The notes under the pieces: model-generated
Told to the model about the DNA's origin: nothing
What the model saw: the letters and a program-made list of their open reading frames with translations, nothing else
The model's database searches: none
Source: Candidatus Methylomirabilota bacterium
Lineage (GTDB): Bacteria > Methylomirabilota > Methylomirabilia > Rokubacteriales > CSP1-6
Length of the DNA stretch: 64,000 nt
Assembly (NCBI GenBank): GCA_035764725.1
Contig: DASTYT010000006.1
Coordinates: 4,833 to 68,832 of the forward strand
Reading direction: 5' to 3'
Shown here: positions 1-64,000 of the stretch, piece by piece
How positions within the stretch are numbered: the stretch's first letter is position 1
How the letters are laid out: every line of letters starts with the position of its first letter
Made by a program: the position numbers and the translations under genes

Positions 1-946
1 GCCGCCGTGCCGCCTCGAACGCGGCGAGGGCCGCCGGCACCCCGGCGCGCGTGGCGCCATGCTCGGCGAGCGCGCGGGCGAGGGCGATCGCGTCCTCGAG
101 GGCGGTGCGCGTGCCCGAGCCGATCGAGAAGTGCACGGTGCGGAGCGCGTCGCCCAGCAGCACGACGTTGCCGCGATGCCAGCGGCGGTTGGTGACCATT
201 CTGAAGCGGAGCCAGGTGGATCGGTTGCTCAGGAGCGGATGGCCCCCCAGATCTGGCGCGAAGACCGCCTCGCAGTAGCGGCGGGCCTCGTCCTCCGACA
301 TCGTCTCCAAGCCGGCGCGCGCCCAGGTGTCGGCGTCGCATTCGACCACGAACGTGCTCGCGGCGGGCGCGTGCCGGTAGTGATGCGCCACGAAGGGACC
401 GTGCGAGGTCTCCCGGAAGGTCAGGGTGAGGCAGTCGAAGGGCTGGGTGGTACCGTACCAGATGTATCGGTTGGTGAGCGCGGTCACGTCGGGCTCGAAC
501 GCTTCGCGGTAACGCTCGCGGACCACGCTGCCCGCGCCGTCCGCGCCCACGAGGAGGTCGGCGCCGGCCAGCGCGCCGGGATCCTCGCAGCGGGAGTCGA
601 GCTCGAGGATCACGCCGCGCCGGCGGCAATGCGCCTGGAGGACGGAGAGGAGCGCTAGGCGCGCGATGCCGGAGAAGCCGAGGCCGTCGATCCGCACGGC
701 CTCGCCGCGATGGACGATGGCCTGATCGCTCCACACTTCCAGGCATGCCTCGAGGTCGTGATACGACTCGGGATCGGCCTCGGCGAGGAAGCCCAGCGCG
801 CGCTCCGAGAACACGACGCCCCAGCCATAGGTCGCGCCCGCGGGATTCTGCTCGATCACGCGGACCTCGTGACCTGATCGATCGCGCTTGAGCAGCAGCG
901 CGAGGTAGAGTCCGGCGGGCCCGCCGCCCACGATGGTGACGCGCAT
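1..946 (-). CDS. FAD-dependent aromatic-ring monooxygenase/hydroxylase; the N-terminal ~315 aa lie in the window and the C-terminus runs past position 1
   Basis: The minus-strand reading from 946 gives MRVTIVGGGPAGLYLALLLKRDRSGHEVRVIEQNPAG..., a classic GxGxxG FAD-binding fold as in salicylate/4-hydroxybenzoate hydroxylases. The ORF track omits it because the gene has no stop inside the window. Confidence 0.7.
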   Translation of the reverse strand, partial: MRVTIVGGGPAGLYLALLLKRDRSGHEVRVIEQNPAGATYGWGVVFSERALGFLAEADPESYHDLEACLEVWSDQAIVHRGEAVRIDGLGFSGIARLALLSVLQAHCRRRGVILELDSRCEDPGALAGADLLVGADGAGSVVRERYREAFEPDVTALTNRYIWYGTTQPFDCLTLTFRETSHGPFVAHHYRHAPAASTFVVECDADTWARAGLETMSEDEARRYCEAVFAPDLGGHPLLSNRSTWLRFRMVTNRRWHRGNVVLLGDALRTVHFSIGSGTRTALEDAIALARALAEHGATRAGVPAALAAFEAARR

Positions 947-1026
947 CGGCATCGGTATAGCACGCCGGCGCCGCGCGCTCGCGCTCGGGCTTGACGTCGC
1001 GGGCCGTTGCGGCCTAGGGTCTCGCC

Positions 1027-2574
1027 ATGACCCCACTCCGGACGCGTCGCCCACACGTCGTCGTCGCCCTCGCCCTCGTCGCCGCGGTCACCCTCTTGCC
1101 GTCGCCCACGCTCGCCGCCGAGGGCGAGATGCGCTGGGCGCTTCACGTCACCCTCGCCGCGAAATGGCTCGATCCCGCGGAGACCGAGGCGTTCAACACG
1201 CCGTACATGGTGATGTACGCGGTGCACGACGCGCTGGTGCGGCCCATGCCGGGCGGGGCGCTGACGCCGAACCTGGCCGAGTCGTGGTCGGAGTCGCGCG
1301 ATCACCTCACGTACACGTTCAACCTCCGCAAGAACGCGCGCTTTCACAATGGCGAACTTGTCACCGCGGAGGACGTGAAGTTCTCGTTCGAGCGCTACCA
1401 CGGCGCCTCCGCGACCCTCCTCAAGAGCAAGGTGAAGGAGGTGCAGGTGGTCTCGCCCGGTCAGGTGCGCATCGTGCTGAAGGAGCCGTGGCCGGACTTC
1501 ATGACCTTCTACGGCACCACCGCCACGGGCGCGGGCTGGATCGTGCCCAAGAAGTACGTGGAGAAGGTGGGCGACGAGGGCTTCCTCAAGGCGCCGGTGG
1601 GCGCGGGGCCCTACAAGGTGGTGTCGCTCAAGCCCGGCGTGGAGCTGGTGCTGGAGGCCTTCGACGGCTACTGGCGCAAGGCGCCGTCGGTGAAGCGCCT
1701 CGTGATGCGCTCCATCGTCGACGAGGCCACACGCGCGGCGGCGCTGCGCTCGGGCGAGGTGGACATCGCCTATCTCCTGACCGGGCCCACCGCGGAGAGC
1801 ATCCAGAAGCTCCCGGGTTACAAGCTGGTGGCGCCGCTGCTCTCCGGCGCGTTCTGGCTGGAATTGCCCGATCAGTGGGATCCCAAGTCGCCGTGGGCGG
1901 ACCGCCGGGTGCGCCTGGCCGCGAGCCACGCCATCGACCGCGCCGCCGTGAACAAGGCGGAGACGCTCGGCTTCTCGCGGCTCACCGGCAACATGGTCCC
2001 GCCCATCTTCCAGTTCGCGGTGCCCTACGACCCGCCCGCCTACGATCCGGACCGGGCGAAGAAGCTCCTCGCCGAGGCCGGCTATCCCAGCGGCTTCGAC
2101 GGCGGCGAGTTCTATCCGTTCCCCCCCTACAACTCCATGGGCGAGGCCATCCAAGGCTATCTCCAGGCGGTGGGCATCCGCACGCGCACCCGGGTCATGG
2201 AGCGGGCGGCCTACTTCGCGGCCTGGCGCGAGAAGAAGCTCAAGGGCGTGATCCTGGTGGTCAGCGCCGCCTACGGCAACACCGCCACCAAGCTCGAGCC
2301 CTACGTGATCCGCGACGGCATCTACGCGTACGGGAGCAACCCCGAGATCGACGATCTCTTCGTGCAGCAGAGCCGCGAGGGCGACGCCAAGAAGCGCGAG
2401 GCGCTCCTTCACCGCATCCAGAAGATCATCCACGACCAGGTGATCAACGTGCCGATCTACGATCTGGCCTTCATCTGGGGCGTGGGCCCGCGCGTCGAGG
2501 AGAGCGGGGCCGGCCTCATCCCCGGCTACGCCTACTCGGCGCCGATGGAGGACCTGAAGGTGAGGAAGAAGTAA
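1027..2574 (+). CDS. ABC transporter periplasmic substrate-binding protein, family 5 (peptide/nickel/opine type), with a signal peptide
   Basis: 515 aa with an N-terminal signal (VVALALVAAVTLLPSPTLAAEG) and DppA/OppA-like body motifs. It sits divergently from the monooxygenase. Confidence 0.8.
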   Translation: MTPLRTRRPHVVVALALVAAVTLLPSPTLAAEGEMRWALHVTLAAKWLDPAETEAFNTPYMVMYAVHDALVRPMPGGALTPNLAESWSESRDHLTYTFNLRKNARFHNGELVTAEDVKFSFERYHGASATLLKSKVKEVQVVSPGQVRIVLKEPWPDFMTFYGTTATGAGWIVPKKYVEKVGDEGFLKAPVGAGPYKVVSLKPGVELVLEAFDGYWRKAPSVKRLVMRSIVDEATRAAALRSGEVDIAYLLTGPTAESIQKLPGYKLVAPLLSGAFWLELPDQWDPKSPWADRRVRLAASHAIDRAAVNKAETLGFSRLTGNMVPPIFQFAVPYDPPAYDPDRAKKLLAEAGYPSGFDGGEFYPFPPYNSMGEAIQGYLQAVGIRTRTRVMERAAYFAAWREKKLKGVILVVSAAYGNTATKLEPYVIRDGIYAYGSNPEIDDLFVQQSREGDAKKREALLHRIQKIIHDQVINVPIYDLAFIWGVGPRVEESGAGLIPGYAYSAPMEDLKVRKK

Positions 2575-2580
2575 GAGCGG

Positions 2581-4695
2581 GTGCCCCAGTACGCCCTCGG
2601 CATCGACATCGGCGGCACCTTCACCGACCTCGTGGTCTACGACCACGAGACGGGGCGGCAGTGGAGCCGCAAGGTCCTCACTACTCACGACGATCCCGCG
2701 CGAGCGGTGGCGGCGGGCGTGGATGCGATCCTCCGAGAGGGAGGCCTGGAGTCACGGCGCTTCACCAGGGTCGTCCACGCCACCACCCTCTTCACGAACG
2801 CCCTGATAGAAAGAAAAGGCGCCCGCACCGGGCTCCTCACCACCGCGGGCTTCGCCGACACGCTGGAGATCGGCCGCGAGCGGAAGTACGAGCTCTACGA
2901 CCTCGCCATCACCAAGCCCGAGCCCCTCGTGTCGCGCGATTTGCGCCTCGAGGTGGCGGAGCGCGTGGGCGCGGACGGGAGCGTGCGGCGCCGCCTCGAC
3001 GCCCGCGACGTTGCGGCGAAGGCCCGGCGGGCGGTGGCAGCCGGCGCCGAGTCCCTCGCCATCGTGTTCCTCCACGCCTACGCCAACCCGCGCCACGAAG
3101 CGGAGGCCGCGCGGATCGTGGCCCGCCTCTTCCCGCGTCTGGCCGTCACCACGTCCCACGAGGTGGCGCCGGAGGTCCGCGAGTTCGAGCGCGCCTCCAC
3201 CACCGCGGCCAATGCGTACATCAAGCCGCTCGCCCAGCGCTATCTCGAGCTGATGGGGCGGCGGATCGCGGAGGCCGGCATTCCCGCGCCGCTCCTTCTC
3301 ATGCTGTCGAGCGGCGGGCTCACCCACGTGGCGGAGGCGGAGCGCGCGCCCGTCCGCATGCTCGAGTCGGGGCCGGCGGCCGGCGCCATCGCCGCCGCGT
3401 TCTTCGGCCGGGAGGACGCCGACGAGGGCCGCGTGCTCGCCTTCGACATGGGCGGCACCACCGCGAAGCTCTCCCTGGTGGACGGCGGCGAGCCCTTGAC
3501 AGCCTACTCGTTCGAGGCGGCCCGGCAGCGGCGCTTCATCGAGGGGAGCGGGCTGCCCATCCGTATCTCCACCATCGAGCTGATCGAGATCGGCGCGGGC
3601 GGCGGCAGTATCGCATCGGTGGACGAGATCGGCCTCCTCAAGGTGGGGCCGCGCAGCGCCGGCTCGCAGCCGGGCCCGGCCGCCTACGGTCTCGGCGGCG
3701 CCGAGCCCACCGTCACCGACGCGGATCTCCTGCTCGGCTATCTCAATCCCGACTACTTTGCGGGCGGCGAGCTCGCCCTCGACGTGGCTGCCGCGCGCGC
3801 GGCGGTGGAGCGCGTCGCCTGCGCGCTCGGGCTGCCCGCCACCCAGGTCGCGTGGGGCATCCACGACGTGGTCAACGAGAGCATGGCTTCGGCGGCGCGC
3901 GTGCATATCGCTGAGCGCGGCCGCGACCCGCGCCACTACGCGCTGCTCTGCACGGGCGGCGCGGGCCCCGTCCACGTCTGGTCCCTCGCCAGGAAGCTGG
4001 GCATGGCACGCGTCATCTGCCCGCCGTCGGCGGGCGTGGCCTCCGCGCTCGGCCTCCTGGTCGCGCCCGCCCGCGTGGATCGCGTGGCCACCGTGGGCAT
4101 TCGCCTCGACGAAGGCAGCGTGGGCGCGCTGGAGGCGGCGTTTCGCCGCCTTGAGGACGAGGCGCGTGCGGTGATGGCGGATACGGGCCTGCCGCTGGGG
4201 CGTGCCACCATACAGCGGCTCGCCGACGGCCGCTTCCTCGGCCAGGGCTTCGACCTCGTCGTCACGCTGCCCGAGGGGCCCTACGCGGACACGCGCGAGG
4301 ACCGCGCCCGCCTCACCGCCGCGTTCGAGTCCGCGTACCGCGAGAAGTTCGCGCTCACGCCCCCCGGCGTGCCGGTGGAGTTCCTCAACATCCGCGTCGC
4401 GGCGCGCGCGCCCGTAGCGGGCGCGGGCGTAGTGCTGGCCGGGCGGCGGGGCGGCGACGCGGGCGCGGCGCGCAAGGGCGAGCGGCCGGTCTACTTCCCC
4501 GACGCGGGCGGCTTCGTGCCCGCCTCCGTCTACGACCGTTACCGCCTGGGGATCGGTGACACCCTCACCGGCCCCGCGGTGGTCGAGGAAGAGGGCTCGA
4601 CGCTGGTCGTCGGCCCGGGCGCCACGGCGCGCGTCGCCTCCTCGGGCAACATGATCATGACGCTCGACGCCGGCGCCTCCGCGCGGGGACGGTGA
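2581..4695 (+). CDS. hyuA: Hydantoinase/oxoprolinase A subunit (HyuA family, N-methylhydantoinase A-like)
   Basis: GTG start. The N-terminus ALGIDIGGTFTDLVVYD is the hydantoinase_A/actin-like ATPase signature. 704 aa. Confidence 0.85.
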   Translation: MPQYALGIDIGGTFTDLVVYDHETGRQWSRKVLTTHDDPARAVAAGVDAILREGGLESRRFTRVVHATTLFTNALIERKGARTGLLTTAGFADTLEIGRERKYELYDLAITKPEPLVSRDLRLEVAERVGADGSVRRRLDARDVAAKARRAVAAGAESLAIVFLHAYANPRHEAEAARIVARLFPRLAVTTSHEVAPEVREFERASTTAANAYIKPLAQRYLELMGRRIAEAGIPAPLLLMLSSGGLTHVAEAERAPVRMLESGPAAGAIAAAFFGREDADEGRVLAFDMGGTTAKLSLVDGGEPLTAYSFEAARQRRFIEGSGLPIRISTIELIEIGAGGGSIASVDEIGLLKVGPRSAGSQPGPAAYGLGGAEPTVTDADLLLGYLNPDYFAGGELALDVAAARAAVERVACALGLPATQVAWGIHDVVNESMASAARVHIAERGRDPRHYALLCTGGAGPVHVWSLARKLGMARVICPPSAGVASALGLLVAPARVDRVATVGIRLDEGSVGALEAAFRRLEDEARAVMADTGLPLGRATIQRLADGRFLGQGFDLVVTLPEGPYADTREDRARLTAAFESAYREKFALTPPGVPVEFLNIRVAARAPVAGAGVVLAGRRGGDAGAARKGERPVYFPDAGGFVPASVYDRYRLGIGDTLTGPAVVEEEGSTLVVGPGATARVASSGNMIMTLDAGASARGR

Positions 4696-4703
4696 GAGGA
4701 TCC

Positions 4704-6356
4704 ATGGCAAGCACGTCGAGCACGGCGGCGCCCTTCGATCCCATCACGCTCGAAGTCCTCTGGACCCGCATCATCTCGGTGGTGGACGAGGCGGCCAAGG
4801 CCATCGTGCGCACCTCGTTCTCCACGCTCTCGAACGAGGCCAACGACTTCGCCTGCGTGCTCACCGACGCGCGGGGCAATGCGCTGGCCCAGAACTCGGG
4901 GAGCATCCCGTCCTTCATCGGCACGCTGCCGGCGACGGTGCGCCACTTCCTCCGCGAGATCGGACCGGAGCGGATGCGGCGGGGCGACGTGCTCATCACG
5001 AATGATCCCTGGAAGGGCACGGGCCACATGAGCGACGTGTCGCTGGTGAAGCCCATCTTCCATCGGGTCAACGGCGCGGAGCGGATCGTGGCCTTCTCCT
5101 CCACGACCTCGCACATGCCCGACATCGGCGGGCGCATCCGAGCCATCGAAGCGCGCGAGCTCTTCGAGGAGGGCCTGCACATCCCCCTCACGTGGCTGCG
5201 GCGGGGCGATCAGGCGGATGAGACGCTGCTCCGCCTGATCCGCGCCAACGTGCGCACGCCCGATCAGACGGTCGGGGACATCTGGGCGCAGGTGAGCGCC
5301 AACGAGCTGATGGACGCGCGGGTGCGCCGGCTCCTCGACGACTACGGCCTCGACGGGCTCGACACGCTCGGCGACGAGCTGTTCGGGCGCGCCGAGCGGG
5401 CCATGCGCGCGGCGATCCGGGCGGTGCCGGACGGGACTTATCGCTACGCGCTGGACACCGACGGCTTCGAAAAGCCCTATCACTTCACGCTGGCGCTCAC
5501 CGTGAAGGGCGACGAAATCGTGGCCGACTTCACCGGCACCTCGCCCGCCCAGCCCCGCGCCATCAACTGCGTGCTCGCCTATACCTACGCCATGACCGCG
5601 TACGCCGTCCGCTGCGCGCTCCTCCCCGGGCTCCCGAACAACGAGGGCATGTACCGGCCCGTGAAGGTGGTGGCGCCGGAGGGCTGTCTCCTCAATCCGA
5701 AGTTTCCCGCGGCGGTGGTGAGCCGTGCGCAGACGGGCCACTACGTACCGGTACTGGTGCTGGGCGCGCTACATCAGGTCATTCCCGATCGCGTGATGGC
5801 GGGCGCGGGCTCGCCGCTCTGGGCGGTCGCCCAGTCCGGCGTGCGCGACGACGGGCGGCCCTACACCAATGTGCTCTTCTACAACGGCGGCATGGGGGCG
5901 ACGCCGGCCAAGGACGGTGAGAGTGTGCTCTCCTGGCCCAGCAACATCTCGAGCACGCCGGTGGAGGTCGCAGAGCGCAATGCGCCGATCTTCTTCCACT
6001 GGAAGCGTATGCGCTCCGGGTCCGGCGGAGCAGGGAAGCACCGCGGAGGCCTGGGCCAGGATGTGCTGTTCGAGTCGGAGTCGAAGCGCCCCATCGTGCT
6101 GAGCTTCATGGCCGAGCGCACGCGATTCGCCGCGCCGGGGCTCGGGGGCGGCCGCGCCGGCGGGATCGGCGACGTGCGGATCAACGGGAAGAAGATCGAT
6201 CACCGGCGCCAGTGGGTGCTGGAGCGCGGCGACCGCGTCCTGGTGTCAACGCCGGGAGGTGGGGGCTACGGCGCGCCCAGCCAGCGCGACCCGGCGGCCC
6301 GGCGCCGTGACCGAGCGCTCGGCTATGTCGCGGGTGCGAAGGGGCGGCAGCGCTAG
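4704..6356 (+). CDS. hyuB: Hydantoinase B/oxoprolinase subunit (HyuB family)
   Basis: Starts MASTSSTAAPFDPITLEVLWTRIISVVDEAAKAIVRTSFS, the Hydantoinase_B signature. AGAGGA lies 6 nt upstream of the ATG at 4704. It immediately follows hyuA. Confidence 0.85.
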   Translation: MASTSSTAAPFDPITLEVLWTRIISVVDEAAKAIVRTSFSTLSNEANDFACVLTDARGNALAQNSGSIPSFIGTLPATVRHFLREIGPERMRRGDVLITNDPWKGTGHMSDVSLVKPIFHRVNGAERIVAFSSTTSHMPDIGGRIRAIEARELFEEGLHIPLTWLRRGDQADETLLRLIRANVRTPDQTVGDIWAQVSANELMDARVRRLLDDYGLDGLDTLGDELFGRAERAMRAAIRAVPDGTYRYALDTDGFEKPYHFTLALTVKGDEIVADFTGTSPAQPRAINCVLAYTYAMTAYAVRCALLPGLPNNEGMYRPVKVVAPEGCLLNPKFPAAVVSRAQTGHYVPVLVLGALHQVIPDRVMAGAGSPLWAVAQSGVRDDGRPYTNVLFYNGGMGATPAKDGESVLSWPSNISSTPVEVAERNAPIFFHWKRMRSGSGGAGKHRGGLGQDVLFESESKRPIVLSFMAERTRFAAPGLGGGRAGGIGDVRINGKKIDHRRQWVLERGDRVLVSTPGGGGYGAPSQRDPAARRRDRALGYVAGAKGRQR

Positions 6357-6784
6357 CGGGGCTGCTGCTCGGCGGGCGCCGAGCCGTTACTGAACCAGAC
6401 CCACCTGTAGGGCGTGTTCACGCCGTCACCCTCGAGCACGTACTTTCCGTGGGGATACAGGACCTCGCGCTGCACGGCAGCAGGCTGCGCGGCGGCGGGC
6501 TCCGATGCGGCGGGGGCCCACTGCGCCTGGGGCGCCGTGTAGACCACCGGAGGCGGATATGAGTAGTAGGGGTAACCAGCGTAACCGTAGTAAGGATACG
6601 GATAGCCCCCCCAGCCCCACCACCCCGGGAAGCCGAAACCCACCCCCACGAACACCCGGCCGCCGTGAGCATGGCCGCCGTGCACCCAGTTGCCGTGGCC
6701 GCCACGCCCCCCGGCATCCGCCGAGGGCGCCATCATCGCGATCGCGACCAGTGCCACCAACGCCACCGCGAGTAACCTACGCAT
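6353..6784 (-). CDS. Secreted low-complexity Gly/Tyr/Pro/His-rich protein, function unknown
   Basis: Signal peptide MRRLLAVALVALVAIAMMAPSADA, followed by GGRGGHGNWVHGGHAHGG and GFPGWWGWGGYPYPYYGYAGYPYYSYPPP. GGAGGA sits 7 nt upstream of the internal ATG at 6784. Confidence 0.55.
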   Translation of the reverse strand: MRRLLAVALVALVAIAMMAPSADAGGRGGHGNWVHGGHAHGGRVFVGVGFGFPGWWGWGGYPYPYYGYAGYPYYSYPPPVVYTAPQAQWAPAASEPAAAQPAAVQREVLYPHGKYVLEGDGVNTPYRWVWFSNGSAPAEQQPR

Positions 6785-6807
6785 CGCCGTTCCTCCTGCC
6801 TCCACGC

Positions 6808-8958
6808 TCAGGCCTTCTTCAACTCATCAACGCGGATCGGTAGGCGCCGGATCCGCTTGCCCGTCAGCGCGAAGATCGCATTGCACACTGCCGGAGCCAC
6901 CGTGGGCACGCCCGGCTCGCCCAGGCCACCCGGAGGCTCCCCTGAATCCAGTATATACGCTTCGATGGCGGGTGATTCGCTGATCCTCAGAAGCGGATAG
7001 TCGTGAAAATTCGACTGCTTCACGTGACCACCCTCGATGGTGATCTCTCCGTGGAGGACCGCCGTGAGGGCATAGACCGCCCCTCCCTCCATCTGGGCCC
7101 GGACCTGGTCCGGGTTGACGGCGATCCCGCAGTCGATGGCGCCCACGACGCGATGGACGCGTGGGCGGCCTTCATCGTTTACAGATACCTCCGCCACGTG
7201 CGCGGCGTAGCTGCCGTAGGAGAAGCCGACCGCGACCCCCCGGGCCCGGCCCGGCGGCAAGGCCGTCCCCCATCCCGCCTTCTGGGCGGCCAGATCCAGG
7301 ACCCCACGGTGTCGGGGTGACTTGCTGAGGAGCATGCGGCGGTACTCGACGGGGTCCGCGCCGGCGGCGTGGGCCAGCTCGTCCACGAAGCTTTCCACGA
7401 TGAACGTGTTCTGGGACGGGCCGACGGAGCGCCAGAATCCCAGCGGGACGCCGAGGTCCTTGTTGACCCACTCGACGCGTACGTTGGGGATCGCGTAGGC
7501 GAAGTTGCGCACGCCCTCCATCGCGGCGGGATCGATGGTGACGCCCTGCGGGGCGCGCCCCTTCTGGATGAGGATCCCGGGGCCCACGACGCGGCTCCAC
7601 CACGCCGTCGGCTTCCCGCTCTGATCGAGGGCCGCGCGGAACACGTTGTAGGTCGCGGGCCGGTAGAAGCCGTGCTGCATGTCGTCCTCGCGCGTCCACA
7701 TCACCTTGACGGGCACGCCCACCGCCTTGGCCGTCTCCACCGCGTCCACGATGAAGTCCAGCTCGCCGCGCCTGCCGAAGCCGCCGCCGAGCAATGTGGT
7801 GTGCACGGTGACCTTGCTCGCGGGGAGGCCGGTGAGCCGGGCGCCGGTAGCCTTGGCGCCGCCCGGATTCTGCGTGGGCGCCCAGATCTCACAGGCGTCC
7901 GCGCGTACGTGCGCGGTGGCGTTCATCGGCTCCATGCACGCGTGCTCGAGGAACGGCACCTGATAGACGGCCTCGAGCCTCTTGGGGCCGGCGGCGAGGG
8001 CCGTCTTCGCGTCGCCCTCACTGCGCGCCTCCTGACCGGGCTGCTTCGCGGCTTCGGCGTACTCGCGATCGATCCGCGCGCTCGACACCTGCGCCATGGG
8101 GCCCTCGTCGTACGTGACCTTGAGGGCGCGCCGCCCCTGGAGCGCGATCCAGAACGTGTCGGCCACCACCGCCACGCCGTGGCTGACCTGCGCCACGTGC
8201 CTGACGCCGGGGATCTTTTTCGTCTCGGTCGCGTCGAAAGCCGTCACCTTGCCGCCGAAGACCGGGCAGCGCTCGATGGACGCCACCAGCATGCCGGGCA
8301 CGCGCACGTCCATGCCGTAGATGCCGGAGCCGTTCACCTTCATCGGCGTGTCGCGGCGCGAGACCTCCTTGCCGATGTAGCGGAATTCGGCTGGCGTCTT
8401 CAGCGTGGGATTCTGGGGGACGGGGAGCTGCGCGGCCTTGTCCACGAGCTGGCCGTAGGTCAGGCGGCGACCGCTGCCCTTGTCCACGACCACACCGGGC
8501 TCGGTGGTCACCTCGCGCACCGAGACCCCCCACTCCTGCGCCGCGGCCTGCTTCAGCATCTCGCGCGCGGCCGCGCCGGCCTTGCGCAGCATGGCGAGAT
8601 GGTCGCGCACGCCGCGGCTTCCGCCATACGACTGATTGCCGGTGACCGGATTGGCGTAGAGCTTGGGATCGGCGGGCGCCTGCTCGATCTTGATCGAGCC
8701 GAGTTCGGCGTCGAGCTCGTCGGCCACGATCATCGGCATGGTGGTGAGCGAGCCCTGGCCCATCTCGGGCACGGAGTTGACGATCGTCACCACGCCGTCG
8801 CGGTCGATGCGGATCCACTGATTGGGCGCGAAGACGCCCGCGCCCTGCGCCCGCGCGCGGCGGGCCCCGAGCGGCACCTCGAACCCGACGGCGAGCACGC
8901 CGGCGGCGGCGAGCCCGCCGTGGAGGAGCGCGCGGCGCGAGAGGCGGGCGGGGATCAT
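6808..8958 (-). CDS. Molybdopterin-binding large subunit of a xanthine-dehydrogenase-family aldehyde/isoquinoline oxidoreductase (IorB/CoxL-like) with a Tat signal
   Basis: Twin-arginine leader [25 protein letters not shown], then a molybdopterin hydroxylase body. The start overlaps the stop of the upstream 2Fe-2S gene (ATGA). Confidence 0.85.
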
Positions 8959-9446
8959 GACGCGCCTCCCTTCCTCGGCGCGGGCGGCGAACCCGCCCGC
9001 AGGGCGGCGGCGCGGTGGATGGCCGCGCGGATGCGCGGATAGGTGCCGCAGCGGCAGAGATTCCCCGACATCGCGTCGTCGATGTCGGCGTCCGTAGGGC
9101 TGGGCGTGCGCGCGAGCAGCGCCGCCGCCGACATGATCTGCCCCGACTGACAGAAGCCGCATTGCGGCACGTCCACTTCGATCCAGGCCTGCTGCACCGG
9201 GTGGTCGGTCTTCGTCGAGAGCCCCTCGATGGTGGTCACCTGCTTGCCCGCCACCGCGGAAAGCAGCACGGTGCACGCGCGCGTGGGCTCTCCGTCCACG
9301 TGCACGGTGCAGGCGCCGCAGAGCGCGATGCCGCAGCCGTACTTCGTGCCGGTGAGGGCGAGCTGCTCGCGCAGGATCCAGAGCAGCGGGGTGTCGGGGG
9401 CAGCGTCGACGTTCCGGGGGGTGCCGTTCACGCTGAGCGAAACCAT
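8955..9446 (-). CDS. (2Fe-2S)-binding small subunit of the molybdenum hydroxylase (IorA/CoxS-like)
   Basis: MVSLSVNG...[16 protein letters not shown]...[10 protein letters not shown]...CRCGTYPRI gives two [2Fe-2S] cysteine motifs. GGAGG lies upstream of the ATG at 9446. Confidence 0.85.
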
Positions 9447-9522
9447 AGGCGACCTCCGAGGCCGAGCGGACCGGTTCCGGGGGAGCGATCTGCGTTCAGG
9501 CGTCATGCTACCATCGCCCAAC

Positions 9523-11070
9523 ATGGACTGGAAACCGGAGATGGACGAGCTGCGTCGCCGCGAGGCGTTCGCCGAGGCGCTCGGCGGGCCAGAGCGCGTG
9601 AAGCGGCAGCACGATGGTGGGCGGTTGACGATCCGGGAGCGGATCGAGCGCCTCGTCGACGCGGGCTCCTTCCACGAGGTCGGCAAGATCGCGGGCCGCG
9701 CGCACTACGACGAGCGCAACGACCTGGTGAACCTCACGCCTTCGAACTTCGTGTTCGGACGCGCGCGCGTCGACGGTCGGCCGGTGGTGGTGGGCGGCGA
9801 CGACTTCACCGTGCGTGGGGGCTCCGCCGACGCGACCATCAAGGGCAAGCACCTCATGTGCGAGCGCATGGCCAACGAGATGCGCCTGCCCCTTATCCGC
9901 CTGGTGGAGGGCTCGGGCGGCGGCGGCTCGGTGAAGACCATCGAGACCACGGGCCGCGCCAACGTGCCCGGCGTCGCGGGCTGGGAGACGGTGGTCGCCA
10001 ACGTGGCCACGGTGCCGCGGGTGGCGCTCGGGCTGGGCTCGGTGGCGGGGCTCGGTGCCGCCCACCTCGCGGCGGCGCATTTCTCGATCATGGTCAAGGA
10101 TCTGGCCGCGATGTTCGTCGCGGGCCCGCCCGTCGTCGAGCGCCTCGGTCAGAAGCTCAGCAAGAACGAACTCGGCGGCTGGCAGATTCAGCTCCGGGCG
10201 GGCGGCGTGGATAATGCCGTGGACACGGAAGAGGACGCGTTCGCGCTCGCGCGGCGCTTCCTCTCCTACCTCCCGTCCTCGGTGTACGACGTGCCGCCGC
10301 GCGGCCCCATCACCGACGATGCCGCGCGCCGCGAGGAGTGGCTCGCCGATGCGATCCCTCGGGACGTGAGAAAAGTCTACAAGATGCGCGCGATCGTCGA
10401 GGCGGTGGTGGACCGTGGCTCCTTCCTCGAGATCGCGCCGCTCTACGGGCGCAGCGTGATCACCGGGCTCGCGCGCGTCGACGGCTGGCCGGTGGCGGTG
10501 ATGGCCTCCGACCCCTTCCACTACGGCGGGGCCTGGACGGCGGACACGTGCCAGAAGGTGGAGCGCTTCGTGGACCTGGCGCAGACCTTCCACCTGCCGG
10601 TCGCGTACCTCGCGGATTGCCCGGGCTTCCTCATCGGGCTCGAGGCCGAGCAGACCGGCACCATCAAGCAGGGCGTGCGGGCGATGTCGGCGATCTGGCA
10701 GTGCACGGTGCCGTGGTTCTCGGTGATCGTGCGCAACTCGTTCGGCGTGGCGGGCGCCGCGCATCAGAACGGCGGTCGCTACTGCACGCGCTACGCCTGG
10801 CCCTCGGGACGCTGGGGCTCGCTGCCCCTGGAAGGCGGGATCGAGGCGGCGTACCGCGCCGACCTCGACGCGGCGCCGGACCGCGCGGCGAAGATGACGG
10901 AGATCGAGGACCGCTTGAACAAGCTTCGCTCGCCGTTCCGCTCCGCGGAGACGTTCTGGATCGAGGAGATCGTGGATCCGCGCGACACGCGCCCGCTCCT
11001 CTGCGAGTGGGCCAATCTCGCCGCGCCGCTCCGCACGCCGGGGCCGTCCGCCCACGGCATGCGGCCCTGA
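9523..11070 (+). CDS. Acyl-CoA carboxylase carboxyltransferase subunit (propionyl-CoA carboxylase beta / methylmalonyl-CoA carboxyltransferase family)
   Basis: 515 aa carboxyl_transferase domain protein ([44 protein letters not shown]...). An alternative in-frame ATG lies at 9505. No biotin carboxylase or BCCP partner is in the window. Confidence 0.8.
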
Positions 11071-11085
11071 CCGGGAGGCCGATCC

Positions 11086-11853
11086 GTGGCCTGGGATCCC
11101 GCGCAGTATCTGAAGTTCGCCGATCATCGCCTGCGTCCCGCCGTCGATCTGCTCTCGCGCGTGGACTTGACGGCGCCCGGCGAGGTGTACGACCTGGGCG
11201 CGGGGGCGGGGAACGTCACGCGGCTGATCAAGGCCCGCTGGCCGGAGTCGCGCGTCACCGGCGTGGACTCCTCGGCGGAGATGCTGGCCAAGGCTGCCGC
11301 CACCGCGCCAGAGATCAAATGGGAGCGGGCCGACCTCGCGACCTGGCGGCCGCCGCGTCCCGCGGACCTCATCTACTCCAATGCCACGCTGCACTGGATC
11401 GAGGGCCACGCGGCCCTTTTCCCCGCGCTGCTCGCGAGTCTCAACCCCGGCGGCGTCCTCGCCGTGCAGATGCCGCGGAACTTCAACGCGCCGTCGCACA
11501 CGCTGATCGCCGAAGCTGCGCGCGGCGGCCCCTGGCGCGCGCAGCTCGAGCCCCTGCTGCGGCCCACGCCGGTGGGCGATCCCGCCCTGTACTACGATCT
11601 CCTCGCCCCGCGGGCGGCCGCGCTGGATGTGTGGGAGACGGAGTATCTCCAGGTGCTCGAGGGCGAGAACCCCGTCAAGGAGTGGACCAAGGGAACCTGG
11701 CTCAAGCCGCTGCTCGACGCGCTCCAGGAGCCGGAGCGCTCGGGCTTCGAGTCCGCCTACGCCGCGCTGACCGCGGACGCGTATCCACGCCACGCCGATG
11801 GCCGCACCCTGTTCCCCTTCCGCCGCCTCTTCATCGTCGCCCGCGCGAAGTGA
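11086..11853 (+). CDS. tam: Trans-aconitate 2-methyltransferase (class I SAM-dependent MTase)
   Basis: MAWDPAQYLKFADHRLRPAVDLL...VYDLGAGAGNVT matches the Tam family closely. GTG start. Confidence 0.8.
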   Translation: MAWDPAQYLKFADHRLRPAVDLLSRVDLTAPGEVYDLGAGAGNVTRLIKARWPESRVTGVDSSAEMLAKAAATAPEIKWERADLATWRPPRPADLIYSNATLHWIEGHAALFPALLASLNPGGVLAVQMPRNFNAPSHTLIAEAARGGPWRAQLEPLLRPTPVGDPALYYDLLAPRAAALDVWETEYLQVLEGENPVKEWTKGTWLKPLLDALQEPERSGFESAYAALTADAYPRHADGRTLFPFRRLFIVARAK

Positions 11854-12269
11854 TGGCTGAGGCCGGCGCATCGTCGCCCGGGCTGGTCTGTCGCGAGGCC
11901 CTCCCCAGCGTCGCCGGCGAGCGGTGCGCGGCGCTGCTGCTCCAGGCGCACTATTACCGCGGCCAGCTCGTCAACGAGTCCAACGCGCTGTTCCTGCAGC
12001 TGGCCGATGGCGCCTGGCACCGCATCTTCATCGAGGCGGGCGTGGTGTTCTGGCACACGGTGGACGCGCTCGACAGCCCCGACGGCGACCGCCACCACTA
12101 CACCCTCATGGACCTCGGCGCCGCCCACGGGCTGGTCGGGCGCCGACTGGTCGGCGTCTCCACGGTGGAGCTCCCTCACGGCGGCGAGCTGCGCCTCGAC
12201 TTCGAGGGCGGCCTCCGCGTGAGCATGCGCCACGTGGACGGACGCTCGGCGGTGGTCGTGAAGGCGTGA
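11853..12269 (+). CDS. Hypothetical protein (138 aa)
   Basis: This is the in-frame tail of the spurious 10338..12269 ORF. Its ATG overlaps the tam stop (TGATG) and it has high GC3. I do not recognise the family. Confidence 0.4.
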   Translation: MAEAGASSPGLVCREALPSVAGERCAALLLQAHYYRGQLVNESNALFLQLADGAWHRIFIEAGVVFWHTVDALDSPDGDRHHYTLMDLGAAHGLVGRRLVGVSTVELPHGGELRLDFEGGLRVSMRHVDGRSAVVVKA

Positions 12270-12700
12270 CACCGCTCGTCCGCCGCTACATCAAGACTAG
12301 CTTCGTCTTCCTCGTCCTCGGCCTGGTCCTCGGCGCGTATCTGATCGTGGCGCAGTTCGGGATCGGCGCCTATCCCCCGCGCCTCGTCGTGACCGCCCAC
12401 GTGCACCTCCTGCTGGTCGGCTTCATGCTGATGATCGTCATGGGCGTCGCCACCTGGATGTTCCCGCGGCCTTCGCGCGAGGACACGCGCTATCGCCCCG
12501 AGCTCGCGGAGGCCGTCTACTGGGTGATGACGCTCAGCACGGCTTTTCGCGCCGCCGCCGAGATGCTGCTCGCCTACACGGGCAGGCCCGCGCTCGGGTG
12601 GCTCATCGCCGCGGGCGGGCTCGGGCAGGTCGCGGGCGCCATGCTGTTCGTCGCGAACATGTGGGTGCGCGTCCGCATGCCGCCCGCTGCCGGCCGCTAA
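12266..12700 (+). CDS. Small integral membrane protein (about 4 TM helices), function unknown, immediately upstream of nirK
   Basis: GTG start overlaps the preceding stop. It has hydrophobic stretches FVFLVLGLVLGAYLIVAQF and LLLVGFMLMIVMGVATWMF. Confidence 0.45.
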   Translation: MTPLVRRYIKTSFVFLVLGLVLGAYLIVAQFGIGAYPPRLVVTAHVHLLLVGFMLMIVMGVATWMFPRPSREDTRYRPELAEAVYWVMTLSTAFRAAAEMLLAYTGRPALGWLIAAGGLGQVAGAMLFVANMWVRVRMPPAAGR

Positions 12701-12726
12701 GTCCTCGACAGGGCGGGCCTTCCTCG

Positions 12727-12742
12727 TATGACCGCCGTCATA
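12727..12742. promoter_or_regulatory. Perfect palindrome TATGAC-CGCC-GTCATA with a TGAC-N4-GTCA core, a candidate FNR/CRP-family (NnrR/DNR-type) binding site about 69 nt upstream of the nirK ATG
   Basis: Seen directly in the sequence. Half-sites match the TTGAC/ATCAA-type core of FNR/Dnr boxes, and the position suits a class II activator site. Confidence 0.45.
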
Positions 12743-12803
12743 ACGGCTTCCGTGCGCCCCGCCTACGCTGGGATCAACAACGCAGCGCACGAGGAGGCGC
12801 GCC

Positions 12804-13859
12804 ATGAAAAGAACCTGGATGCTGGCGGCGGCGGTCGTGGTGATGGTGGCGGTGGGCGCGGGCGTCCGGCTGGGGCGCGACGAGAAGGAGGCGGCCACGG
12901 CGGCGCCATTTCCCGAGGTGCAGGCGACCCTGGTGTCGCCGCCGCTCGTGCCGCCGCCGATCGACCGCGCCGGCAATGCGCGGGTGATCGTGAGCCTGGA
13001 GACGCGCGAGGTGAAGGGCACGCTCGCGGACGGCGTCGAGTACACGTTCTGGACGTTCGGGGGCACAGTGCCCGGTCCCTTCGTGCGGGTGCGCGTCGGT
13101 GATCTCGTCGAGCTCCGCCTGAGCAATCATCACGGGAGCCGGAACCCGCACTCGATCGACCTCCACGCGGTCACCGGCCCCGGCGGCGGCGCCGCGGTCA
13201 CGCAGCTCGGCCCCGGGCAGGCCGGCGCGTTCGAGTGGAAGGCGATGAACCCCGGGCTCTTCGTGTACCACTGCGCGACGCCCAGCGTGCCCGCGCACAT
13301 CGCCAACGGCATGTACGGGCTGATCCTCGTGGAGCCCGAGAAAGGGCTTCCGCGGGTGGACCGCGAGTACTACGTGATGCAGGGCGAGTTCTACACGAAG
13401 GGCAAGACCCTGGCGCCGGGCCTGCAGGCGCTCGACGCGGCCAAGCTCACGAGCGAGCGGCCGGAGTACGTGGTGTTCAACGGCCGGATGGGGGCGCTCA
13501 TGGACGACGGCGCGCTCAAGGCCAAGGTGGGCGAGACGGTACGGCTCTTCGTGGGCAACGGTGGCCCGAACCTGATCTCGTCCTTCCACGTGATCGGCGA
13601 GATCTTCGACACCGTGTACACGGAGGCGGCGATGGGCGGCACGCCGGCGCGGAACGTGCAGACCACGCTGGTCCCCGCGGGCGGCGCCGCCATCGTGGAG
13701 ATGACGGTGCAGGCGCCCGGCCGGTTCTTGCTGGTGGACCACAGCATCGTCCGCGCGATGGAGAAGGGCGCGCTGGGCGCGCTCGAGGTGGCGGGTGCCG
13801 AGCGGCCCGAGGTGTTCCGGGTGCTCACGCCCGGCACGGGCGGGACGGGCGGTCACTGA
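12804..13859 (+). CDS. nirK: Copper-containing nitrite reductase (NirK), signal peptide present
   Basis: 351 aa with [29 protein letters not shown] type-1/type-2 Cu ligand motifs in a two-cupredoxin-domain layout. GAGGAGG RBS. Confidence 0.85.
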
Positions 13860-14030
13860 TGGGCGCTGCGATGAGCCAAGCGATGCGTGCGCTCGTCGCG
13901 GCCGGGGCGGCCGCCGCCGAAATGGGGCGGCGGCCGCAGCCTCGGCGCGATGCCGCCCTGGCGCCATCTTCCCGAGAGCGAGCGCTGGGCCGTCATCCAC
14001 CACCCCCGCTCGCTGAAGAAGTAGGCGGCG

Positions 14031-14207
14031 CTAGTACCCGCCGCCGCCCTGGCGCTCGCAGTGACTGCGGTCGGCGCGCCAGATACCGCCGGAGCGCTCG
14101 CAGTCCCCTTGCGTGGGAGTGTCCCCGAGCCGGGTCGAGGGACCGGCACAGCCCGCCAGCATCAGGAGCAAGAGGCACCCAAAGGCGCTCCGCATGATCT
14201 GTCCCAT
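14031..14207 (-). CDS. Small lipoprotein (about 58 aa)
   Basis: MGQIMRSAFGCLLLLMLAGCAGPS carries a lipobox LAGC. GGAGAAGGAGGA lies upstream of the ATG. Confidence 0.45.
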   Translation of the reverse strand: MGQIMRSAFGCLLLLMLAGCAGPSTRLGDTPTQGDCERSGGIWRADRSHCERQGGGGY

Positions 14208-14264
14208 GCCCGTCCTCCTTCTCCCCACAACCCCGGGGAGAAGGGAAAGGGTCCGGGGCGAAAC

Positions 14265-15521
14265 TCAGGGAGCGGGCGGTCGGCGCCGGCGCAGCAGGCT
14301 GAAGCCCACGAAGGCGGCCAGGCCCGCCGTCGCGATCGCGGTGGCCATGGGCGCGGCGGTGCCATCGGCGAGGTGGCCGACCGCGATCCCGTAGGCGGCG
14401 GACCCCGTCATCTGGATCACGCCGAGACCGGCGGAGGCGAGGCCCGCCATGTGGGGGTACGGTCCAACCGCTCCCGCCACCGCATTGGGGTTGGCCAGCC
14501 CCAGGCCCAGCGAGAAGAAGAACATGGGCGCGATGATCGCGGCCACGCCGGTGACGCCGCTCCAGGCGAGCGTCGCCATGAAGACACCGGCGGCGGCGCC
14601 GAGCCCGGTACCGACCAGGATCAGCCGGTCGCCGGGCACACGGCCGGTCAGTCGAGACGTCATGAAGCTTCCGCTCATGATGCCGACGGCGACCGCGGCG
14701 AAGCAGAAGCCATAGACGGCGGGGGCGACCCCGAATCCCTGGATGAGCACGAAGGACGAGCCGGAGATGAACGCGAACTGGCCACAGAACATGAACGTGA
14801 CGACCAGCACGTAGGCGAGATACGTCGGATCGCGCAGGACGGTGCCGAGGTTCCCGACGAAGCGCGCGGGCCGGAGCGCGGTGACGTCCGGCCGCACGTT
14901 GGTCTCGGGGATCATGGCGGCGCCCGCGAGCACGAAGACCGCGCCGAAGCCCGCGAGCACGAAGAAGATGGACCGCCACCCGAACAGCGCGTGGAGGAAG
15001 CCGCCGATGATCGGGGCGAGGATGGGATTGAGCGCCTGCGCGGTGCCCATGAGCGCGAGCACGCGCGCGGCTTGATCGAGCGCGTACACGTCGCGCACGA
15101 TCGCGCGCGAGATCACCTGCCCGCTGCCCGCGCCGAAGGCTTGCAGCACGCGCGCCGCCACCAGGGTTCGGATGCTGGGCGCGAGTGCGCACGCGAGCCC
15201 CGCCGCCGCGTAGAGACCGAGGCCGGTGAGGAGAGTGCGACGGCGGCCGAAGCGGTCGGAAAGCGGTCCCCATGCGAGCTGGGCGGGGGCCAGGCCCGCG
15301 AGGAACAGCGTGACCGTGAGCTGCGCGGTGGCGGGCCCGGTGTCGTAGGCACGTGCGAGCGCGGGCAGTGACGGCAGGAACATGTCGATCGACAGCGCCC
15401 CGAGCCCGACCACCGCGGTGAGGAGGATGGCGACGCGGCCGAGGCGCGAAGGCCGCGGCCCGGGATCGAGAGTGGTCACTGAAGGGATGGTAGCGCATGA
15501 CCGCCCGCGCTCACTCTCCAA
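14265..15521 (-). CDS. MFS transporter, Bcr/CflA drug-efflux subfamily; start uncertain (possibly the GTG at 15479)
   Basis: 12-TM MFS pattern with SIDMFLPSLPALARAY, GPLSDRFGRRRTL and LQAFGAGS. Confidence 0.75.
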   Translation of the reverse strand: MESERGRSCATIPSVTTLDPGPRPSRLGRVAILLTAVVGLGALSIDMFLPSLPALARAYDTGPATAQLTVTLFLAGLAPAQLAWGPLSDRFGRRRTLLTGLGLYAAAGLACALAPSIRTLVAARVLQAFGAGSGQVISRAIVRDVYALDQAARVLALMGTAQALNPILAPIIGGFLHALFGWRSIFFVLAGFGAVFVLAGAAMIPETNVRPDVTALRPARFVGNLGTVLRDPTYLAYVLVVTFMFCGQFAFISGSSFVLIQGFGVAPAVYGFCFAAVAVGIMSGSFMTSRLTGRVPGDRLILVGTGLGAAAGVFMATLAWSGVTGVAAIIAPMFFFSLGLGLANPNAVAGAVGPYPHMAGLASAGLGVIQMTGSAAYGIAVGHLADGTAAPMATAIATAGLAAFVGFSLLRRRRPPAP

Positions 15522-15562
15522 TGCGACGGGCCGATGCTAGAGTGAGGGCGAGGAGGACGCCA

Positions 15563-16063
15563 ATGGATCCCAATACCAAGAAGACCGTGCTGCGGATGAT
15601 TCCCTACGGGCTCTATGTGCTCACGGGCGAGAGCGGGTCCGGCGTGGCCGCCGCGACCGTGAACTGGGTGACGCAGGCCTCGTTCGCGCCGCCGCTCGTG
15701 GCGGTGGGCGTGAAGGCCGATTCGGGCGCGCACGCCGTGATCAAGGAGTCGGGCGCGTTCGCCCTGAACATGCTGGGCAAGGGCCAACAGGCCATCGCCT
15801 TCACCTTCTTCAAGACGGCGGAGAAGCAGGGCGCGACGATCTCCGGCGAGCCGTATCGAGCGGGCAGCACCGGGGCCCCGATCCTCACGAATCTCCCCGC
15901 CTACGTCGAGTGCCGCCTGATCGCCACGGTCGAAAAGGGCGATCACTCCGTGTTCGTGGGCGAGGTCGTCGATGCCGGGCTCACGAGCGCGCCCGCCGGC
16001 CGTCCCGACGACGCCAGCCTCTGGCTCAAAGACCTCGGCGAAAAAACCTTCTACGGAGGTTGA
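15563..16063 (+). CDS. Flavin reductase (NAD(P)H:FMN oxidoreductase, HpaC/NtaB-like)
   Basis: MDPNTKKTVLRMIPYGLYVLTGE...ATVNWVTQASFAPPLVAVGV is the flavin_reduct domain. GAGGAGGA RBS. Confidence 0.75.
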   Translation: MDPNTKKTVLRMIPYGLYVLTGESGSGVAAATVNWVTQASFAPPLVAVGVKADSGAHAVIKESGAFALNMLGKGQQAIAFTFFKTAEKQGATISGEPYRAGSTGAPILTNLPAYVECRLIATVEKGDHSVFVGEVVDAGLTSAPAGRPDDASLWLKDLGEKTFYGG

Positions 16064-16091
16064 TCTCGCCGAGGCCTTCTCCGCCCTCGGG

Positions 16092-17501
16092 TTAAGCGCG
16101 GGAGAAAAGCCAGGGGAGGCCAATGATCAGGTATGCAGCGAGGAACAGTGTCCCCATCACGAGGCCGAACCACCAGAAGTCGCGCTTTCGGATGTAGCCG
16201 CAGGAGTAGTAGACGGGCGCGGGGCCGGTCGCGTAGGGCGTGAGGATGCCCATGAAGCCGAGCCCGAGTCCGGCCGCGCGGCGGCTCATCCCCAGCGGGC
16301 CCGTCGCGATGTAGAGGAAGATCGGCAGCAGCGGCGCGGCGTGGCCGGAGACCGTCGCGAAGAAGTAGTGGAGGTAGAAGAACGCGGCGATCAGCACGAC
16401 GATGGCCCAGGGGAACGCGACGCGGGCGACCGGTGCCTGGATCTGGTCGGCCACCCAGCGCACCACGCCGACCTCGGCGAGGCCGCCGGCGCGGGTGACG
16501 AGCGTCGCGAACCACACGTAGATGCTCCACGCCTGGCTGTTTCTCGTGATGTCGTCCCACGTCACGACGCCGCGGACGACGAGGAGGATGACCCCGAGGA
16601 TGGCCGCCGCGGTAGGGTCGGTGAAGCGGCCGCCGAACACCCAGAGTCCGACGACGATGAGGATGCCGCCGAGCATGCTCCGCTCGACCAGGGTCATGGG
16701 CCCCATCCTGCGCAATTCCTCCGCCGCCCATTCGGGCGCGTCGGGCGCGTGGGTGAGGGTGGGCGGATACATGCGATAGAGGGTGAGCGGGGTCACGAGC
16801 AGGAGCACCAGCCCCACGGGTGCGAAGCCGATCACCCACTCGCGCCAGCCGATGTCGATGTGGAGCGTCTCCGACACGATCGCCACCGCGAGCAGATTGC
16901 CGGCGATCGCGGTGGGGAACATGCTGCTGGTGACACAGGTGACGGCGAGGGCGGTGTACATGAGGTAAGCGCCGATGCGGCGGGGCTGCGTCTCCGGGCT
17001 CGAGTCGAAGAGCCCCGGGATGTTGCGGATCACCGGGTAGATGGTGCCCGCGCTTCGCGCGGTGTTGGACGGCGTGAAGGGGGCCAGCGCCAGATCGGTG
17101 AGGGCGATCGCGTAGCCGATGCCGAGCGTGCGGCGGCCCAGGCGCCGGATCAGGCGAAGCGCGATGCGCCGGCCGAGCGCGGTCTTCTCGTAGCCTGACG
17201 CCAGAACGACGGTGGAGAAGATGAGCCACGCGAGCGGGTTGGAGAAGCCACCGAGCGCCCAGTTGATCGACAGCGCGGGCGTGGGCTGCACGAGCCCGAG
17301 CATGGCCGCCGCCACCACGCCGGCAAGCCCGACCACCGGCGCGGGCACCGGCTCCGTGATGATCGCGAGGATCACGGTGACGAACAACGCGAAGTACGAC
17401 CAGGCGGCGGCGGTCAGCCCCTCCGGCGTGGCGACGAGGGCGATGGCAAAGCCCACCCCGATGGGTGGGATCGCGCGCGCGAGCGTGCGGCGGGGCGGCA
17501 T
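16092..17501 (-). CDS. DASS/SLC13-family anion (di/tricarboxylate-type) transporter
   Basis: 469 aa polytopic membrane protein (MPPRRTLARAIPPIGVGFAIALVATPEGLTAAAWSYFALFV...). The upstream 265 codons of the track ORF are out-of-context R/P-rich readthrough. Confidence 0.7.
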   Translation of the reverse strand: MPPRRTLARAIPPIGVGFAIALVATPEGLTAAAWSYFALFVTVILAIITEPVPAPVVGLAGVVAAAMLGLVQPTPALSINWALGGFSNPLAWLIFSTVVLASGYEKTALGRRIALRLIRRLGRRTLGIGYAIALTDLALAPFTPSNTARSAGTIYPVIRNIPGLFDSSPETQPRRIGAYLMYTALAVTCVTSSMFPTAIAGNLLAVAIVSETLHIDIGWREWVIGFAPVGLVLLLVTPLTLYRMYPPTLTHAPDAPEWAAEELRRMGPMTLVERSMLGGILIVVGLWVFGGRFTDPTAAAILGVILLVVRGVVTWDDITRNSQAWSIYVWFATLVTRAGGLAEVGVVRWVADQIQAPVARVAFPWAIVVLIAAFFYLHYFFATVSGHAAPLLPIFLYIATGPLGMSRRAAGLGLGFMGILTPYATGPAPVYYSCGYIRKRDFWWFGLVMGTLFLAAYLIIGLPWLFSRA

Positions 17502-17551
17502 GGCCGGCCGCGGGCCGGCCCCTGGCGCGGCGCCCGGCGGGGGAGCGCTGG

Positions 17552-19252
17552 TCAGGCCGTGAACTCGCGCAGCAGCCGTCCCGGTCGGCCGCACTGCGGG
17601 ATGACCGCGCCGGCCTCGTCCACCGTGCGCACGCCGTTCACCCAGACGCCGTGGAGGCCCACCGCGGGCGTGTCGAGCCGGCTGGCGCCGGTGGGCAGAT
17701 CGTGAACGCGCCGCTTCTCGCCGCGGCCGACCGTCTTGGGGTCGAAGAGCAGGAGATCCGCCCACGCGCCGGGAACGAGGCGGCCACGCCCGGGGATGCG
17801 ATAGGCGTCGGCGACGCGGCTCGTCACCGCGCGCACCGCCTCCTCCAGCGTCAGGTCCCCGCGCTCGCGCGCCCAGTGACCGAAGAGGTGGAGGCCGAAG
17901 CCCGCATCGCAGAGAAACGACAGATGCGCCCCCGCGTCGGACAGGGCCACCGCCGCGTGCTCGTGGCGCAGCAGCGTCTTCACGTCGTCCTCGTCGATAT
18001 TGAAGAGCCGGCAGTCGAACATTGCGTCCAGCTCGCCGTCGAGGCCGAAGTCGAGGAAGGTGTCCCAGGGATGCTCGCCGCGCTCGCGCGCGAGGGCGCC
18101 GATGGTCCGGCCCACGAGGCCGCGGTGCTCGGGGCGCTGCACCTCCATGATGGTCAGGTGATCCCAGTTCTTGTCGCTGAACCGGTTGGGGACGCCGGGC
18201 TGGCCGATCTCCTGCTTGAGTCCGGCGCGGAAGGACGGATCGGTGAGCGCTGCGCGGTAGCGCGCCTCGCTGTCGGCGACGATGGCGGGCCGCCACGCGA
18301 GGAAAGCCTCCAGGGGATAGGGATGGCGCAGGGTGAACTCCATGCCGAGCGGGAAGCAGCCCACCTGCGCCCAGAGCTCGCGCCCGCGCTGCCGCGCCCC
18401 GCCGATCTCCTCGAGCTCGCGGAACACGCGCGTGGGATCGCCCGGGTCCACGAACATCGCGGCGATCATCACCGGACGGCCGTTGGCCGCCGCGATCTTC
18501 TCGAGCCAGGGGATGGTCGACGTCATGCCCTTGGTGAGCATGAACACGCCGCGGCCGGCCTCGCCGAGCGCCCCGGTGAGGGCCAGCATCTCCGTCTCGT
18601 CGGCCAGGCGGGACGGCATGGGGATGCCGTGCTCGCCGTTGTGCTGCTCGAGCGTGGAGGTGGCGAAGCCGATGGCGCCCGCGCGCACCGCCTCCAGGAC
18701 CAGCCGCCGCATCTCCGCCACCTCGGCGGCAGTCGCCGCGCGGCGGCTCGCCTCCTCACCCAGCACCCAGGTGCGCACGGAGGAATGGCCCACGAACGAG
18801 GCCACGTTCAGCACGCTGCCCCGCCGTTCGAGCGAGCGCAGATAGTCCGGATACGTCTCAAAGTCCCAGTTGATGCCGGCGCGCAGGGCCTCCAGTGACA
18901 TCCCCTCCACGTGGGTGAGGTTGCGCACCACGAGGTCGCGGTGCTCGGGCCGGCACGGCGCGATGGTGAAGCCGCAGTTGCCGATCACCACGGTGGTGAC
19001 GCCCAGCGCGGCGGACGGCGTGGCGAAGGGATCCCAGGTGAGCTGGGCGTCGTAGTGCGTGTGGATGTCGACGATGCCGGGGGCGAGCACCCGGCCGCCC
19101 GCGTCCACCGTCTCGCGCGCCGCGCCGAGATCGGCGCCGCGGCGGTCGCCGAGCGCGGCGATGCGGCCGTCCTTGACGCCGAGGCTACCGTCGCCGGCGG
19201 GGGCGCCCAGACCGTCGATGATGCGGGCATTCGTGATCGCGAAATCGAGCAT
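17552..19252 (-). CDS. D-aminoacylase / N-acyl-D-amino-acid deacylase (amidohydrolase superfamily)
   Basis: MLDFAITNARIIDGLGAPAGDGSLGVKDGRIAALG...GIVDIHTHYD is the amidohydrolase metal-binding N-terminus typical of D-aminoacylases. Confidence 0.8.
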   Translation of the reverse strand: MLDFAITNARIIDGLGAPAGDGSLGVKDGRIAALGDRRGADLGAARETVDAGGRVLAPGIVDIHTHYDAQLTWDPFATPSAALGVTTVVIGNCGFTIAPCRPEHRDLVVRNLTHVEGMSLEALRAGINWDFETYPDYLRSLERRGSVLNVASFVGHSSVRTWVLGEEASRRAATAAEVAEMRRLVLEAVRAGAIGFATSTLEQHNGEHGIPMPSRLADETEMLALTGALGEAGRGVFMLTKGMTSTIPWLEKIAAANGRPVMIAAMFVDPGDPTRVFRELEEIGGARQRGRELWAQVGCFPLGMEFTLRHPYPLEAFLAWRPAIVADSEARYRAALTDPSFRAGLKQEIGQPGVPNRFSDKNWDHLTIMEVQRPEHRGLVGRTIGALARERGEHPWDTFLDFGLDGELDAMFDCRLFNIDEDDVKTLLRHEHAAVALSDAGAHLSFLCDAGFGLHLFGHWARERGDLTLEEAVRAVTSRVADAYRIPGRGRLVPGAWADLLLFDPKTVGRGEKRRVHDLPTGASRLDTPAVGLHGVWVNGVRTVDEAGAVIPQCGRPGRLLREFTA

Positions 19253-19320
19253 GGGATCGGAAACCTCCAGAGGGGAACGCTATGCCCCGAAGCGCGGGGC
19301 GTCAAGGCCGGGCGCGCACG

Positions 19321-20514
19321 TCAGATCACGCCGCGCGCGTGGAGATCGGCGAGCGCCTGGCGCCCGAGGCCCAGCCGGCCGCCGTAGATCTCCTCGTTGT
19401 GGGCGCCGGGCTCCTGCGGCCCGAGCGTGTCCACGCGGCCCGGGGTGACCGAGAGCTTCGGGACGATGCCCGCCATGCGCACAAGGGTGCCGAGGGCGGT
19501 GGTCGCGCTCAGGATGTTGTCGCGCGCGGCGACCTGTGGGTCCGCGAAGAGGTCGCGCACGCTGTTCACCGGCGAGGACGGTACCTCGGCCCGCTCGAGG
19601 ATCGCCAGCGCCTCGTCGGCCGGGCGCGCCCCCACCCAGGCCTGCACGCGGCCGTCCACCTCCGCGCGCCGCGCGATGCGCGTCTTCACGGATGCGAAGT
19701 CCGCGAGCAGCGCGGGGTCGCGCATGGCGCCGGCCAGGCGCTCGAACATCCGGTCGTTGGTGCAGGCAATGGCGATCCAGCGGCCGTCGCGCGCCTGATA
19801 GTGGTTGTGGGGCACCACGTATTCCGTGCCCGAGCCGATGCGCTCGCGCACGTGGCCCTCGGCGGCGAAGGCGGGCAGCACCTCGTCCAGCATGCGGAGC
19901 AGCGGCTCGTAGAGGGCCACGTCGACCACCTGGCCTTCACCGGTCCGCGCGCGGTGATGGATGGCGGCGAGGGCGCCGAAGGCGCCCATCACGCCCGCCA
20001 GATAGTCGGGAATGGTCGGCGTGCCCGGGGGCACCGGCGGGCGGTCGGGATGCCCGGTGACGTAGCTGGCACCGCTCACCGCGGCGGCGATGCGGCCGAA
20101 GCCCGGGCGCTCGCGCTCGGGCCCGGTCTGACCGAAAGCGGAGATGCGCACCAGCACCAGGCCGCGGTTCGCGGCATGGAGGTCCTCCCAGCCCAGATGC
20201 CAGCGCTCGAGGGTGCCGGGCCGGAAGTTCTCCGCCACGACGTCGGTGGAGACGGCGAGCCGCTGGACGAGGGCCTGGCCCTCGGGGTGGCGCAGATTGC
20301 AGGTGATGGACTTCTTGTTGCGCGCCTCCACCAGCCACATGTAGGACGGCCCGTCGGCGGACGCGCGCCCGAGGCGGCGGAGGTCGTCACCCACCCCCGG
20401 CTGCTCGACCTTGATCACCTCGGCGCCGAACTCGCCCAGGAGCGTACAGCAGAACGGCGCGGCCACGAACGTGGCGAGATCGAGCGCGGCGAGCCCTTCG
20501 AGGGGTCGCGCCAT
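19321..20514 (-). CDS. Family III CoA-transferase (CaiB/BaiF family)
   Basis: MARPLEGLAALDLATFVAAPFCCTLLGEFGAEVIKVE is the canonical CaiB/BaiF N-terminus. Confidence 0.85.
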   Translation of the reverse strand: MARPLEGLAALDLATFVAAPFCCTLLGEFGAEVIKVEQPGVGDDLRRLGRASADGPSYMWLVEARNKKSITCNLRHPEGQALVQRLAVSTDVVAENFRPGTLERWHLGWEDLHAANRGLVLVRISAFGQTGPERERPGFGRIAAAVSGASYVTGHPDRPPVPPGTPTIPDYLAGVMGAFGALAAIHHRARTGEGQVVDVALYEPLLRMLDEVLPAFAAEGHVRERIGSGTEYVVPHNHYQARDGRWIAIACTNDRMFERLAGAMRDPALLADFASVKTRIARRAEVDGRVQAWVGARPADEALAILERAEVPSSPVNSVRDLFADPQVAARDNILSATTALGTLVRMAGIVPKLSVTPGRVDTLGPQEPGAHNEEIYGGRLGLGRQALADLHARGVI

Positions 20515-20523
20515 GCGGCGCGG

Positions 20524-21291
20524 CTAGGACGCGAGCGTGCCGCCGTCCACCGCGAGGACGTGGCCGGTGACCATCGCAGACGCGTCGGAGGCGAGGTAGA
20601 GCGCGGCGCCGACGAGCTCGTCGGGGCGCCCCATGCGCCCGACGGGCACCCGGCGCATCGCGCGCTCCTCGTAGCCCGGCTCGCGGTGGATGAGGTCGCC
20701 GATGCTGGTGCTGAACCACGAGGGGGCGATGGCGTTCACCCGCACGTCGTAGGGCGCCCACTCCACCGCGAGGGCGCGCGTCAGCATGACCACGCCGCCC
20801 TTGCTCGCCGAGTACGCGATGGTGCCCGGGAGGCCGATCTCGCCGGCGATGGAGGCGATGTTGACGATGCGGCCACGCCGCCGCGCGACCATCCCGCGCC
20901 CGATCACCTGGCAGGCGAGGAACACGCCGGTGAGGTTCACCGCGAGCACGCGATGCCACTGCGCGACGGGGAAATCCGCCGCGGGGCTCCGGTGGGTGAT
21001 CCCCGCGCTGTTGACGAGGACGTCGACGGGCCCCAGGCGCGTCTCGGCATCGCGGCCCATCTGCTCCACGCTGTCCGAGTCGGTCACGTCGACGGCGAGG
21101 GCGAGGGCGCGGAGGCCGTCGGCGGTGAGGGCGTCGGCGACCGCCTTGGCCTGCCCGGCGTCGGCGTCGGCCACCGCGACGGCCGCGCCCGCCTCGGCGA
21201 GGCCGCGGGCCATCGCCGCGCCCAGGCCGCCCGCGCCGCCCACCACCACCGCCACCCGGCCGTCCAGGCGGAAGAGGTCGAGGCTCGTCAT
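20524..21291 (-). CDS. Short-chain dehydrogenase/reductase (SDR) family oxidoreductase
   Basis: VAVVVGGAGGLG, NSAG and YSASKGG motifs (Rossmann fold plus YxxxK). Confidence 0.85.
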   Translation of the reverse strand: MTSLDLFRLDGRVAVVVGGAGGLGAAMARGLAEAGAAVAVADADAGQAKAVADALTADGLRALALAVDVTDSDSVEQMGRDAETRLGPVDVLVNSAGITHRSPAADFPVAQWHRVLAVNLTGVFLACQVIGRGMVARRRGRIVNIASIAGEIGLPGTIAYSASKGGVVMLTRALAVEWAPYDVRVNAIAPSWFSTSIGDLIHREPGYEERAMRRVPVGRMGRPDELVGAALYLASDASAMVTGHVLAVDGGTLAS

Positions 21292-21310
21292 GCGTCGGAC
21301 GTTCGCGCGA

Positions 21311-22234
21311 TCAGCCGCGGAGGCCGGGCATGCTGAAGCCGCGGCGATCCAGCTCGGCGACCAGCGCGGCGGTGGGGTCCGCGGCGAGGTTCATCAGCGG
21401 CGGCCGCACGGTGGCCCACGCGGGATCGCTCCCGTAGTGCGCGATGGCCGCCTTCAGCGCGGGGATCATCGGGAACTTCTGGAAGGTGCCGCGGATCTCG
21501 TCGAGGCGCGCCTGCTGGGCGTCGGCGTCGGGGCCCTCCCAGGTCGCGTGCAGGCGCGCGATGGGGCCGGGATTCACGTTGGCGGTGGCGCTGATGCAGC
21601 CCTTGCCGCCCCCGCGCATGTTGGCGAGCAGGAACGTCTCGCTGCCCGCGAAGACGTCGAAACCGGACGTGGCGAACGCGTCCAGCATCGCCTTGGTGTT
21701 GGCCCAGTCGCCCGAGGAATCCTTCACGCCGGCCACCGTCCGCGGATACGCCTTGAGCAAGCGCTCGATCAGGTTGAGCGTGATGGGTACCTGCGACACC
21801 GGCGGGATGTGATAGACGTAGATGCGCAGCCGCGCGTCTCCCACGCGCTCGATCACCTCGGCGAAGCTGCGGAAGAGCCCCTCGTCGCTCACGCCCTTGT
21901 AGTAGAACGGCGGCAGCATCAGCACGCCGCCGCAGCCCGCCTTCGCCGCGTGGGCGGTCATCCGCACCGAGTCCGACAGCGCGCAGTGTCCGGTGCCCGG
22001 CATCATGCGCGCGGGATCGAGGCCGGCGGCGAGCAGGCGGTCGAGCAGCTCGATCTTCTCCTCCACCGAGAGCGAGTTGGCCTCGGAGTTCGTGCCGAAC
22101 ACCGCGAGGCCAACGTTCTGCGACAGGAGCCAGCGGCACTGGCGCACGAAGCGCTCGGCATCGGGGGCGAGGTCCGCGGTGAAGGGAGTCACGACGGGGG
22201 AGAGGACGCCGGTGATGCGGTCGGTCTGGCTCAC
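21311..22234 (-). CDS. Dihydrodipicolinate synthase/N-acetylneuraminate lyase family (DapA-like class I aldolase)
   Basis: GVLSPVVTPF...GTNSE...YHIP are DapA-family hallmarks. 307 aa. Confidence 0.8.
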   Translation of the reverse strand: MSQTDRITGVLSPVVTPFTADLAPDAERFVRQCRWLLSQNVGLAVFGTNSEANSLSVEEKIELLDRLLAAGLDPARMMPGTGHCALSDSVRMTAHAAKAGCGGVLMLPPFYYKGVSDEGLFRSFAEVIERVGDARLRIYVYHIPPVSQVPITLNLIERLLKAYPRTVAGVKDSSGDWANTKAMLDAFATSGFDVFAGSETFLLANMRGGGKGCISATANVNPGPIARLHATWEGPDADAQQARLDEIRGTFQKFPMIPALKAAIAHYGSDPAWATVRPPLMNLAADPTAALVAELDRRGFSMPGLRG

Positions 22235-22352
22235 GCTCGGGCTCCTGTCTGTCTACGCCCGCTCCCCGGAAGGGCGGGCCGGATGAGGGGAACGTGACGA
22301 GGGTAGTCCCGCGCGCGCGCCGCGGTCAAGTCCCGCGGCGCCCGCGCCGGCC

Positions 22353-23687
22353 CTAGACCGCGATCTCGAGCCCGTCGTACGCGGCGGAGACCTCGAGCCC
22401 GCGGCCCCGCCGGGTGATCTCCTCCAGCCGGCGGGTCTCGCGCACGATGCGGGCGATGGTGGTGTCATCGTTGATGGGCTCGTGGTGGAAGAGGCAGAGG
22501 TGCTTCACCCGGGCGAGCTGGCAGAGCTCCACGCCCACGATGTTGCTCGAATGGCCCCAGTCCTCCTTCACCGAGATCGCGTCGGCGAGGGAGTACATGG
22601 CGTCGAAGATCACGAGGTCGGCGTCGCGGAAGAACTCCACGAAGGCGTCCGTCTCCGCGGGGTCGTCGCGCTTGTGCTCGGAGTCGGTGGAGTACACCAC
22701 GGCCTTGCCGCCCATCTCGAAGCGATAGCCGTAGGAATCGCCGCCGTGGAGCTGCCGCTTCCCCCGCACGCGCAGCCCCGCGATCTCGTAGTCGCGGCCC
22801 GGCTCGAGCGTGACGAACTCAATGGTGGCGCCGAGCCGCCCGAAGTCCACCGGGAAAGACGGCGCCGCGTGCTGGCGCCGGAAGGCCTCCTCGAGGGCGG
22901 CGTGACAGCCGTGGATGCGGATGCGGTTGCCGGGGAGATAGGCGGGCATGAAGAACGGGACCCCCATGATGTGGTCCCAGTGCAGGTGCGACATGAACAC
23001 GTTCACGGTGTGGCCGGTGCCGCCGCGCGTGGCGAGCAGGTGATTGCCGAACACCCGCGCCCCCGAGCCCAGATCGCAGAGCACGAGCTCGGGCCCACCG
23101 GTCAGGAGCTCGACGCAGGCGGAGTCGCCCCCGAACGTTTGTGCCAGGGAGAAATCCAGCTCGCGCTCCACGAAGGCGCGCGCGGCGTCGAGCGTGTCGA
23201 TACCGCGCCCCGCCGCCGCCACCAGCGCGGCGACGATCTTGTCCCGCACCGTCGCCCCGGACATCGCCACCGGGATGGAGCCGCGGGTGCCCCAGAAGTG
23301 CACGCGCAAGCCCGCGTCGCCCGCGAATGCGGCGGCGGCGGCGGGCGAGACCCGCGCCAGCGCCTCGCGCAGGGTGGGGACGATCTCCACCACCTGCTCG
23401 AAGCGGGTGATCTCGAAGATCTCGCGGACGCGGGCGGCGAGCTCGGTCACGAGCAGCGTGCCGCCCTGGGCGCGCGCCTGCTTGGCGGCGAGGACGAGCA
23501 CACGGAGGCCGTCGCTCGAGATGTAGTCGACCCCGGAGAAGTCGAGCACCACGCCGTCCTGCCCGGCGGCGCAGCGCTCGAGATGCGGGGCCAGGGCGGC
23601 GCGGAACGCGGGCGCCGCCGCGTGGTCGACGCGCCCGGTCGGGCGCACCACCACCGCGTTGGCGAAGCGTCGCGGGGTGAGGTCCAT
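22353..23687 (-). CDS. Fusion protein: N-terminal STAS (anti-sigma-factor antagonist-like) domain plus C-terminal metallo-beta-lactamase-fold hydrolase domain
   Basis: Residues 1-110 carry the SpoIIAA-like pattern (VVVRPTGRVDHAAAPAFRAAL...VVLDFSGVDYISSDGLRVLVLAAK). The C-terminus has the MBL motif SHLHWDH plus downstream H/D ligands. The start is placed at MDLTP. Confidence 0.6.
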   Translation of the reverse strand: MDLTPRRFANAVVVRPTGRVDHAAAPAFRAALAPHLERCAAGQDGVVLDFSGVDYISSDGLRVLVLAAKQARAQGGTLLVTELAARVREIFEITRFEQVVEIVPTLREALARVSPAAAAAFAGDAGLRVHFWGTRGSIPVAMSGATVRDKIVAALVAAAGRGIDTLDAARAFVERELDFSLAQTFGGDSACVELLTGGPELVLCDLGSGARVFGNHLLATRGGTGHTVNVFMSHLHWDHIMGVPFFMPAYLPGNRIRIHGCHAALEEAFRRQHAAPSFPVDFGRLGATIEFVTLEPGRDYEIAGLRVRGKRQLHGGDSYGYRFEMGGKAVVYSTDSEHKRDDPAETDAFVEFFRDADLVIFDAMYSLADAISVKEDWGHSSNIVGVELCQLARVKHLCLFHHEPINDDTTIARIVRETRRLEEITRRGRGLEVSAAYDGLEIAV

Positions 23688-23701
23688 GCCGGGGCGCTCC
23701 G

Positions 23702-24772
23702 CTACTCGATGGGCGCCATCTGGCGCGGGTCCAGCTCGAGCCACACGCGCGCGTCCGCCTCGAAGACCTCGTGGGGCCGGGCGCTGACGCGGAGCACGAG
23801 CGCGCTGCCCTCGGGGCGCACCGCGTAGTCCCAGTGCTCACCGAGATAGGCGCGCTGGATCACGCGGCCGGCGATGACGGCGGCGCCGTCGGACTGGGCG
23901 GGGACGCGCCCGTGCAGCTGGATGCTCTGCGGGCGCAGGCTGAAGGAGACGACGCCGCGGGCGGGCGGCAGCTGGCGGAAGCGCGCGGCGGGAATGGCGA
24001 AGCCGTCGAAGCAGACGTCGGCGCCCCGCGCCTCGCCCTCCAGGAAATTGGTGCGCCCGATGAAGCCCGCGACGAAGCGCGTCCGCGGGCTCGCGTAGAG
24101 GGCGCGCGGCGCGTCCACCTGCTCCACCCGGCCCTGGTTCATCACCGCGATGCGATCCGAGGTCACCATGGCCTCGGCCTGGTCGTGGGTGACGTAGACG
24201 GTGGTGATGTGGAATTCGTCGTGGAGCCGCCGGATTTCGTAGCGCATCTCCTCGCGGAGGTTGGCGTCGAGGTTGGACAGGGGCTCGTCGAGGAGGAGCA
24301 CCGCCGGCTGCACCACGATGGCGCGGGCCAGGGCCACACGCTGTTGCTGGCCGCCGGACAGCTCCTGCGGGTAGCGGCCGGCGAGGTGCTTCATGCGCAC
24401 GACGTCCAGGATTCGATCCACGCGCTCGCGGATCTCCGTCCGGGGACGCTTGCGCACGGTGAGGCCGAAGGCCACGTTCTCCCCCACCGTCATGTTCGGC
24501 CAGATCGCGTAGCTCTGGAAGATCATCGACATGCCGCGCCGCTCGGGGGGCAGCGAGGAGGCGGGCGAGGAGATCACCCGGCCGTCCATCTCGATCGTGC
24601 CCTCGCTGGGCGAGAGAAAGCCGGCGATCATCCGAAGGGTGGTGGTCTTGCCGCAGCCCGACGGCCCGAGGAGCGAGACGAACTCGCCCTCGGCGAGGTC
24701 CAGGGCGAAGGCGTCCACGGCGGTGAATGCGCCGAAGCGCCGGGTGACGCCGCGCAGGGTGAGCTTGCTCAC
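23702..24772 (-). CDS. ABC transporter ATP-binding protein (PotA/FbpC-type importer ATPase)
   Basis: Walker A GPSGCGKTT, signature LSGGQQQRVALARA, Walker B LLLDEP and a C-terminal TOBE-like domain. Confidence 0.9.
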   Translation of the reverse strand: MSKLTLRGVTRRFGAFTAVDAFALDLAEGEFVSLLGPSGCGKTTTLRMIAGFLSPSEGTIEMDGRVISSPASSLPPERRGMSMIFQSYAIWPNMTVGENVAFGLTVRKRPRTEIRERVDRILDVVRMKHLAGRYPQELSGGQQQRVALARAIVVQPAVLLLDEPLSNLDANLREEMRYEIRRLHDEFHITTVYVTHDQAEAMVTSDRIAVMNQGRVEQVDAPRALYASPRTRFVAGFIGRTNFLEGEARGADVCFDGFAIPAARFRQLPPARGVVSFSLRPQSIQLHGRVPAQSDGAAVIAGRVIQRAYLGEHWDYAVRPEGSALVLRVSARPHEVFEADARVWLELDPRQMAPIE

Positions 24773-26505
24773 GTGGCCGTCCGGCGCAGGAGGAAGTCAC
24801 GGCCGACCAGCCGGAAGCCCACCAGGATCAACGCCACCGTCACCACCACGAGGATGAGCCCCATCGCCGAGAGCAGCTCGAAGTTGCCCTCGTCGCTCTT
24901 GTCGAAGAGGAGCACGGAGAGGACCTGGGTGCCGGTGGTGTAGAGGAAGATCGCCGACGATAGCTCGCGCGTGGCCGGGATGAACACGAGGATGAAGGCT
25001 CCCGCGAGCCCGCGCTTGAGGAGCGGGCCCACGACCTTCCGGAGCGCGAGGAAGCGCCCGCCGCCGAGGATGCGCGCGGCGTCTTCCAGCTCCGGATTGA
25101 TGGCGCGGATGGCGGCCTCGCTGTTCGTGTAGGCGATGGGCAAGAAGCGGGTGGCAAACGCGAGGATGAGGATCCACCCCGTCCCATACAGCACGAGGGG
25201 GGGCGCGGTGTAGGCGGCATAGAAGCCGATGGCGAGCACGATGCCGGGGATGACGAACGGAGCCATCGCCACGTAGGTGAGGAGGCGGCCCAGGGGAACG
25301 AGACGGCGCGCCACGATGTAGGCGATGGCCAGGGCCAATCCCAACGCGAGGAGGGACGCTGCCCCTGCGTAGACGAACGTGTTGAGCGTCGCCCGGCGCG
25401 TCGCGGGCTGGTCGAACAGCACGAAGCGGACGTTCCGGAACGTCACGTTGTCGAGCGAGAAGCCGCGGCCCCACGCCTTCGCGAACGCGGCCTGCAGGAT
25501 CACCAGGAGCGGAAGGAAGAAGGACAGCGAGGTGACGAAGAGGCAGTAACCGAGCGCGACCCAGCGCCAGGGGCCGAGGTGGACGGGGCGGCGCTCGCCC
25601 CCCTTGCCGGTGAGCGCCACGTAGCCCTTGCGCGCGATGATGCGGTACTGGAGCCAGAACAGGAACACCGTGACGAGGAGCAGCGGCATCGAGTACGCGG
25701 CGGCCACCTGGAGGCGCGGCGGGAACTCGAACATCTGCCAGAGCGTGGTGGTGATGACCTGGAAGCGCGCGGGCAGCGCGATGAGGGCGGGGGTGCCGAA
25801 GAGGGCGATCGCCTCCAGGAACACCACGATGGACGCGCCCAGGATGGCGGGCAGGACGAGGGGGAGGGTGATCCGGAGTGTGGTGCGCACGGTGCCCGCG
25901 CCGAGTGTGCTCGCCGCGTCCTCCATCTCGGAGGACACGAGGTCGAGCGCGCCCCGGGTGAACACGAACATGTAGGGGAAGGAGTAGCAGGCGATCACGA
26001 GGACCAGCCCCGGCATGCTGTACACGTTGAAGGGGCCGGCGCTGGCGCCGGTGAGCGCGGTGAACGCGCGGTTGAGCCAGCCCGCATTTGGTCCGGCGAG
26101 GAGGATCCATGCCACCGCGCCGAGATAGTTGGGCATGATGAAGGTGCCGAGCACCGCCGCCCACACCAGCCCCTTGGCGGGCATGTCCGTCCGCGACACC
26201 GCCCACGCCATCGGCACGCCGAACACCACGCAGAGCAGCGCGGCGGCGAGCCCCACCAGGAGCGAGTTGAGCAGGGCCTCGACGTAGCGCCACCGCCCGT
26301 AGGCGGTGGCGTAGTTCTCCAGGGTGAAGGCGCCGGTGTCGGGGTGCTGGAAGCTCGTCCAGAGTAGCCGCGCGAGCGGGTTGATGACCAGCACCAGCAG
26401 CACGAGGACCAGGAGCGCCCAGATCAGCACGCTCCGATCGAGGTGCCGCCAGCGCCGCGGGGGCGTGGTGGCCCCGGCGGCCAGTCGCGCGGCCTCGATC
26501 GCCAT
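24769..26505 (-). CDS. ABC transporter permease with two fused transmembrane domains (Fe3+/FbpB-type)
   Basis: 578 aa with two repeats of the binding-protein-dependent EAA-loop pattern. Its stop overlaps the ATPase start. Confidence 0.85.
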   Translation of the reverse strand: MAIEAARLAAGATTPPRRWRHLDRSVLIWALLVLVLLVLVINPLARLLWTSFQHPDTGAFTLENYATAYGRWRYVEALLNSLLVGLAAALLCVVFGVPMAWAVSRTDMPAKGLVWAAVLGTFIMPNYLGAVAWILLAGPNAGWLNRAFTALTGASAGPFNVYSMPGLVLVIACYSFPYMFVFTRGALDLVSSEMEDAASTLGAGTVRTTLRITLPLVLPAILGASIVVFLEAIALFGTPALIALPARFQVITTTLWQMFEFPPRLQVAAAYSMPLLLVTVFLFWLQYRIIARKGYVALTGKGGERRPVHLGPWRWVALGYCLFVTSLSFFLPLLVILQAAFAKAWGRGFSLDNVTFRNVRFVLFDQPATRRATLNTFVYAGAASLLALGLALAIAYIVARRLVPLGRLLTYVAMAPFVIPGIVLAIGFYAAYTAPPLVLYGTGWILILAFATRFLPIAYTNSEAAIRAINPELEDAARILGGGRFLALRKVVGPLLKRGLAGAFILVFIPATRELSSAIFLYTTGTQVLSVLLFDKSDEGNFELLSAMGLILVVVTVALILVGFRLVGRDFLLRRTAT

Positions 26506-26532
26506 CAGGGGCGGCTCATGGCGGGTCGGCGA

Positions 26533-27564
26533 CTAGATCCCGAACGTCTCGCGGAACAGTTCCTTCACCTCGGGAATCCCCTTCTCGATCTCGGCCAGGC
26601 TGGGCCGGATCGTCTTCACCTCCGCGATGGACTTCCCGCCCGCCATCGGCTTGACGTGCTTGTTCACCGGATCCTGGTACTGCGAGACCACGACCTCGTT
26701 GCCCTCGCGGCTCAGGAGGTACTCCATGAAGAGCTTGGCCGCATTGGGCGCGGGCGCATTCTTGACGATGCCGGAGGCCGACACCATGAGCACCGCGCCG
26801 TCCTCCGGGTACACGACGGCGAGGGGATTGCCCTTGGCCTTGCTCTCCAGCGTGGTCGCGGAGGGCCCCGCGGCCACGAGGCTCTCCTTGGCGTTCAGCA
26901 TCGTCACGGTGTCGTTGATCGAGCGGCCGATGCGCGGCTTGTTCTGCTCGAGCTTCTTGAAGTAGTCCCAGCCGTAGAGCTTCTTCATCTGGACCACCCA
27001 GGTCCCGACGTAGCCGCTGAAGCCGGGGTGCCCGATGGAGACCTTGTTCTTCCACTTTGGGTCGGCGAGGTCGGTCCACTTCTTCGGCGCTTCCGACGGA
27101 GCGACCACGCTCGTGTTGTAGGTGATGAGCACGAGCCCGGCCGCGGTGGCGACGAACTGGTCGTCGGGATCGTTGAAGGGCTTGAAGGCCTCCACCAGTT
27201 CGGAGAGATTCTTCGGCTTGTAGGGCAGGAGCCATCCGTCCTGCTTCATCTTGGTGTAGTGGCCCTGGTCGGTGGAGCTGATGACCGAGGCCTGCGCGAT
27301 GCCCGCCTTGTGGTCCTGGGCGAGGCGCTGATACGCGACCTGCGCGGTGGTGCGCACGTAGTTGCACTTCACCCCGGGGTACTTCTTCTCGAAGCCCTGG
27401 CAGAGGGCCGCCGCCGTCTCGGAGTTGTAGTGGGCGGTGTACCAGGTGAGCTCCTTTTCCTTCTTGGCCGCCTCGTGGAGCGCCTTCTCGCCGTCGAACG
27501 CGCCCACGGGCGCGGTCCCGAGGACGACGACGGCGGCGGCGAGGGCGAGGATCCGGGTGATCAT
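26533..27564 (-). CDS. ABC transporter periplasmic substrate-binding protein (family 1; Fe3+/polyamine type)
   Basis: Signal peptide MITRILALAAAVVVLGTAPVGA. It is the first gene of the SBP-permease-ATPase operon. Confidence 0.8.
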   Translation of the reverse strand: MITRILALAAAVVVLGTAPVGAFDGEKALHEAAKKEKELTWYTAHYNSETAAALCQGFEKKYPGVKCNYVRTTAQVAYQRLAQDHKAGIAQASVISSTDQGHYTKMKQDGWLLPYKPKNLSELVEAFKPFNDPDDQFVATAAGLVLITYNTSVVAPSEAPKKWTDLADPKWKNKVSIGHPGFSGYVGTWVVQMKKLYGWDYFKKLEQNKPRIGRSINDTVTMLNAKESLVAAGPSATTLESKAKGNPLAVVYPEDGAVLMVSASGIVKNAPAPNAAKLFMEYLLSREGNEVVVSQYQDPVNKHVKPMAGGKSIAEVKTIRPSLAEIEKGIPEVKELFRETFGI

Positions 27565-27604
27565 GGGCTCACTCCTGTCGGGATCGCATGTCGGGTGAAC
27601 GGCG

Positions 27605-28444
27605 TTAACGGCCGGTGAAGCGCGGGGCCCGCTTCTCGAGGAAGTGCGCGACCCCTTCCTTGAAGTCCTCGGCGCCGAAGCTCTTCCGCATCTCCTCGTC
27701 GGCCACCGCGGCGGCCTCGGCGAGGCCCTGGAACTGGGCCTGCCACAGCTGGCGCTTGATCACGCCCATCGAGCGAGGCGAGACGAAGTCCGCGAGCTCG
27801 CGCGCGTAGCCCAGCACGCCGGACATGAAGGAGGCGGCGGGCAGCACCTGGGACACCAGGCCCATCCGGAGCGCCTCGTAGGCGTCGATCTTCCGCGCGG
27901 AGAGCAGGAGGTCGAGCGCGTTTTGAAGTCCCACCAGCCGCGGAAGCATCCAGGACACCCCGTGCTCCGCGATGAGCCCGCGGCGCGCGAACGATGTGGT
28001 GAAGACCGCGGTGTCGCTGGCGAAGCGCACGTCGCAGTAGAGGGTGACGACGAGGCCGAGTCCGGCGGTGGCGCCGTTGAGCGCGGCCAGCACCGGCTTG
28101 GCCAGAGTGGGAAAGTAGGCGTAGGGTCCGCCGAACTCGGCGGCCGCGCCGGTCGCGGCATCGCCCGGCGCTCGCTCGCGCCGCAGCACCGCCTCGGCCT
28201 CCTCGCCCCCCGTGGCGTTGCCGGAGAGCCCGGAGAGGAGGCCCATGTCGGCGCCCGCGCAGAACCCGCGGCCGGCGCCGGTGAGCACGATCACGCGCAC
28301 GCCGTCGTCCTCGTTCGCCTCGTGCATCGCGGCCCGGACCTCACGCCCCATCACGGCCGTCCACGCGTTGAGCTTGTCGGGTCGGTTGAGGGTGACGGTG
28401 GCGACCCGGTCCTTCACCTCGTAGAGGACTTCCGCGTAGCCCAT
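27605..28444 (-). CDS. Enoyl-CoA hydratase/isomerase (crotonase) family protein
   Basis: VATVTLNRPDKLNAW...VIVLTGAGRGFCAGADM has the crotonase oxyanion-hole motifs. The ATG at 28444 sits just after GTGC. Confidence 0.8.
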   Translation of the reverse strand: MGYAEVLYEVKDRVATVTLNRPDKLNAWTAVMGREVRAAMHEANEDDGVRVIVLTGAGRGFCAGADMGLLSGLSGNATGGEEAEAVLRRERAPGDAATGAAAEFGGPYAYFPTLAKPVLAALNGATAGLGLVVTLYCDVRFASDTAVFTTSFARRGLIAEHGVSWMLPRLVGLQNALDLLLSARKIDAYEALRMGLVSQVLPAASFMSGVLGYARELADFVSPRSMGVIKRQLWQAQFQGLAEAAAVADEEMRKSFGAEDFKEGVAHFLEKRAPRFTGR

Positions 28445-28532
28445 GCACGGCCTCCCGCGCTCGCGCGCCGATGAAAGGGGGGCGGCGGCCTTGCCTCCCC
28501 CGCAGGGTCCGTATAGTATCGCGGCCATCCCC

Positions 28533-29426
28533 ATGACCGCCATCTCGGTCACCCGTCTCGCGCCCGCCCTCGCCGCCCGTGTCGAGGGTGTGGACATCAC
28601 GCGGCCGGTCGCCGACGCCGTGTTCGCCGAGATCCGCGCGGCATTCGAGGAGCACTCGGTGCTCGTGTTCCACGATCAGCCCTTCGACGACGAGACGCAG
28701 GTCGCGTTCAGCCGCCACTTCGGGCCGCTCGAGGTCACGCTCTCCGTCAACCCCGCTGCGGGGACGCCGTTCGCGCGCCAGTCCAACCTCGACATCAAGA
28801 CCGGGGAGGTGATCCCGCCGGATGATCGGCGGATGCTCTATCAGCGGGCAAATATGCTGTGGCACAGTGACTCGTCCTTCAAGCGCGTGCCCTCCCTCTG
28901 CTCCCTGCTTTCCGGGCGAATAGTCCCGCCGGAAGGCGGCGCCACCGAGTTCGCGAGCACCCGCGGCGGCTACGCCGCGCTGCCCGAGGCGACGCGGCGA
29001 CGCCTCGAGGACCTAGTGGTGGTGCACGACTTCTCGTGGTCGCGCGACCAGATTTCGCCCGGGTTTTTCACCGAAGCGGAGAAGGCGCCGTACCCGCCGG
29101 TGCGTCACCGGCTCGTGCGCACGAACCCCGTCAACGGGCGGCGCGCCCTCCTGATCGGGGCCCATGCCTCGTCCATCGAGGGCATGCCGCTCGCGGAGGG
29201 GCGCGCCCTCCTCCGGGAGCTGCTCGATCACGTCACCCGGCCGGAGCGCTGCTACCGGCACGCGTGGCGCGTGGGCGATCTGGTAATCTGGGACAACCGC
29301 GCGGTGCTCCACCGAGCGACCCCATACGACACCACGCGGTACCGCCGCCTCATGCAGCGCACCACGATCTCCGGCGACCCGCGGGAAGGAGGAACGCTGG
29401 CATGCGACTCGTCGACCTCAGCATGA
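28533..29426 (+). CDS. TauD/TfdA-family Fe(II)/2-oxoglutarate-dependent dioxygenase
   Basis: FHDQPFDDETQVAFSRHFG...WHSD.S...DNRAVLHRA follows the HxD...H facial-triad pattern of TauD. Confidence 0.75.
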   Translation: MTAISVTRLAPALAARVEGVDITRPVADAVFAEIRAAFEEHSVLVFHDQPFDDETQVAFSRHFGPLEVTLSVNPAAGTPFARQSNLDIKTGEVIPPDDRRMLYQRANMLWHSDSSFKRVPSLCSLLSGRIVPPEGGATEFASTRGGYAALPEATRRRLEDLVVVHDFSWSRDQISPGFFTEAEKAPYPPVRHRLVRTNPVNGRRALLIGAHASSIEGMPLAEGRALLRELLDHVTRPERCYRHAWRVGDLVIWDNRAVLHRATPYDTTRYRRLMQRTTISGDPREGGTLACDSSTSA

Positions 29427-30103
29427 CCGTGGAGGAGTGTGACTCGACGCCGTTCGCCAAGGAGGAGGCGTACTTCAAGCCCCGGCCCATCGTGCGCTGG
29501 GAGGACAAGGGCTTCGTCTCCAACATGGTCGAGATGACCGTGCACGCGGGCACCCACATCGACTCACCCCATCACTTCTTCCGCGACAAGCCGAGCGTGG
29601 AGCAGCTGCCGCTCGATCAGATGATCGGCGACGCGGTGGTGCTCGACCTCACGTTCAAGGGCACCGCCAACGCGCGCATCAGCCCGGAGGATCTCGACCG
29701 CGCGGAGGCAGCGCTCGCCGCGCAGGGGATCCGCATCGAGGCCGGCGCCATGCTCTTTCTCAGAACGGATTGGCCCAAGGGCCACGTCACCACCGATCCG
29801 CGCTGGTGGGACGAGTCGCCCTGCCTCACCCGCGCCGCTGCGGAGTGGCTGGTGGCGAAGCGCCCCGCCGTGCTCGGCTACGACTTCGCGCAGGAGGAGA
29901 AGGGCACGGACTACGGCACCGCGGGTGAGATTCTCGGGAGCGGGATGCGCGTGCACCGGATCATCCTGCCGCGCGTGGTCTTCCAGATCGAGAACCTGAT
30001 CAACCTCGACCAGATCCCGTCCAAGGTGAAGGTGATCGCGCTGCCCGCCAAGTGGAAGACCGAGTCGGCCCCCGCCCGGGTGGTGGCGCTGGTCGAGGAG
30101 TAG
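29402..30103 (+). CDS. Cyclase-family protein (kynurenine formamidase/arylformamidase-like)
   Basis: MRLVDLSMTVEE...VHAGTHIDSPHHF is the cyclase-family metal-binding HxGTHxDxPxH motif. Confidence 0.75.
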   Translation: MRLVDLSMTVEECDSTPFAKEEAYFKPRPIVRWEDKGFVSNMVEMTVHAGTHIDSPHHFFRDKPSVEQLPLDQMIGDAVVLDLTFKGTANARISPEDLDRAEAALAAQGIRIEAGAMLFLRTDWPKGHVTTDPRWWDESPCLTRAAAEWLVAKRPAVLGYDFAQEEKGTDYGTAGEILGSGMRVHRIILPRVVFQIENLINLDQIPSKVKVIALPAKWKTESAPARVVALVEE

Positions 30104-30119
30104 CGTCCGCTTCCCCGTC

Positions 30120-30779
30120 GTGCCGTCGCGCAAGCTGCCCCGCAACTTCTACACGCGCCCCGACGTCCTCGCGGTGGCGCGCGATCTCCTCGGCACCGTG
30201 CTGGTGGTCTCCACTGGGCGCGGGGGCCGCGTCGCGGGCCTCATCGTGGAGACCGAGGCCTACCGCGGGCCCGAGGACCGCGCGAGCCACGCGTGGAACG
30301 GCCGGCGCACCCGGCGCACCGAGACCATGTACGCGGTGGGCGGCACTGCCTACGTCTACTTCGTCTACGGCATGTACTACCAGTTCAACGTGGTCACCGG
30401 CGTGCCCGACGTGCCCCACGCGGTGCTGATCCGCGCGCTGGAGCCGCTGGAGGGGCTGCCGCTCATGCGCCGGCGGCGCGGCGGCGCCGCGGATGCGCGC
30501 CTCACCAGCGGGCCGGGTGTGCTGTGCCTGGCCATGGGCATCGACCGCTCGTTCGACCGCGCGGATCTGCTGGGCGAGCGCGTGTGGCTGGAGGAGGGAC
30601 CAGCGCCCGTCGCGCGCGCCGCCGTCGCGCGCGGGCCGCGCGTGGGCATCGACTACGCAGGCGCGTGGGCGGCGCGGCCGTGGCGCTTCTGGATCCGCGA
30701 CAACCCCTGGGTGAGCCGGTCGCGCCCCGCCGGGCAGGCCGTCACAGGAGCTCGCGGACACGATCGCCGAGCACGGTGA
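30120..30779 (+). CDS. DNA-3-methyladenine glycosylase (Mpg/AAG family)
   Basis: FYTRPDVLAVARDLLGTVLV...GLIVETEAYRGPEDRASHA...VYFVYGMYYQFNVV matches the AAG/Mpg family. Its 3' end overlaps the convergent TPP-enzyme gene by about 38 nt. Confidence 0.75.
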   Translation: MPSRKLPRNFYTRPDVLAVARDLLGTVLVVSTGRGGRVAGLIVETEAYRGPEDRASHAWNGRRTRRTETMYAVGGTAYVYFVYGMYYQFNVVTGVPDVPHAVLIRALEPLEGLPLMRRRRGGAADARLTSGPGVLCLAMGIDRSFDRADLLGERVWLEEGPAPVARAAVARGPRVGIDYAGAWAARPWRFWIRDNPWVSRSRPAGQAVTGARGHDRRAR

Positions 30780-32493
30780 GGGCGATCTTCTCGCGGCTGG
30801 GCTCGCCGCGCAGCAGGGATCGGGCGAACTTCGCGGCCTGATCGAGCGTGATCTTGGGTGGGAGCGGCGGCTCGAAGGGGTCCACCACGCCTTCAACGAG
30901 CGCCGGTCCCGGCGTCGCGAGCGCTTCGTCCAGCACGGCGCCGCACTCGGCGGGATCCTCGATCGTGAAGCCGGTGCCACCGCAGGCACGGGCGAACGCC
31001 GCGAAGTCGATCGGTTGGAGCTCGCAGCCGTATTCCGGATTGCCGAGGAACACCATCTGCTCCCACTTGATCATCCCGAGCGTGTTGTTCTTCACCACCA
31101 CGACCTTGACGGGAAGGCGGTACTTCACGCAGGTCGCGAATTCCGCCATCAGCATCGAGAAGCCGCCGTCGCCCATGAACGCCACCACCTGGCGCGAGGG
31201 GTGCGCGATCTGGGCGGCGATGGCATAGGGGAGCCCCACCGCCATGCTCGCGAGGGTGCCGGACAGGGTGTGCATCTGTCCGCGCTGCACCGGGATGTGG
31301 CGAGCCCACCACGTGGCGATCGTACCGCTGTCGCAGGCCACGAGCGCGTCGGCGGCGAGCCGGCGTCCGAGCTCGCGGGCCAGCACCTGGGGCTTCATGG
31401 GCTTGTCGGCGCGCCGGCCACGCTCCTCCATGAGGGCGGTCCAGGCGCGCATGCCCACGCGCGCCTCATCGAGGAATCCCGCGTTCGCGCGCGGCTGCAG
31501 CAGGGGCAGCAGGGCCTCCAGCGTGCGGCGGCTGTCGCCCACCAGCCCGACCTCCACCGGGTAGCGAAGGCCGATGCGGGCCGGATCGATCTCGATCTGC
31601 ACCGCACGCGCCTGACCGGGCTTGGGCAGGAACTCGATATAGGGAAAGGACGTGCCGACCATGAGCAGCGTGTCGCAGCGCTCGAGCGCCTCCTGCGAGG
31701 GGCGCGTGCCGAGCAGTCCGACGGTGCCGGTCGTGTAGGGGCTGTCGTCCGGCACCGCCGCACGGCCGAGCAGCGCCTTCACGATCGGGGCGTCGAGGCG
31801 CTCCGCCATCGCCTCTAGCTCATCGCTCGCGCCCAAGGCCCCGCGGCCCGCGAGGATGGCCACGCGCTTGCCGTCGTCCAGGAGCGACGCGGCGCGGCGG
31901 AGATCCACCTCGGCGGGCAGCTGGGCGCTCCTCGCGAAGACGTCAGAGGTGTGGCGGGCCACGTTCCGCTTCGAGCGGTTGGCATCGGCCGGCATCTCCT
32001 GGACGTCCACGGGGATCGTGAGATGTGCGACCCCGCGATAGGCCAGGGCGGTGCGGCAGGCAAGGTCGGTGAGGCCCTCCACATGGGTCGGTCCCATGAC
32101 GCGCTCGCTGAACTTGGCCACATCGGCGAAGAGCCGATCGAGGGCGACGTCCTGCTGGGTGAAGCTGCCGAGGAGATCGTGGAACGGAAGCCCGGTGAGC
32201 GCGAGCACCGGCTGACCGTCCATCTTGGCGTCGTAGAGGCCGTTCAGGAGATGGATGCCGCCGGGCCCGGTGGTGGCGAGGCAGACACCCAGCCGGTCGG
32301 TGAACTTCGCATAGCCGCACGCCATGAGGGCGGCGGCTTCCTCGTGGCGCACCTGGACGAATCGGATCTTGTCCTGCCGCCGGCGCAGCGCTTCCATGAG
32401 CCCATTGATGCCGTCGCCGGGTAGGCCGAATACCACCTCCACGCCCCAGTCGCGAAGGCGCTCGACGAGCAGGTCGGCAGTGGTCGCGCCCAT
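30742..32493 (-). CDS. Thiamine-diphosphate-dependent enzyme of the pyruvate oxidase/acetolactate synthase (POX) family
   Basis: MGATTADLLVERLRDWGVEVVFGLPGDGINGLMEAL... and a C-terminal GDGGFSM TPP-binding motif. Confidence 0.8.
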   Translation of the reverse strand: MGATTADLLVERLRDWGVEVVFGLPGDGINGLMEALRRRQDKIRFVQVRHEEAAALMACGYAKFTDRLGVCLATTGPGGIHLLNGLYDAKMDGQPVLALTGLPFHDLLGSFTQQDVALDRLFADVAKFSERVMGPTHVEGLTDLACRTALAYRGVAHLTIPVDVQEMPADANRSKRNVARHTSDVFARSAQLPAEVDLRRAASLLDDGKRVAILAGRGALGASDELEAMAERLDAPIVKALLGRAAVPDDSPYTTGTVGLLGTRPSQEALERCDTLLMVGTSFPYIEFLPKPGQARAVQIEIDPARIGLRYPVEVGLVGDSRRTLEALLPLLQPRANAGFLDEARVGMRAWTALMEERGRRADKPMKPQVLARELGRRLAADALVACDSGTIATWWARHIPVQRGQMHTLSGTLASMAVGLPYAIAAQIAHPSRQVVAFMGDGGFSMLMAEFATCVKYRLPVKVVVVKNNTLGMIKWEQMVFLGNPEYGCELQPIDFAAFARACGGTGFTIEDPAECGAVLDEALATPGPALVEGVVDPFEPPLPPKITLDQAAKFARSLLRGEPSREKIALTVLGDRVRELL

Positions 32494-32627
32494 TGTGGGC
32501 GTCACCCCGCAACGTCCGTGCCACGCCGGCACGCTCGGCGCAGCGCTGATGACGCGGGCACTTAGCAATGGGGTGTGACGCGATGCCGGTTTGACTCGGT
32601 CGCTTGGCCCCGGTAGGGTTCGTCTCC

Positions 32628-33473
32628 ATGGGACGCATCGTCTACGCCGCGGCCATGTCGCACGTGCTGGCCCCCGACTACTACGGCAAGAACGTGGGCC
32701 CCCGCGGTCGCGCGATGGTGGAAGAGCTCATCGAGGTGGTGCGGGTCATGGGGCGCGAGATGCTCGCCGCGCGTCCGGACGCCCTCGTGGTGGTGGCCGA
32801 CGACCACCTGAACGTGTTCTCGTTCGACGCGGTCCCCGCCTTCTGTGTGCGCATCGGGCGCAGGGTGGAGCGCATGGTGCAAGAGGACGCCATCGAGTTC
32901 GATCGCGCCCTCGACGGACTGCCCGAGCGCTACCCCCTCCACGAAGACCTCGCCAATCGTGTCCTCGAGGAGGGGATGGAAGCGGGCATCGACTTCGCCG
33001 CCTCATGGTCGGCGCCGCTCGACCACGCGTTCCTGAGTCCGGTGAGCGTGCTCTGCGGCGAGGCGCCGGTGCCGCCGCTGGTACCGGTGTGGGTGAACTG
33101 CTTCGTGGCGCCGCAGCCCACCGCGCGCCGCTGCGTCGCGGTGGGCCGGCACATCGGCCGAGTGATCGCGGACGGGCCGTGGCGCGTGGCGATGATCGCC
33201 ACCGGCGGGCTCAGCCACTTTCCCGCGCTCTCGGTGGCCCGCGTCGGCACCTCTGATCCCGCGTTCGATCGACGGGTGATTGCCGCGCTCGAGGCAGGGG
33301 ACCACGAGGCGCTGCGCCAGCTCCCCATCAAGGAGCTTCACGAGACGGGCTCCCACGAGCTCTTGAACTGGCTCGTGCTGGTCGGCGCGGTGTCGCCCGC
33401 GCGGGCGCGGGTGCGCTTCTTCGGGGAGATGGGACGCATCGACCTCGCCGCGCTCCAGTGGGACGTCGCGTGA
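32628..33473 (+). CDS. Class III extradiol ring-cleavage dioxygenase catalytic subunit (LigB family)
   Basis: MGRIVYAAAMSHVLAP...VVVADDHLNVF is the LigB-type N-terminus. Confidence 0.7.
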   Translation: MGRIVYAAAMSHVLAPDYYGKNVGPRGRAMVEELIEVVRVMGREMLAARPDALVVVADDHLNVFSFDAVPAFCVRIGRRVERMVQEDAIEFDRALDGLPERYPLHEDLANRVLEEGMEAGIDFAASWSAPLDHAFLSPVSVLCGEAPVPPLVPVWVNCFVAPQPTARRCVAVGRHIGRVIADGPWRVAMIATGGLSHFPALSVARVGTSDPAFDRRVIAALEAGDHEALRQLPIKELHETGSHELLNWLVLVGAVSPARARVRFFGEMGRIDLAALQWDVA

Positions 33474-33685
33474 GCCGCTACGACGTGAACGTGGTGCTGT
33501 ATCGCCTCAAGAAGGATGCGGCGTTCCGCGCGCGCTTCACGCGGGAGCCGGCGGCGGCGCTCGGCCGCGCCGATCTCACCGACGAGGAGCGGGACGCTTT
33601 CGTGCGCTGGGACGTCCGGCGCCTCAACGAGCTGGGCGGGTCACTCCACCTGCTGGTGTCGATCCCGCGCCTGGGCGGGCACTAA
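33470..33685 (+). CDS. LigA-like small subunit (aromatic-ring-opening dioxygenase alpha-subunit domain, 71 aa)
   Basis: VSRYDVNVVLYRLKKDAAFRARFTREPAAALGRADLTDEERDAFVRWDVRRLNELGG resembles the LigA domain. GTG start overlaps the LigB stop. Confidence 0.55.
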   Translation: MSRYDVNVVLYRLKKDAAFRARFTREPAAALGRADLTDEERDAFVRWDVRRLNELGGSLHLLVSIPRLGGH

Positions 33686-35487
33686 ACGGAGTTGCGGTAC
33701 CAGTAGGGGATGCTGGCGAAGATCGAGTCCCACGAGTTGGGCTCGATGCCCATGAGGTTGTTCGCGGCGGCGTGGAGCACGTTGCGCCACGTGATCGGGA
33801 TGATGACGCCGCTCTGGATCACGAGGTCGTTCATTCGGATGAACATCGCCGCGCGCTTCACCGGATCCATCTCGTGCTCGGCCTTCCGCCACAGCGTGTC
33901 GTACTCCGCGTTCCGCCAGCGGCTGACGTTCCGGCCCGTCCACTTGTTCTCCTTGGTGGGGATGAGCCACGAGCAGAACTGCCCCATGAAGCCCTGGGGG
34001 TCGAGGCTCGCGAACGTCGCGTAGGTCTGCATGTCGGCGAGGAAGCGGGTGCGGTTGTCCGGATTCGCCATGTCGCTGGAGAAGAAGATCTGGGACGGGA
34101 TGGCCTTGATCTCGACCTCCACCCCGGCCCGCGCCGCCGCTTGCTTCACCACCGCCTGCACCTTCTGGGTGAGGGCGTGCGCGGTGGCCTGGAACACCAG
34201 GCGCAGCCGCTTGCCGTCCTTCATCCGCACGCCGTCGGCGCCGCGCGCCCAGCCCGCTCGGTCGAGGATCATGTTGGCCTTGTCGACGCTGAACTCCCAC
34301 GTGTTGTTGGAGGATCGGAAGCGGTCGGGGGTGTTCAGGATGTTCACCGCGATCTGGCCGGTGCGCCCGACCAGGTTGTCCTGGATGGCCTGGCGGTCCA
34401 CAAGCAGGCCCACCGCGGTGCGCATCACGGGGTCGCTCAGGAAGGGATGCGGCGCCTTGAGGGCAGAGCGCTCGCCGTCGACCTCGGTCCACGGATCGGT
34501 CTGGTTGAGCTGGATGTGGCTGACCCCGCTCGACGGGATCGTCATCACCCGACCCTTGCCACCCAGCTCGATCCGCTTCAGCACCTCCTCTTCGAGGAGG
34601 ATGTAGTAGGCGAAGTCGTACTCGCCGGTCTGCATCACCGCCCGCGCGGCCCCGGCGGCGTCGCCGCCGCACTTGATCTCGATGCGGTCGAAGAACGGCC
34701 GGTTCGGGACGTAGTAGTTGGGGTTGATCTCCGCGCGGATCACGTCGCCGGGCCGGAACTCGACCAGCTTGTAGGGCCCGGTGCCCACCGGGCGGATCAT
34801 GCCGATGGCCTCCCGCGCGCCCGCGCCCTTGGTGGACTCGAAGACGTGCCGGGGCAGCAGCCCTTCGCCGGTGAAGAAGCCCTGCCAGAAGGGCTGGGGC
34901 TTGCCGAAGTTGACCTTCACCTGGTGCGAGTCGATCTTGTCGATCTTGGAGATCTCCAGATACCCCTCTCGGCTGACCGAGCCGGTCGCGGCGTCGCTGG
35001 CGAACTGCCAGTTGAAGATGACGTCGTCCGCGGTGAACGGGGCGCCGTCGTGCCAGGTCACCCCGCGCTTGAGCTTCCAGATCACCCAGCGGCCGTCCTT
35101 GGCCACCGTGCCCTTCTCGAGCGAGGGCAGCTCGGACGCGAGGACCGGCGTGAACGTCCCGTCCGGCGCCGGGGCGGCCAGCGGCTCGTAGAAGAGCCGG
35201 CTCGCGGTCACGTCGCGGAGCGCGCTGGTGAAGTGGGGGTGGAGCAGGGTCGGCGCGTCCCACATGAGGACGCGGAGCTCCCCCCCGCCGCCGCGCCGGG
35301 TCGGCACGAAGTCCTTGGCCTGGGCGTGGGCGGCTCGCTGCGCCAGTGCCGGGCTCGTGGCGAGCAGCTGAGCCGCCATGGGGGCGGTGAGTCCCATCCC
35401 CACGAGAGTGTGGACGAAAACCCGGCGGGAGAGGCGCCCCCGCTCGACGTCGCGGACCATCCGGCGAAGGCTCTTCTCGATGCTCAT
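33682..35487 (-). CDS. ABC transporter substrate-binding protein, family 5, Tat signal; last gene of the NRPS operon
   Basis: RRVFVHTLVGMGLTAPMAAQLLATSPALA Tat leader followed by a DppA/OppA-like body of 601 aa. Its start overlaps the PPTase stop (ATGA). Confidence 0.8.
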   Translation of the reverse strand: MSIEKSLRRMVRDVERGRLSRRVFVHTLVGMGLTAPMAAQLLATSPALAQRAAHAQAKDFVPTRRGGGGELRVLMWDAPTLLHPHFTSALRDVTASRLFYEPLAAPAPDGTFTPVLASELPSLEKGTVAKDGRWVIWKLKRGVTWHDGAPFTADDVIFNWQFASDAATGSVSREGYLEISKIDKIDSHQVKVNFGKPQPFWQGFFTGEGLLPRHVFESTKGAGAREAIGMIRPVGTGPYKLVEFRPGDVIRAEINPNYYVPNRPFFDRIEIKCGGDAAGAARAVMQTGEYDFAYYILLEEEVLKRIELGGKGRVMTIPSSGVSHIQLNQTDPWTEVDGERSALKAPHPFLSDPVMRTAVGLLVDRQAIQDNLVGRTGQIAVNILNTPDRFRSSNNTWEFSVDKANMILDRAGWARGADGVRMKDGKRLRLVFQATAHALTQKVQAVVKQAAARAGVEVEIKAIPSQIFFSSDMANPDNRTRFLADMQTYATFASLDPQGFMGQFCSWLIPTKENKWTGRNVSRWRNAEYDTLWRKAEHEMDPVKRAAMFIRMNDLVIQSGVIIPITWRNVLHAAANNLMGIEPNSWDSIFASIPYWYRNSV

Positions 35488-36311
35488 TCCCGAGGGCTCC
35501 TCATGAGGGTGGTCCGATCTGGATAGCGTGGCTGCGGGCCGGAGTCAAGAGGCGCCGAAATGTCCCGCTCCGCGGGCGTCCACTCCCAGGCGCGCAGATC
35601 GAAGCGCTCGCCCTCGACCACAAGCGCGCCCAGATGACAGGGAGCCGGGACCAGCTCGCAGAGGCTCCAGCGCTCCACCTCCGCGGGATCTTCCAGCGAG
35701 GAGACCAGCGCGCGCGTCGCCCCGGTGGCGAGCGGGACCTCGAAGTGCTGGAGCGAGAGCGACAGCCCGTCGCCGCGCGCCTTCACGTACGCTTCCTTCC
35801 GCGTCCAGCAGCGCACGAAGGTCGCGGCCCGCTCCTCGGGCGGCGCGGCGAGGAGCGTGTCCACCTCGGCGTGGGCGAAGAAGCGCCGCGCCACGTCCAT
35901 GCCGCTGTGGCCGAGACGAATGCCCTCGACGTCCACGCCCACGCGTCGGCCCTGCGCCACCGCCACCACCGCGCACCAGTCGGCGTGGGTGAGGTTGAAC
36001 TCGAGGCCCTCGGGCGCGGCGAGCAGCGCGGGCTTGCCGTGGGGCGCGCGCACGAAGCGCAGCGTCTCGGGCCGGGCGCCGGCATAGCCGGCGAGGATGC
36101 CGCGCAGCCCGGCCCGGCCCGCCAGGTAGCGCTCGCGGTCGCGCGTGAAGCGGAACCGGCCCGCCCGCTCGCGCTCCTCGGCGGACAGCCGCCGCTCCAG
36201 CGCCAGCCCGTCGGGGATCATCTCGTCGAGGTCGAAGCGCCACACGTGCACCTCGTCGAGCGCGAGAACCGGCGGCGCGTCGGGCCGTACCCAGTGGAGC
36301 GGCACGCTCAT
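35484..36311 (-). CDS. Sfp-type 4'-phosphopantetheinyl transferase
   Basis: GKPALLAAPEGLEFNLTHADWCAVVAV and WTRKEAYVKARG (W/KEA motif). It is coupled by ATGA to NRPS-3 upstream and the SBP downstream. Confidence 0.8.
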   Translation of the reverse strand: MSVPLHWVRPDAPPVLALDEVHVWRFDLDEMIPDGLALERRLSAEERERAGRFRFTRDRERYLAGRAGLRGILAGYAGARPETLRFVRAPHGKPALLAAPEGLEFNLTHADWCAVVAVAQGRRVGVDVEGIRLGHSGMDVARRFFAHAEVDTLLAAPPEERAATFVRCWTRKEAYVKARGDGLSLSLQHFEVPLATGATRALVSSLEDPAEVERWSLCELVPAPCHLGALVVEGERFDLRAWEWTPAERDISAPLDSGPQPRYPDRTTLMRSPRE

Positions 36312-37150
36312 GTGCGCGACGCCTGCTCGAGGCAGGCGCGGAGTCGCTCCGCCGTCGCGCGCACGTGGTGGGTGATCGCGCTGAGATGACCCCCGGGCAC
36401 GGTGTAGGTCGTCACCCGCGAGCAGATGGACGACCAGCCGAAATCAGGGCGTGGATCCTCCGCGTCCGCGGAGCGGAGGACGACGATGCGGCCGCGGTAG
36501 GGCCCGGGGATGTGACGGAGGACGGCGCGCTTGTAGTGCGCGGCGAGGGGGCTGGGCGTCCGCGGCGGCGGGTCGGGCGCGCCATCGAGGGACGCGGCGA
36601 CGTCCGAGCGTCGGCCCCTGGTAACGATTTTCTTCCGCACGATCACGGCCAGGCCACGCAACCACCCGACCGGCCCGCGCCCACCGGCGGTATCCAGCCG
36701 CCCGCGATAGTAGCGGAGCCAGACCGCGACGTCTTGCGCTCGTATGCGCCAGCGGATCAGCCGGTCGTCGCGATTCGCTGCTGGCACACGCAGCACGGCA
36801 TCGACGGCCCGCGCGAGCGCACCCAGCACACGCACGACCCGGGTGGGAGCGACGGCATCGAGCATGACGACGAGCGGCACTTCCGCGCCGCGCCCGCGCA
36901 GGAGGCGGGCGATCTCGAGCGCTACCAGCGCGCCGTTGCAGTGCCCGCCGAGCAGGTACGGCCCCCTCGGCCGAACCGCCAGGATGTCGGAGAGATGAGT
37001 TGCCGCCATCGCTTCGATGGTGTCGGGTATCGCCTTTCCCTGGAGGCTGTGGGGGTGCACCGCGTAGAACGGCTGCTCCAAGCCCGCCGCTTCCGCGAGC
37101 GCGCGAGTGAAGAATCCGCCTCCGTTGAAGACTCCGTGGCAGAAAAAGAG
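36308..37150 (-). other. Thioesterase domain of NRPS-3 with a GxCxG (Cys) nucleophile motif (Cys codon near 36938-36940); boundaries approximate
   Basis: LFFCHGVFNGGG...GPYLLGGHCNGALVALEIARLL aligns with canonical GPYHLGGWSFGG, with C replacing S. Confidence 0.6.
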
Positions 37151-40100
37151 AGGAGGGTGCGCGCCGGCGGGATTCAGAGCGACCACCGGAGGCTCCGACG
37201 TCGCGACCTCGTCGTCGAGGGCCCGGGCAAGATGCTCGATGGTGGGGCCGGTGAAGAGCGTGGTGAGCGGCACCCGACGGCCCCACTCGCGCTCGACGGC
37301 CGCCATCATCCGCGCGGCGAGGAGGGAGTGGCCTCCGAGATCGAAGAAGCTGTCGCGCACCCCGATCCCGGTGACGCCCAGCAGCTCCTCCCAGAGGTCG
37401 ACGAGCGTCCGCTCCGTGGCGTTGCTGGGCTTCACCCGATGCGCCGGCTCACGCGCTCCTTCCGGATCCGGGGCGGGGAGCGCGGCGCGATCCAGCTTGC
37501 CGTTCGGTGTCAGCGGGAGCGCGGGCAGCACGACGACGGCGCCGGGCACCATGAACGCGGGCAAGGTGAGGCGCAGCGCGCTACGGATCTCGGTCGGCCG
37601 CGGGCTCGCGCCGGGCGCGGGCGCGACGTAGGCGACCAGGCGGTGCGCGTCGGAGTCCTCGCCCTCCATCACCACGACGGCGTCGCCCACCTCGGGGAGT
37701 CGGAGGAGCGCTGCCTCGATCTCGTCCGGCTCGATACGATGGCCGCGCAGCTTGACCTGACGGTCGAGGCGACCCAAAAACTCGACCACGCCGTCGGCCC
37801 GGAATCGCGCCCGATCACCGGTACGATAGAGCCGCGCGCCCGGCGTGGCGTCGAACGGATGCGGCACGAAGCGCTCGGCGGTGAGCTCGGGTCGACCCAG
37901 ATAGCCGTCGGCGAGCCCGGGGCCGCCGATGTAGATCTCTCCGACCACCCCCACCGGCACAGGCTCGCGCCGGTCGTCGAGGATGTAGAGCTCGGTATTC
38001 GCGATGGGCCGGCCGATCGGCACTGTCGAGGCGCCCTCGGCCACCTCGCGCACCTCGTGCCACGTGGCGAAGGTGGTGGTCTCGGTGGGCCCGTAGGCAT
38101 TGATCAGCCGCGCGGGCGGCGCGGCCTGCAGCACCGCGCGCACCCACCGGGGCTCAGCTATCTCCCCGCCGAAAAGGACCTGCCGCAGCGGCCGGAAGGC
38201 ATCTGGCGCTTCCCGCGCCACCTGGTTGAAGAGCGATGTGGTGAGGAAGAGCGTGGTCACGCCCTCGCGCGCGAGCGCGCCGGCGAGGGCCCGCGGGGCC
38301 AGCGCGGTGTCGGGCGGGATCAGGACGAGCCGGGCCCCGTTCAGCAGCGCGCCCCAGATCTCGAAGGTGGCGGCGTCGAACGCGGGGTTGGAGACGTGCG
38401 CCACCACGTCGTCGGGGCCGAGCCGGACGTAGTCGGTGTCGCGCACCAGGCGCGCGATCGCGCGATGCGGCACCGCCACGCCCTTGGGGGCGCCCGTGGA
38501 GCCCGAGGTGTACATCACGTAGGCGAGGTCCGCCCCTCCGAGCGGTAGCCCCTCCGCGGTCGGCGCCTCGAGCCCCTCGCCATCGGACGATTCCAGCCGC
38601 ACCTCGGGGCGGGCGTCGCCGCGTCCCGCTCCCGCGGTCACCACGGCGACCGCGCCCGCGTCGTCGAGCAGCGCGGTGCGGCGCTCCGCGGGGTGGGAGG
38701 GATCGAGGGGCACATAGACGCCGCCCGCGGTCAGCACGCCGAGCAGCGCGACCGCCAGCTCGATGGAGCGGTCGCAGCACACGCCGACGCGCGCGCCGCG
38801 GCCCATCCCGAGGTCTCGCAGCCGGCGCGCCAGGCGGCGGGCGCGTCGTTCCAGCTCCACGTACGTGATTGTCCGCGCGCCATCCGTGACCGCCACCGCG
38901 TCGGGCGTCCGGGCGACGTGCTCGGCGAAGAGCGCCGGGAGCGACCGGTCGGCCGGGTACGGTGAGCGCGTGGCGTTCCACTCCACCAGGACACGGTGAC
39001 GCTCGGCTTCACCGAGGAGCGGCAGCTGCGAGAGGGGGCGATCGGCGTCGCGGGCGATCTCCTGGAGCAGCCGCCCGAATTGGGCGACCAGGTCCTCCGC
39101 AGTGGCGCGGTCGAAGAGCGCGGAGCAGTACTCGAGGGTGCCCCGAAGCCCCTCGGGCGCCTCGACGAGGATCAGCGAGTAGTCGACCTTGGCCGTGCCC
39201 TGGTCGAGGTGGAACGGCGTGATCTCGAGGCCGGCGAGGGCGAGAGGAGTACGGGGCGCGTTCTGCAGCGCCAGGATGGCCTGGAAGACGGGATTGCGGC
39301 TCGCATCGCGCGCTGGGCGGAGCGTCTCCACCAGCCGCTCGAAGGGAACCTCGGCGTTGGCGAAGGCGCCCAGCGCGGTGTCTCGGGTGCGCCGGAGCAG
39401 CTCGCAGAAGGTCGGATCCCCCGCGAGCTCGCCGCGCAGCACCACGGTGTTGGCGAAGAAGCCGATCAGCCCCTCGAGCTCGGTGCGGGGGCGGCCGGCG
39501 ATCGGCGACCCGATCAGGACCTCGTCCTGCCCGGCGTGACGCGCCAGGAGCACCTGGAAAGCCGCGAGGAGCGTCATGTAGAGGGTGGCGCCTTGCCGCC
39601 GCGCGAGCGCGCGGAGCCCCTCGGTGACGTCACGGCTCACCGTGATCGCGACGACGCCTCCCACGAAGCTCTGGACCGCCGGCCGCGGCCGGTCCATGGG
39701 CATCGTGAGCGCCGCCGGCGCGCCGGCGAGCCGCTCCGTCCAGTACGCGAGCTGCGCCTGGAGTTCCGCGCCGCCGAGGCGGTCGCGCTGCCACACCGCG
39801 TAGTCACCGTACTGCAGGGGAAGGGGCGGCAGCGTGGGCGCCCGGCCCGCGCGGAGCGCGGCATAGGCGGTCTCGAGCTCGCGGGCCAGCACGCCCATCG
39901 ACCATCCGTCGGAGATCAGGTGGTGAAGCGTGACGACGAGGAGGTGCTCGTCGTCGCTCCGGCGGAAGAGCCGCGAGCGGATCAGCGGCCCGCGCGCGAG
40001 GTCGAAGACCTGGCTCCCCTCGCGGACGGCCGCGCGCTCGAGCGCCGCGTCGTCGCCGTCGGGCCACGGGTCCACGGGCAGCGCGAACGCCCCGACGGAG

Positions 40101-40438
40101 GTGATGCGCTGACGCGGCTCCCCGTCCTCGACGACGATGCCGGTGCGGAGCGCCTCGTGGCGATGGACGACCACCTCGAAGCTCCGGCGCAGCGCCTCCA
40201 CGTCGAGGCGGCCGCGGAGCCGCGCCGCCAGCGGGATGTGGTACACCGCGCTGTCCGGCACGAGCTGGTGCAGGAACCACAGGCGCTGCTGGGGTGCGGA
40301 GAGCGGCACCGGCGCCGCGGGATCCCGGCGCGGCAGCGCGCTCCGCGTGCCCGGCGCGCCCGCGAGCAGCTTGGCCTCGAGACGCTGGCGCTCCTCGGGT
40401 GTCAGCGTCGACGCCCGGCGTGGCGCCCGCTCGGCCAT
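36308..40438 (-). CDS. NRPS-3: termination module C-A-T-TE
   Basis: C-domain HHxxxDG motif (LHHLISDGWSMGV). A-domain motifs (YTSGSTGAPKGV, GRLDRQVKLRGHRIE). T-domain FFDLGGHSLLA. TE domain with GPYLLGGHCNGALVALE. 1376 aa. Confidence 0.9.
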   Translation of the reverse strand: MAERAPRRASTLTPEERQRLEAKLLAGAPGTRSALPRRDPAAPVPLSAPQQRLWFLHQLVPDSAVYHIPLAARLRGRLDVEALRRSFEVVVHRHEALRTGIVVEDGEPRQRITSVGAFALPVDPWPDGDDAALERAAVREGSQVFDLARGPLIRSRLFRRSDDEHLLVVTLHHLISDGWSMGVLARELETAYAALRAGRAPTLPPLPLQYGDYAVWQRDRLGGAELQAQLAYWTERLAGAPAALTMPMDRPRPAVQSFVGGVVAITVSRDVTEGLRALARRQGATLYMTLLAAFQVLLARHAGQDEVLIGSPIAGRPRTELEGLIGFFANTVVLRGELAGDPTFCELLRRTRDTALGAFANAEVPFERLVETLRPARDASRNPVFQAILALQNAPRTPLALAGLEITPFHLDQGTAKVDYSLILVEAPEGLRGTLEYCSALFDRATAEDLVAQFGRLLQEIARDADRPLSQLPLLGEAERHRVLVEWNATRSPYPADRSLPALFAEHVARTPDAVAVTDGARTITYVELERRARRLARRLRDLGMGRGARVGVCCDRSIELAVALLGVLTAGGVYVPLDPSHPAERRTALLDDAGAVAVVTAGAGRGDARPEVRLESSDGEGLEAPTAEGLPLGGADLAYVMYTSGSTGAPKGVAVPHRAIARLVRDTDYVRLGPDDVVAHVSNPAFDAATFEIWGALLNGARLVLIPPDTALAPRALAGALAREGVTTLFLTTSLFNQVAREAPDAFRPLRQVLFGGEIAEPRWVRAVLQAAPPARLINAYGPTETTTFATWHEVREVAEGASTVPIGRPIANTELYILDDRREPVPVGVVGEIYIGGPGLADGYLGRPELTAERFVPHPFDATPGARLYRTGDRARFRADGVVEFLGRLDRQVKLRGHRIEPDEIEAALLRLPEVGDAVVVMEGEDSDAHRLVAYVAPAPGASPRPTEIRSALRLTLPAFMVPGAVVVLPALPLTPNGKLDRAALPAPDPEGAREPAHRVKPSNATERTLVDLWEELLGVTGIGVRDSFFDLGGHSLLAARMMAAVEREWGRRVPLTTLFTGPTIEHLARALDDEVATSEPPVVALNPAGAHPPLFFCHGVFNGGGFFTRALAEAAGLEQPFYAVHPHSLQGKAIPDTIEAMAATHLSDILAVRPRGPYLLGGHCNGALVALEIARLLRGRGAEVPLVVMLDAVAPTRVVRVLGALARAVDAVLRVPAANRDDRLIRWRIRAQDVAVWLRYYRGRLDTAGGRGPVGWLRGLAVIVRKKIVTRGRRSDVAASLDGAPDPPPRTPSPLAAHYKRAVLRHIPGPYRGRIVVLRSADAEDPRPDFGWSSICSRVTTYTVPGGHLSAITHHVRATAERLRACLEQASRT

Positions 40439-43400
40439 CAGCCCGAAGCCCCGGCGGAGGGCCCCAGCCGCGCTGCGATGTGGGCCGCCACCGCGGCGAC
40501 GGTAGGTGCCTCGAGGAACTGGTTCAGCGGCACGGTGACGCCCAGCGCATCGGCCATGTGCGCCGCCGCGACCGCCGCCTGCAACGAGTCGCCGCCCAGC
40601 GCCACGAAATCGTCGGCCACGCCGACCGGGCGACCGAGCACGCCGCTCCAGACCTTGGCCACCTGGGCTTCGATGGCGGTGAGCGCGGGTGCGGCGGACC
40701 CGGACCCCGTCGGCGTCTCCGGGCGGCTGAGGGCGGCGGCCAGCTCCCGGCGCTCGGGCTTGCCGGTGGCGCCGAGGGGAATCGAATCCACGAAGGCGAG
40801 CTGACGGGGCACCTTGAACGCCGCAAGGCGATCACTCACGAAGCGCCGGATGTCCGCCTCGGTCGCGCACGAGCCCGGTCGCAAGACGAGCGCAGCGGCC
40901 ACGTCCTCGCCGAGGGTCGGGTGCGGGACGGAGAAGGTGACGGCGCGCGCCACCGCGGGGTGCGCGACGAGCACGTCGTCCACCTCGCGCGGCGAGATCT
41001 TCTCGCCGCCGCGGTTGATCATCTCCTTGATGCGGCCGGTCACGTAGAGATAGCCGTCGGCATCGAAGCGGCCGAGATCGCCGGTCCGATACCAGCCGTC
41101 CCGGAAGGCGGCCGCATTGGCGGCGGAATCGTTCTCGTATCCCGTCATCACCGTCTTGCCGCGCACCTGGATCTCGCCGACCTCGCCCGTTCGCGTCGCG
41201 CCGCCGTCCTCGTCGACGATGGCGACCTCCCCGGTGACGGGGCGCCCCACCGAGCCGGCCCGCCGCTCGCCCGGCGGGAGGGGATTCGAGGTGACGAGCA
41301 TGCAGGACTCGGACTGCCCGTAGCCCTCGATCACGGGCACGCCGAGCCGACGCTCGAGCTCGGCCATGAGGGCCGGAGGGAGCGGCGCCGCCGAGGAGCG
41401 GATGAAGCGCAGCGCGTGCCCCGCCACCACGTGCGGGTGCTGCGGGGCTTCGGCCACGATGGCCTGATGAATCGTCGGCACCGCCGAGTACCAGGTGGGC
41501 CGCGTCGCCTCCATCCAGTCGAAGACGGCGGTGGGATCGAACGCGGGGGTGCAGATCACGCTCGCGCCGGCGGCCAGCGAGGTCAGCACGACCATCAGGC
41601 CCTGGACATGGAACAGTGGCATCACGCCGAGGGCGCGATCGTTCGGGCGCAGCGCATAGGTCTGCACGAAGCCCTGGATCGCGGCGGCCATGTTGGCGTG
41701 AGTGAGCGGGACCACCTTGGGCCGCGCGGTGGTGCCCGACGTGTGGATGGCGAGCGCGACGTCGTCCGGGCGCGGACTGTTGACGGGACTTGGCGTCGCG
41801 GGGAGGTGAGGTCCCAGCGCGAAGCGACCGGCCCCCCCGGGTCGCGGCTCGACCTCCAGCAGCGGCAGGCCGAGGCGCGCGGCCACGACACGGGCGGCGG
41901 GGGCGGCCCCGGCGGGCACCATGACCGCGCCCACCCGGGCCGTGGTGAGATACCGCTCGAGCTCCGGCTCGCGATACGCGGGATTCAGCGGTACCGCGGT
42001 GGCTCCGAGCGCCACCGCGACGAAGGCGACGGCCAGCTGCGGGCCCTGCGGCATGATCAGGGCGATCCGGTCGCCTCGTCCGAGCCCCCACGTCGCGAGC
42101 ACCGCGAGGACCTCGTCCACCTGGGTGAGGAGATCGCGGTAGCAGAGCGGCGCCGCGCCGGGCGCGGTGATGGCCGGCGCATCGGGCGCGCGAAGCGCCT
42201 GCGCCTCGATCAGGGTGCGCAGAGTCGGCGCGGCCACGGGCATCGCATCCGCGGTGGGTGTGCCCTCGGCGGCCGGATCGTCCTTCAGCTGTCCCTCGAG
42301 GATCGCCTCGGCCAGATTGGACAGGATCGGGGCCTCGAAGATCCGGCGCAGCGGGACGTCGACGCCGAGCCGCTCGCGCAGCCGCGAGGCGAGGCGGGCG
42401 GCGAGCAGTGAATGGCCGCCGATCGCGAAGAAGTCGTCGTGGCGTCCGATCTCGGTCACGCCCAGCAGCTCGGTCCACATCTGCGCCAGCGCCTGCTCGA
42501 GCGGCGTGGCGGGCGCCTCGCGCATCGCCGTCCGCAGGAGATCGTGCTCGCCCGGGTCGGGCAGGGCCCCGCGGTCGACCTTACCGTGAGGGGTGAGCGG
42601 CAGCGCGTCCAGCGTGACGACAGCTCGGGGAATCATCGGCACCGGCAGCTGCTCGGCGAGGAAGTGGCGCAGGGTCTCGCGATCGAGCCGGGCCTCGGGC
42701 CGGAGCACGACCCAGGCGGCGAGATAGCCGTCGCCGGCGTCCTCGCGGACGGTGACGACGGCCTCGCGCACCGCGGGATGCCCCGCGAGCACCGCCTCCA
42801 CTTCGCCGAGCTCAACCCGCATGCCACGGAGCTTGACCTGATGATCGAGACGGCCGAGGTACTCGAGGACGCCGTCGGCGCGCCACCGGGCGCGATCGCC
42901 CGTCCGGTAGAGCCGCGCCCCCGACTCGGGGCTGCGGGGGTCCGGCACGAAGCGCTCCGCCGTCAGCTCCGGGCGGTTGAGATAGCCGCGCGCGAGCCCC
43001 ACGCCGCCGAGATGAAGCTCGCCGGCCACGCCCGGAGGCACCGGCTGTCCCGACGCGTCGAGCACCCACGCGCGCATGCCCGCGATGGGCCGGCCGATGG
43101 GAACGCTGGTCTCGCCGCCCCCGCAGCGCCACCACGTTGCGTCGATCGTCGCCTCGGTCGGGCCGTAGAGATTGATCAGCTCCACCGGCAGGCGCGCGAG
43201 ACACCGCTCGGCCAGCTCGCCGGTCAGGGCCTCGCCGCCGCAGCACACCCGGCGCAGCACGCGCGCCCCATCGAGCCCGGGCTCGTCCAAGAGCGCGCGC
43301 AGCAGCGACGGTACGAGCTGCAGCACGGTGATCTCCTGCTCGGCGAGGACGCGTGCGAGCTCGCCGGGGTCGCGATGAGCTCCCGCGGGGCCGATGACCA

Positions 43401-45447
43401 GGCGCGCGCCCGCCAGCAGCGGCGCCCAGAACTCCCAGACCGATGCGTCGAAGCCGATCGGGGTGCGCTGGAGGACGGCATCGGCCTCGGTGAGGGGGAG
43501 CGTGTCTGCCATCCAGCGCATGTGGTTCACGATGGCGCGATGGGGGATCATCACGCCCTTGGGACGGCCGGTGGAGCCGGACGTATAGAGGATGTAGGCG
43601 AGCGCCTCGGGCTCGGCGTCGGGCTCGAGCGCCTCGGCCGCTGTCCGCGCAATCTCCTCGGCATCGGTGGAGGGGCAGACCACGCGGACGCCGGACTCGG
43701 CGAGCCGCGGGCCCAGCGCGGCGTCGGTGATCACCACCGGCGCGGTCGCGTCCGCGAGCATGAAGCGCAGGCGCTCCGTGGGGAGAGCCGGATCGAGGGG
43801 CAGGTATGCCCCGCCGGCCTTGAGCACGGCATAGAGCGCGACGGGGAGATCGAGCGACGGGCCCATGCAGACGCCCACGGGCACGTCGGGCCCCACGCCG
43901 AGCACGCGGAGATAGCGCCCGAGCGCGCCCGCCCGAGCCTCGAGCTGCCCGTAGGTGAGGGTGTCGCGCCCCGCGACCACCGCCACCGCGTCAGGGGAGG
44001 TCGCCGCGCGCGCTGCGACGAGGCGGTGCAAGCACGCCTTCGGGGCCTCCGCCGGCGCGGTCTCCGCGGAGGCGCCGCTCCAGGACTCGAGGCGCGCCGT
44101 CTCCTCGGCGGTCAGCAAGGGGAGCTCCGAGAGGCGCCGGTCGGGATCGGTCACCGCGCCCTCGAGGAGCCGCGTGAAGTGGGCGAGCAGCCGCTCGATG
44201 GTCGCGCCGTCGAAGAGGTCGGTGCTGTAGTCCGCAATGAGCTGGAGCCCCGTCGCGCTTTCCACCGCCGTCAGGGAGAGGTCGAACTTCGCCGTCCCGT
44301 TTCGCGCCCGCAGCGGCGTGGCGGTGAGCCCGGAGAGGCGAGGCATTCCGGAGAGTGCGGCCTCCTGCAGCACCAGCATGACCTGCACGATGGGCGAGCG
44401 GTCGCGGCGGCGCTCGGGCGCCAGCGCAGCGACCAGGCGCTCGAAGGGCAGCTCCTGATGCCCCAGGGCCTCGCGGGACACGCGCGACGCTTGACGCAAG
44501 AGCTCCCGGAATGTCGGATCGCCGTCGAGCGCCATCCGTAGGGGCAGCGTGTTGACGAAGTAGCCGATCAGCGGCTCGACTTCGCGCAGGATCCGGCAGG
44601 CGCTGGCCGTTCCCACGACGAGATCGGTCTCGCCGGTGTAGCGGTGCAGGAGCGCCTGGAAGGCGGCGAGCAGCACCGCGAAGGGGGTCACGCGCTCGGC
44701 CCGTGCGAGCGCCCTCACCACGCTCACGTGCTCGGACGGCAGGAGTCGCGTGCACTGATTTCCGCCGTCGCCCAGCTCGGCGGGGCGCGGGTGGTCGGTG
44801 GGCAGCGCGAGGGCAGGCGGCGCTCCCGCCAGCTGTTGGCGCCAGTAGCTGATCTCGTCGGCGAGCCGTTGCCCGGCCAGCCGGGCGCGCTGCCACGCGG
44901 CGTGATCCGCGTACTGCACGGGCAGCGGCGGCAGCGTGGCGATGTCGCCCGTGACCGCCGCCGAGTAGTGCGCCTCGAGCTCACGCATGAGCACGCCCAC
45001 GGACCAACCGTCAGAGGCGATGTGGTGGAGGACGAGGAGCAAGGCGTGCTCGCGTTCACCCAGCCGCGCGACGAGGGCCCGCAGCATGAGGTCGCACGTG
45101 AGGTCGAACGAACGGCGGGCCTCCGCGGTGAGCTGGGCTTCGAGAGCCGCCTCGCGGGCGTCTTCGGGCAGGCCCGTGAGATCCACGTACGTCACCTCGA
45201 CGGGTCTGGGTGGCCCGACCATCTGCACGGGCTCTCCGTCGGTCTCGTGGAAGGTCGTGCGCAGAGCCTCGTGGCGCGCCACGATCGCGGTGAGCGCGCT
45301 CTCGAGCGCGGTGAGGTCGAAGTCGCCGGCGAGGCGGAACGCCTTGCCCATGTTGTAAGCGGGCGAGCCGGGGCGCAGGCGGTCCACGAGCCAGAGCTGC
45401 TGCTGCGCGAAGGAGAGCGGGGAGGGCGGGCGACTGGCGAGACTCAT
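40438..45447 (-). CDS. NRPS-2: C-A-T followed by an in-line AMP-binding (AAE3/MatB-like acyl-CoA-ligase-type) domain and a second carrier domain (C-A-T-AL-T)
   Basis: The real start MSLASRPPSPLSFAQQQLW overlaps the NRPS-1 stop (ATGA at 45444-45447). The 432 upstream codons of the track ORF are out-of-frame readthrough of NRPS-1. Motifs: LHHIASDGWS, YTSGSTGRPKGV, FFAIGGHSLLA, then HTSGTTARPKVV...MPLFHVQGL...MINRGGEKISPREVDD, then FVALGGDSLQA. Confidence 0.85.
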   Translation of the reverse strand: MSLASRPPSPLSFAQQQLWLVDRLRPGSPAYNMGKAFRLAGDFDLTALESALTAIVARHEALRTTFHETDGEPVQMVGPPRPVEVTYVDLTGLPEDAREAALEAQLTAEARRSFDLTCDLMLRALVARLGEREHALLLVLHHIASDGWSVGVLMRELEAHYSAAVTGDIATLPPLPVQYADHAAWQRARLAGQRLADEISYWRQQLAGAPPALALPTDHPRPAELGDGGNQCTRLLPSEHVSVVRALARAERVTPFAVLLAAFQALLHRYTGETDLVVGTASACRILREVEPLIGYFVNTLPLRMALDGDPTFRELLRQASRVSREALGHQELPFERLVAALAPERRRDRSPIVQVMLVLQEAALSGMPRLSGLTATPLRARNGTAKFDLSLTAVESATGLQLIADYSTDLFDGATIERLLAHFTRLLEGAVTDPDRRLSELPLLTAEETARLESWSGASAETAPAEAPKACLHRLVAARAATSPDAVAVVAGRDTLTYGQLEARAGALGRYLRVLGVGPDVPVGVCMGPSLDLPVALYAVLKAGGAYLPLDPALPTERLRFMLADATAPVVITDAALGPRLAESGVRVVCPSTDAEEIARTAAEALEPDAEPEALAYILYTSGSTGRPKGVMIPHRAIVNHMRWMADTLPLTEADAVLQRTPIGFDASVWEFWAPLLAGARLVIGPAGAHRDPGELARVLAEQEITVLQLVPSLLRALLDEPGLDGARVLRRVCCGGEALTGELAERCLARLPVELINLYGPTEATIDATWWRCGGGETSVPIGRPIAGMRAWVLDASGQPVPPGVAGELHLGGVGLARGYLNRPELTAERFVPDPRSPESGARLYRTGDRARWRADGVLEYLGRLDHQVKLRGMRVELGEVEAVLAGHPAVREAVVTVREDAGDGYLAAWVVLRPEARLDRETLRHFLAEQLPVPMIPRAVVTLDALPLTPHGKVDRGALPDPGEHDLLRTAMREAPATPLEQALAQMWTELLGVTEIGRHDDFFAIGGHSLLAARLASRLRERLGVDVPLRRIFEAPILSNLAEAILEGQLKDDPAAEGTPTADAMPVAAPTLRTLIEAQALRAPDAPAITAPGAAPLCYRDLLTQVDEVLAVLATWGLGRGDRIALIMPQGPQLAVAFVAVALGATAVPLNPAYREPELERYLTTARVGAVMVPAGAAPAARVVAARLGLPLLEVEPRPGGAGRFALGPHLPATPSPVNSPRPDDVALAIHTSGTTARPKVVPLTHANMAAAIQGFVQTYALRPNDRALGVMPLFHVQGLMVVLTSLAAGASVICTPAFDPTAVFDWMEATRPTWYSAVPTIHQAIVAEAPQHPHVVAGHALRFIRSSAAPLPPALMAELERRLGVPVIEGYGQSESCMLVTSNPLPPGERRAGSVGRPVTGEVAIVDEDGGATRTGEVGEIQVRGKTVMTGYENDSAANAAAFRDGWYRTGDLGRFDADGYLYVTGRIKEMINRGGEKISPREVDDVLVAHPAVARAVTFSVPHPTLGEDVAAALVLRPGSCATEADIRRFVSDRLAAFKVPRQLAFVDSIPLGATGKPERRELAAALSRPETPTGSGSAAPALTAIEAQVAKVWSGVLGRPVGVADDFVALGGDSLQAAVAAAHMADALGVTVPLNQFLEAPTVAAVAAHIAARLGPSAGASG
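40680..42300 (-). other. In-line ANL-superfamily domain of NRPS-2 (oxalate/malonate-CoA-ligase-like); boundaries approximate
   Basis: TSGTTARPK, PLFHVQGL and INRGGEKISPREV motifs resemble the AAE3/MatB clade rather than NRPS A-domains (compare YTSGSTGRPKG in the same proteins). Confidence 0.55.
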
Positions 45448-48400
45448 GCCGTCACCTCCGCCGCGACGGCGTGGGCGAGCGCGGCTCGATCCGGCTTGCC
45501 GGCGGGCCCGCGGGGGATCTCGCTCACGAGCAGGATGTGCCGCGGCACCTTGAACGCCGACACGCGCTCGGCGGCGAACCGGCGCAGGTCGGTGGGCATC
45601 AGCGCGGCGCCGTCCACCAGCACCACCGCGGCCGCGACGTCCTCGCCGAGCGTGCGGTGCGGGACGCCGAAGGTCACCGCTTCGCGCACTGCCGGATGGG
45701 CAAGCAGGATCTCCTCGACCTCGCGCGGCGCGACCTTCTCGCCGCCGCGGTTGATGATCTCCTTGAGCCGGCCCGTGATGAAGAGAAAGCCGTCCGCGTC
45801 GAGGTGGCCGAGGTCGCCGGTGCGATACCAGCCGTCGTGAAAGCTCGCCGTGGTGGTCCCGGGATCGTCCTCGTAGCCAGCCATGACGTTGACCCCACGC
45901 ACGAGGATCTCGCCGCGGCTCCCCGGGGCAAGCGGGCGGCCGTCGGGATCGATGATCGCGATCTCGGGGCCCGCGCTCACCCCCGCGGATCCCGTCTTGC
46001 CGGCGCCCCGTGCCAGCGGCGTCACCGCCACGAGGGTGGCCGTCTCGGTCTGGCCGTAGCTCTCGATGACGGGCGCGGCGAAGAGCCGCTCCATCTCCTC
46101 GCGCAGCCGCGGAGGCAGCGCGGACGAGGCGGAGCGGACGAAGCGGAGGCCGACGCGCGCGGCAATCGGGGCGGCGCTCCCCCGCTCCAGGGCGGCCTGG
46201 CCGAGTATGCCTTGATGGACGGTCGGCGTGCCATTCACCCAGGTCGGGCGGGTCTCGTCGAGCCATGCGAAGACGTGGGCTGCCTCGAAGCGCGGCGGGC
46301 ACACCACGGCGGATCCGGCCCCGAGTGAGGCGATGAGCATCATGAGGCCGTTGACGTGGAAGAGTGGCATGAGGTCGAGGCAGCGGTCGCCGGGCCGAAG
46401 CGCCAGCGCCTGCCGGTGCCCCCGTGCGGAGGCGAGGATCTGGCGGTGGCTCAAGGGCACCCGCTTCGGCCGCGCGGTGGTGCCGGACGTCAGGAGCACC
46501 AGGGCGATGTCGTCGTGGCCCCGTGCGGCCGGAGCGGCCCCCGTGGCGGGCAGGGGCAGGTCCAGCGCGATGGCGCCCGCAGGCCCCGCCGACGCGCTCT
46601 GGATCGCGATCGCGGGCAGCCCTCGCCGGCGCGCCACCCCGAGGGCGGGAGCACCGGCGGGGGCGAGGAGGGCGTCGAGCGGCGTGGTCGCGAGGATCGC
46701 CTCGATTTCGGGCGGGGGCGCCGCGGGATTCAACGGCACGCACACCGCCGCCGCTGCCACCGCGAGGATCGCGACCGCCGCCTCCGGTCCCTGCGGCGCC
46801 ACGATCGCGATGCGCGCGCGGCCACCCAGCCCCGCTCCAGCGAGTCGCTGCGCCGTATCGTCGACGTGGGCCAGCAGGTCCCGATACGAGAGAGGCGTCC
46901 GCCCCGGCGCGACGATCGCCGCCGCGGTCGGCGCGTGGCGCGCGTGTGCCTCGAGGAGGTCGCGGAGCGTCGAGGCCTCGTCCGCGGATGGTGCGTCCGC
47001 CTCGTCGTCGCGGTCCCCGCGCTCGCCTGCCCCGCCGAGCCCCTCGGGGCTGGCCTCGATCTCGAGCAGGGCGAGGGCCAGGTCGGCGATGGTCGAGTTG
47101 TCGAAGATCTGGCGGAGCGGGATCTCGACACCGAGACGGTCGCGCAGGCGCGCCACCAGCCGGGCGGCGAGGAGCGAATGGCCGCCGAGATCGAAGAAGT
47201 CGTCGAGGATGCCGATCCGGGCGGCTCCCAGCACGTCCGACCAGATCTCGACCAGCATGGCCTCGAGGGGCGTGCGGGCCGCCACATGGGCGGGTGCGCC
47301 GACGGCATCATCGGGCCCCGGCGCGGGAAGCGCGTCGCGGTCCAGCTTGCGATTGGCGGTGAGGGGCAGCGCGGACATGGGCACGAACGCCGCGGGCACC
47401 AGATGAGCGGGGAGGAGCTGACGCGCGAATTGCCGGAGGGCCGCGCGGTCGACCGCCGCGGCGCCGTGCGCCACCACGTAGGCGGCGAGGCGCTGATCGC
47501 CGGGGTGGGGCTCCCACGGCAACACCGCGACCTCGCGGACGGCGGGGTGCTGACGCAGCACGCTTTCCGCCTCGCCGGGCTCGGTGCGGATGCCGCGGAT
47601 CTTGATCTGTCGATCGATGCGCCCCAGGAAGTCGAGCGTGCCGTCGGCACGGGCCCGCGCGAGGTCGCCGGTCTTGTAGAGCCGGCCGCCGGCCGCGTGA
47701 GGATCGGCCACGAAGCGCGCCGCGCTGAGGGCGGGATCGCCCATGTAGCCCGATGCCACGCCGACGCCGCCGATGTAGAGCTCGCCGGGCACGCCGGCCG
47801 GCACGGGGCCGAGCGCCGCATCGAGGATGAGCGCCGACACGCCGGCGATGGGCCGTCCGATCGGCACCGCGCCCTCGGCCTCGGGGGCCGTGTCGACACG
47901 ATGGAACGTGCAGGTCATCGTACACTCGGTAGGCCCGTACTGGTTGACGAAGGCCGCATGCGGGCAGAGATGCCGTATCGCGCGGCGCACGTCGTCGTAC
48001 AGGAGCGGCTCGCCCGTGGTCAGCACGAGCCGCAAGGTGGACGCGGCGAGCCCGCGATCCTCGGCGGCGCCGGTGAGGGGCCGCAGCACCGACGGGACAA
48101 GCGCGAGCAGCGCGGTCGCCTCGTGGGCTCGCAGCCGCTCGAGGATGGCCTCCGGGTCCGCGGCCTCGCCGTCCCGCAATAGCACGACGCGCGCGCCCAC
48201 GGCGAGGGGGGCGAAGAACTCGCGCACCGAGGCGTCGAAGGACGCGCGCGCGAGCTGGAGGACCACGTCGGTGGATCGCAGCCCGAACGTCTCCGTGAGG
48301 AACTCGAGATAGCTCAGCACGGCCCGGTGGACGATCGGTACGCCCTTCGGGACGCCGCTCGAGCCCGACGTGAACGCGACATAGGCCAGGTCATCGAGCC

Positions 48401-51400
48401 CCGGACGCGGGAGTGACGCGCCGTCGTCGCCGGTCCCCGGCATCGCGTCCCGGTCGAGGCAGAGCGTGGGATGTCCCTGGCTCGTGCAGCGGGACTCCAG
48501 ATCGGATCGGGTCAGGACACAGCACGCATCGACGGTCTGGAGGATGTGACCGAGGCGGGTCGCCGGCTCGTCGGGGTCCAGGGCCACGTAGGGCGCGCCC
48601 GCACGCATCACGCCGAGGAGCGCCGCCACCAGGTCGGGAGAGCGCCCGAGACACACGCCCACCGGCCGGCCGGGTCCGGCGCCGCGGGCGCGGAGGAGCC
48701 GCGCGAGATGCTGGGCGCGCGCGACGAGCGCCGCGTAGGTGAGGGATGCCTCGCCCTGTACCACCGCGATCGCCTCGGGGGTACGCATGCCCTGGGCTTC
48801 GACGAGGGCGGGCACGCTGGGCGCCCGCGGAGCCGGCGCGTGGGGACCGCGACCGCGGGCGACGAGCGTCGCGCGCTCGGGCGCGGGCACCAGCGAGATC
48901 TCGTCGAGCCGGCGGTCAGGGTCGGCGGCGGCATGCTCGAGCACTGACGCGAACTGGGCGAGCAAGGCGGTCATGGTCTCGGGCTCGAAGAGGTCCGTGT
49001 CGTACGTGAGCGAGCCGCTGATTCCCGCCGCTGACTCGTCGAGGCCCAGGTTGAGGTCGAACTTCGCCCCCCCGCCGAAGAGTCCCATCGGCGTGAGGGA
49101 GAGCCGATCGAGCCGGAGCGGCGAGGCGGGCTGATTGTGCAGATTGATGAAGGCGGTCACGATGGGCGCGGTGGGCCCGCCGCGGTTCGGCCGCAGCGCC
49201 TCGACGAGCTTCTCGAACGGCAGCTCCTGATGGGCGTAGGCGTCGAACGCAGTGGCCCGCACTCGCGCGAGGAGCTCCCGGAAGGTCGGCCGGTTCGCGC
49301 AATCCACCCTGAGCACGAGGGTGTCGAGGAACAGACCGATGAGGCCTTCGGTCTCCGGTCTCGAACGGCTGGCCATCGGGGCGCCGATGAGAAGATCGGT
49401 CTGGGCCGTGCGCCGGTGCAGGAGCAGCGAAAAGCCGGCGAGGAGGGTCATGAACAGCGTGGCGCCCTCGCGCCGGGCCAGCGCACGCAGCGCCGCCGCC
49501 ACACCCGGGGACAGCGCGAACGGCAGTCGCCTGCCGCGGCCGCGCGGCCGCGCGGGCCGCGGATGGTCCGTGGCGAGGGCAAGCGAGGGCGGTGCGCCGG
49601 CCAGGCGCGCGCGCCAGTGGGTGAGAAGCGGCTCGAGGGCGCCCCCCTCCATCCGCTCCCGCTGCCACGCCGAATAGTCGGCGTACTGGATGGCGAGCGG
49701 TGGCGCCGTGGGGCGGCGCCCGGCCAGGGCGGCGCGATAGCCCGCGGAGAGCTCTCGCGCGAACACATCCATCGACCACCCATCGCTCATGATGTGGTGC
49801 ATCGTGGCGAGGAGGACGTGTTGCTCGGCACCGAAGCGCAGGAGGCGGCAGCGCCAGAGGGGCCCGTGCTCGAGGTCGAAGTGGCGGTGGGCCTCCTCGG
49901 CGGTGAGCCGGTCCGCCTCGAGCTCGCGCGCGGCGGCATCGAGCGGCTCGAGATCCGTGGCCTCGAACGGGACGCTCAGACGGGGCGCCACGCTCTGCCA
50001 CGCGCGTCCGTCACGGCCGACCAGCGACGTGCGCAGGATCTCGTGCCGCTCGGTGAGCCACTCGAGCGCGTGGGCCAGCGCGCCCGCGTCGAGGGGGCCG
50101 GTGATGCGCCAGCCGGTCGCAATGTTGTAGTCGGAGCGCCCGGGATCCAGCTGATCGAGGAACCAGAGCCGCTCCTGGGCGAACGAGGCCGGGAAGAGAT
50201 CGCCCGTCCCGGAGCGAGGCAAGCGGGGGATGGGGGCGACGGCGGGCCGCAGCGTCACGTCGCGCGGCGCGCTCTCGATCGCGTGGGCGAGCCCGGCGAC
50301 GGTGGGGCGCTCGATGAAAGCGGGCAGCGAGATATCGACGTCCCACGCCGTGCGGACGCGGGCAAGCACGAGGGCAGCGAGCAGCGAGTTGCCTCCGAGA
50401 TCGAAGAAGTCGTCCTCGACCCCCACGTCGTCGACGCCGAGCACGGCGGCCCACACCCGGGCGATCTCGTTTTCCCGGGGCGTCCGGGGGGCCAGCCGCG
50501 TCGTCGGGCCGGACTCGGCGCGGCCCGCGAGAGGTAGAGGCAGGGCGCGGCGGTCGATCTTGCCATTGCCGTCCACGGGTAGGCGATCGAGGACGATCAA
50601 GGCGGAGGGCACCATCACGTCGGGGAGCCGTGGCGCGAGGGCGCGTCGGAGCTCGCTCGCGTTGAGGGTCCGGGTAAGCTGCGGGACCAGGTAGGCGACG
50701 AGCCGCGCCGCGCCCGGCTCGTCCTCGCGTACGAGCACGACCGCCTCGGCTACCCCGGAAAGGGCGAGCAGCGCGGCCTCCACCTCCGCGACCTCGACCC
50801 GTTGCCCGCGCACCTTGCTATGCCCGTCGCGCCGACCGAGCATCTCGAGCATCCCGTCCGCGCGGAGACGGCCGAGATCGCCGGTCCGATACAGGCGCGT
50901 GTCCGGCCGGCCGGGCTCCGCGACGAAGCGTGCCGCGGTGAGCGCGGGTTGCTTCCAGTAGCCCATGGCGAGGTACGCGCTGCGCACTGCGATCTCGCCC
51001 GTCTCGCCGGCCGCGACCGGGCGGCCGCCCTCGTCGAGCAGCACGACCTCCATGTCCTCCACCGGAGCGCCGATCGGCACCACGCCCTCGGGAACGGGCT
51101 CGCGCGCGGCAAAGAAGAACTGGCGCACGAGGCCGCACTCCGTCGCCCCGAGCCCGTTGACGAGCACGCAGTCAGGCCCGAAGCGCTCACGGAACAAGGC
51201 GAGGTCGCTCGGGGTCGCGCGATCGCCCTCGAGTCGGACCACGCGGAGGGCAGGCAGAGGGCGCCCGGAGCCGGCCGCCAGGCGGAAGAGCGCGGGCACC
51301 GAGTGATAGATGGTGATGGCCTCGGCGGCGAGCCATTCGGCGATGCGCTGCCCGCCGTCGCGCGCCACGTCGAAGGGGAAGACGGCGGCGCCGTTCAGCA

Positions 51401-52100
51401 GGGCGCCGAACAAGCTCGAGACCGCCCCGCTGAAGGTCGGCCCCTGCAGCAGCGTGAGGCGATCGTCCGCGCAGAGGTGCAGCGTGTTCGTGTAGCGCAT
51501 GATGTTGTGCAGCACGTTGCGATGCGTGTCGACCACGCCCTTGGGCCGGCCGGTCGAGCCGGAGGTGTAGAAAATGTACGCGCCCGCGTCCGGCGCGACG
51601 TCCACCGTCGGAGGCGTGTCGGCGCCGAGCGCGCCGCGGGCGTCGAGCGCCAGCACCTCCGCCCGGGGCGCCGCCCGGCGCGCGAGGTCCGCGTGCGCGG
51701 CCAGCGTCAGCACGAGCCGCGCCTCCGCATCACCGATGGCGTCGGCGAGCCGCGCCTCGGGGTGCGTGGGATCCAGCGGCACGTAGATCGCGCCTGCCTT
51801 GAGCGCGCCGAGCACCGCGGTGACCTGACCCACGCTCTGCGGCAGGAGCAAGACCACCGGCTCGTTGCCCCCGCCGAGCCGGTCGAGCACGGCGTGCGCG
51901 ACGCGGTTGGCGGCCTGATCGAGGGCCTCATAGGTCAGTCGCTCCGCGCCCATCGTCAGGGCGAGGCGGCCGGGGTGGCGGGCGACCTGCTCGGCGAATC
52001 GCGCCGTGAGCGAGCCCTCGAGAGCCGCCCGCGGGAACGGAACGAACGGGTTGGTCGGTCTCCCGTCGGGGCCGGGGCAGGATCGTGGCGATGCCGTCAT
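45444..52100 (-). CDS. NRPS-1: initiation module A-T, elongation module C-A-T, and a C-terminal in-line AMP-binding (AAE3/MatB-like) domain with no carrier of its own (A-T-C-A-T-AL)
   Basis: 2218 aa. No N-terminal C domain. Motifs in order: FYTSGSTGRPKGVV; FFDLGGNSLLA; MHHIMSDGWSMDVF; FTSGSSGVPKGV; FFDLGGHSLLA; then LLTSGTTARPKRV...MPLFHVNGL...IINRGGEKVAPREVEE...AFKVPRHILLV, ending 3 aa before the stop. Confidence 0.85.
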   Translation of the reverse strand: MTASPRSCPGPDGRPTNPFVPFPRAALEGSLTARFAEQVARHPGRLALTMGAERLTYEALDQAANRVAHAVLDRLGGGNEPVVLLLPQSVGQVTAVLGALKAGAIYVPLDPTHPEARLADAIGDAEARLVLTLAAHADLARRAAPRAEVLALDARGALGADTPPTVDVAPDAGAYIFYTSGSTGRPKGVVDTHRNVLHNIMRYTNTLHLCADDRLTLLQGPTFSGAVSSLFGALLNGAAVFPFDVARDGGQRIAEWLAAEAITIYHSVPALFRLAAGSGRPLPALRVVRLEGDRATPSDLALFRERFGPDCVLVNGLGATECGLVRQFFFAAREPVPEGVVPIGAPVEDMEVVLLDEGGRPVAAGETGEIAVRSAYLAMGYWKQPALTAARFVAEPGRPDTRLYRTGDLGRLRADGMLEMLGRRDGHSKVRGQRVEVAEVEAALLALSGVAEAVVLVREDEPGAARLVAYLVPQLTRTLNASELRRALAPRLPDVMVPSALIVLDRLPVDGNGKIDRRALPLPLAGRAESGPTTRLAPRTPRENEIARVWAAVLGVDDVGVEDDFFDLGGNSLLAALVLARVRTAWDVDISLPAFIERPTVAGLAHAIESAPRDVTLRPAVAPIPRLPRSGTGDLFPASFAQERLWFLDQLDPGRSDYNIATGWRITGPLDAGALAHALEWLTERHEILRTSLVGRDGRAWQSVAPRLSVPFEATDLEPLDAAARELEADRLTAEEAHRHFDLEHGPLWRCRLLRFGAEQHVLLATMHHIMSDGWSMDVFARELSAGYRAALAGRRPTAPPLAIQYADYSAWQRERMEGGALEPLLTHWRARLAGAPPSLALATDHPRPARPRGRGRRLPFALSPGVAAALRALARREGATLFMTLLAGFSLLLHRRTAQTDLLIGAPMASRSRPETEGLIGLFLDTLVLRVDCANRPTFRELLARVRATAFDAYAHQELPFEKLVEALRPNRGGPTAPIVTAFINLHNQPASPLRLDRLSLTPMGLFGGGAKFDLNLGLDESAAGISGSLTYDTDLFEPETMTALLAQFASVLEHAAADPDRRLDEISLVPAPERATLVARGRGPHAPAPRAPSVPALVEAQGMRTPEAIAVVQGEASLTYAALVARAQHLARLLRARGAGPGRPVGVCLGRSPDLVAALLGVMRAGAPYVALDPDEPATRLGHILQTVDACCVLTRSDLESRCTSQGHPTLCLDRDAMPGTGDDGASLPRPGLDDLAYVAFTSGSSGVPKGVPIVHRAVLSYLEFLTETFGLRSTDVVLQLARASFDASVREFFAPLAVGARVVLLRDGEAADPEAILERLRAHEATALLALVPSVLRPLTGAAEDRGLAASTLRLVLTTGEPLLYDDVRRAIRHLCPHAAFVNQYGPTECTMTCTFHRVDTAPEAEGAVPIGRPIAGVSALILDAALGPVPAGVPGELYIGGVGVASGYMGDPALSAARFVADPHAAGGRLYKTGDLARARADGTLDFLGRIDRQIKIRGIRTEPGEAESVLRQHPAVREVAVLPWEPHPGDQRLAAYVVAHGAAAVDRAALRQFARQLLPAHLVPAAFVPMSALPLTANRKLDRDALPAPGPDDAVGAPAHVAARTPLEAMLVEIWSDVLGAARIGILDDFFDLGGHSLLAARLVARLRDRLGVEIPLRQIFDNSTIADLALALLEIEASPEGLGGAGERGDRDDEADAPSADEASTLRDLLEAHARHAPTAAAIVAPGRTPLSYRDLLAHVDDTAQRLAGAGLGGRARIAIVAPQGPEAAVAILAVAAAAVCVPLNPAAPPPEIEAILATTPLDALLAPAGAPALGVARRRGLPAIAIQSASAGPAGAIALDLPLPATGAAPAARGHDDIALVLLTSGTTARPKRVPLSHRQILASARGHRQALALRPGDRCLDLMPLFHVNGLMMLIASLGAGSAVVCPPRFEAAHVFAWLDETRPTWVNGTPTVHQGILGQAALERGSAAPIAARVGLRFVRSASSALPPRLREEMERLFAAPVIESYGQTETATLVAVTPLARGAGKTGSAGVSAGPEIAIIDPDGRPLAPGSRGEILVRGVNVMAGYEDDPGTTTASFHDGWYRTGDLGHLDADGFLFITGRLKEIINRGGEKVAPREVEEILLAHPAVREAVTFGVPHRTLGEDVAAAVVLVDGAALMPTDLRRFAAERVSAFKVPRHILLVSEIPRGPAGKPDRAALAHAVAAEVTA
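45447..47050 (-). other. C-terminal in-line ANL domain of NRPS-1 (oxalate/malonate-CoA-ligase-like); boundaries approximate
   Basis: The TSGTTARPKRV motif lies near 46470-46500. The domain runs to the C-terminus with no following T domain. Confidence 0.55.
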
Positions 52101-52275
52101 AGGTCAACCGTGGTGGCGACTATCTAATGAAATCGGCATGCCAAGGTCAACCCGCAGGCAAACGGCGAGAATCCATCGCATTTTCGCCCATGTAGGTCTT
52201 GCGCTGTGAAGACTGTCAAGCGTGCCGACAGCGAGGCTTGCCGGGCGCCGGGCGCAGAGCTAGAGTGCCGAGTGG
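52101..52275. promoter_or_regulatory. Divergent promoter region between NRPS-1 and the GAF histidine kinase; AT-richer than its surroundings, with a direct repeat AGGTCAACC (52101-52109 and 52144-52152)
   Basis: Local drop in GC (tatctaatgaaatcggcatgcc, catcgcattttcgcccatgtaggtctt). The repeat is seen directly. Confidence 0.4.
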
Positions 52276-53613
52276 ATGCGGCGCGTCGTCCTTGTGTCAC
52301 TGCTCCTGCTCGGTGCCGGGTTCCTGCGAGAGCGGGCGGGCCGGAGGCGGGCGGAGCGATCCCTCGGCGAGCGGCTTCGCTTCGAAACCTTGCTCACAGA
52401 TCACACCGCCACGTTCAGCCGTGTCTCCGCCGCCGACGTGGATCGTGAGATCGAGAGGGCGCTGCGCCACATCGCCGACTTCCTCGGGGTCGACTGGGGT
52501 AGCTTCGCCGAGTACTCGACGGACGAGCGAACCGCCCGGATCACCCACGCGTGGGTCGCCGAGGGCGTGGATCGTCAACCGTCGAGCCTCGGGTTCGAGG
52601 AGCTGCCCTGGATCCTGGGGCGCCTTCAGCGGGGCGAGGTGGTGCGATTCTCCCGCCTCGACGAGCTCCCGGACGGCCCGGCGGCTGTGGATCGGCGCAC
52701 GCTCCGCGCGCTCGGCATCATGTCCCATGTCGCGGTGCCGCTGATCGTCGAGGGCGTCGTGATGGGCGCCGTGGCGTTCAGCACACTGCGGCGCGAGCGA
52801 GCCTGGCGAGATGACTTCGTCCAGCGGCTCCGCTTGCTCGGCGAGGTGTTCGTCAATGCCCTGTCGCGCCGCCGTGGAGAGATGGAAGGGCAGCGTCTCC
52901 GCGGGGAGCTCGCCCATACCGGGCGCGTCGCGACGGTCGGGGCCCTGACCACCACGCTCGCCCACGAGCTCAATCAGCCCCTGACCGCCATCCTGAGCAA
53001 TGCGGAGGCCGCCGAGCAGCTCCTCGAGGGCCCGGCGCCTCGGCTCGAGGGGCTTCGCGAGATCCTGCAGGACATCGTCAAGGACGACCGGCGCGCGGTC
53101 GAGGTGATCCGCCGTCTGCGCGGGCTTCTTGCGAAGGGCACGGTGGAACCTGCCGCGCTCGACGTCAACGAGATCGTCGCGGAGGTCGCACGGCTCGTGA
53201 GTGCCGATGCGGCGGTCCGCGACGTGTCGGTGCGCCTCGATCTGGCGCCCGACTTGCCGCCCGTCTGGGGGGATCGCGTTCAGCTCCAGCAGGTGGTCCT
53301 GAACCTGCTCTTGAATGCGCTGGACGCGATGGCTGACGCGGATCGAGGCGGCCGGCGACTCCTCCTCGAGACCGCCCGCGGGGGGCCGCGGAGCGTGCGG
53401 ATCGCGGTACGGGACTCGGGGACCGGCCTCGACGCGGCGACTCTCGGCCAGATCTTCGAGGCCTTCTATTCCACGAAGTCGACCGGCATGGGCATGGGGC
53501 TCACGATCGCGCGCCAGATCGTCGAGGCGCACGGCGGTCGCCTGGAGGCGGGGAACAACGCGGAAGGTGGCGCGACCTTCTCCTTCACCCTGCCCACTGG
53601 AGGCGCACGATGA
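52276..53613 (+). CDS. Sensor histidine kinase with an N-terminal GAF-like sensor domain, HisKA and HATPase_c
   Basis: H-box LAHELNQPLTAIL; N/G boxes LNLLLNALDAM, RDSGTGL, GMGMGLTIARQIVEAHGG. Confidence 0.85.
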   Translation: MRRVVLVSLLLLGAGFLRERAGRRRAERSLGERLRFETLLTDHTATFSRVSAADVDREIERALRHIADFLGVDWGSFAEYSTDERTARITHAWVAEGVDRQPSSLGFEELPWILGRLQRGEVVRFSRLDELPDGPAAVDRRTLRALGIMSHVAVPLIVEGVVMGAVAFSTLRRERAWRDDFVQRLRLLGEVFVNALSRRRGEMEGQRLRGELAHTGRVATVGALTTTLAHELNQPLTAILSNAEAAEQLLEGPAPRLEGLREILQDIVKDDRRAVEVIRRLRGLLAKGTVEPAALDVNEIVAEVARLVSADAAVRDVSVRLDLAPDLPPVWGDRVQLQQVVLNLLLNALDAMADADRGGRRLLLETARGGPRSVRIAVRDSGTGLDAATLGQIFEAFYSTKSTGMGMGLTIARQIVEAHGGRLEAGNNAEGGATFSFTLPTGGAR

Positions 53614-54242
53614 CGAGCGTGTCTCCCGCCTCGATGGTGTTCGTCGTCGATGACGACGCCTCGGTGCGCAAGAGCCTGACGAGGCTCCTCACGGGCGCGG
53701 GCTTCGAGGTCGAGCCGTTCGCCTCCGTCCAGGCCTTCCTCGCGCGCCGTCGCCACGATGGCCCGTGCTGCCTCGTGCTCGACGTGCGCATGCCCGGCTT
53801 GACCGGGCTCGACCTCCAGGAGGCGCTCACCGCGGCGGGCCGGCTCTTGTCCATCGTCTTCATCACCGGCTTCGTCGACGTGCGCGAGAGCGTGAAGGCG
53901 ATGAAAGGCGGCGCCGTCGACTTTCTGACGAAGCCCGTCGCGGCCACCGAGCTGGTGGCGGCGATCCGACGCGGGATCGCCCGGGGGGTCCGCGAGGAGA
54001 AGGAGCAAGCCCGCCGGGCGGAGATCCGGGATCGCGTGAAGGCCCTCACCCCACGCGAGGCCGAAGTGTTCGCGCGGGTCGTGACGGGGATGCTGAACAA
54101 GCAGATCGCCCGCGAGCTGGGCGTCGTCGAGAAGACCGTGAAGGTGCATCGCGCGCAGGTGATGGTCAAGATGCAGGCGGGATCCCTGGCCGAGCTCGTC
54201 CAGCTGGCCGGTGAGGCGGGGGTGCTCGCCGCGATCCCCTGA
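53610..54242 (+). CDS. Response regulator, FixJ/NarL (LuxR-type HTH) family
   Basis: Receiver VFVVDDDASVRKSL...LVLDVRMPGLTG. C-terminal LuxR HTH LTPREAEVFARVVTGMLNKQIARELGVVEKTVKVHRAQVMVKM. ATGA overlap with the kinase. Confidence 0.85.
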   Translation: MTSVSPASMVFVVDDDASVRKSLTRLLTGAGFEVEPFASVQAFLARRRHDGPCCLVLDVRMPGLTGLDLQEALTAAGRLLSIVFITGFVDVRESVKAMKGGAVDFLTKPVAATELVAAIRRGIARGVREEKEQARRAEIRDRVKALTPREAEVFARVVTGMLNKQIARELGVVEKTVKVHRAQVMVKMQAGSLAELVQLAGEAGVLAAIP

Positions 54243-54258
54243 CGGGGTCGGGACCGCC

Positions 54259-54290
54259 CGTGACCAAAGTCCCCGTGACCAAGGTCCAAT
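54259..54290. promoter_or_regulatory. Tandem copies of CCGTGACCAARGTCC ending in GACCAAGGTCCAAT; the last ATG of the motif is the start codon chosen for the downstream receiver gene
   Basis: Seen directly: cccgtgaccaaagtccccgtgaccaaggtccaATG. The same 14-mer recurs at 56911-56924. Confidence 0.5.
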
Positions 54291-54726
54291 GTCGCTCGCG
54301 CCACGCTCCTGTAGCATCAGATCAGTGTCTGGCGTCGGCTTCCCATCCAGCCTCTGCGCGGTACCGCTCGTCTCGATCGTCGATGACGACCCTTCCGTGC
54401 GCCGCGCGCTCCAGCGCCTGATCGAGGCCGCGGGCTACGCCGTGGAGACCTTCGCGTCGGGGGAGGACTTCCTCGATGCCACGCCCTGGGGCCGCAGCGC
54501 GTGCCTGATCATCGACATCCACATGGTGGGCATGACGGGGCTCGAGCTGCAGGAGCGGCTGATGGCGCGGGGCAGCGCGGCGCCCGTCATCTTCATCACC
54601 GCGATCGACGACGCTCCGACACGCGAGCGGGTCGGGCTGTCCGGCGCCGCCGCATACCTGCCGAAGCCGTTCGACCGGAAGACGCTCCTCGGAGCCATCC
54701 AGGGAGCAATCGCGTCGCACGACTGA
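54289..54726 (+). CDS. Stand-alone response-regulator receiver domain protein (CheY-like); start uncertain (alternative GTG about 39 nt downstream)
   Basis: VSIVDDDPSVRRALQRLIEAAGY...LIIDIHMVGMTGLELQ...AYLPKPF is a receiver domain with no output domain. Confidence 0.6.
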   Translation: MSLAPRSCSIRSVSGVGFPSSLCAVPLVSIVDDDPSVRRALQRLIEAAGYAVETFASGEDFLDATPWGRSACLIIDIHMVGMTGLELQERLMARGSAAPVIFITAIDDAPTRERVGLSGAAAYLPKPFDRKTLLGAIQGAIASHD

Positions 54727-54755
54727 AGAAGCCGTGCGGAGGGGGCGAGCGGGGA

Positions 54756-54782
54756 GGGGAACGGCCAGTAGGGCCGTTCCCC
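54756..54782. terminator. Perfect 11-bp GC-rich hairpin (GGGGAACGGCC-agtag-GGCCGTTCCCC) between the convergent receiver gene and groEL; candidate bidirectional intrinsic terminator without a strong U-tract
   Basis: Inverted repeat seen directly, about 30 nt after the receiver stop and 20 nt after the groEL stop. Confidence 0.5.
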
Positions 54783-54801
54783 TGAGGTGGTCGGCTCCAG
54801 C

Positions 54802-56457
<1,656 letters not shown>

Positions 56458-56480
56458 TCATCAGCGGCCGGGCCGCCGCC

Positions 56481-56765
56481 TCACGAAGAAAGGACGCCGA
56501 GGAGGTCCTCCTCCTTCATGACGAGGTACTCTTCGCCGTCCAGGCTGATCTCGCTGCCGGAATACCTCGCGAAGAGCACGCGATCACCCGCCTTGACGTC
56601 GAGCGGGGTCTTCTTGCCGTCCTCGGCGACCTTGCCCTTGCCGACGGCGACGATCTTGCCCTCTTGCGGCTTCTCCTTGGCGCTGTCGGGGATGATGATG
56701 CCGCGACGGACCGTCTCCTCCTCGACGCGCTTGAGCAGGACTCGGTCGTGGAGTGGGCGGAGCAT
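56481..56765 (-). CDS. groES: Co-chaperonin GroES (10 kDa); an alternative ATG 21 nt upstream at 56786 has AGGGAGG in front of it
   Basis: [44 protein letters not shown]...[14 protein letters not shown] matches GroES end to end. Confidence 0.9.
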
Positions 56766-56908
56766 GGTCTTCCTTGTCGGAGTCATGGCGTGAGTGCCTC
56801 CCTCTTCCAGGTGTGAGTGAGCCAGGCGTCGGAGCATGCCAGCGGTCAGACATGCCGATGAGCGAGATGCACTGATCACGTTAGCAGCCGCGGTGGTCCG
56901 GCGGCAAC

Positions 56909-56924
56909 TGGACCAAGGTCCAAT
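56909..56924. promoter_or_regulatory. Palindrome TGGACC-AA-GGTCCA plus AT (shared 14-mer GACCAAGGTCCAAT) in the groES / 56999-gene divergent intergenic region
   Basis: Seen directly. A second occurrence of the motif lies at 54276-54290. Confidence 0.5.
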
Positions 56925-56998
56925 ACCCTCGCCGCGAGTCGCCCCTTAACATGGGAGCTAGACAGGGACCGAGCTGCTCCGCACGGAGGAGGACAATC

Positions 56999-57394
56999 AT
57001 GGACCAATCGAAGCGACCCCCGACGTTCAAAGAGAGGTGGGCGGCTTCCCGCCCGACGAAGACACTCGTGTTCTGGTCATGGGTGGGGATCGGCATCCTG
57101 ACCATGATCGTCGGGTTCAGCTGGGGCGGGTGGGTCACCGGCAGCACCGCGCGGGCGATGGCCGAGGCGCGCGGTGAGGATGCCGTCGTCAAGCGGCTGG
57201 CGCCCATGTGCGCGCTTCGGTTCGAGAACGCGTCCGACAAGGAGCAAAGGCTCAAGGAGCTCAAGGACGCGGGGGCCTGGGACCGGGCGGAGTATGTGAT
57301 GAAGCAGGGATGGGCAACGCTGCCCGGCGACAAGGAGCCGGAGCGGAAGGTCGCCGACGAGTGCGCGAAGCTGCTGGTGGCGGACGCGAAGTAG
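56999..57394 (+). CDS. Hypothetical membrane-anchored protein (131 aa)
   Basis: GGAGGA lies 6 nt upstream of ATG 56999. One TM segment (LVFWSWVGIGILTMIVGFSWGGWV). High GC3. Confidence 0.5.
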   Translation: MDQSKRPPTFKERWAASRPTKTLVFWSWVGIGILTMIVGFSWGGWVTGSTARAMAEARGEDAVVKRLAPMCALRFENASDKEQRLKELKDAGAWDRAEYVMKQGWATLPGDKEPERKVADECAKLLVADAK

Positions 57395-57732
57395 CTTCGG
57401 ACGATCCGGAGGTTTCAGATGGCACTCAAACTCTTCGTCCGCGGGCTTGTGTCCACTTCTGACGAGCGGCTGCGGGAGTGGCGGGAGACGGTGGTAGACC
57501 GACGGCGCCAGTGCAGGTTGTAGCCATCGCGACCCCCGGAAGCCGGGACTGGCGCTGGCGGATCGTGGACTACTCCGGCGGCACGATGGAGGAGTCACGC
57601 GAGACGTTCGCCTCGATAGCGACGGCCCTGGCCTCGGGGGCCAAGAGGCTCACCGACATGAACGCGCTCGCGCGCACGGCGGTCGTCCCGCCCTTCCGGC
57701 CGAGGCCCCGGTGAGGGAGCCGGAGAGAAAAA

Positions 57733-58148
57733 GCACCAGAGAAGGCGTGTAAGCCGGGTCCTGTGAGCCGAGCTTGCGCCCGGCCCGATGGTCATTTCTC
57801 TAGGACGCCGGTTACCCGGCGCCTCAAGCGGCCGTACCCGAGAGCGCCACGCGGGCCGCGCTTCACCCGCGCGCCGGGCTTGAGACCCGACGCCGGGATC
57901 GCTCTCCTATTTGACCTTGCTCCGGGTGGGGTTTACCGAGCCGGCGCGGTCACCCGCGCCGCTGGTGAGCTCTTACCTCACCGTTTCACCCTTACCGCAC
58001 GGCGAGGCCGCGCGGCGGTTTGCTTTCTGTGGCACTGGTCCGTGGGGTCGCCCCCCCTGGCCGTTAGCCAGCACCCTGCCCTGTGGAGCCCGGACTTTCC
58101 TCCCGCGCGAGTTGCCCCGCGCCGGCGACCATCCGGCCTTCTCTGGTG
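57733..58148 (-). ncRNA. rnpB: RNase P RNA (bacterial type A, M1 RNA)
   Basis: The minus strand reads ...CCAGAGAAGGC (P1 5')...GGAAAGTCCGGGCTCCACAGGGCAGGGTGCTGGCTAACGGCCAGGGG...GGTAAGGGTGAAACGGTGAGGTAAGAGCTCACCAGC...GGTAAACCCCACCCGGAGCAAGGTCAAATAGG...ACAGGACCCGGCTTACACGCCTTCTCTGG (P1 3'), followed by a UUUUUCUCU tract. All universally conserved RNase P RNA blocks are present. Ends are +/-5 nt. Confidence 0.85.
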
Positions 58149-58211
58149 CCAGTCAAAGAGCGTGTAGAAATCGTGAGAAAGTATAGCACCGTGAGAGAGC
58201 CGCTGATCGCG

Positions 58212-58649
58212 ATGGTCATCGTGGTGATGGCGCTCGTAGCGGTGTACCTCTACCTGCAGCTCCTCATGTGGAGCCTTGCTCGGCTCTCCGGCTGGAGGAG
58301 GCTCACCGCGCGCTACCCTGGGACGACCGCCGCCCCCGCCCCGCGCCCGCGGTTCGGCTATGCAGTGTTCCGCGGCTGGATCGGCTACAACGGCGGCCTG
58401 GTGCTCACCGCCGACGCGCGCGGGCTCTACGTCTCGGCGATGCCGATCGTGCTGGCGCCCTGGCACCCACCCATCTTCATCCCGTGGGGAGAAATTACCG
58501 AGATCCGGCTCCGGCGGATTCTCTGGAGCGGATGCTTCGGGATCCGGACGCGGGGCGCGCCCGAGATCGACTTCGCGCTACGCCGGCGCACGTTCGAGCT
58601 GGTGCGCGCGGACGCGCAGCGAGCGCACGTGCCCGTGATCGATGGCTGA
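58212..58649 (+). CDS. Hypothetical small membrane protein (about 145 aa); start uncertain (alternative GTG at 58191) and must lie downstream of rnpB
   Basis: MVIVVMALVAVYLYLQLLMWSLARL is a TM segment. The 5' part of the track ORF (58083-58148) overlaps rnpB and is not coding. Confidence 0.4.
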   Translation: MVIVVMALVAVYLYLQLLMWSLARLSGWRRLTARYPGTTAAPAPRPRFGYAVFRGWIGYNGGLVLTADARGLYVSAMPIVLAPWHPPIFIPWGEITEIRLRRILWSGCFGIRTRGAPEIDFALRRRTFELVRADAQRAHVPVIDG

Positions 58650-58755
58650 CGGCGCGGAACACCCGGCGCCGCGGCCATGCCGCTCGGTTGTGCGATCGTC
58701 GCCCGCCACATATAGTCGGAACATGACGGCGCTCGGACGCGAGCCCTAGGTCGCG

Positions 58756-59565
58756 ATGGATCAGCGGACCCGCCACCGAGTCCTGCAGAAAGTCCTGTGG
58801 TCGAGATTCGGGCTGTCCGCCGTTCGCGCGTACCTGGGATTCTCTCGCCGCTGGGAGTACGTCGTGATGAATCGCTCGCTGCTCGGCGAATGCAACGGCG
58901 AGCACTGGCTACTGTCGCTGCTCCCTCCCGCGCCCTTCATCATGGATGTCGGCTTCAACCGGGGGGACTTTTCCCGGGAAGCACTGCGACTGCGCCCGCA
59001 GGCGCGGATCGTCGGGTTCGAACCGGCGGCGTCCATGCAGCGCGTCTTCGCGAGCGGGTTCGCCGACGAGCCTCGCGTCGAGCTGCTCCCGTTCGCGGTG
59101 GGGAACACGCGAGGGGAAGCCGAGTTCCACGACTCGGCCGACGGCAACAGCAGCCTGGTCGATGAGGCGCCGGCGGCGGCGCATACCTACCGGGTGCAGA
59201 TGGTGACGCTCGACGATCTTGCGTGCGACCGCGGGTGGTCCGGCATCGACCTGCTGAAGATCGACGCCGAGGGGTACGATCTTCACGTCCTCGAGGGCGC
59301 GGAACGGCTCCTCGAGAGACAAGCCATCGCCATCTTCTCGTTCGAGTACAACGCCCCGTGGATCGCGTCGCGCCGATTTCTCAAGGACGCGTGCACATAT
59401 CTGGAAGACAAGCCCTACCGGCTGTTCCGGCTCTTCAATGGGTTTCTGTCCCCCCTCCAGTACAGTCACCGGGCGGAGCGGCACGACCTGGGGTGTATCT
59501 ATATCGGGGTCAGCACGAAGCGGCTCGACGAAGGGAATATCCCGATCCGGGCCTTCCCCGGCTGA
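58756..59565 (+). CDS. FkbM-family SAM-dependent methyltransferase
   Basis: FIMDVGFNRGDFS...VGFEPAASMQ...FAVGNTRGEAEFH...IDLLKIDAEGYDLHVLEGAE is the FkbM pattern. Confidence 0.75.
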   Translation: MDQRTRHRVLQKVLWSRFGLSAVRAYLGFSRRWEYVVMNRSLLGECNGEHWLLSLLPPAPFIMDVGFNRGDFSREALRLRPQARIVGFEPAASMQRVFASGFADEPRVELLPFAVGNTRGEAEFHDSADGNSSLVDEAPAAAHTYRVQMVTLDDLACDRGWSGIDLLKIDAEGYDLHVLEGAERLLERQAIAIFSFEYNAPWIASRRFLKDACTYLEDKPYRLFRLFNGFLSPLQYSHRAERHDLGCIYIGVSTKRLDEGNIPIRAFPG

Positions 59566-59566
59566 G

Positions 59567-60091
59567 TCAGCGGGCAGGCGGGGATGCGACCGTCTGGGTG
59601 CGGCGGATGGCCTCGACGGCGAGCCGGTCGGCCCGGTCGTTCAGCGGGTGCCCGGAGTGGCCCGCCACCTTGTGCCAGGCGACATCACGCGACTCCACTT
59701 CCGTGAGCAGAGCCTCCCAGAGGTCTCGGTTCTCCACCGGCTTCTTCTGGCTGTTCTTCCAGCCGTTCATGCGCCAGCGCTCGTACCACTTGTCGCGGAA
59801 CCCGTTGATCACGTACGCGCTGTCCGAGTAGACGTCCGCGGCGCGGCCGGGCGCGAGGGCGCGGAGACCCTGGAGCACACCGGTCATCTCCATGCGCTGA
59901 TTGGTGGTCCAGGATTCGCCGCCCGAGATCTCCTGTTCGATGTCACCGTCGATGAGGATGGCCGCCCAGCCACCGGGACCGGGATTCCCGCTGCACGCGC
60001 CGTCGGTGTAGATGGCGACACGGGGTGCGGACGGCGCCCCGGGCGGCGCGCTCGGGCCCCCTCCCGCCGCGGGGGAGGGGCGGCGCGGCAT
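59567..60091 (-). CDS. rnhA: Ribonuclease HI with a Pro/Ala-rich N-terminal extension; an alternative start at 60121 would overlap the upstream gene by 30 nt
   Basis: VAIYTDGACSGNPGPGGWAAIL...TNQRMEMTGVLQGL...WHKVAGHSGHPLNDRADRLA carries the RNase H catalytic D/E/D/D residues. Confidence 0.85.
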   Translation of the reverse strand: MPRRPSPAAGGGPSAPPGAPSAPRVAIYTDGACSGNPGPGGWAAILIDGDIEQEISGGESWTTNQRMEMTGVLQGLRALAPGRAADVYSDSAYVINGFRDKWYERWRMNGWKNSQKKPVENRDLWEALLTEVESRDVAWHKVAGHSGHPLNDRADRLAVEAIRRTQTVASPPAR

Positions 60092-60798
60092 CAAGCCTGC
60101 CAGTAGAGGTAGCGCCCGCAAGATTCGCAGGCGAGGAGCGCGTTCTGTGCGCGGAGCTCCTGGAGCCGCTGAGGTGTGACGGTCATGCGGCAGGCGCCGC
60201 AGAGATTGGGCTTGATCACGGGCACGATGGCCAGTCCGGCGCGCGCCCGGAGCAGGCGGTCGTAGTCGGCGAGGACGTTGGCGGGGAGCCCGCGGGCGAC
60301 CGACGCGCGCTCGCCCTTCACCCCACCCAGCTCCGTCTCCACCGCGGCGAGCCGCTCGCGTAACTGCTTCTCCGCGGTGGCGCCCTCGGACTCGGCGGCC
60401 TTGAGCCCGCCCTCGGCATCCTTGATCTCGGCGGCGAGGCGCTCCTGACGCTCCATCAGCGTGAGGATCTCCTCCTCGATCTTGGACTTCTGCTGCTTGA
60501 CCTCCTCGATCTCGGCGAGCACCGCGGAGTATTCCTTGTTCGTTTTGACCTGGTAGAGCTGGCCCTCGAACTTCTGTCGCTTGACTTGATTGTCCTCGAG
60601 GTCTTTCTCCCGCGCCCGCGTCTCCTTGCGGGCGGTGTCCAGACCCGCCTTGGCCGCGTCCACCGTCTTCTTCGCCTCGGCGGTGCGGGCCCGCACCGCC
60701 TCGATCTCCTTCGGGAGCTTCACCGCCTCGCCCTCGAGCCCCGCGATGCGGGTGTCGAAGGTCTGGAGGTCAATGAGGGTCTTCAGCTGGCCGTCCAC
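60091..60798 (-). CDS. Coiled-coil zinc-ribbon protein (C4 zinc ribbon at the C-terminus; DUF164-like)
   Basis: Long coiled-coil (KTLIDLQTFDTRIAGLEGEAVKL...), then CGACRMTVTPQ...CESCGRYLY, a CxxC...CxxC ribbon. Confidence 0.65.
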   Translation of the reverse strand: MDGQLKTLIDLQTFDTRIAGLEGEAVKLPKEIEAVRARTAEAKKTVDAAKAGLDTARKETRAREKDLEDNQVKRQKFEGQLYQVKTNKEYSAVLAEIEEVKQQKSKIEEEILTLMERQERLAAEIKDAEGGLKAAESEGATAEKQLRERLAAVETELGGVKGERASVARGLPANVLADYDRLLRARAGLAIVPVIKPNLCGACRMTVTPQRLQELRAQNALLACESCGRYLYWQA

Positions 60799-60814
60799 GT
60801 CACCTCTCCGGAGT

Positions 60815-60890
60815 TGGTGGGCCCACTTGGACTCGAACCAAGACCTGACCGGTTATGAGCCGGGAGCTCTGCCAATTGAGCTATGGGCCC
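60815..60890 (-). tRNA. tRNA-Met (anticodon CAU), elongator type (G1-C72 paired); could alternatively be a lysidine-modified tRNA-Ile2. The CCA end is genomically encoded
   Basis: GGGCCCATAGCTCAATTGGCAGAGCTCCCGGCTCATAACCGGTCAGGTCTTGGTTCGAGTCCAAGTGGGCCCACCA. Cloverleaf with a 7-bp acceptor stem, T-loop TTCGAGT and anticodon loop CTCATAA. Confidence 0.85.
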
Positions 60891-60907
60891 GGGCGTGATG
60901 GATGCCC

Positions 60908-62704
<1,797 letters not shown>

Positions 62705-62729
62705 GCTTGGTGCGTCTCCTCGATGAGGT

Positions 62730-64000
62730 TTAGGGTCGGGGGCCCGGGCCCGACCCGGGATCTCCCGCCGCACGGGGCGCGGTGAGCTCTCTCACCGCCT
62801 CGGCGGCTTGGTGCACGGACTTGTACTGGTCGTCGCTGCTGGGGCCGCCCGCCGCCTGGGTCTCGGCGACGGATTGGGTGGCGCGGCGCAGCTCGCGCTT
62901 GCGCTGGCGGGCCTCGAAGCGGCGGCCGAAGTCGCGGATCTGCTGGGCGACGTCGGGCAGGTCGTGCTCTTCCACGAGCAGGCTCGCGAGCAGCGCGCGC
63001 TCGGGGTCCCCGGGCAGCTCGTCCATGAGCTCCTCGGCGGGGCGGTCGGGCGCGCTCCTGAGCGCGCCCAGCAGGGCCCGCAGCCCGGGATGGGCGATGT
63101 CGCCGTCCTCGACAACGGGGAGGATGGCCGCCCGCGCCTCGTCGACGCGCAGGAGAAGCAGGAAGAGGTCGCGCTCCACGAGGCTGGGCGCGGGCCAGCC
63201 GGCGCTCTCGGGCGCCGCCGCGGCCTCGACGCCGGGGCGCGGGAAGCGGGACTGGGTGAGGCGGGCCCGCTGGAGCTGCTGGGCCTCGATCCAGAGCTGG
63301 GTCGCGTCCACCCGCAGCTCGCGGGCGGCCTGCGCAGCGAGGGTGGTGGCTTCCTCCGCATTGGGGACCTTGGAGAGGATGAGGGCCACCCGGGCGTGCG
63401 CGGTCGCCCGTCCGCGCGCCGTCGAGAGGTCCTCCTCGGAGAGGGCCTGCTGCATGACGAAAGACAGGATACTCCGGGCCGCGTCGAGGCGCGACAGGAA
63501 GGCTGGGCCTCCCTCGGCCCGAAGAAAGCTGTCCGGATCATGTCCCGGGGGCAGCACGGCGACCTTGACCGGGAAGTAGCCGGAGCGCTGGAAGCCTCCC
63601 GTGCGCGACACCGTCCAGGCCAGGCCCTGCACGTCCATGGTGTCGGACGTCATCTCCTCGAGCCGGGCTGACGCCCTCTGCCCGGCCGCGTCCGCGTCGA
63701 ACACCGCCACGATCTCCTCGGCGTTGCGCTGGAGCAGGCCCAGCTGAGCGGCGGTGAACGCGGTGCCGAGCGCGGCGACCGTCTCGGTGAAGCCGTGCTG
63801 GTGGGCCATCAGGCAATCGAGGTAGCCCTCGACCACGATGGCCCGGTTGCGCTCGCGGATGCTCGGCTTGGCGAGTTCCAGCGCGTAGAGGAGCTGCCCC
63901 TTGGAATAGAGAGGGGTCTCCGGTGAATTGATGTACTTGACCTCGTCCGGGCCCAGCGCGCGACCGCCGAAGGCCACCACGCGCCCCTGCGCGTCCCGGA
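62730..64000 (-). CDS. dnaG: DNA primase DnaG, Toprim plus C-terminal helicase-interaction region; 3' part only, N-terminus lies beyond the window end
   Basis: [36 protein letters not shown] and [11 protein letters not shown]...AALGTA...[13 protein letters not shown] (Toprim). The frame stays open to position 64000. Classic dnaG-rpoD order. Confidence 0.9.

Follow-up and report, generated by a model that had tools for sequence, protein, structure and literature searches.

The Acinetobacter baumannii A1S_0112-A1S_0119 operon is polycistronic and its product is a small acylated peptide (PMC5376624). The NRPS of this operon, AB3403 (A1S_0115; PDB 4zxh), has the domain order C-A-T-TE and a Cys-type thioesterase (TE). 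The operon product is the lipopeptide-like acinetin 505. The operon encodes an acyl ligase, a carrier protein, the AB3403 NRPS, and a PPTase. An acyl unit can also enter an assembly line midway, as in the double chain-initiating NRPS of icosalide, where internal starter-type condensation (C) domains are fed with acyl thioesters. In the N-terminal AL/CAL-T-C loading modules of NRPSs (e.g. PvdL, PDB 9lcq), the first amino acid is acylated by the joint action of an ANL ligase, a carrier (T), and a C domain. Oxalyl-CoA synthetases (AAE3, Pcs60; 5ie0, 6qjz, and 8aff) belong to primary metabolism, as CoA ligases that stand on their own. The TEs of SulM and ObiF1 are Cys-type enzymes that close strained beta-lactam or beta-lactone rings. 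The TE of SulM carries its catalytic Cys within a Gln-Cys-Asn motif (PMC11298585). A search of the literature returned nothing specific on NRPS clusters of Rokubacteria or on oxalyl-CoA-synthetase-like NRPS domains. Rokubacteria are uncultured and abundant in soil, and to our knowledge no natural product has been characterised from them or from their phylum.

The window, i.e. the whole 64,000-nucleotide stretch of DNA that was analysed, comes from a MAG of Methylomirabilota (Rokubacteria), an uncultured soil bacterium. Positions 35484-52100 are an uncharacterised NRPS cluster that has an Sfp/HetI-type PPTase of its own. An earlier, sequence-only reading had placed here five minus-strand genes joined by overlapping junctions, and this description is borne out: the ORFs lie at 45444-52100, 40438-45447, 36308-40438, 35484-36311, and 33682-35487, the four overlaps (ATGA, TGATG, ATGA, and ATGA) were verified in the sequence, and Pfam supports the identities given to the NRPS (NRPS domains), the PPTase (PF01648 and PF22624), and the solute-binding protein (SBP; SBP_bac_5). 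The features of the region are:

33682..35487, minus strand: SBP, family-5 solute-binding protein (601 aa; twin-arginine signal; SBP_bac_5)
35484..36311, minus strand: PPTase, Sfp/HetI-type 4'-phosphopantetheinyl transferase (275 aa; PF01648 and PF22624)
35515..35549, minus strand: promoter-like element, CTTGACTCC-N13-GCTATCCAGATCG (TTGACT, 17 nt, TATCCA)
36308..40438, minus strand: NRPS3 (1376 aa; C3-A4-T5-TE; Pfam)
36311..37171, minus strand: TE domain with Cys nucleophile (GGHCNG; read from the sequence)
40438..45447, minus strand: NRPS2 (1669 aa; C2-A3-T3-CAL2-T4; Pfam, NCBIfam)
40441-40680 and 40723-42225, minus strand: T4 and CAL2 of NRPS2 (approximate spans)
45444..52100, minus strand: NRPS1 (2218 aa; A1-T1-C1-A2-T2-CAL1; Pfam on the protein and its segments, NCBIfam)
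45447..46988, minus strand: CAL1, oxalyl-CoA-synthetase/FadD7-like acyl ligase at the C-terminus of NRPS1 (approximate span)
47046-47273 and 47331-48818, minus strand: T2 and A2 of NRPS1 (approximate spans)
48846-50213, 50256-50483, and 50526-52028, minus strand: C1, T1, and A1 of NRPS1 (approximate spans)
52276-53613, plus strand: GAF histidine kinase (Pfam)
53610-54242, plus strand: receiver-LuxR regulator (Pfam)
54211-54726, plus strand: receiver-only protein (Pfam)
57734..58144, minus strand: RNase P RNA gene, rnpB (Rfam RF00010, 288.6 bits)

The overall domain order is A1-T1-C1-A2-T2-CAL1, C2-A3-T3-CAL2-T4, and C3-A4-T5-TE, then the PPTase. NRPS1 has an orthologue (P0243) of identical length and domain order, and NRPS2 has one as well (P0248). 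PF00501 and PF13193 are matched six times across the three NRPS proteins in Pfam; where four adenylation (A) domains had been counted, six adenylate-forming domains are present, four of them for amino-acid adenylation (A1 exceeds the TIGR01733 cut-off of NCBIfam) and two of the acyl-CoA-ligase type (CAL1 and CAL2, at NRPS1 residues ~1705-2218 and NRPS2 residues ~1075-1575). Five carrier domains match PF00550, with motifs GGNS, GGHS, GGHS, GGDS, and GGHS, and the condensation domains match PF00668 (E 1e-94 to 1e-105 in Pfam) with motifs HHIMSDG (C1), HHIASDG (C2), and HHLISDG (C3). Catalytic motifs are intact throughout (GGxS in T, HHxxxDG in C, and the ANL core in both CALs). No Cy domain was found in the NRPS proteins with Pfam, nor any MbtH-like ORF in the window. 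With six activating domains, five carriers, and three C domains, the line does not follow a strictly colinear C-A-T scheme with one carrier per activating domain. In the genome collection, the C-A-T-CAL-T order occurs in L010 only; matches of ~5 kb to NRPS2 (e.g. L072, Streptomyces) were rejected as further cases, L072 being an ordinary A-T-C-A-T protein.

The specificity positions of the A domains read SGSHREGLVK (A1), DARALTQMTK (A2), DAWQCGLIDK (A3), and DAFFLGATFK (A4); they were anchored on what we take to be the GrsA sequence and compared with what we take to be the code tables. A1 lacks the amino-group-binding Asp (Asp235) and would therefore load a carboxylic acid other than an alpha-amino acid. 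For C1, C2, and C3 alike, the nearest matches are the elongation C domains of Txo1/Txo2. Matches to surfactin synthetase chains (one taken as a starter C) and to the first C domain of PvdL are much weaker, and the idea that C2 and C3 are starter-type domains fed by the CALs is not supported.

The Cys of the TE is kept in every relative, and stand-alone A-T-TE proteins have it too; among solved TEs, that of AB3403, with motif GGWCFGG, is the nearest. The PPTase matches the HetI model of NCBIfam (E 2e-51, under the equivalog cut-off), and it contains the motifs VGVDVE and WTRKEAYVK together with the two lobes and the WxxKEA signature of Sfp-type enzymes.

In the assembly line that we propose, the PPTase would convert the five carrier domains to the holo form, and A1 would load its non-alpha-amino carboxylic acid onto T1. 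C1, C2, and C3, as ordinary elongation-type domains, would extend the chain with the substrates of A2, A3, and A4; judged by the specificity positions, the A3 substrate would be Gln-like and the A4 substrate Ile/Val-like. The small carboxylic acid activated by CAL1 and CAL2 would become part of the chain. CAL2 would act via its own carrier, T4, in the CAL-T-C arrangement common in loading modules, and CAL1 may share the neighbouring T2 or yield a free acyl-AMP or acyl-CoA. The Cys-type TE would release the product, which in the shorter version of the cluster (L092/L120) would be one module smaller. The SBP gene, immediately downstream, would be a resident that has a conserved upstream element to itself and whose retention does not depend on the NRPS, and the two-component system would have come with the GroESL block in the window lineage only.

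The NRPS and PPTase occupy the same chromosomal site, from rnpB to the SBP gene, in about eight related metagenomic loci; in relatives, rnpB consistently marks the upstream limit of the cluster. Compared with the window, nucleotide identity is 86.6% in L010, 85.6% in L091, and 77% in L007/L001; more distant clusters at the site have amino-acid identities of ~70% (L088) and 62-67% (L092/L120). The last two carry a short, single-ORF version with the order A-T-C-A-T-CAL-C-A-T-TE, without the middle protein NRPS2, which is an ancestral-looking form. Two related lineages without the NRPS (L003-L006 and L008/L009) retain an intact SBP gene and have 450-550 nt in place of ~19-22 kb. Specifically, the block missing in L008 corresponds to window positions 35550-54754, and the SBP gene lies outside it.

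As noted before, the NRPS genes are divergent from a GAF histidine kinase and a response regulator; the latter is LuxR-type, and the pair occupies 52276-54242. The suggestion that they control the cluster is not supported by the relatives: rnpB is directly upstream of NRPS1 in L010, L091, L092, and L120, and no two-component system was found within 10 kb upstream in L120. The same four loci contradict co-inheritance of the kinase and regulators with the NRPS, which we had considered given that both are missing in L003 and L008. The genes at 52276-54726, together with GroEL/GroES, are an insertion between rnpB and NRPS1 that is restricted to the window lineage.

The SBP begins with a twin-arginine motif (RLSRRVFV) that is conserved in relatives and agrees with the Tat export predicted earlier. 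The absence of a cognate permease or ATPase is likewise confirmed: no Opp/Dpp/Nik-type importer (two permeases and one or two ATPases) adjoins the gene, and the nearest ABC genes, at 23702-27564, belong to another system type with its own SBP_bac_1/6 protein. Against NCBIfam, all scores of the SBP are far under the cut-offs (e.g. NikA, 112 bits vs 393). The promoter-like element at 35515-35549 lies 61 nt upstream of the SBP ATG. Its core, TTGAC-N17-TATC, is conserved in nine of nine loci, ~60-90 nt upstream of the SBP start, whether the NRPS is present or absent, and depending on the locus it is read in three different frames or is noncoding. Strict sigma-70 and terminator consensus scans of the PPTase-SBP interval gave no calls, and the second hexamer of the element is weak; from its sequence the element could be a regulator binding site instead of a promoter. 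The final ~20 codons of the PPTase pass through this element. Orthologues of the PPTase in L010, L007, L001, and L092 end at a TGA within TTGAC, leaving 55-87 nt before the SBP gene, and the stop/start overlap of the two genes is found only in the window and in the L089/L120 lineage, in differing reading frames. In the window lineage, the overlap results from a PPTase frame that continues across the SBP upstream element.

Several explanations of these observations compete. CAL1 ends NRPS1 with no carrier after it, and no C domain separates T3 from CAL2-T4, so that under strict colinearity it is not obvious which step would join one of the acyl units. Both points would fit CALs that are functionless evolutionary relics in a line making a capped tetrapeptide. 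We find this highly improbable, as both domains retain every ANL core motif, including the A10 lysine, and the position of CAL1 is held from 60% to 86% identity in long and short cluster versions alike (L010, L091, L088, and the single-ORF L092 and L120). Moreover, CAL1 is only 51% identical to CAL2 (and 28-31% to A1-A4), and each CAL has therefore been kept for long. As to what CAL1 does, a carrier-less ligase between a carrier and the next C domain might represent a new in-line NRPS step, a tentative and rather doubtful idea that, if true, would imply a pseudo-peptide product with built-in small-acid linkers. Possible mechanisms are that several ligase domains share one carrier, or that CAL1 activates the second carboxyl of a tethered small di-acid to give a non-peptide bridge. 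Comparable contexts exist: CAL-T-C, C-CAL-T, and CAL-CAL-T arrangements are found in other proteins, tandem carrier-less CAL copies are present in P0241, P0244, and P0245, and many of the database proteins that carry the closest CAL domains are CAL-T-C-A-T. These NRPS-embedded CALs were searched exhaustively with HMMER; a word-indexed protein search with CAL2-T4 missed the window NRPS2 and its orthologues, and its counts of such CALs are unreliable. The history of the block as a whole is also open to two readings. The sequence-only reading saw a self-contained island, and such a block might have been recently acquired and horizontally inserted beside the SBP gene; its absence from L003-L006 and L008/L009 agrees with this, as does a GC content of 0.735-0.739 in the genes for the synthetases and the PPTase vs 0.68-0.71 in the flanks, although Ala/Gly/Arg/Pro-rich NRPS genes usually have such an excess. 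Yet relatives at 62-67% amino-acid identity hold the cluster at the same site, and no integrase, boundary tRNA, or flanking repeats were seen among the neighbouring genes, the only tRNA near the block sitting 6 kb past its boundary. In the SBP tree, the NRPS-bearing loci are basal and flank the NRPS-less loci on both sides, a placement that favours ancestral NRPS presence with two losses instead of three site-identical gains. Searches for NRPS, PPTase, and kinase remnants in L003 and L008 gave marginal matches only (E 0.06-0.08), so the case for loss rests on the SBP tree. Recent insertion is very unlikely. The accompanying statement that nothing similar occurs elsewhere in the window needs one correction, a second orphan family-5 SBP at 1027-2574.

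It had further been proposed that the SBP is dedicated to the operon as its end gene and that, in the periplasm, it recognises the secreted peptide or part of it, serving recapture or signalling; the relatives without NRPS would then be "cheaters", a known pattern in which biosynthesis is lost and the receptor retained. PPTase and SBP genes are indeed adjacent in every NRPS-bearing locus that shows the junction (the window, L010, L007, L001, L089/L120, and L092), L088 also has the SBP downstream of its NRPS (its PPTase is not assignable), the ATGA overlap is a true one in the window and L089/L120, and the predicted export of the SBP and the lack of a permease nearby would suit such a role. However, synteny extends over the entire neighbourhood (dnaG-rpoD-rnpB ... 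LigAB-MPG-TauD), and adjacency by itself is therefore not very informative. Orthologues 80-81% identical to the SBP, with the same downstream synteny, occur without NRPS or PPTase (L003-L006, L008, and L009), its own upstream element is kept in nine loci, and the overlap gives way to gaps in four NRPS-bearing loci. SBPs with 65-74% identity are found in great numbers in Rokubacteria, in contexts that are unrelated and lack an NRPS. The related stand-alone A1-like-T-TE(Cys)-PPTase cassettes of other lineages never have an SBP next to them. Nor does the SBP show specific similarity to any characterised ligand class. Siderophore-like recapture fares no better, with no chelating-group, receptor, or transporter genes between rnpB and LigAB. 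We therefore regard a dedicated SBP as unlikely; neither it nor a dedicated regulator is supported, and the SBP is probably a conserved neighbour. The functional link between NRPS and SBP is weakened but not refuted, because a lineage that keeps the SBP and loses the NRPS also fits an uptake-receptor cheater. Co-transcription and a functional link are possible, since the NRPS, PPTase, and SBP genes are still adjacent where SBP identity has dropped to ~73%, and the ATGA overlap is genuine in two lineages.

Of the earlier account, then, the cluster and its dedicated PPTase stand, and the SBP as integral last gene is not supported. The NRPS cluster is genuine, inherited vertically, at times deleted, and unusual in architecture. 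Overall, the locus is best explained, in our view with good likelihood, as a vertically inherited chromosomal NRPS and PPTase of Rokubacteria beside an SBP that is an independent resident neighbour. The stop/start overlap and tight adjacency made this resident gene resemble an operon member, and related loci show that the overlap varies between lineages, which calls for caution. Judging by its domains, the in-line small-acid ligases, the A1 without Asp235, and the Cys-type TE suggest chemistry beyond the standard peptide pattern. The cluster is compact (~16.6 kb with its own PPTase), and there is the shorter one-gene form as well, so that synthesis and heterologous expression are realistic for either.

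Among known systems, the A. baumannii operon is similar in its C-A-T-TE NRPS, which has the order of NRPS3. AB3403 is the best solved match to the window TE, yet a weak one (E 5e-11), and C3 matches 4zxh with E 7e-38 vs 1e-120 for Txo2. The Acinetobacter ligase and carrier are separate proteins; in the window they are fused in line, there are three additional modules, and one ligase lacks a carrier. Nothing in the window block corresponds to the efflux pump and acyl-CoA dehydrogenase genes of the operon. The TE shares Cys-Asn with SulM but reads His-Cys-Asn instead of Gln-Cys-Asn, and neither the SulM nor the ObiF1 TE is among its PDB sequence matches at E <= 0.01. The SBP shares the SBP_bac_5 fold family and predicted export with OppA, DppA, and NikA; unlike these, it has no adjacent permease or ATPase and is one of very many orphan SBPs in Rokubacteria. 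The window ligases resemble oxalyl-CoA synthetases more closely than fatty-acyl-AMP ligases. Among solved structures, the oxalyl-CoA synthetases give the best full-length matches to both CALs (E ~1e-92; 6qjz and 5ie0 lead for CAL1, whose top NCBIfam match is the FadD7 family at E 2e-117), a distance at which their substrate is not transferable. CAL2-T4 followed by C3 repeats the order of the AL/CAL-T-C loading modules; unlike in PvdL-type modules, the ligases are internal to the line, where they follow an A-T pair, and one of them, CAL1, lacks a carrier. The window also differs from icosalide, in that its C domains look elongation-type and acyl activation is built into the line as ligase domains.

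Five minus-strand ORFs occupy 33682-52100 of the window (G+C ~71%), exactly where the sequence-only reading placed them, and the overlapping junctions it described are borne out: GGCATGAGT (ATGA), GGGCTGATGG (TGATG), CACATGAGC (ATGA), and GGAATGAGC (ATGA). By Pfam, the three large proteins carry NRPS domains, the 275-aa protein carries ACPS and AASDHPPT_N, and SBP_bac_5 marks the 601-aa protein, the family-5 solute-binding protein (SBP), and the proposed Tat export signal is present as a twin-arginine motif within the SBP N-terminus (MSIEKSLRRMVRDVERGRLSRRVFVHTL...). No MbtH-like ORF is found in the window. The NRPS-plus-PPTase reading of the locus is sound and the observation mostly correct; its more striking claims (a dedicated SBP, a dedicated regulator, and an acquired island) are not supported by our comparison base of about ten related loci (L-numbers), collected by four routes (SBP, NRPS2, CAL2, and A1).

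Domain order was obtained from separate segment scans and NCBIfam comparison (A, adenylation; T, carrier; C, condensation; CAL, oxalyl-CoA-synthetase-like acyl ligase; TE, thioesterase):

45444-52100, minus strand: NRPS1, A1-T1-C1-A2-T2-CAL1
40438-45447, minus strand: NRPS2, C2-A3-T3-CAL2-T4
36308-40438, minus strand: NRPS3, C3-A4-T5-TE
35484-36311, minus strand: PPTase
33682-35487, minus strand: SBP

The earlier count of four A domains is wrong: besides four A domains there are two of acyl-ligase type, and the line has five carriers and three condensation domains in all. GGxS is kept in every T domain and HHxxxDG in every C domain, and the TE nucleophile is a cysteine (GGHCNG). The nearest relatives of C1, C2, and C3 are the teixobactin synthetase C domains Txo1/Txo2; a starter role is not supported, as none of the three is close to a starter-type C domain. 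Specificity positions were read off by anchoring on a GrsA fragment, with a control that gave the expected DAWTIAAICK. The A1 code (SGSHREGLVK) lacks Asp235, which argues that its substrate would not be an alpha-amino acid. By the same GrsA-anchored extraction, the A2 code (DARALTQMTK) has no match among known codes and that of A3 (DAWQCGLIDK) differs at one position from a Gln code, while the A4 code (DAFFLGATFK) is near Ile/Val codes.

CAL1 and CAL2 keep the ANL core motifs and are not of the amino-acid adenylation type: their top NCBIfam model is a FadD7-family fatty-acid-CoA ligase (E 2e-117 and 5e-125) and their nearest solved relatives are the oxalyl-CoA synthetases 6qjz and 5ie0 (E ~1e-92). 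They share 51% identity, vs 26-31% with A1-A4. CAL2 is followed by its own carrier, T4; CAL1 has none, and NRPS1 terminates a few residues past the CAL1 A10 lysine. An exhaustive profile search started from CAL1 found such ligases to be common in NRPSs, most often as N-terminal CAL-T-C loading modules, also in C-CAL-T elongation-type modules (database proteins P0246 and P0354) and as two to four tandem copies with a carrier only after the last. Examples of the latter are P0241 (four ligase domains, then T-C-A-T-TE with a Cys-type TE), P0244 (CAL-CAL-T-TE), and P0245 (CAL-CAL-T-C). Locus L087, from an unrelated lineage (GC 0.53), has A-T-CAL-T and then a protein beginning with C. Given these arrangements, CAL2-T4 ahead of C3 looks like a standard acyl-loading unit set within the line, while CAL1 would probably load the adjoining carrier T2, or else release acyl-AMP or acyl-CoA. 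Stigonema ocellatum, a cyanobacterium, has a free-standing ligase-carrier-condensation protein (P0129; L171, 10001-13201) and no further NRPS gene close to it.

A Methylomirabilota (Rokubacteria) MAG encodes a protein identical to the window SBP, and the cluster itself recurs in long and short versions.

Loci related to the window
L010: full three-protein cluster, 86.6% nucleotide identity over window 32621-52233
L091: full three-protein cluster, 85.6% identity
L007, L001: three-protein cluster, both partial, 77%
L088: three-protein cluster, ~70% amino-acid identity; frameshifts break gene calls
L092, L120: A1-T1-C1-A2-T2-CAL-C-A4-T5-TE, then PPTase, then SBP
L003-L006: NRPS-less; rnpB, 108-aa ORF, SBP
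L008, L009: NRPS-less; GroES, GroEL, 126-aa ORF, SBP

Although it bears a Verrucomicrobiia MAG label, the L010 contig (DATJFY010000108.1) is syntenic with and 86.6% nucleotide-identical to the Rokubacteria window over ~20 kb; its bin or label is probably wrong. L092 and L120 (73% GC; A1 62-67% identical) carry the short version in a single ~3600-aa ORF from which the entire NRPS2 unit is missing. There, a linker of ~40 residues separates the carrier-less CAL from the following C domain, so the T-CAL-C arrangement is old and conserved rather than an accident of the window genome.

The presence of the cluster varies at a conserved site. Two lineages without NRPS or PPTase keep an orthologous SBP (80-81% identical) followed by the same genes (LigA/LigB, MPG, cyclase, TauD, and enoyl-CoA hydratase), and L008 has 553 nt in place of window 35550-54754. 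We found no convincing gene remnants in the NRPS-less loci. In a neighbour-joining SBP tree, (L089+, ((window+, L010+), (L003-, (L008-, (L007+, L001+))))), where + and - mark NRPS-bearing and NRPS-less loci, ancestral presence with two losses is a more parsimonious account than gain at this site three times over, which argues against a self-contained acquired island. Other differences occur nearby. Between MPG and LigB, the window has a gene for a thiamine-diphosphate enzyme (30742-32568, minus strand) that is shared with L007 and L008 and missing from L003, L001, and L010, a further presence/absence difference within the neighbourhood. An ABC importer operon (23702-27564, minus strand; ATPase with TOBE domain, fused double permease, SBP_bac_1/6) is present in L089 and absent at that position in L003, L007, L008, and L001.

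The upstream boundary bears on the proposed control by a kinase and regulator:

57734-58144, minus strand: RNase P RNA gene, rnpB (Rfam RF00010, 288.6 bits)
60815-60890, minus strand: tRNA-Met gene

In the window, rnpB and NRPS1 lie 5.5 kb apart, separated by a segment (52234-57724) with a GAF kinase, two response regulators, GroEL, and GroES; a block in this position is seen in the window lineage only. By contrast, rnpB is directly upstream of NRPS1 in L010, L091, L092, and L120, and the L120 order dnaG-rpoD-tRNA-CT398...rnpB-NRPS is the backbone of window 57.7-64 kb. L010 has its kinase on the far side of rnpB and a methyltransferase gene, so the region was rearranged more than once, and in L120 the 10 kb upstream hold no two-component system. 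Kinase and regulator are thus no conserved partners of the cluster, and a dedicated two-component regulator finds no support.

Whether the SBP is a dedicated, co-transcribed peptide-binding protein of the cluster is a related question. A CTTGAC[T/A]C-N16/17-GCTATC element lies 58-90 nt upstream of its start and is kept in 9/9 loci. The PPTase stop is the TGA within TTGAC in L010, L007, L001, and L092; in the window and L089/L120 the PPTase frame, a different one in each case, runs on across the element to the ATGA overlap; and in L003 and L008 the element is present where no PPTase gene exists. That the element is kept whatever the frame suggests a signal at the DNA level, the simplest candidate being a promoter of the SBP itself; its second hexamer (TATCCA) is weak, however, and a consensus scan gave no call.

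SBPs 65-74% identical to that of the window are extremely numerous in Rokubacteria, and the two we inspected are in unrelated contexts. Neither NCBIfam nor PDB gave a specific ligand class for the window SBP. Within window 1027-6356 (plus strand), a second orphan family-5 SBP (1027-2574) precedes hydantoinase/oxoprolinase A and B genes, again with no adjoining permease. A receptor retained after biosynthesis is lost is also expected of cheaters, so a dedicated role keeps a minor share of our belief; it is nevertheless unlikely, as orthologues with the same downstream genes persist without NRPS or PPTase in L003-L006, L008, and L009. From gene content and neighbourhood, the most likely reading of the SBP is that of a resident neighbour maintained independently of the NRPS, although read-through may co-transcribe it in some lineages.

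A small cassette of an A1-like domain, carrier, and Cys-type TE occurs in other lineages (L094, L095, L099, L109-L111, L113, L116, L119, and L124; unrelated metagenome contigs, GC 0.39-0.69), with a PPTase next in L109, L110, L111, and L119; no SBP follows the A-T-TE-PPTase cassettes. The Rokubacteria cluster looks like such a cassette with modules inserted between carrier and thioesterase.

We know of no characterised natural products from this phylum, and the cluster merits an attempt at heterologous expression. Rather than a system of a new kind, it is an unusual variant, with in-line small-acid ligases (one carrier-less), a starter A domain lacking Asp235, and a Cys thioesterase. The Cys-Asn dyad of the TE is reminiscent of the SulM Gln-Cys-Asn motif (PMC11298585). 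Neither SulM nor ObiF1 is among the PDB sequence matches of the TE at E <= 0.01, and beta-lactam or beta-lactone chemistry is for that reason not proposed. The best solved match of the TE is that of AB3403, a C-A-T-TE NRPS that likewise has a Cys TE. AB3403 belongs to the A. baumannii A1S_0112-0119 operon, whose product is the lipopeptide-like acinetin 505 (PMC5376624); this operon, though distantly related, is the closest documented functional analogue of the window cluster.

Follow-up and report, generated by a model that had tools for sequence, protein, structure and literature searches.

The NRPS locus in this stretch of DNA of 64,000 nucleotides, referred to here as the window, ends in a thioesterase (TE) domain with a cysteine in place of the catalytic serine, and the question is what this cysteine says about how the assembly line releases its product. 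A sequence-only reading had regarded the cysteine as a rarity and as a hint of strained-ring formation, as in the obafluorin beta-lactone enzyme ObiF and the sulfazecin beta-lactam enzyme SulM. Here the locus, the TE domain and the relatives of the domain are compared with the known Cys-type thioesterases (Cys-TEs), and the possible modes of release are weighed.

Organization of the NRPS operon

The operon lies on the minus strand and comprises NRPS-1, NRPS-2, NRPS-3, a phosphopantetheinyl transferase (PPTase) and a binding protein, whose start and stop codons overlap by 1-4 nt. NRPS-1 (45444..52100, minus strand) has the domain order A(load)-T-C-A-T-A' and NRPS-2 (40438..45447, minus strand) the order C-A-T-A'-T, where A' denotes an adenylation-type domain resembling oxalate-CoA ligase. 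The open reading frame list gave these two genes a 1.3-kb overlap (45447-46743, minus strand), which we rejected as an artefact of upstream extension of the reading frame. Read in the NRPS-2 frame, this stretch is Arg/Pro-rich nonsense, and NRPS-2 really starts with the ATG at 45447, next to the NRPS-1 stop codon (45444-45446). NRPS-3 is the open reading frame at 36308..40438 (minus strand), which translates to 1376 aa; its Pfam layout, C-A-T-TE, is that of a termination module. The start of the Sfp/HetI-type PPTase gene (35484..36311, minus strand; Pfam ACPS, NCBIfam HetI-like) overlaps the NRPS-3 stop codon (ATGA).

The last gene of the operon encodes a solute-binding protein of the Pfam family SBP_bac_5 (33682..35487, minus strand) and overlaps the PPTase gene by 4 nt. 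The best NCBIfam matches of the protein, weak and none of them reaching the cut-off, were to NikA, Opp4A and CntA, which binds staphylopine, and no permease or ATPase genes were found beside its gene; it may recapture the NRPS product. Genes of housekeeping or catabolic type flank the operon: one side has a sensor kinase, GroEL, RpoD and DnaG, the other LigB, a TPP enzyme and transporters. Between a gene for a CT398-like coiled-coil/zinc-ribbon protein and rpoD there is one tRNA-Met (CAT) gene (60815-60890, minus strand), and the GC content at 54-62 kb (0.66-0.68) is lower than that of the NRPS genes (0.73-0.75).

Alignment to GrsA served to read substrate codes from the adenylation (A) domains; GrsA itself, as the control, gave DAWTIAAICK, as it should. 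The loading A domain of NRPS-1 lacks Asp235, and its substrate is therefore probably not an amino acid. In module 2 of NRPS-1, the A domain (49370-50192, minus strand) has the code DARARVQMCK, with Arg at pocket positions 239 and 299. This code matches none known to us, and the substrate may be acidic or uncommon in some other way. The code of the NRPS-2 A domain, DAWQCGLIDK, is predicted to be Gln-like, and that of the terminal A domain of NRPS-3 (37496..38929, minus strand; Pfam AMP-binding, aa 504-847, and AMP-binding_C, aa 906-981) is DAFFLGATFK, which we take, from published codes, to be a predicted Ile/Val-like code. A six-frame scan of the window gave no match to an MbtH-like motif.

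The two in-line A' domains are more unusual than the Cys-TE. The A' domain of NRPS-1 (45459..46982, minus strand) stands at the end of its protein, with no carrier domain behind it; the best PDB matches of the NRPS-2 A' domain (40726..42228, minus strand) were the oxalate-CoA ligases 5ie0 (AAE3; 6e-110) and 6qjz (2e-109), followed at a wide distance by FadD13 (1e-66). Both stand directly after carrier domains without a condensation (C) domain in front. This layout is no assembly artefact, because it is conserved in the syntenic orthologue L001. A literature search for oxalyl units in NRPS lines gave no relevant precedent, and a colinear product could not be derived from the architecture of NRPS-1, NRPS-2 and NRPS-3. 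Compared with L001 over window positions 33682-42228, the TE has diverged most (53% identity); the identities elsewhere were 65% (C), 72-75% (A), 77% (T), 75% (A'), 70% (PPTase) and 79% (binding protein).

The terminal thioesterase domain of NRPS-3

The C domain of NRPS-3 (PF00668, aa 44-481; 38996..40309, minus strand) carries an HHLISDG motif, and its carrier (T) domain (PF00550, aa 1011-1074; 37217..37408, minus strand), which hands the chain to the TE, has a GGHS phosphopantetheine site. Directly after this last carrier domain, and running to the stop codon, is a domain with an alpha/beta-hydrolase fold (aa 1077-1376; 36311..37210, minus strand). It matched Pfam Thioesterase (PF00975) over residues 1096-1202 with 63.7 bits against a cut-off of 26.4 and is a type I NRPS thioesterase domain. 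The sequence-only reading had rightly called the TE terminal, as the Pfam order C, A, T, TE up to the stop codon shows; its span of 36308-37150 was in the right place and slightly short, since the domain reaches about 37210.

Conservation of the cysteine nucleophile

The NRPS-3 translation contains RPRGPYLLGGHCNGALVALEIARLL and GPYLLGGHCNGALVALE, in the latter of which the cysteine is residue 1167. The nucleophile elbow reads GPYLLGGHCNG, and the TGC codon of Cys1167 in GGHCNG was confirmed at 36938..36940 (minus strand; gca on the plus strand), exactly where it had been placed before. In a PDB sequence search, Cys1167 aligned with the nucleophiles of AB3403 (Cys in GGWCFGG) and SkyXY (Ser in LLGWSLGS), in agreement with the claim that cysteine stands in for the catalytic serine. 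An AlphaFold2 model of the TE built on 60 homologues (mean pLDDT 89.5, pTM 0.86) placed Cys1167 at a typical nucleophile elbow, between a strand (86-90) and a helix (92-106).

HMMER was run exhaustively against 1.84 billion cluster representatives and yielded 26,437 matches, 289 of them at E<1e-30. Cysteine occupied the aligned position in 137 of the 145 nearest representatives, which are the best of the 26,437 matches. When 127 full-length TE domains were aligned with MAFFT, 121 (95%) had the cysteine, Asn directly followed it in 65%, and the consensus elbow was G[H/Y/F]-C-N-G. These frequencies were taken from the exhaustive search; a word-index homologue search is biased toward shared words such as GGHCNG. 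The closest relatives on contigs were distant (best-segment identity <=57%) and came from uncultured beta- and deltaproteobacterial and Solirubrobacterales metagenome-assembled genomes (MAGs). The codon was TGC or TGT in 11 independent loci. Among these are L001 and L011, metagenomic loci that are orthologous and syntenic to the whole cluster and have an identical GPYLLGGHCNG and TGC, and eight further loci with TGC or TGT at the same position. A search of the full-text literature for the strings GHCNG, GYCNG and GFCNG matched only papers on defensins and cotton CNGCs.

As judged from these alignments, the cysteine is the inherited state of a large, conserved TE clade and not a one-off substitution, and the view of it as an isolated rarity did not survive. 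A misread or misassembled codon (TGC for TCC or AGC), or a true nucleophile that is a serine elsewhere in the domain, as the sequence-only reading had allowed for, has an a priori possibility alone in its favor and is negligibly probable. An exact-match search of the public collection gave no second copy of the protein for comparison. Chance or a base error is excluded by the recurrence of the codon in the 11 loci together with the cysteine in 121 of 127 relatives, and alignment and model agree on Cys1167 at the elbow.

Catalytic triad, fold and lid

The other two residues of a triad were both present and aligned with those of AB3403, so that the proposed check for Asp and His came out in favor of a complete catalytic site. 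Asp1194 (codon GAT, 36857..36859, minus strand) would be the triad acid at position I, straight after beta6 (VVMLD); VVMLDAVAP aligned with VMIDTRAP of AB3403 in the PDB sequence search, and the residue directly follows strand 113-117 (beta6) of the model. His1351 (codon CAT, 36386..36388, minus strand), the triad His in VPGGHLS, aligned with LPGDHSS of AB3403, follows model strand 265-271 (beta8), and is conserved in 124 of 127 relatives (98%). Alignment and model give the triad Cys1167/His1351/Asp1194, with the Asp-His contact predicted from the alignment and the secondary structure of the model. Acidic residues are also found after beta7 (Asp1325, Glu1327 and Asp1328 in ADAEDP) and could in principle serve as an alternative triad acid.

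The lid between beta6 and beta7 (36491..36856, minus strand) has about 121 residues and four predicted helices (H124-140, H144-174, H180-198 and H221-232 in the model, with pLDDT down to 56-80 over residues 170-220). The median of the family is 113 residues, and the lids of solved NRPS TEs have 54-101 (PMC11298585). The top Foldseek neighbors of the TE were the TEs of Pks13 and NocB.

Triad layouts within the clade were read from TE columns 118 and 246-249 in the alignment of the 127 representatives. Asp or Glu was at position I in 74, including all of the nearest ones, and the NRPS-3 TE and all of its nearest relatives belong to this position-I group. The other 53 had Ala, Gly, Asn, His or Cys there, and 34 of these 53 combined a Trp where beta7 ends with an Asp or Glu two residues on. 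The latter pattern looks like the position-II triad of RifR, ObiF and SulM, which would then occur inside the same Cys clade.

Architectures of related proteins

The 145 nearest representatives comprised A-T-TE (43), C-A-T-TE (30), TE only (21), T-TE (20) and A'-T-TE (9) architectures, with few longer ones. Many of the A-T-TE relatives are about 900 aa long with a Met start, and truncated gene calls may account for some. Among their A-domain codes, which vary widely, are Ser-, Thr-, Gly- and Ile-like ones as well as others that suit no amino acid. The closest representative, P0087 (L012 679-3384), is a stand-alone A-T-TE protein of 901 aa from another metagenome. In its A-T part it shares 66% identity with the NRPS-1 loading module, N-terminus included, and its TE is a Cys-TE with 51% identity to that of NRPS-3. 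P0087 resembles a collapsed or ancestral form of the NRPS-1/2/3 assembly line. It lies on a 6-kb contig with non-NRPS neighbors (bPH_5, DUF1634 and TauE). A literature search on bacterial A-T-TE enzymes with a Cys-TE found nothing relevant.

Comparison with characterized Cys-type thioesterases

To our knowledge, only a handful of Cys-TEs have been characterized, namely ObiF, SulM, the polymyxin and macolacin enzymes, and BulbE. The closest solved structure to the NRPS-3 TE is the TE of AB3403 (ABBFA_003403/A1S_0115) from Acinetobacter baumannii (PDB 4ZXH/4ZXI), the sole solved Cys-TE other than ObiF and SulM, in which the Asp is kept at position I (PMC11298585). Identity between the two domains is only about 25%, and the elbows differ (W-C-F in AB3403 and H-C-N in NRPS-3), but they share the Cys nucleophile and the position-I Asp; on this alignment, the NRPS-3 TE is an AB3403-like Cys-type thioesterase. 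AB3403 is a single-module enzyme, whereas the NRPS-3 TE ends a three-protein line. Published work has tied AB3403 to acinetin 505 as a putative product, and AB3403 offers no functional transfer.

The polymyxin (PmxE) and macolacin (MacB) TEs share the Cys-His-Asp triad with the NRPS-3 TE, and the Asp is about 27 residues past the Cys in both MacB (Cys89/Asp116) and NRPS-3 (Cys1167/Asp1194; PMC13288461). In these macrolactam-forming TEs the Cys is needed for ring closure and the Ser variant hydrolyzes (PMC13288461). They use the Dab side-chain amine of a lipodecapeptide, whereas no Dab-like module is evident in NRPS-1/2/3; this comparison is by description, and MacB is reported to cluster with Ser-type cyclases. 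The TE of BulbE, which forms the bulbiferamide macrocycle by indole N-acylation, is likewise of the Cys type, and its AlphaFold model is reported to be closest to the Pks13 and NocB TEs (PMC11792885), the same nearest structural neighbors as for NRPS-3. Compared by description, BulbE has a Cys-Glu elbow and a "second lid" insertion, whereas the NRPS-3 TE has Cys-Asn, and the nucleophile in BulbE is a Trp indole, while no Trp module is predicted for NRPS-1/2/3. With Ser in place of the Cys, ObiF, MacB and BulbE become hydrolases and the polymyxin TE is slowed 60-fold (PMC6668435, PMC13288461, PMC11792885).

The two enzymes named by the sequence-only reading also have features in common with NRPS-3. 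The ObiF1 TE (obafluorin beta-lactone synthetase, PDB 6N8E) shares the GxCxG elbow and the C-A-T-TE core with it, and the SulM TE (monobactam-forming in sulfazecin biosynthesis, PDB 8W2C/8W2D) the Cys followed by Asn. Their distinguishing marks are a triad Asp that has shifted to the loop behind beta7 (position II), a Gly at position I, a place among the type II TEs, a constrained pocket and a beta-nucleophile on the terminal residue (PMC6668435, PMC11298585). SulM has in addition a Gln-Cys-Asn motif, the Asn of which is proposed to position the peptide (PMC11298585).

Release of the product

If NRPS-3 offloaded its chain as ObiF and SulM do, the Cys-TE would close a beta-lactone or beta-lactam on the C-terminal residue. 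The Cys nucleophile, the Asn after it and the acidic residues after beta7 are compatible with this, and a TauD-family oxygenase encoded at 28443..29426 could in principle beta-hydroxylate a residue. However, Asp1194 is at position I rather than position II, the NRPS-3 motif is His-Cys-Asn rather than Gln-Cys-Asn, and the TE is not closer to ObiF, SulM and the type II TEs RifR and RedJ than to canonical type I TEs. ObiF and SulM were absent from the PDB sequence matches of the TE even at E<=10, and BLASTP against the SulM TE (sequence from the supplement of PMC11298585) gave 22% identity with an E-value of 0.006. The terminal residue predicted from DAFFLGATFK, being Ile/Val-like, would have no beta-hydroxyl or beta-amine with which to close a four-membered ring. 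The Asn after the Cys is clade-wide (65%) and so is no evidence for SulM-like chemistry. The TauD-family gene lies 7 kb away on the other strand, scored below the taurine dioxygenase cut-off and matched no specific tailoring family; it was left out of the cluster, though it may belong to it. Of the sequence-only interpretation, the cysteine as nucleophile thus held up in alignment and model, while strained-ring chemistry was otherwise without support and is very improbable.

We favor, with a probability of roughly 0.6, a functional position-I Cys-TE at the end of a three-protein NRPS line that releases its product to something other than water and without forming a four-membered ring. By transthioesterification, Cys1167 would take over a chain ending in an Ile/Val-like residue from the thiol of the phosphopantetheine arm on the last T domain, giving an acyl-enzyme that would be a thioester, more reactive than an oxoester. 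This thioester would then be resolved by a nucleophile other than water, either by ordinary ring closure or by transfer to an external amine or alcohol, and no beta-lactone or beta-lactam closure would take part in the step. Non-hydrolytic release is suggested by analogy with the characterized Cys-TEs and by a futile-cycle argument: hydrolysis in lines that lack a C domain would waste ATP, and the TEs of the clade would therefore release by bond formation. The strongest competitor, to which we assign clearly lower odds, is plain hydrolysis, in which the Cys-TE frees a linear carboxylic acid and the Cys is of no special consequence. It would fit the canonical triad with Asp at position I and the readable A-domain codes (Gln-like and Ile/Val-like), which predict no side-chain amine or hydroxyl as an internal nucleophile and to that extent weigh against non-hydrolytic release. 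The loading A domain without Asp235 points the same way, since an apparently non-amino-acid loading unit, and with it a probably capped N-terminus, argues against head-to-tail cyclization and keeps hydrolysis plausible; a small linear acidic ligand would also suit the co-transcribed NikA/CntA-like binding protein. Moreover, the clade has no member with a known release reaction, and AB3403 is described as uncharacterized. Against hydrolysis, about 95% of the clade retains the Cys though Ser suffices for hydrolysis, it is the Ser variant that hydrolyzes in characterized Cys-TEs (PMC13288461, PMC11792885, PMC6668435), and ATP would be wasted in the many A-T-TE and A'-T-TE relatives.

A bolder version of non-hydrolytic release, which we consider speculative and somewhat less probable than hydrolysis, is that the G[H/Y/F]-C-N-G TEs are a dedicated bond-forming release class and that the NRPS-3 TE offloads an oxalyl-bearing peptide. 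If so, these TEs, mostly on minimal A-T-TE, A'-T-TE or C-A-T-TE lines, would not be hydrolases; oxalyl-type units would come from the two in-line oxalate-CoA-ligase-like domains, and the product might be a small metal-binding ligand recaptured by the NikA/CntA-like binding protein.

Implications for genome mining

A Cys elbow alone is no flag for a beta-lactone or beta-lactam; the position of the triad acid and the substrate of the last module need to be checked as well. The Cys-Asn pair was reported to be unique to SulM among the TEs compared (PMC11298585), yet it is common in the clade of the NRPS-3 TE. Cys-TEs are sought as biocatalysts because a thioester acyl-enzyme accepts weak nucleophiles, and the clade described here is large and environmentally widespread, with AB3403, which has no assigned reaction, as its only solved putative member. 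As a finding, the NRPS-3 Cys-TE is less a surprise than a starting point for genome mining.

Further loci with TEs of this kind differ in their surroundings. A stand-alone T-TE protein of 370 aa with a GHCNG elbow (P0034; L010 10001-11113) has neighbors without NRPS genes, namely an outer-membrane protein, a peptidase M28, a GNAT protein and a GH94 protein. Three loci from beta-proteobacterial MAGs have a single C-A-T-TE(Cys) gene and, on the opposite strand, a second TE of the Ser type (GWSMG) with a carrier domain (L004, ~13693-14022; L006, ~9555-9884; L008, ~13690-14019; minus strand). The same three loci also carry another acyl-CoA-ligase-like gene.

What the first reader, a model, noticed from the sequence alone, without database searches (positions are those of the whole stretch)
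40680..47050. Two in-line ANL domains of the oxalate/malonate-CoA-ligase (AAE3/MatB-like) type embedded in the NRPS assembly line; one has no carrier domain
The C-terminus of NRPS-1 (about 45447-47050) and a region of NRPS-2 (about 40680-42300) are about 500-aa AMP-binding domains. Their motifs TSGTTARPK(R/V)V, MPLFHV(N/Q)GL, (I/M)INRGGEK(V/I)(A/S)PREV(E/D) and AAFKVPR differ from the bona fide NRPS A-domain motif YTSGSTGRPKG in the same proteins. They resemble small-dicarboxylate acyl-CoA ligases such as oxalyl-CoA synthetase and malonyl-CoA synthetase. Architecture is A-T-C-A-T-AL | C-A-T-AL-T | C-A-T-TE. The NRPS-1 AL ends 3 aa before the stop with no T domain, while the NRPS-2 AL is followed by its own T domain. 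This is not a canonical colinear layout (AL-T normally sits at an N-terminal loading position). It suggests incorporation of an oxalyl/malonyl-like or other unusual acyl unit, in-trans loading, or a branching or termination step.
Basis: partly seen in the sequence, partly recalled or inferred. Interest (0 to 1): 0.8.

Follow-up and report, generated by a model that had tools for sequence, protein, structure and literature searches.

The report
Mid-line acid-activating domains in an NRPS
A peptide-making enzyme line from an uncultured soil bacterium (Methylomirabilota/Rokubacteria) carries two extra, intact acid-activating domains of the oxalate-CoA-ligase family wedged between a carrier domain and the next condensation domain, a conserved layout I found no description of, and its chemistry is still unknown.

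Summary
Three translationally coupled minus-strand genes encode A-T-C-A-T-AL1 | C-A-T-AL2-T | C-A-T-TE.

- **Family:** AL1 and AL2 are full ANL domains. Their closest solved relatives are plant oxalyl-CoA synthetases (E 1e-92 and 1e-110, against about 1e-50 to 1e-66 for MatB and FadD13). They are not NRPS amino-acid A domains.
- **No hidden carrier:** AL1 has no carrier of its own, and this is not a frameshift. NRPS-2 starts at an ATGA overlap preceded by a Shine-Dalgarno-like GGAGG. Five further distinct sequences have the same junction. Three short-form contigs (two nearly identical) fuse AL directly to a C domain in one ORF (A-T-C-A-T-AL-C-A-T-TE).
- **Selection:** Both ALs are under purifying selection like their neighbouring domains (dN/dS 0.21-0.34).
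- **Substrate:** Oxalate or malonate is not supported. The oxalate-pocket residues H216, M314 and H319, kept in 94% of the closest bacterial relatives, are replaced in both ALs. The replacements are invariant among orthologs.
- **Origin:** The relatives are mostly N-terminal AL-T starter didomains in front of C-A-T(-TE).

Best reading: these are recruited starter-type ligases, re-tuned to another small polar acid, that feed an acyl unit to the C domain just downstream (mid-line initiation or insertion). In-line acylation of the tethered intermediate is the main rival. This is a new variant of a known kind, and the mechanism is unproven.

The parts
45444..52100 (-). NRPS-1 gene (2218 aa): A_1a-T_1a-C_1-A_1b-T_1b-AL1
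   Evidence: ORF list and Pfam; GC3 0.90; orthologs L085, L086, L087
50526..52025 (-). A_1a, starter adenylation domain lacking Asp235 (code SGSHREGLVK; LGATE instead of YGPTE)
   Evidence: Alignment to GrsA-PheA. The A_1a code is the same in all 6 orthologs, with a gap at one position in L089
47316..48815 (-). A_1b adenylation domain, code DARALTQMTK (Arg at position 239)
   Evidence: DVRALTQMSK or DVRALAQMSK in the short forms
47046..47285 (-). T_1b carrier (GGHSL), about 20 aa upstream of AL1
45447..46985 (-). AL1: AAE3-family ANL domain at the C-terminus of NRPS-1, with no carrier of its own. Pocket signature HVN/AS/GQ/TAT/K
   Evidence: PDB 6qjz E 2.5e-92; pocket; dN/dS 0.26-0.34
45444..45462 (-). 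Gene junction: SD-like GGAGG, then the ATG of NRPS-2 overlapping the TGA of NRPS-1 (ATGA)
   Evidence: same stop-then-C junction in L083, L084, L085, L087
40438..45447 (-). NRPS-2 gene (1669 aa from ATG 45447): C_2-A_2-T_2a-AL2-T_2b
   Evidence: orthologs L085, L087, P0358
42538..44037 (-). A_2 adenylation domain, code DAWQCGLIDK (one residue from the Gln code DAWQFGLIDK, which I recall from memory)
42280..42513 (-). T_2a carrier (GGHSL)
40738..42231 (-). AL2: AAE3-family ANL domain, pocket signature HVQ/SA/GQ/SCM/K. Missing, in frame, from the close relative L084
   Evidence: PDB 5ie0 E 4e-110
40441..40701 (-). T_2b carrier after AL2, with the GGDSL motif typical of AL-T starter carriers
36308..40438 (-). 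NRPS-3 gene (1376 aa): C_3-A_3(DAFFLGATFK)-T_3-TE
35484..36311 (-). Sfp/HetI-type phosphopantetheinyl transferase. A homolog overlaps or directly follows the TE-encoding gene in every ortholog contig that extends past it
33682..35487 (-). SBP_bac_5 (NikA/Opp/CntA-like) solute-binding protein next to the cluster; also present in L082, L089 and L090

Best explanation
**What they are.** AL1 and AL2 are catalytically intact ANL (acyl-activating) domains maintained by selection. They descend from a large bacterial family related to oxalyl-CoA synthetase. The usual job of that family in NRPSs is to act as an N-terminal AL-T starter didomain that hands a small acyl unit to the first C domain.

**Where they sit.** In this Methylomirabilota clade the ligase has been built into the middle of the line, always immediately upstream of a C domain. 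The conserved core is T-AL-C (AL1; the only AL in the short form). AL2 is a second, optional copy that kept a starter-type carrier (T-AL-T-C).

**What they activate (inferred).** Their acyl pocket has been re-tuned away from oxalate. They most likely adenylate another small polar carboxylic acid from primary metabolism.

**What they do with it (inferred).** They most likely pass the acid as an acyl donor to the next C domain. AL2 would do so through T_2b. AL1 would use the adjacent T_1b or CoA. Each AL+C pair would then introduce an extra, non-amino-acid unit mid-line, by secondary chain initiation or by insertion if the acid carries an OH or NH2 group.

**Shown:** identity, integrity, conservation, architecture, the pocket change, and the optional nature of AL2.
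**Inferred:** the substrate class, which thiol accepts the acyl group, and how the unit joins the upstream chain.
For: **Family**
- Best solved relatives are oxalyl-CoA synthetases, full length, E 1e-92 and 1e-110.
- Best NCBIfam model is FadD7-type, below its cut-off.

**Integrity**
- P-loop, YGQTE/YGQSE, YRTGD, GRxKExINRGGEK and the A10 Lys are all present.
- dN/dS is 0.26-0.34 for AL1 and 0.21-0.25 for AL2, against 0.15-0.36 for the A and C domains.

**Ancestry as starters**
- Among the 120 best homologs of AL1: 50 AL-T, 22 AL-T-TE, 47 stand-alone, and T-AL only in the two orthologs.
- Among 124 ALs in proteins from 50%-identity clusters, 114 are N-terminal and followed by T, mostly as AL-T-C-A-T(-TE).
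- GTDB loci L002, L006, L027, L049 and L060 show AL-T in front of C-A-T.

**AL always precedes C**
- Window, L083-L087, and the short form L089-L091, which is one ORF A-T-C-A-T-AL-C-A-T-TE with 4 adenylating domains but 3 carriers.

**T_2b is starter-like**
- T_2b has GGDSL, as do 61 of 72 AL-T carriers. The starter carrier T_1a has GGNSL or GGDSL. The elongation carriers all have GGHSL.

**Pocket**
- H216/S289/M314/H319/K500 are kept in 183 of 194 close relatives.
- AL1 reads N/S/Q/T and AL2 reads Q/A/Q/M. These are invariant across orthologs down to 59% identity for AL1 and 74% for AL2.

**AL2 is dispensable for an open reading frame**
- L084 (91-96% identical) lacks AL2 cleanly and keeps T_2a-T_2b.

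**Precursor supply**
- Only a PPTase and a solute-binding protein are consistently adjacent. No precursor-supply genes are conserved, which fits a primary-metabolite acid.

**Precedent**
- The icosalide synthetase shows a second chain initiation in mid-line (PMC6553374).
Against: - No biochemical data exist for any member of this clade.
- AL1 has no carrier of its own. Its neighbour T_1b has the elongation-type GGHSL motif and must also carry the growing chain.
- With a single C domain after each AL, the upstream peptidyl donor and the AL-derived acyl donor would compete for one acceptor amine. That conflict disappears only if the acid carries a nucleophile and the C domain acts twice. Icosalide uses two C domains for this.
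- A classifier for C domains that follow AL-T could not separate C_2 and C_3 from C_1, and it is confounded by lineage.
- Tandem AL arrays without intervening carriers (P0352, P0354, P0355) show that carrier-less ALs in this family may act on free intermediates instead.
Confidence: 0.42

Rival explanations
1. In-line tailoring. The AL sits in the slot an epimerisation domain normally occupies (T-AL-C). It uses its acyl-adenylate to acylate a nucleophile (N-terminal or side-chain NH2 or OH) on the intermediate held by the upstream carrier. No carrier or C domain of its own is needed. T_2a and T_2b act as tandem carriers around AL2.
For: - T-AL-C is the conserved core, and AL1 is about 20 aa from T_1b.
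- Loss of AL2 in L084 leaves a plain tandem-T module with an intact frame, as expected for an optional decoration.
- ANL enzymes that form amides directly from acyl-AMP are known (my own knowledge: McbA, CfaL, aminocoumarin ligases).
- This model avoids the problem of two donors competing at one C domain.
Against: - The predicted residues upstream of the ALs offer no obvious nucleophile. A_1b has Arg239 in its code and A_2 has a Gln-like code.
- T_2b carries the starter-type GGDSL motif. The whole family otherwise loads carriers.
- No ANL domain is known to acylate a carrier-bound substrate in cis.
Confidence: 0.25
2. Condensation-free elongation or re-activation. The AL acts on a carboxylate of the intermediate itself. 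This could be a side-chain carboxylate of an acidic residue loaded by A_1b or A_2, or a released peptidyl acid. The AL re-tethers or ligates it, as the later members of tandem AL arrays may do.
For: - Both ALs follow modules whose codes suggest acidic or amide residues (Arg239 in A_1b; Gln/Glu-like A_2). The hydrophobic module A_3 has no AL.
- Carrier-less ALs with diverged pockets follow a canonical first AL in P0352, P0354 and P0355.
Against: - The pocket changes are modest polar swaps (H to N/Q, M to Q, H to T/M). They are not the small-residue substitutions that would open a tunnel for a peptidyl substrate.
- The correlation rests on three modules.
- A doubly tethered intermediate would need an extra hydrolase, and none is conserved in the cluster.
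Confidence: 0.12
3. One reading: the ALs activate oxalate or malonate and the product carries oxalyl or malonyl units.
For: - Closest solved relatives are oxalyl-CoA synthetases.
- AL1 keeps Ser289.
- The wider AL-T family keeps the full oxalate pocket.
Against: - His216, Met314 and His319 are replaced in both ALs, and Ser289 also in AL2. PMC8905533 names Ser289 and His319 as the oxalate-specific contacts.
- The replacements are fixed across orthologs.
- The MatB model scores far below its cut-off.
- No oxalate-handling genes lie nearby. The TPP enzyme is pyruvate-oxidase-like, and the CoA-transferase is below all cut-offs.
Confidence: 0.1
4. Decaying remnant, assembly artefact, or frameshift hiding a carrier domain.
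For: - One noisy long-read contig (L082) shows a T after AL1.
- L084 has lost AL2.
Against: - The same architecture occurs in six distinct sequences for the stop-then-C junction (window, L083, L084, L085/L086, L087, plus L001, where AL1 ends its protein with no T). The in-frame AL-C fusion occurs in L089 and in L090/L091.
- dN/dS matches the neighbouring domains and all core motifs are intact.
- The junction has an SD-like site and an ATGA overlap.
- L082's extra T is an 89-91% copy of its own T_1b. It is followed by an exact 41-nt copy of an internal AL1 segment, so it is a lineage-specific duplication or a misassembly.
Confidence: 0.03

Closest known systems
Oxalyl-CoA synthetase AAE3 (Arabidopsis 5IE0/5IE3; Lathyrus 6QJZ)
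   Same: Full-length ANL fold match, 36-41% identity, all core motifs. The INRGGEK(I/V)(S/A)P(R/I)EV and FKVP motifs are shared.
   Different: AAE3 is a stand-alone CoA ligase. The oxalate-contact residues His216, Met314 and His319 (and Ser289 in AL2) are replaced here. These domains are embedded in an NRPS, next to carrier and C domains.
Uncharacterised bacterial AAE3-like AL-T starter modules (AL-T-C-A-T(-TE), AL-T-TE, AL-T-hexapeptide-transferase), e.g. loci L002, L027, L060; proteins P0014, P0027, P0072
   Same: 49-59% identity. AL is followed by a carrier with GGDS and then a C domain. AL2-T_2b-C_3-A_3-T_3-TE reproduces this unit exactly.
   Different: Those ALs are N-terminal and keep the oxalate-type pocket. 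Here the AL is mid-line behind another carrier. AL1 has lost its carrier, and the pocket is changed.
Icosalide synthetase IcoA (dual-priming NRPS), PMC6553374
   Same: A second acyl unit enters in the middle of a single assembly line.
   Different: IcoA uses an embedded chain-initiating C domain next to an LCL domain and takes the acyl group from a fatty-acyl thioester. Here an adenylating ligase is embedded and only one C domain follows it.
N-terminal acyl-ligase (AL/CAL/FAAL)-carrier loading modules of NRPS/PKS (e.g. PvdL, mycosubtilin, rifamycin loading; my own knowledge)
   Same: An ANL domain activates a non-amino-acid carboxylate for an assembly line.
   Different: Those sit at the N-terminus and always have their own carrier. 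They belong to other ANL subfamilies (FAAL or aryl-acid types).
Malonyl-CoA synthetase MatB (3NYQ, 4FUT)
   Same: ANL ligase for a small dicarboxylate; detectable homology.
   Different: A much weaker match (E 1e-43 to 1e-66; NF005702 243-291 bits against a cut-off of 558).

Membership tests
ANL superfamily (AMP-binding PF00501 + AMP-binding_C PF13193) | Both Pfam domains and core motifs A3 (P-loop), A5, A7, A8 and the A10 Lys | tested here: met
   Pfam counts three AMP-binding stretches in NRPS-1 and two in NRPS-2, each with a C-terminal subdomain. The motifs are read directly in the translation.
Oxalate-CoA ligase (AAE3 / oxalyl-CoA synthetase) | Closest overall sequence relationship to characterised oxalyl-CoA synthetases | tested here: met
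   6qjz and 5ie0 are the top PDB hits, with E 1e-92 (AL1) and 1e-110 (AL2). These are 40 or more orders of magnitude better than FadD13 or MatB.
Oxalate-CoA ligase (AAE3 / oxalyl-CoA synthetase) | Oxalate-contact residues Ser289 and His319 (plus pocket residues His216 and Met314), as defined for AtAAE3 (PMC8905533) | tested here: not met
   AL1 reads N216/S289/Q314/T319 and AL2 reads Q216/A289/Q314/M319. By contrast 183 of 194 close relatives keep H/S/M/H.
Oxalate-CoA ligase (AAE3 / oxalyl-CoA synthetase) | Stand-alone enzyme that forms a CoA thioester | not testable with these tools
   The domains are embedded in NRPS proteins. Whether AL1 uses CoA or a carrier thiol needs an assay.
NRPS amino-acid adenylation domain (TIGR01733) | Score above the curated cut-off, and Asp235 to bind the alpha-amino group | tested here: not met
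   TIGR01733 scores 194 bits against a cut-off of 317.4 for AL1. The bona fide A domains score 347-414. The position aligned with Asp235 is Val in both ALs.
Malonyl-CoA synthetase (MatB, NF005702) | Score above the curated cut-off | tested here: not met
   243 bits (AL1) and 291 bits (AL2) against a cut-off of 558.
FadD7-family fatty acid-CoA ligase (NF004511) | Score above the curated cut-off of 650 bits | tested here: not met
   It is the best NCBIfam model, but scores only 393 and 419 bits.
Fatty acyl-AMP ligase (FAAL) | [quoted passage not shown] | tested here: not met
   The alignments to AAE3 run without any such insertion through the hinge region. Domain length is about 500-513 aa, against 514 aa for AAE3.
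AL-T loading (starter) module of an NRPS | AL followed by its own carrier and then a C domain | tested here: met
   Met for AL2: AL2-T_2b(GGDSL)-C_3. Not met for AL1: no carrier follows AL1 in the window, L083-L087 or L001, nor the single AL of the short forms L089-L091.
AL-T loading (starter) module of an NRPS | N-terminal position at the start of the assembly line | tested here: not met
   AL1 follows T_1b at residues 1706-2218 of NRPS-1. AL2 follows T_2a at residues 1073-1570 of NRPS-2.
Dual-priming NRPS (icosalide type) | An embedded chain-initiating C domain directly after an elongating C domain | tested here: not met
   Only one C domain follows each AL. C-domain subtype could not be resolved.

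The most novel reading that the evidence does not exclude
The T-AL-C unit is a new kind of NRPS step. An ANL domain with no carrier and no condensation partner of its own uses the upstream carrier's cargo or thiol. It would either attach a small acid to the tethered intermediate directly from the acyl-adenylate, or extend the chain on the same carrier before the normal C domain takes over. That would be adenylate-driven, C-independent bond formation inside an assembly line.
Probability: 0.3. Interest if true: 0.8.

Novelty: new variant of a known kind. Interest (0 to 1): 0.62.

Why it matters
NRPS logic is normally written with A, T and C domains plus a short list of tailoring domains. This unit is an adenylating ligase placed between a carrier and the next C domain. 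It is conserved and under selection, and I found no description of it in the searchable literature.

The clade offers natural variants that act as ready-made controls:
- a short form that is a single ORF of about 10.8 kb;
- a long form with a second AL-T;
- a close relative that lacks AL2.

Solving the chemistry would show how non-amino-acid units can be inserted mid-chain. It would also add a part for assembly-line engineering.

The work also flags the large parent family of AAE3-like AL-T starters that keep an intact oxalate-type pocket. For this family too I found no described product. Finally, it adds a concrete gene cluster from Methylomirabilota/Rokubacteria, a phylum from which I know of no isolated natural product (my own knowledge).

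Tried and rejected
1. **Frameshift or hidden carrier after AL1: rejected.** Based on the junction DNA and on independent contigs with the same junction.
2. **L082's carrier after AL1 as the ancestral state: rejected.** It is an 89-91% copy of L082's own T_1b, followed by an exact 41-nt AL1 fragment, in a contig full of frame breaks.
3. **GTDB genome scan: no close relative found.** The best hit was 46-50% identical.
4. **C-domain typing: inconclusive.** A paired-HMM test separates held-out classes, and a 7-nearest-neighbour test was also run. Both place C_1 and C_2 on the "follows AL-T" side and leave C_3 ambiguous. C_1 follows a normal A-T, and the classes differ in lineage, so I treat this as inconclusive. 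Raw identity also gave no separation.
5. **Oxalate metabolism in the neighbourhood: not found.** The TPP enzyme is pyruvate-oxidase-like and not oxalyl-CoA decarboxylase. The family III CoA-transferase is below every cut-off.
6. **Conserved accessory genes that might name the acid: none.** Only the PPTase and an SBP_bac_5 protein recur. LigB and TauD are shared only with the syntenic L082.
7. **Literature searches: no precedent found.** Searches for oxalyl or AAE3-like ligases in NRPSs, internal CAL domains and N-oxalyl products found none.
8. **Structure prediction: not run.** The tools return no coordinates, so pocket or CoA-site geometry could not be measured, and the fold is already clear from sequence.

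Full report
**1. What is there**

The window has about 72% G+C. Its RpoD (60908-62773) is 100% identical to one from a Methylomirabilota MAG, and the next group of hits, at about 89%, includes several named Candidatus Rokubacteria. The source is therefore an uncultured soil bacterium of that phylum.

Three minus-strand genes form one operon-like block:
- NRPS-1, 52100..45444, 2218 aa: A-T-C-A-T-AL1.
- NRPS-2, from the ATG at 45447 to 40438, 1669 aa: C-A-T-AL2-T.
- NRPS-3, 40438..36308, 1376 aa: C-A-T-TE.

An Sfp/HetI-type PPTase (36311..35484) and an SBP_bac_5 solute-binding protein (35487..33682) follow. The long GTG-started ORF listed as 40438..46743 overlaps NRPS-1 in another frame. The real start of NRPS-2 is the ATG at 45447. 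It overlaps the TGA of NRPS-1 (ATGA) and sits six bases after GGAGGTG.

**2. What the two domains are**

- *Closest structures.* AL1 (about 45447-46985) and AL2 (about 40738-42231) match plant oxalyl-CoA synthetases best, over their full length. PDB 6qjz and 5ie0 give E 2.5e-92 for AL1 and 4e-110 for AL2. FadD13, MatB and 4CL follow at 1e-53 to 1e-66.
- *Curated models.* The best NCBIfam model is the FadD7 family, below its cut-off. The NRPS A-domain model TIGR01733 scores 194 bits against a cut-off of 317.4, whereas the true A domains in the same proteins score 347-414.

So these are ANL ligases of the AAE3 type and not amino-acid A domains. All catalytic motifs, including the A10 lysine, are intact.

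**3. Not an artefact, and AL1 really has no carrier**

Public metagenomes hold relatives of the whole cluster. Domain maps show the following:
- L085/L086 (83% identical in AL1; the two are identical at protein level) and L087 (66%) have the same A-T-C-A-T-AL | C-A-T-AL-T | C-A-T-TE. A stop follows AL1, and the C domain starts 15-18 nt later.
- L083 (82%) and L084 (91%) share that junction.
- L001 (68%, gene order rearranged) also ends its NRPS-1 at AL1.
- L089, and the nearly identical L090 and L091 (59-61%), encode one ORF of about 3600 aa: A-T-C-A-T-AL-C-A-T-TE. AL is joined to the C domain by a linker of about 35 residues. Pfam counts 4 adenylating domains, 3 carriers, 2 C domains and 1 TE.
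- L089 lies at the same chromosomal locus as the window cluster, with dnaG-rpoD on one side and the SBP on the other.

One noisy long-read contig, L082, has a carrier after AL1. That carrier is an 89-91% copy of L082's own T_1b and is followed by an exact 41-nt copy of an internal AL1 segment. I read it as a lineage-specific duplication or a misassembly. The copy has changed GGHSL to GGDSL.

Nei-Gojobori dN/dS between the window and L084, L085 and L087 is 0.26-0.34 for AL1 and 0.21-0.25 for AL2. The A and C domains give 0.15-0.36. Both ALs are under ordinary purifying selection.

**4. Where they came from**

Beyond the orthologs, identity drops to about 50% and the hits form a very large bacterial family.
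- Of the top 120 hits to AL1, 50 are AL-T, 22 AL-T-TE and 47 stand-alone proteins of about 507 aa. T-AL occurs only in the two orthologs.
- In a search of 1.84 billion cluster representatives, 114 of 124 mapped ALs are N-terminal and followed by a carrier, mostly as AL-T-C-A-T(-TE).
- GTDB loci show the same starter use in Gemmatimonadota, Terriglobia, Brocadiaceae and cyanobacteria.
- Rare exceptions: C-AL-T elongation-type modules (P0356, P0463), tandem arrays AL-AL-T-C and AL-AL-T-TE, and AL-AL-AL-AL-T-C-A-T-TE (P0352; Pfam counts 5 adenylating domains and 2 carriers).

AL1 and AL2 are only 53% identical to each other, no closer than each is to the family. AL2's nearest outside relative is an AL-T protein, P0014, at 57-59%. 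T_2b has the GGDS motif seen in 61 of 72 AL-T carriers, whereas the elongation carriers T_1b, T_2a and T_3 have GGHSL in every ortholog. AL2-T_2b-C_3-A_3-T_3-TE therefore looks like an intact copy of the common starter system, placed behind another module.

**5. Substrate**

For AtAAE3 the oxalate pocket is V215-H216, C288-S289, A313-M314, H319 and K500. Ser289 and His319 are described as conserved only among oxalyl-CoA synthetases (PMC8905533).
- H216/S289/M314/H319/K500 are all present in 183 of 194 close bacterial relatives, and in 84 of 124 of the more diverse representatives.
- AL1 reads N/S/Q/T/K and AL2 reads Q/A/Q/M/K.
- These signatures are invariant in every AL1 ortholog (59-91% identity) and every AL2 ortholog (74-87%).

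The changes are polar swaps of similar size and do not open the pocket. I infer that both ALs still take a small acid but no longer oxalate, and that AL1 and AL2 probably take different acids. No oxalate-handling genes and no precursor-supply genes are conserved nearby. This points to a primary metabolite.

**6. Context of the line**

The Stachelhaus codes are conserved across orthologs:
- A_1a: SGSHREGLVK. It has no Asp235, so the starter is probably not an alpha-amino acid.
- A_1b: DARALTQMTK. Arg at position 239 hints at an anionic or polar side chain.
- A_2: DAWQCGLIDK. This is one residue from the Gln code as I recall it.
- A_3: DAFFLG(A/V/L)TFK, hydrophobic.

L084 is 91-96% identical to the window across the shared domains and lacks AL2 through a clean in-frame loss. 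It keeps T_2a-linker-T_2b. AL2 is therefore not needed to keep the line open.

**7. Mechanism**

- *Shown:* the AL always sits directly upstream of a C domain. Its ancestors deliver an acyl donor to exactly such a C domain. AL2 kept a starter-type carrier and AL1 did not.
- *Main inference (confidence about 0.4):* each AL activates a small polar acid and supplies it to the following C domain. AL2 does so through T_2b, and AL1 through T_1b or CoA. Extra non-amino-acid units would thus enter mid-line. The precedent for a second initiation inside one synthetase is icosalide (PMC6553374), but that enzyme uses two C domains.
- *Open problem:* one C domain would face two donors. This is resolved only if the acid carries a nucleophile and the C domain acts twice, or if nested products are made.
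- *Main rival (about 0.25):* the AL is a tailoring domain in the slot an E domain normally occupies, acylating the tethered intermediate straight from the adenylate.
- *Third option (about 0.12):* the AL activates a carboxylate of the intermediate itself. The carrier-less, pocket-diverged later members of tandem AL arrays suggest this.
- *Other readings:* oxalyl or malonyl incorporation is about 0.1, and a remnant or artefact about 0.03.

**8. Novelty and verdict**

Acyl-ligase domains in NRPSs are known, but as N-terminal loaders with their own carrier. A conserved T-AL-C unit, and an AL-T didomain inserted behind another carrier, were not found in the literature available here.

I rate this a new variant of a known kind, with interest 0.62. 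The finding is real and cleanly delimited. It has natural short, long and AL2-less variants that make it directly testable. Its chemistry is not yet established.

Noticed in passing
window 50526-52025 (-): The starter adenylation domain A_1a lacks the alpha-amino-binding Asp235 (code SGSHREGLVK, LGATE in place of YGPTE). The code is the same in all six orthologs, with a gap at one position in L089. The line probably starts with something other than an alpha-amino acid.
   Followed up: partly
L084:7251-7832 compared with window 40441-42513: A close relative (91-96% identical across the shared domains) has lost AL2 cleanly and in frame, leaving two carriers in tandem (C-A-T-T). It is a natural AL2 knockout.
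   Followed up: yes
L089:4985-15667, L090:3-10802, L091:813-11630: A short form of the cluster is one ORF, A-T-C-A-T-AL-C-A-T-TE. L089 sits at the same chromosomal locus (dnaG-rpoD side and SBP side) as the window cluster.
   Followed up: yes
P0352 (3462 aa), P0354, P0355: Other members of the AL family form tandem arrays with no carriers between them (AL-AL-AL-AL-T-C-A-T-TE, AL-AL-T-TE, AL-AL-T-C). The first AL keeps the oxalate-type pocket and the later ones have diverged pockets.
   Followed up: partly
P0356 (6043 aa), P0463 (2283 aa): In two other NRPSs, an AL with the canonical oxalate-type pocket occupies the A-domain position of an elongation module (C-AL-T). That would need a nucleophile on the loaded unit, so it is doubtful that this pocket always means oxalate.
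   Followed up: no
Loci L002, L006, L027, L049, L060 and the about 50%-identical protein hits listed: There is a very large, phylogenetically broad family of AAE3-like AL-T starters (AL-T-C-A-T-TE, AL-T-TE, AL-T-hexapeptide acyltransferase). 94% of the closest members keep an intact oxalate-type pocket. I found no described product for this family.
   Followed up: partly
L082:4431-4730, 6261-6560, 5895-5935, 6584-6624: In a noisy long-read contig, the carrier upstream of AL1 is duplicated after AL1 (89% DNA identity) with GGHSL changed to GGDSL. An exact 41-nt copy of an internal AL1 segment follows. This is either a real rearrangement or a misassembly.
   Followed up: partly
window 52276-54726 (+): A GAF histidine kinase and a LuxR-type response regulator lie divergently upstream of NRPS-1 in the window, L085 and L087. 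A second receiver-domain gene is also present in the window and L085. They are absent from the short-form locus L089 and may regulate the cluster.
   Followed up: partly
window 59567-63980 (-): The housekeeping genes dnaG and rpoD, a zinc-ribbon coiled-coil protein and RNase H flank the cluster. RpoD is 100% identical to that of a Methylomirabilota MAG (contig of 70,976 bp), which identifies the source organism.
   Followed up: yes
window 36365-48182 (+), e.g. 40294-42411, 42412-44541, 46356-48182: Long ORFs on the strand opposite the NRPS genes fail the G+C codon-position filter used. They are the usual spurious frames of high-G+C DNA and not genes.
   Followed up: yes
window 17552-33473: A mixed set of metabolic genes lies on the other side of the cluster. 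It includes LigB-type extradiol dioxygenase, a pyruvate-oxidase-like TPP enzyme, 3-methyladenine glycosylase, TauD-family dioxygenase, enoyl-CoA hydratase, an ABC importer, STAS-metallo-beta-lactamase, DapA-like aldolase, SDR, family III CoA-transferase and an amidohydrolase. LigB and TauD are syntenic in L082. No link to the NRPS was established.
   Followed up: partly
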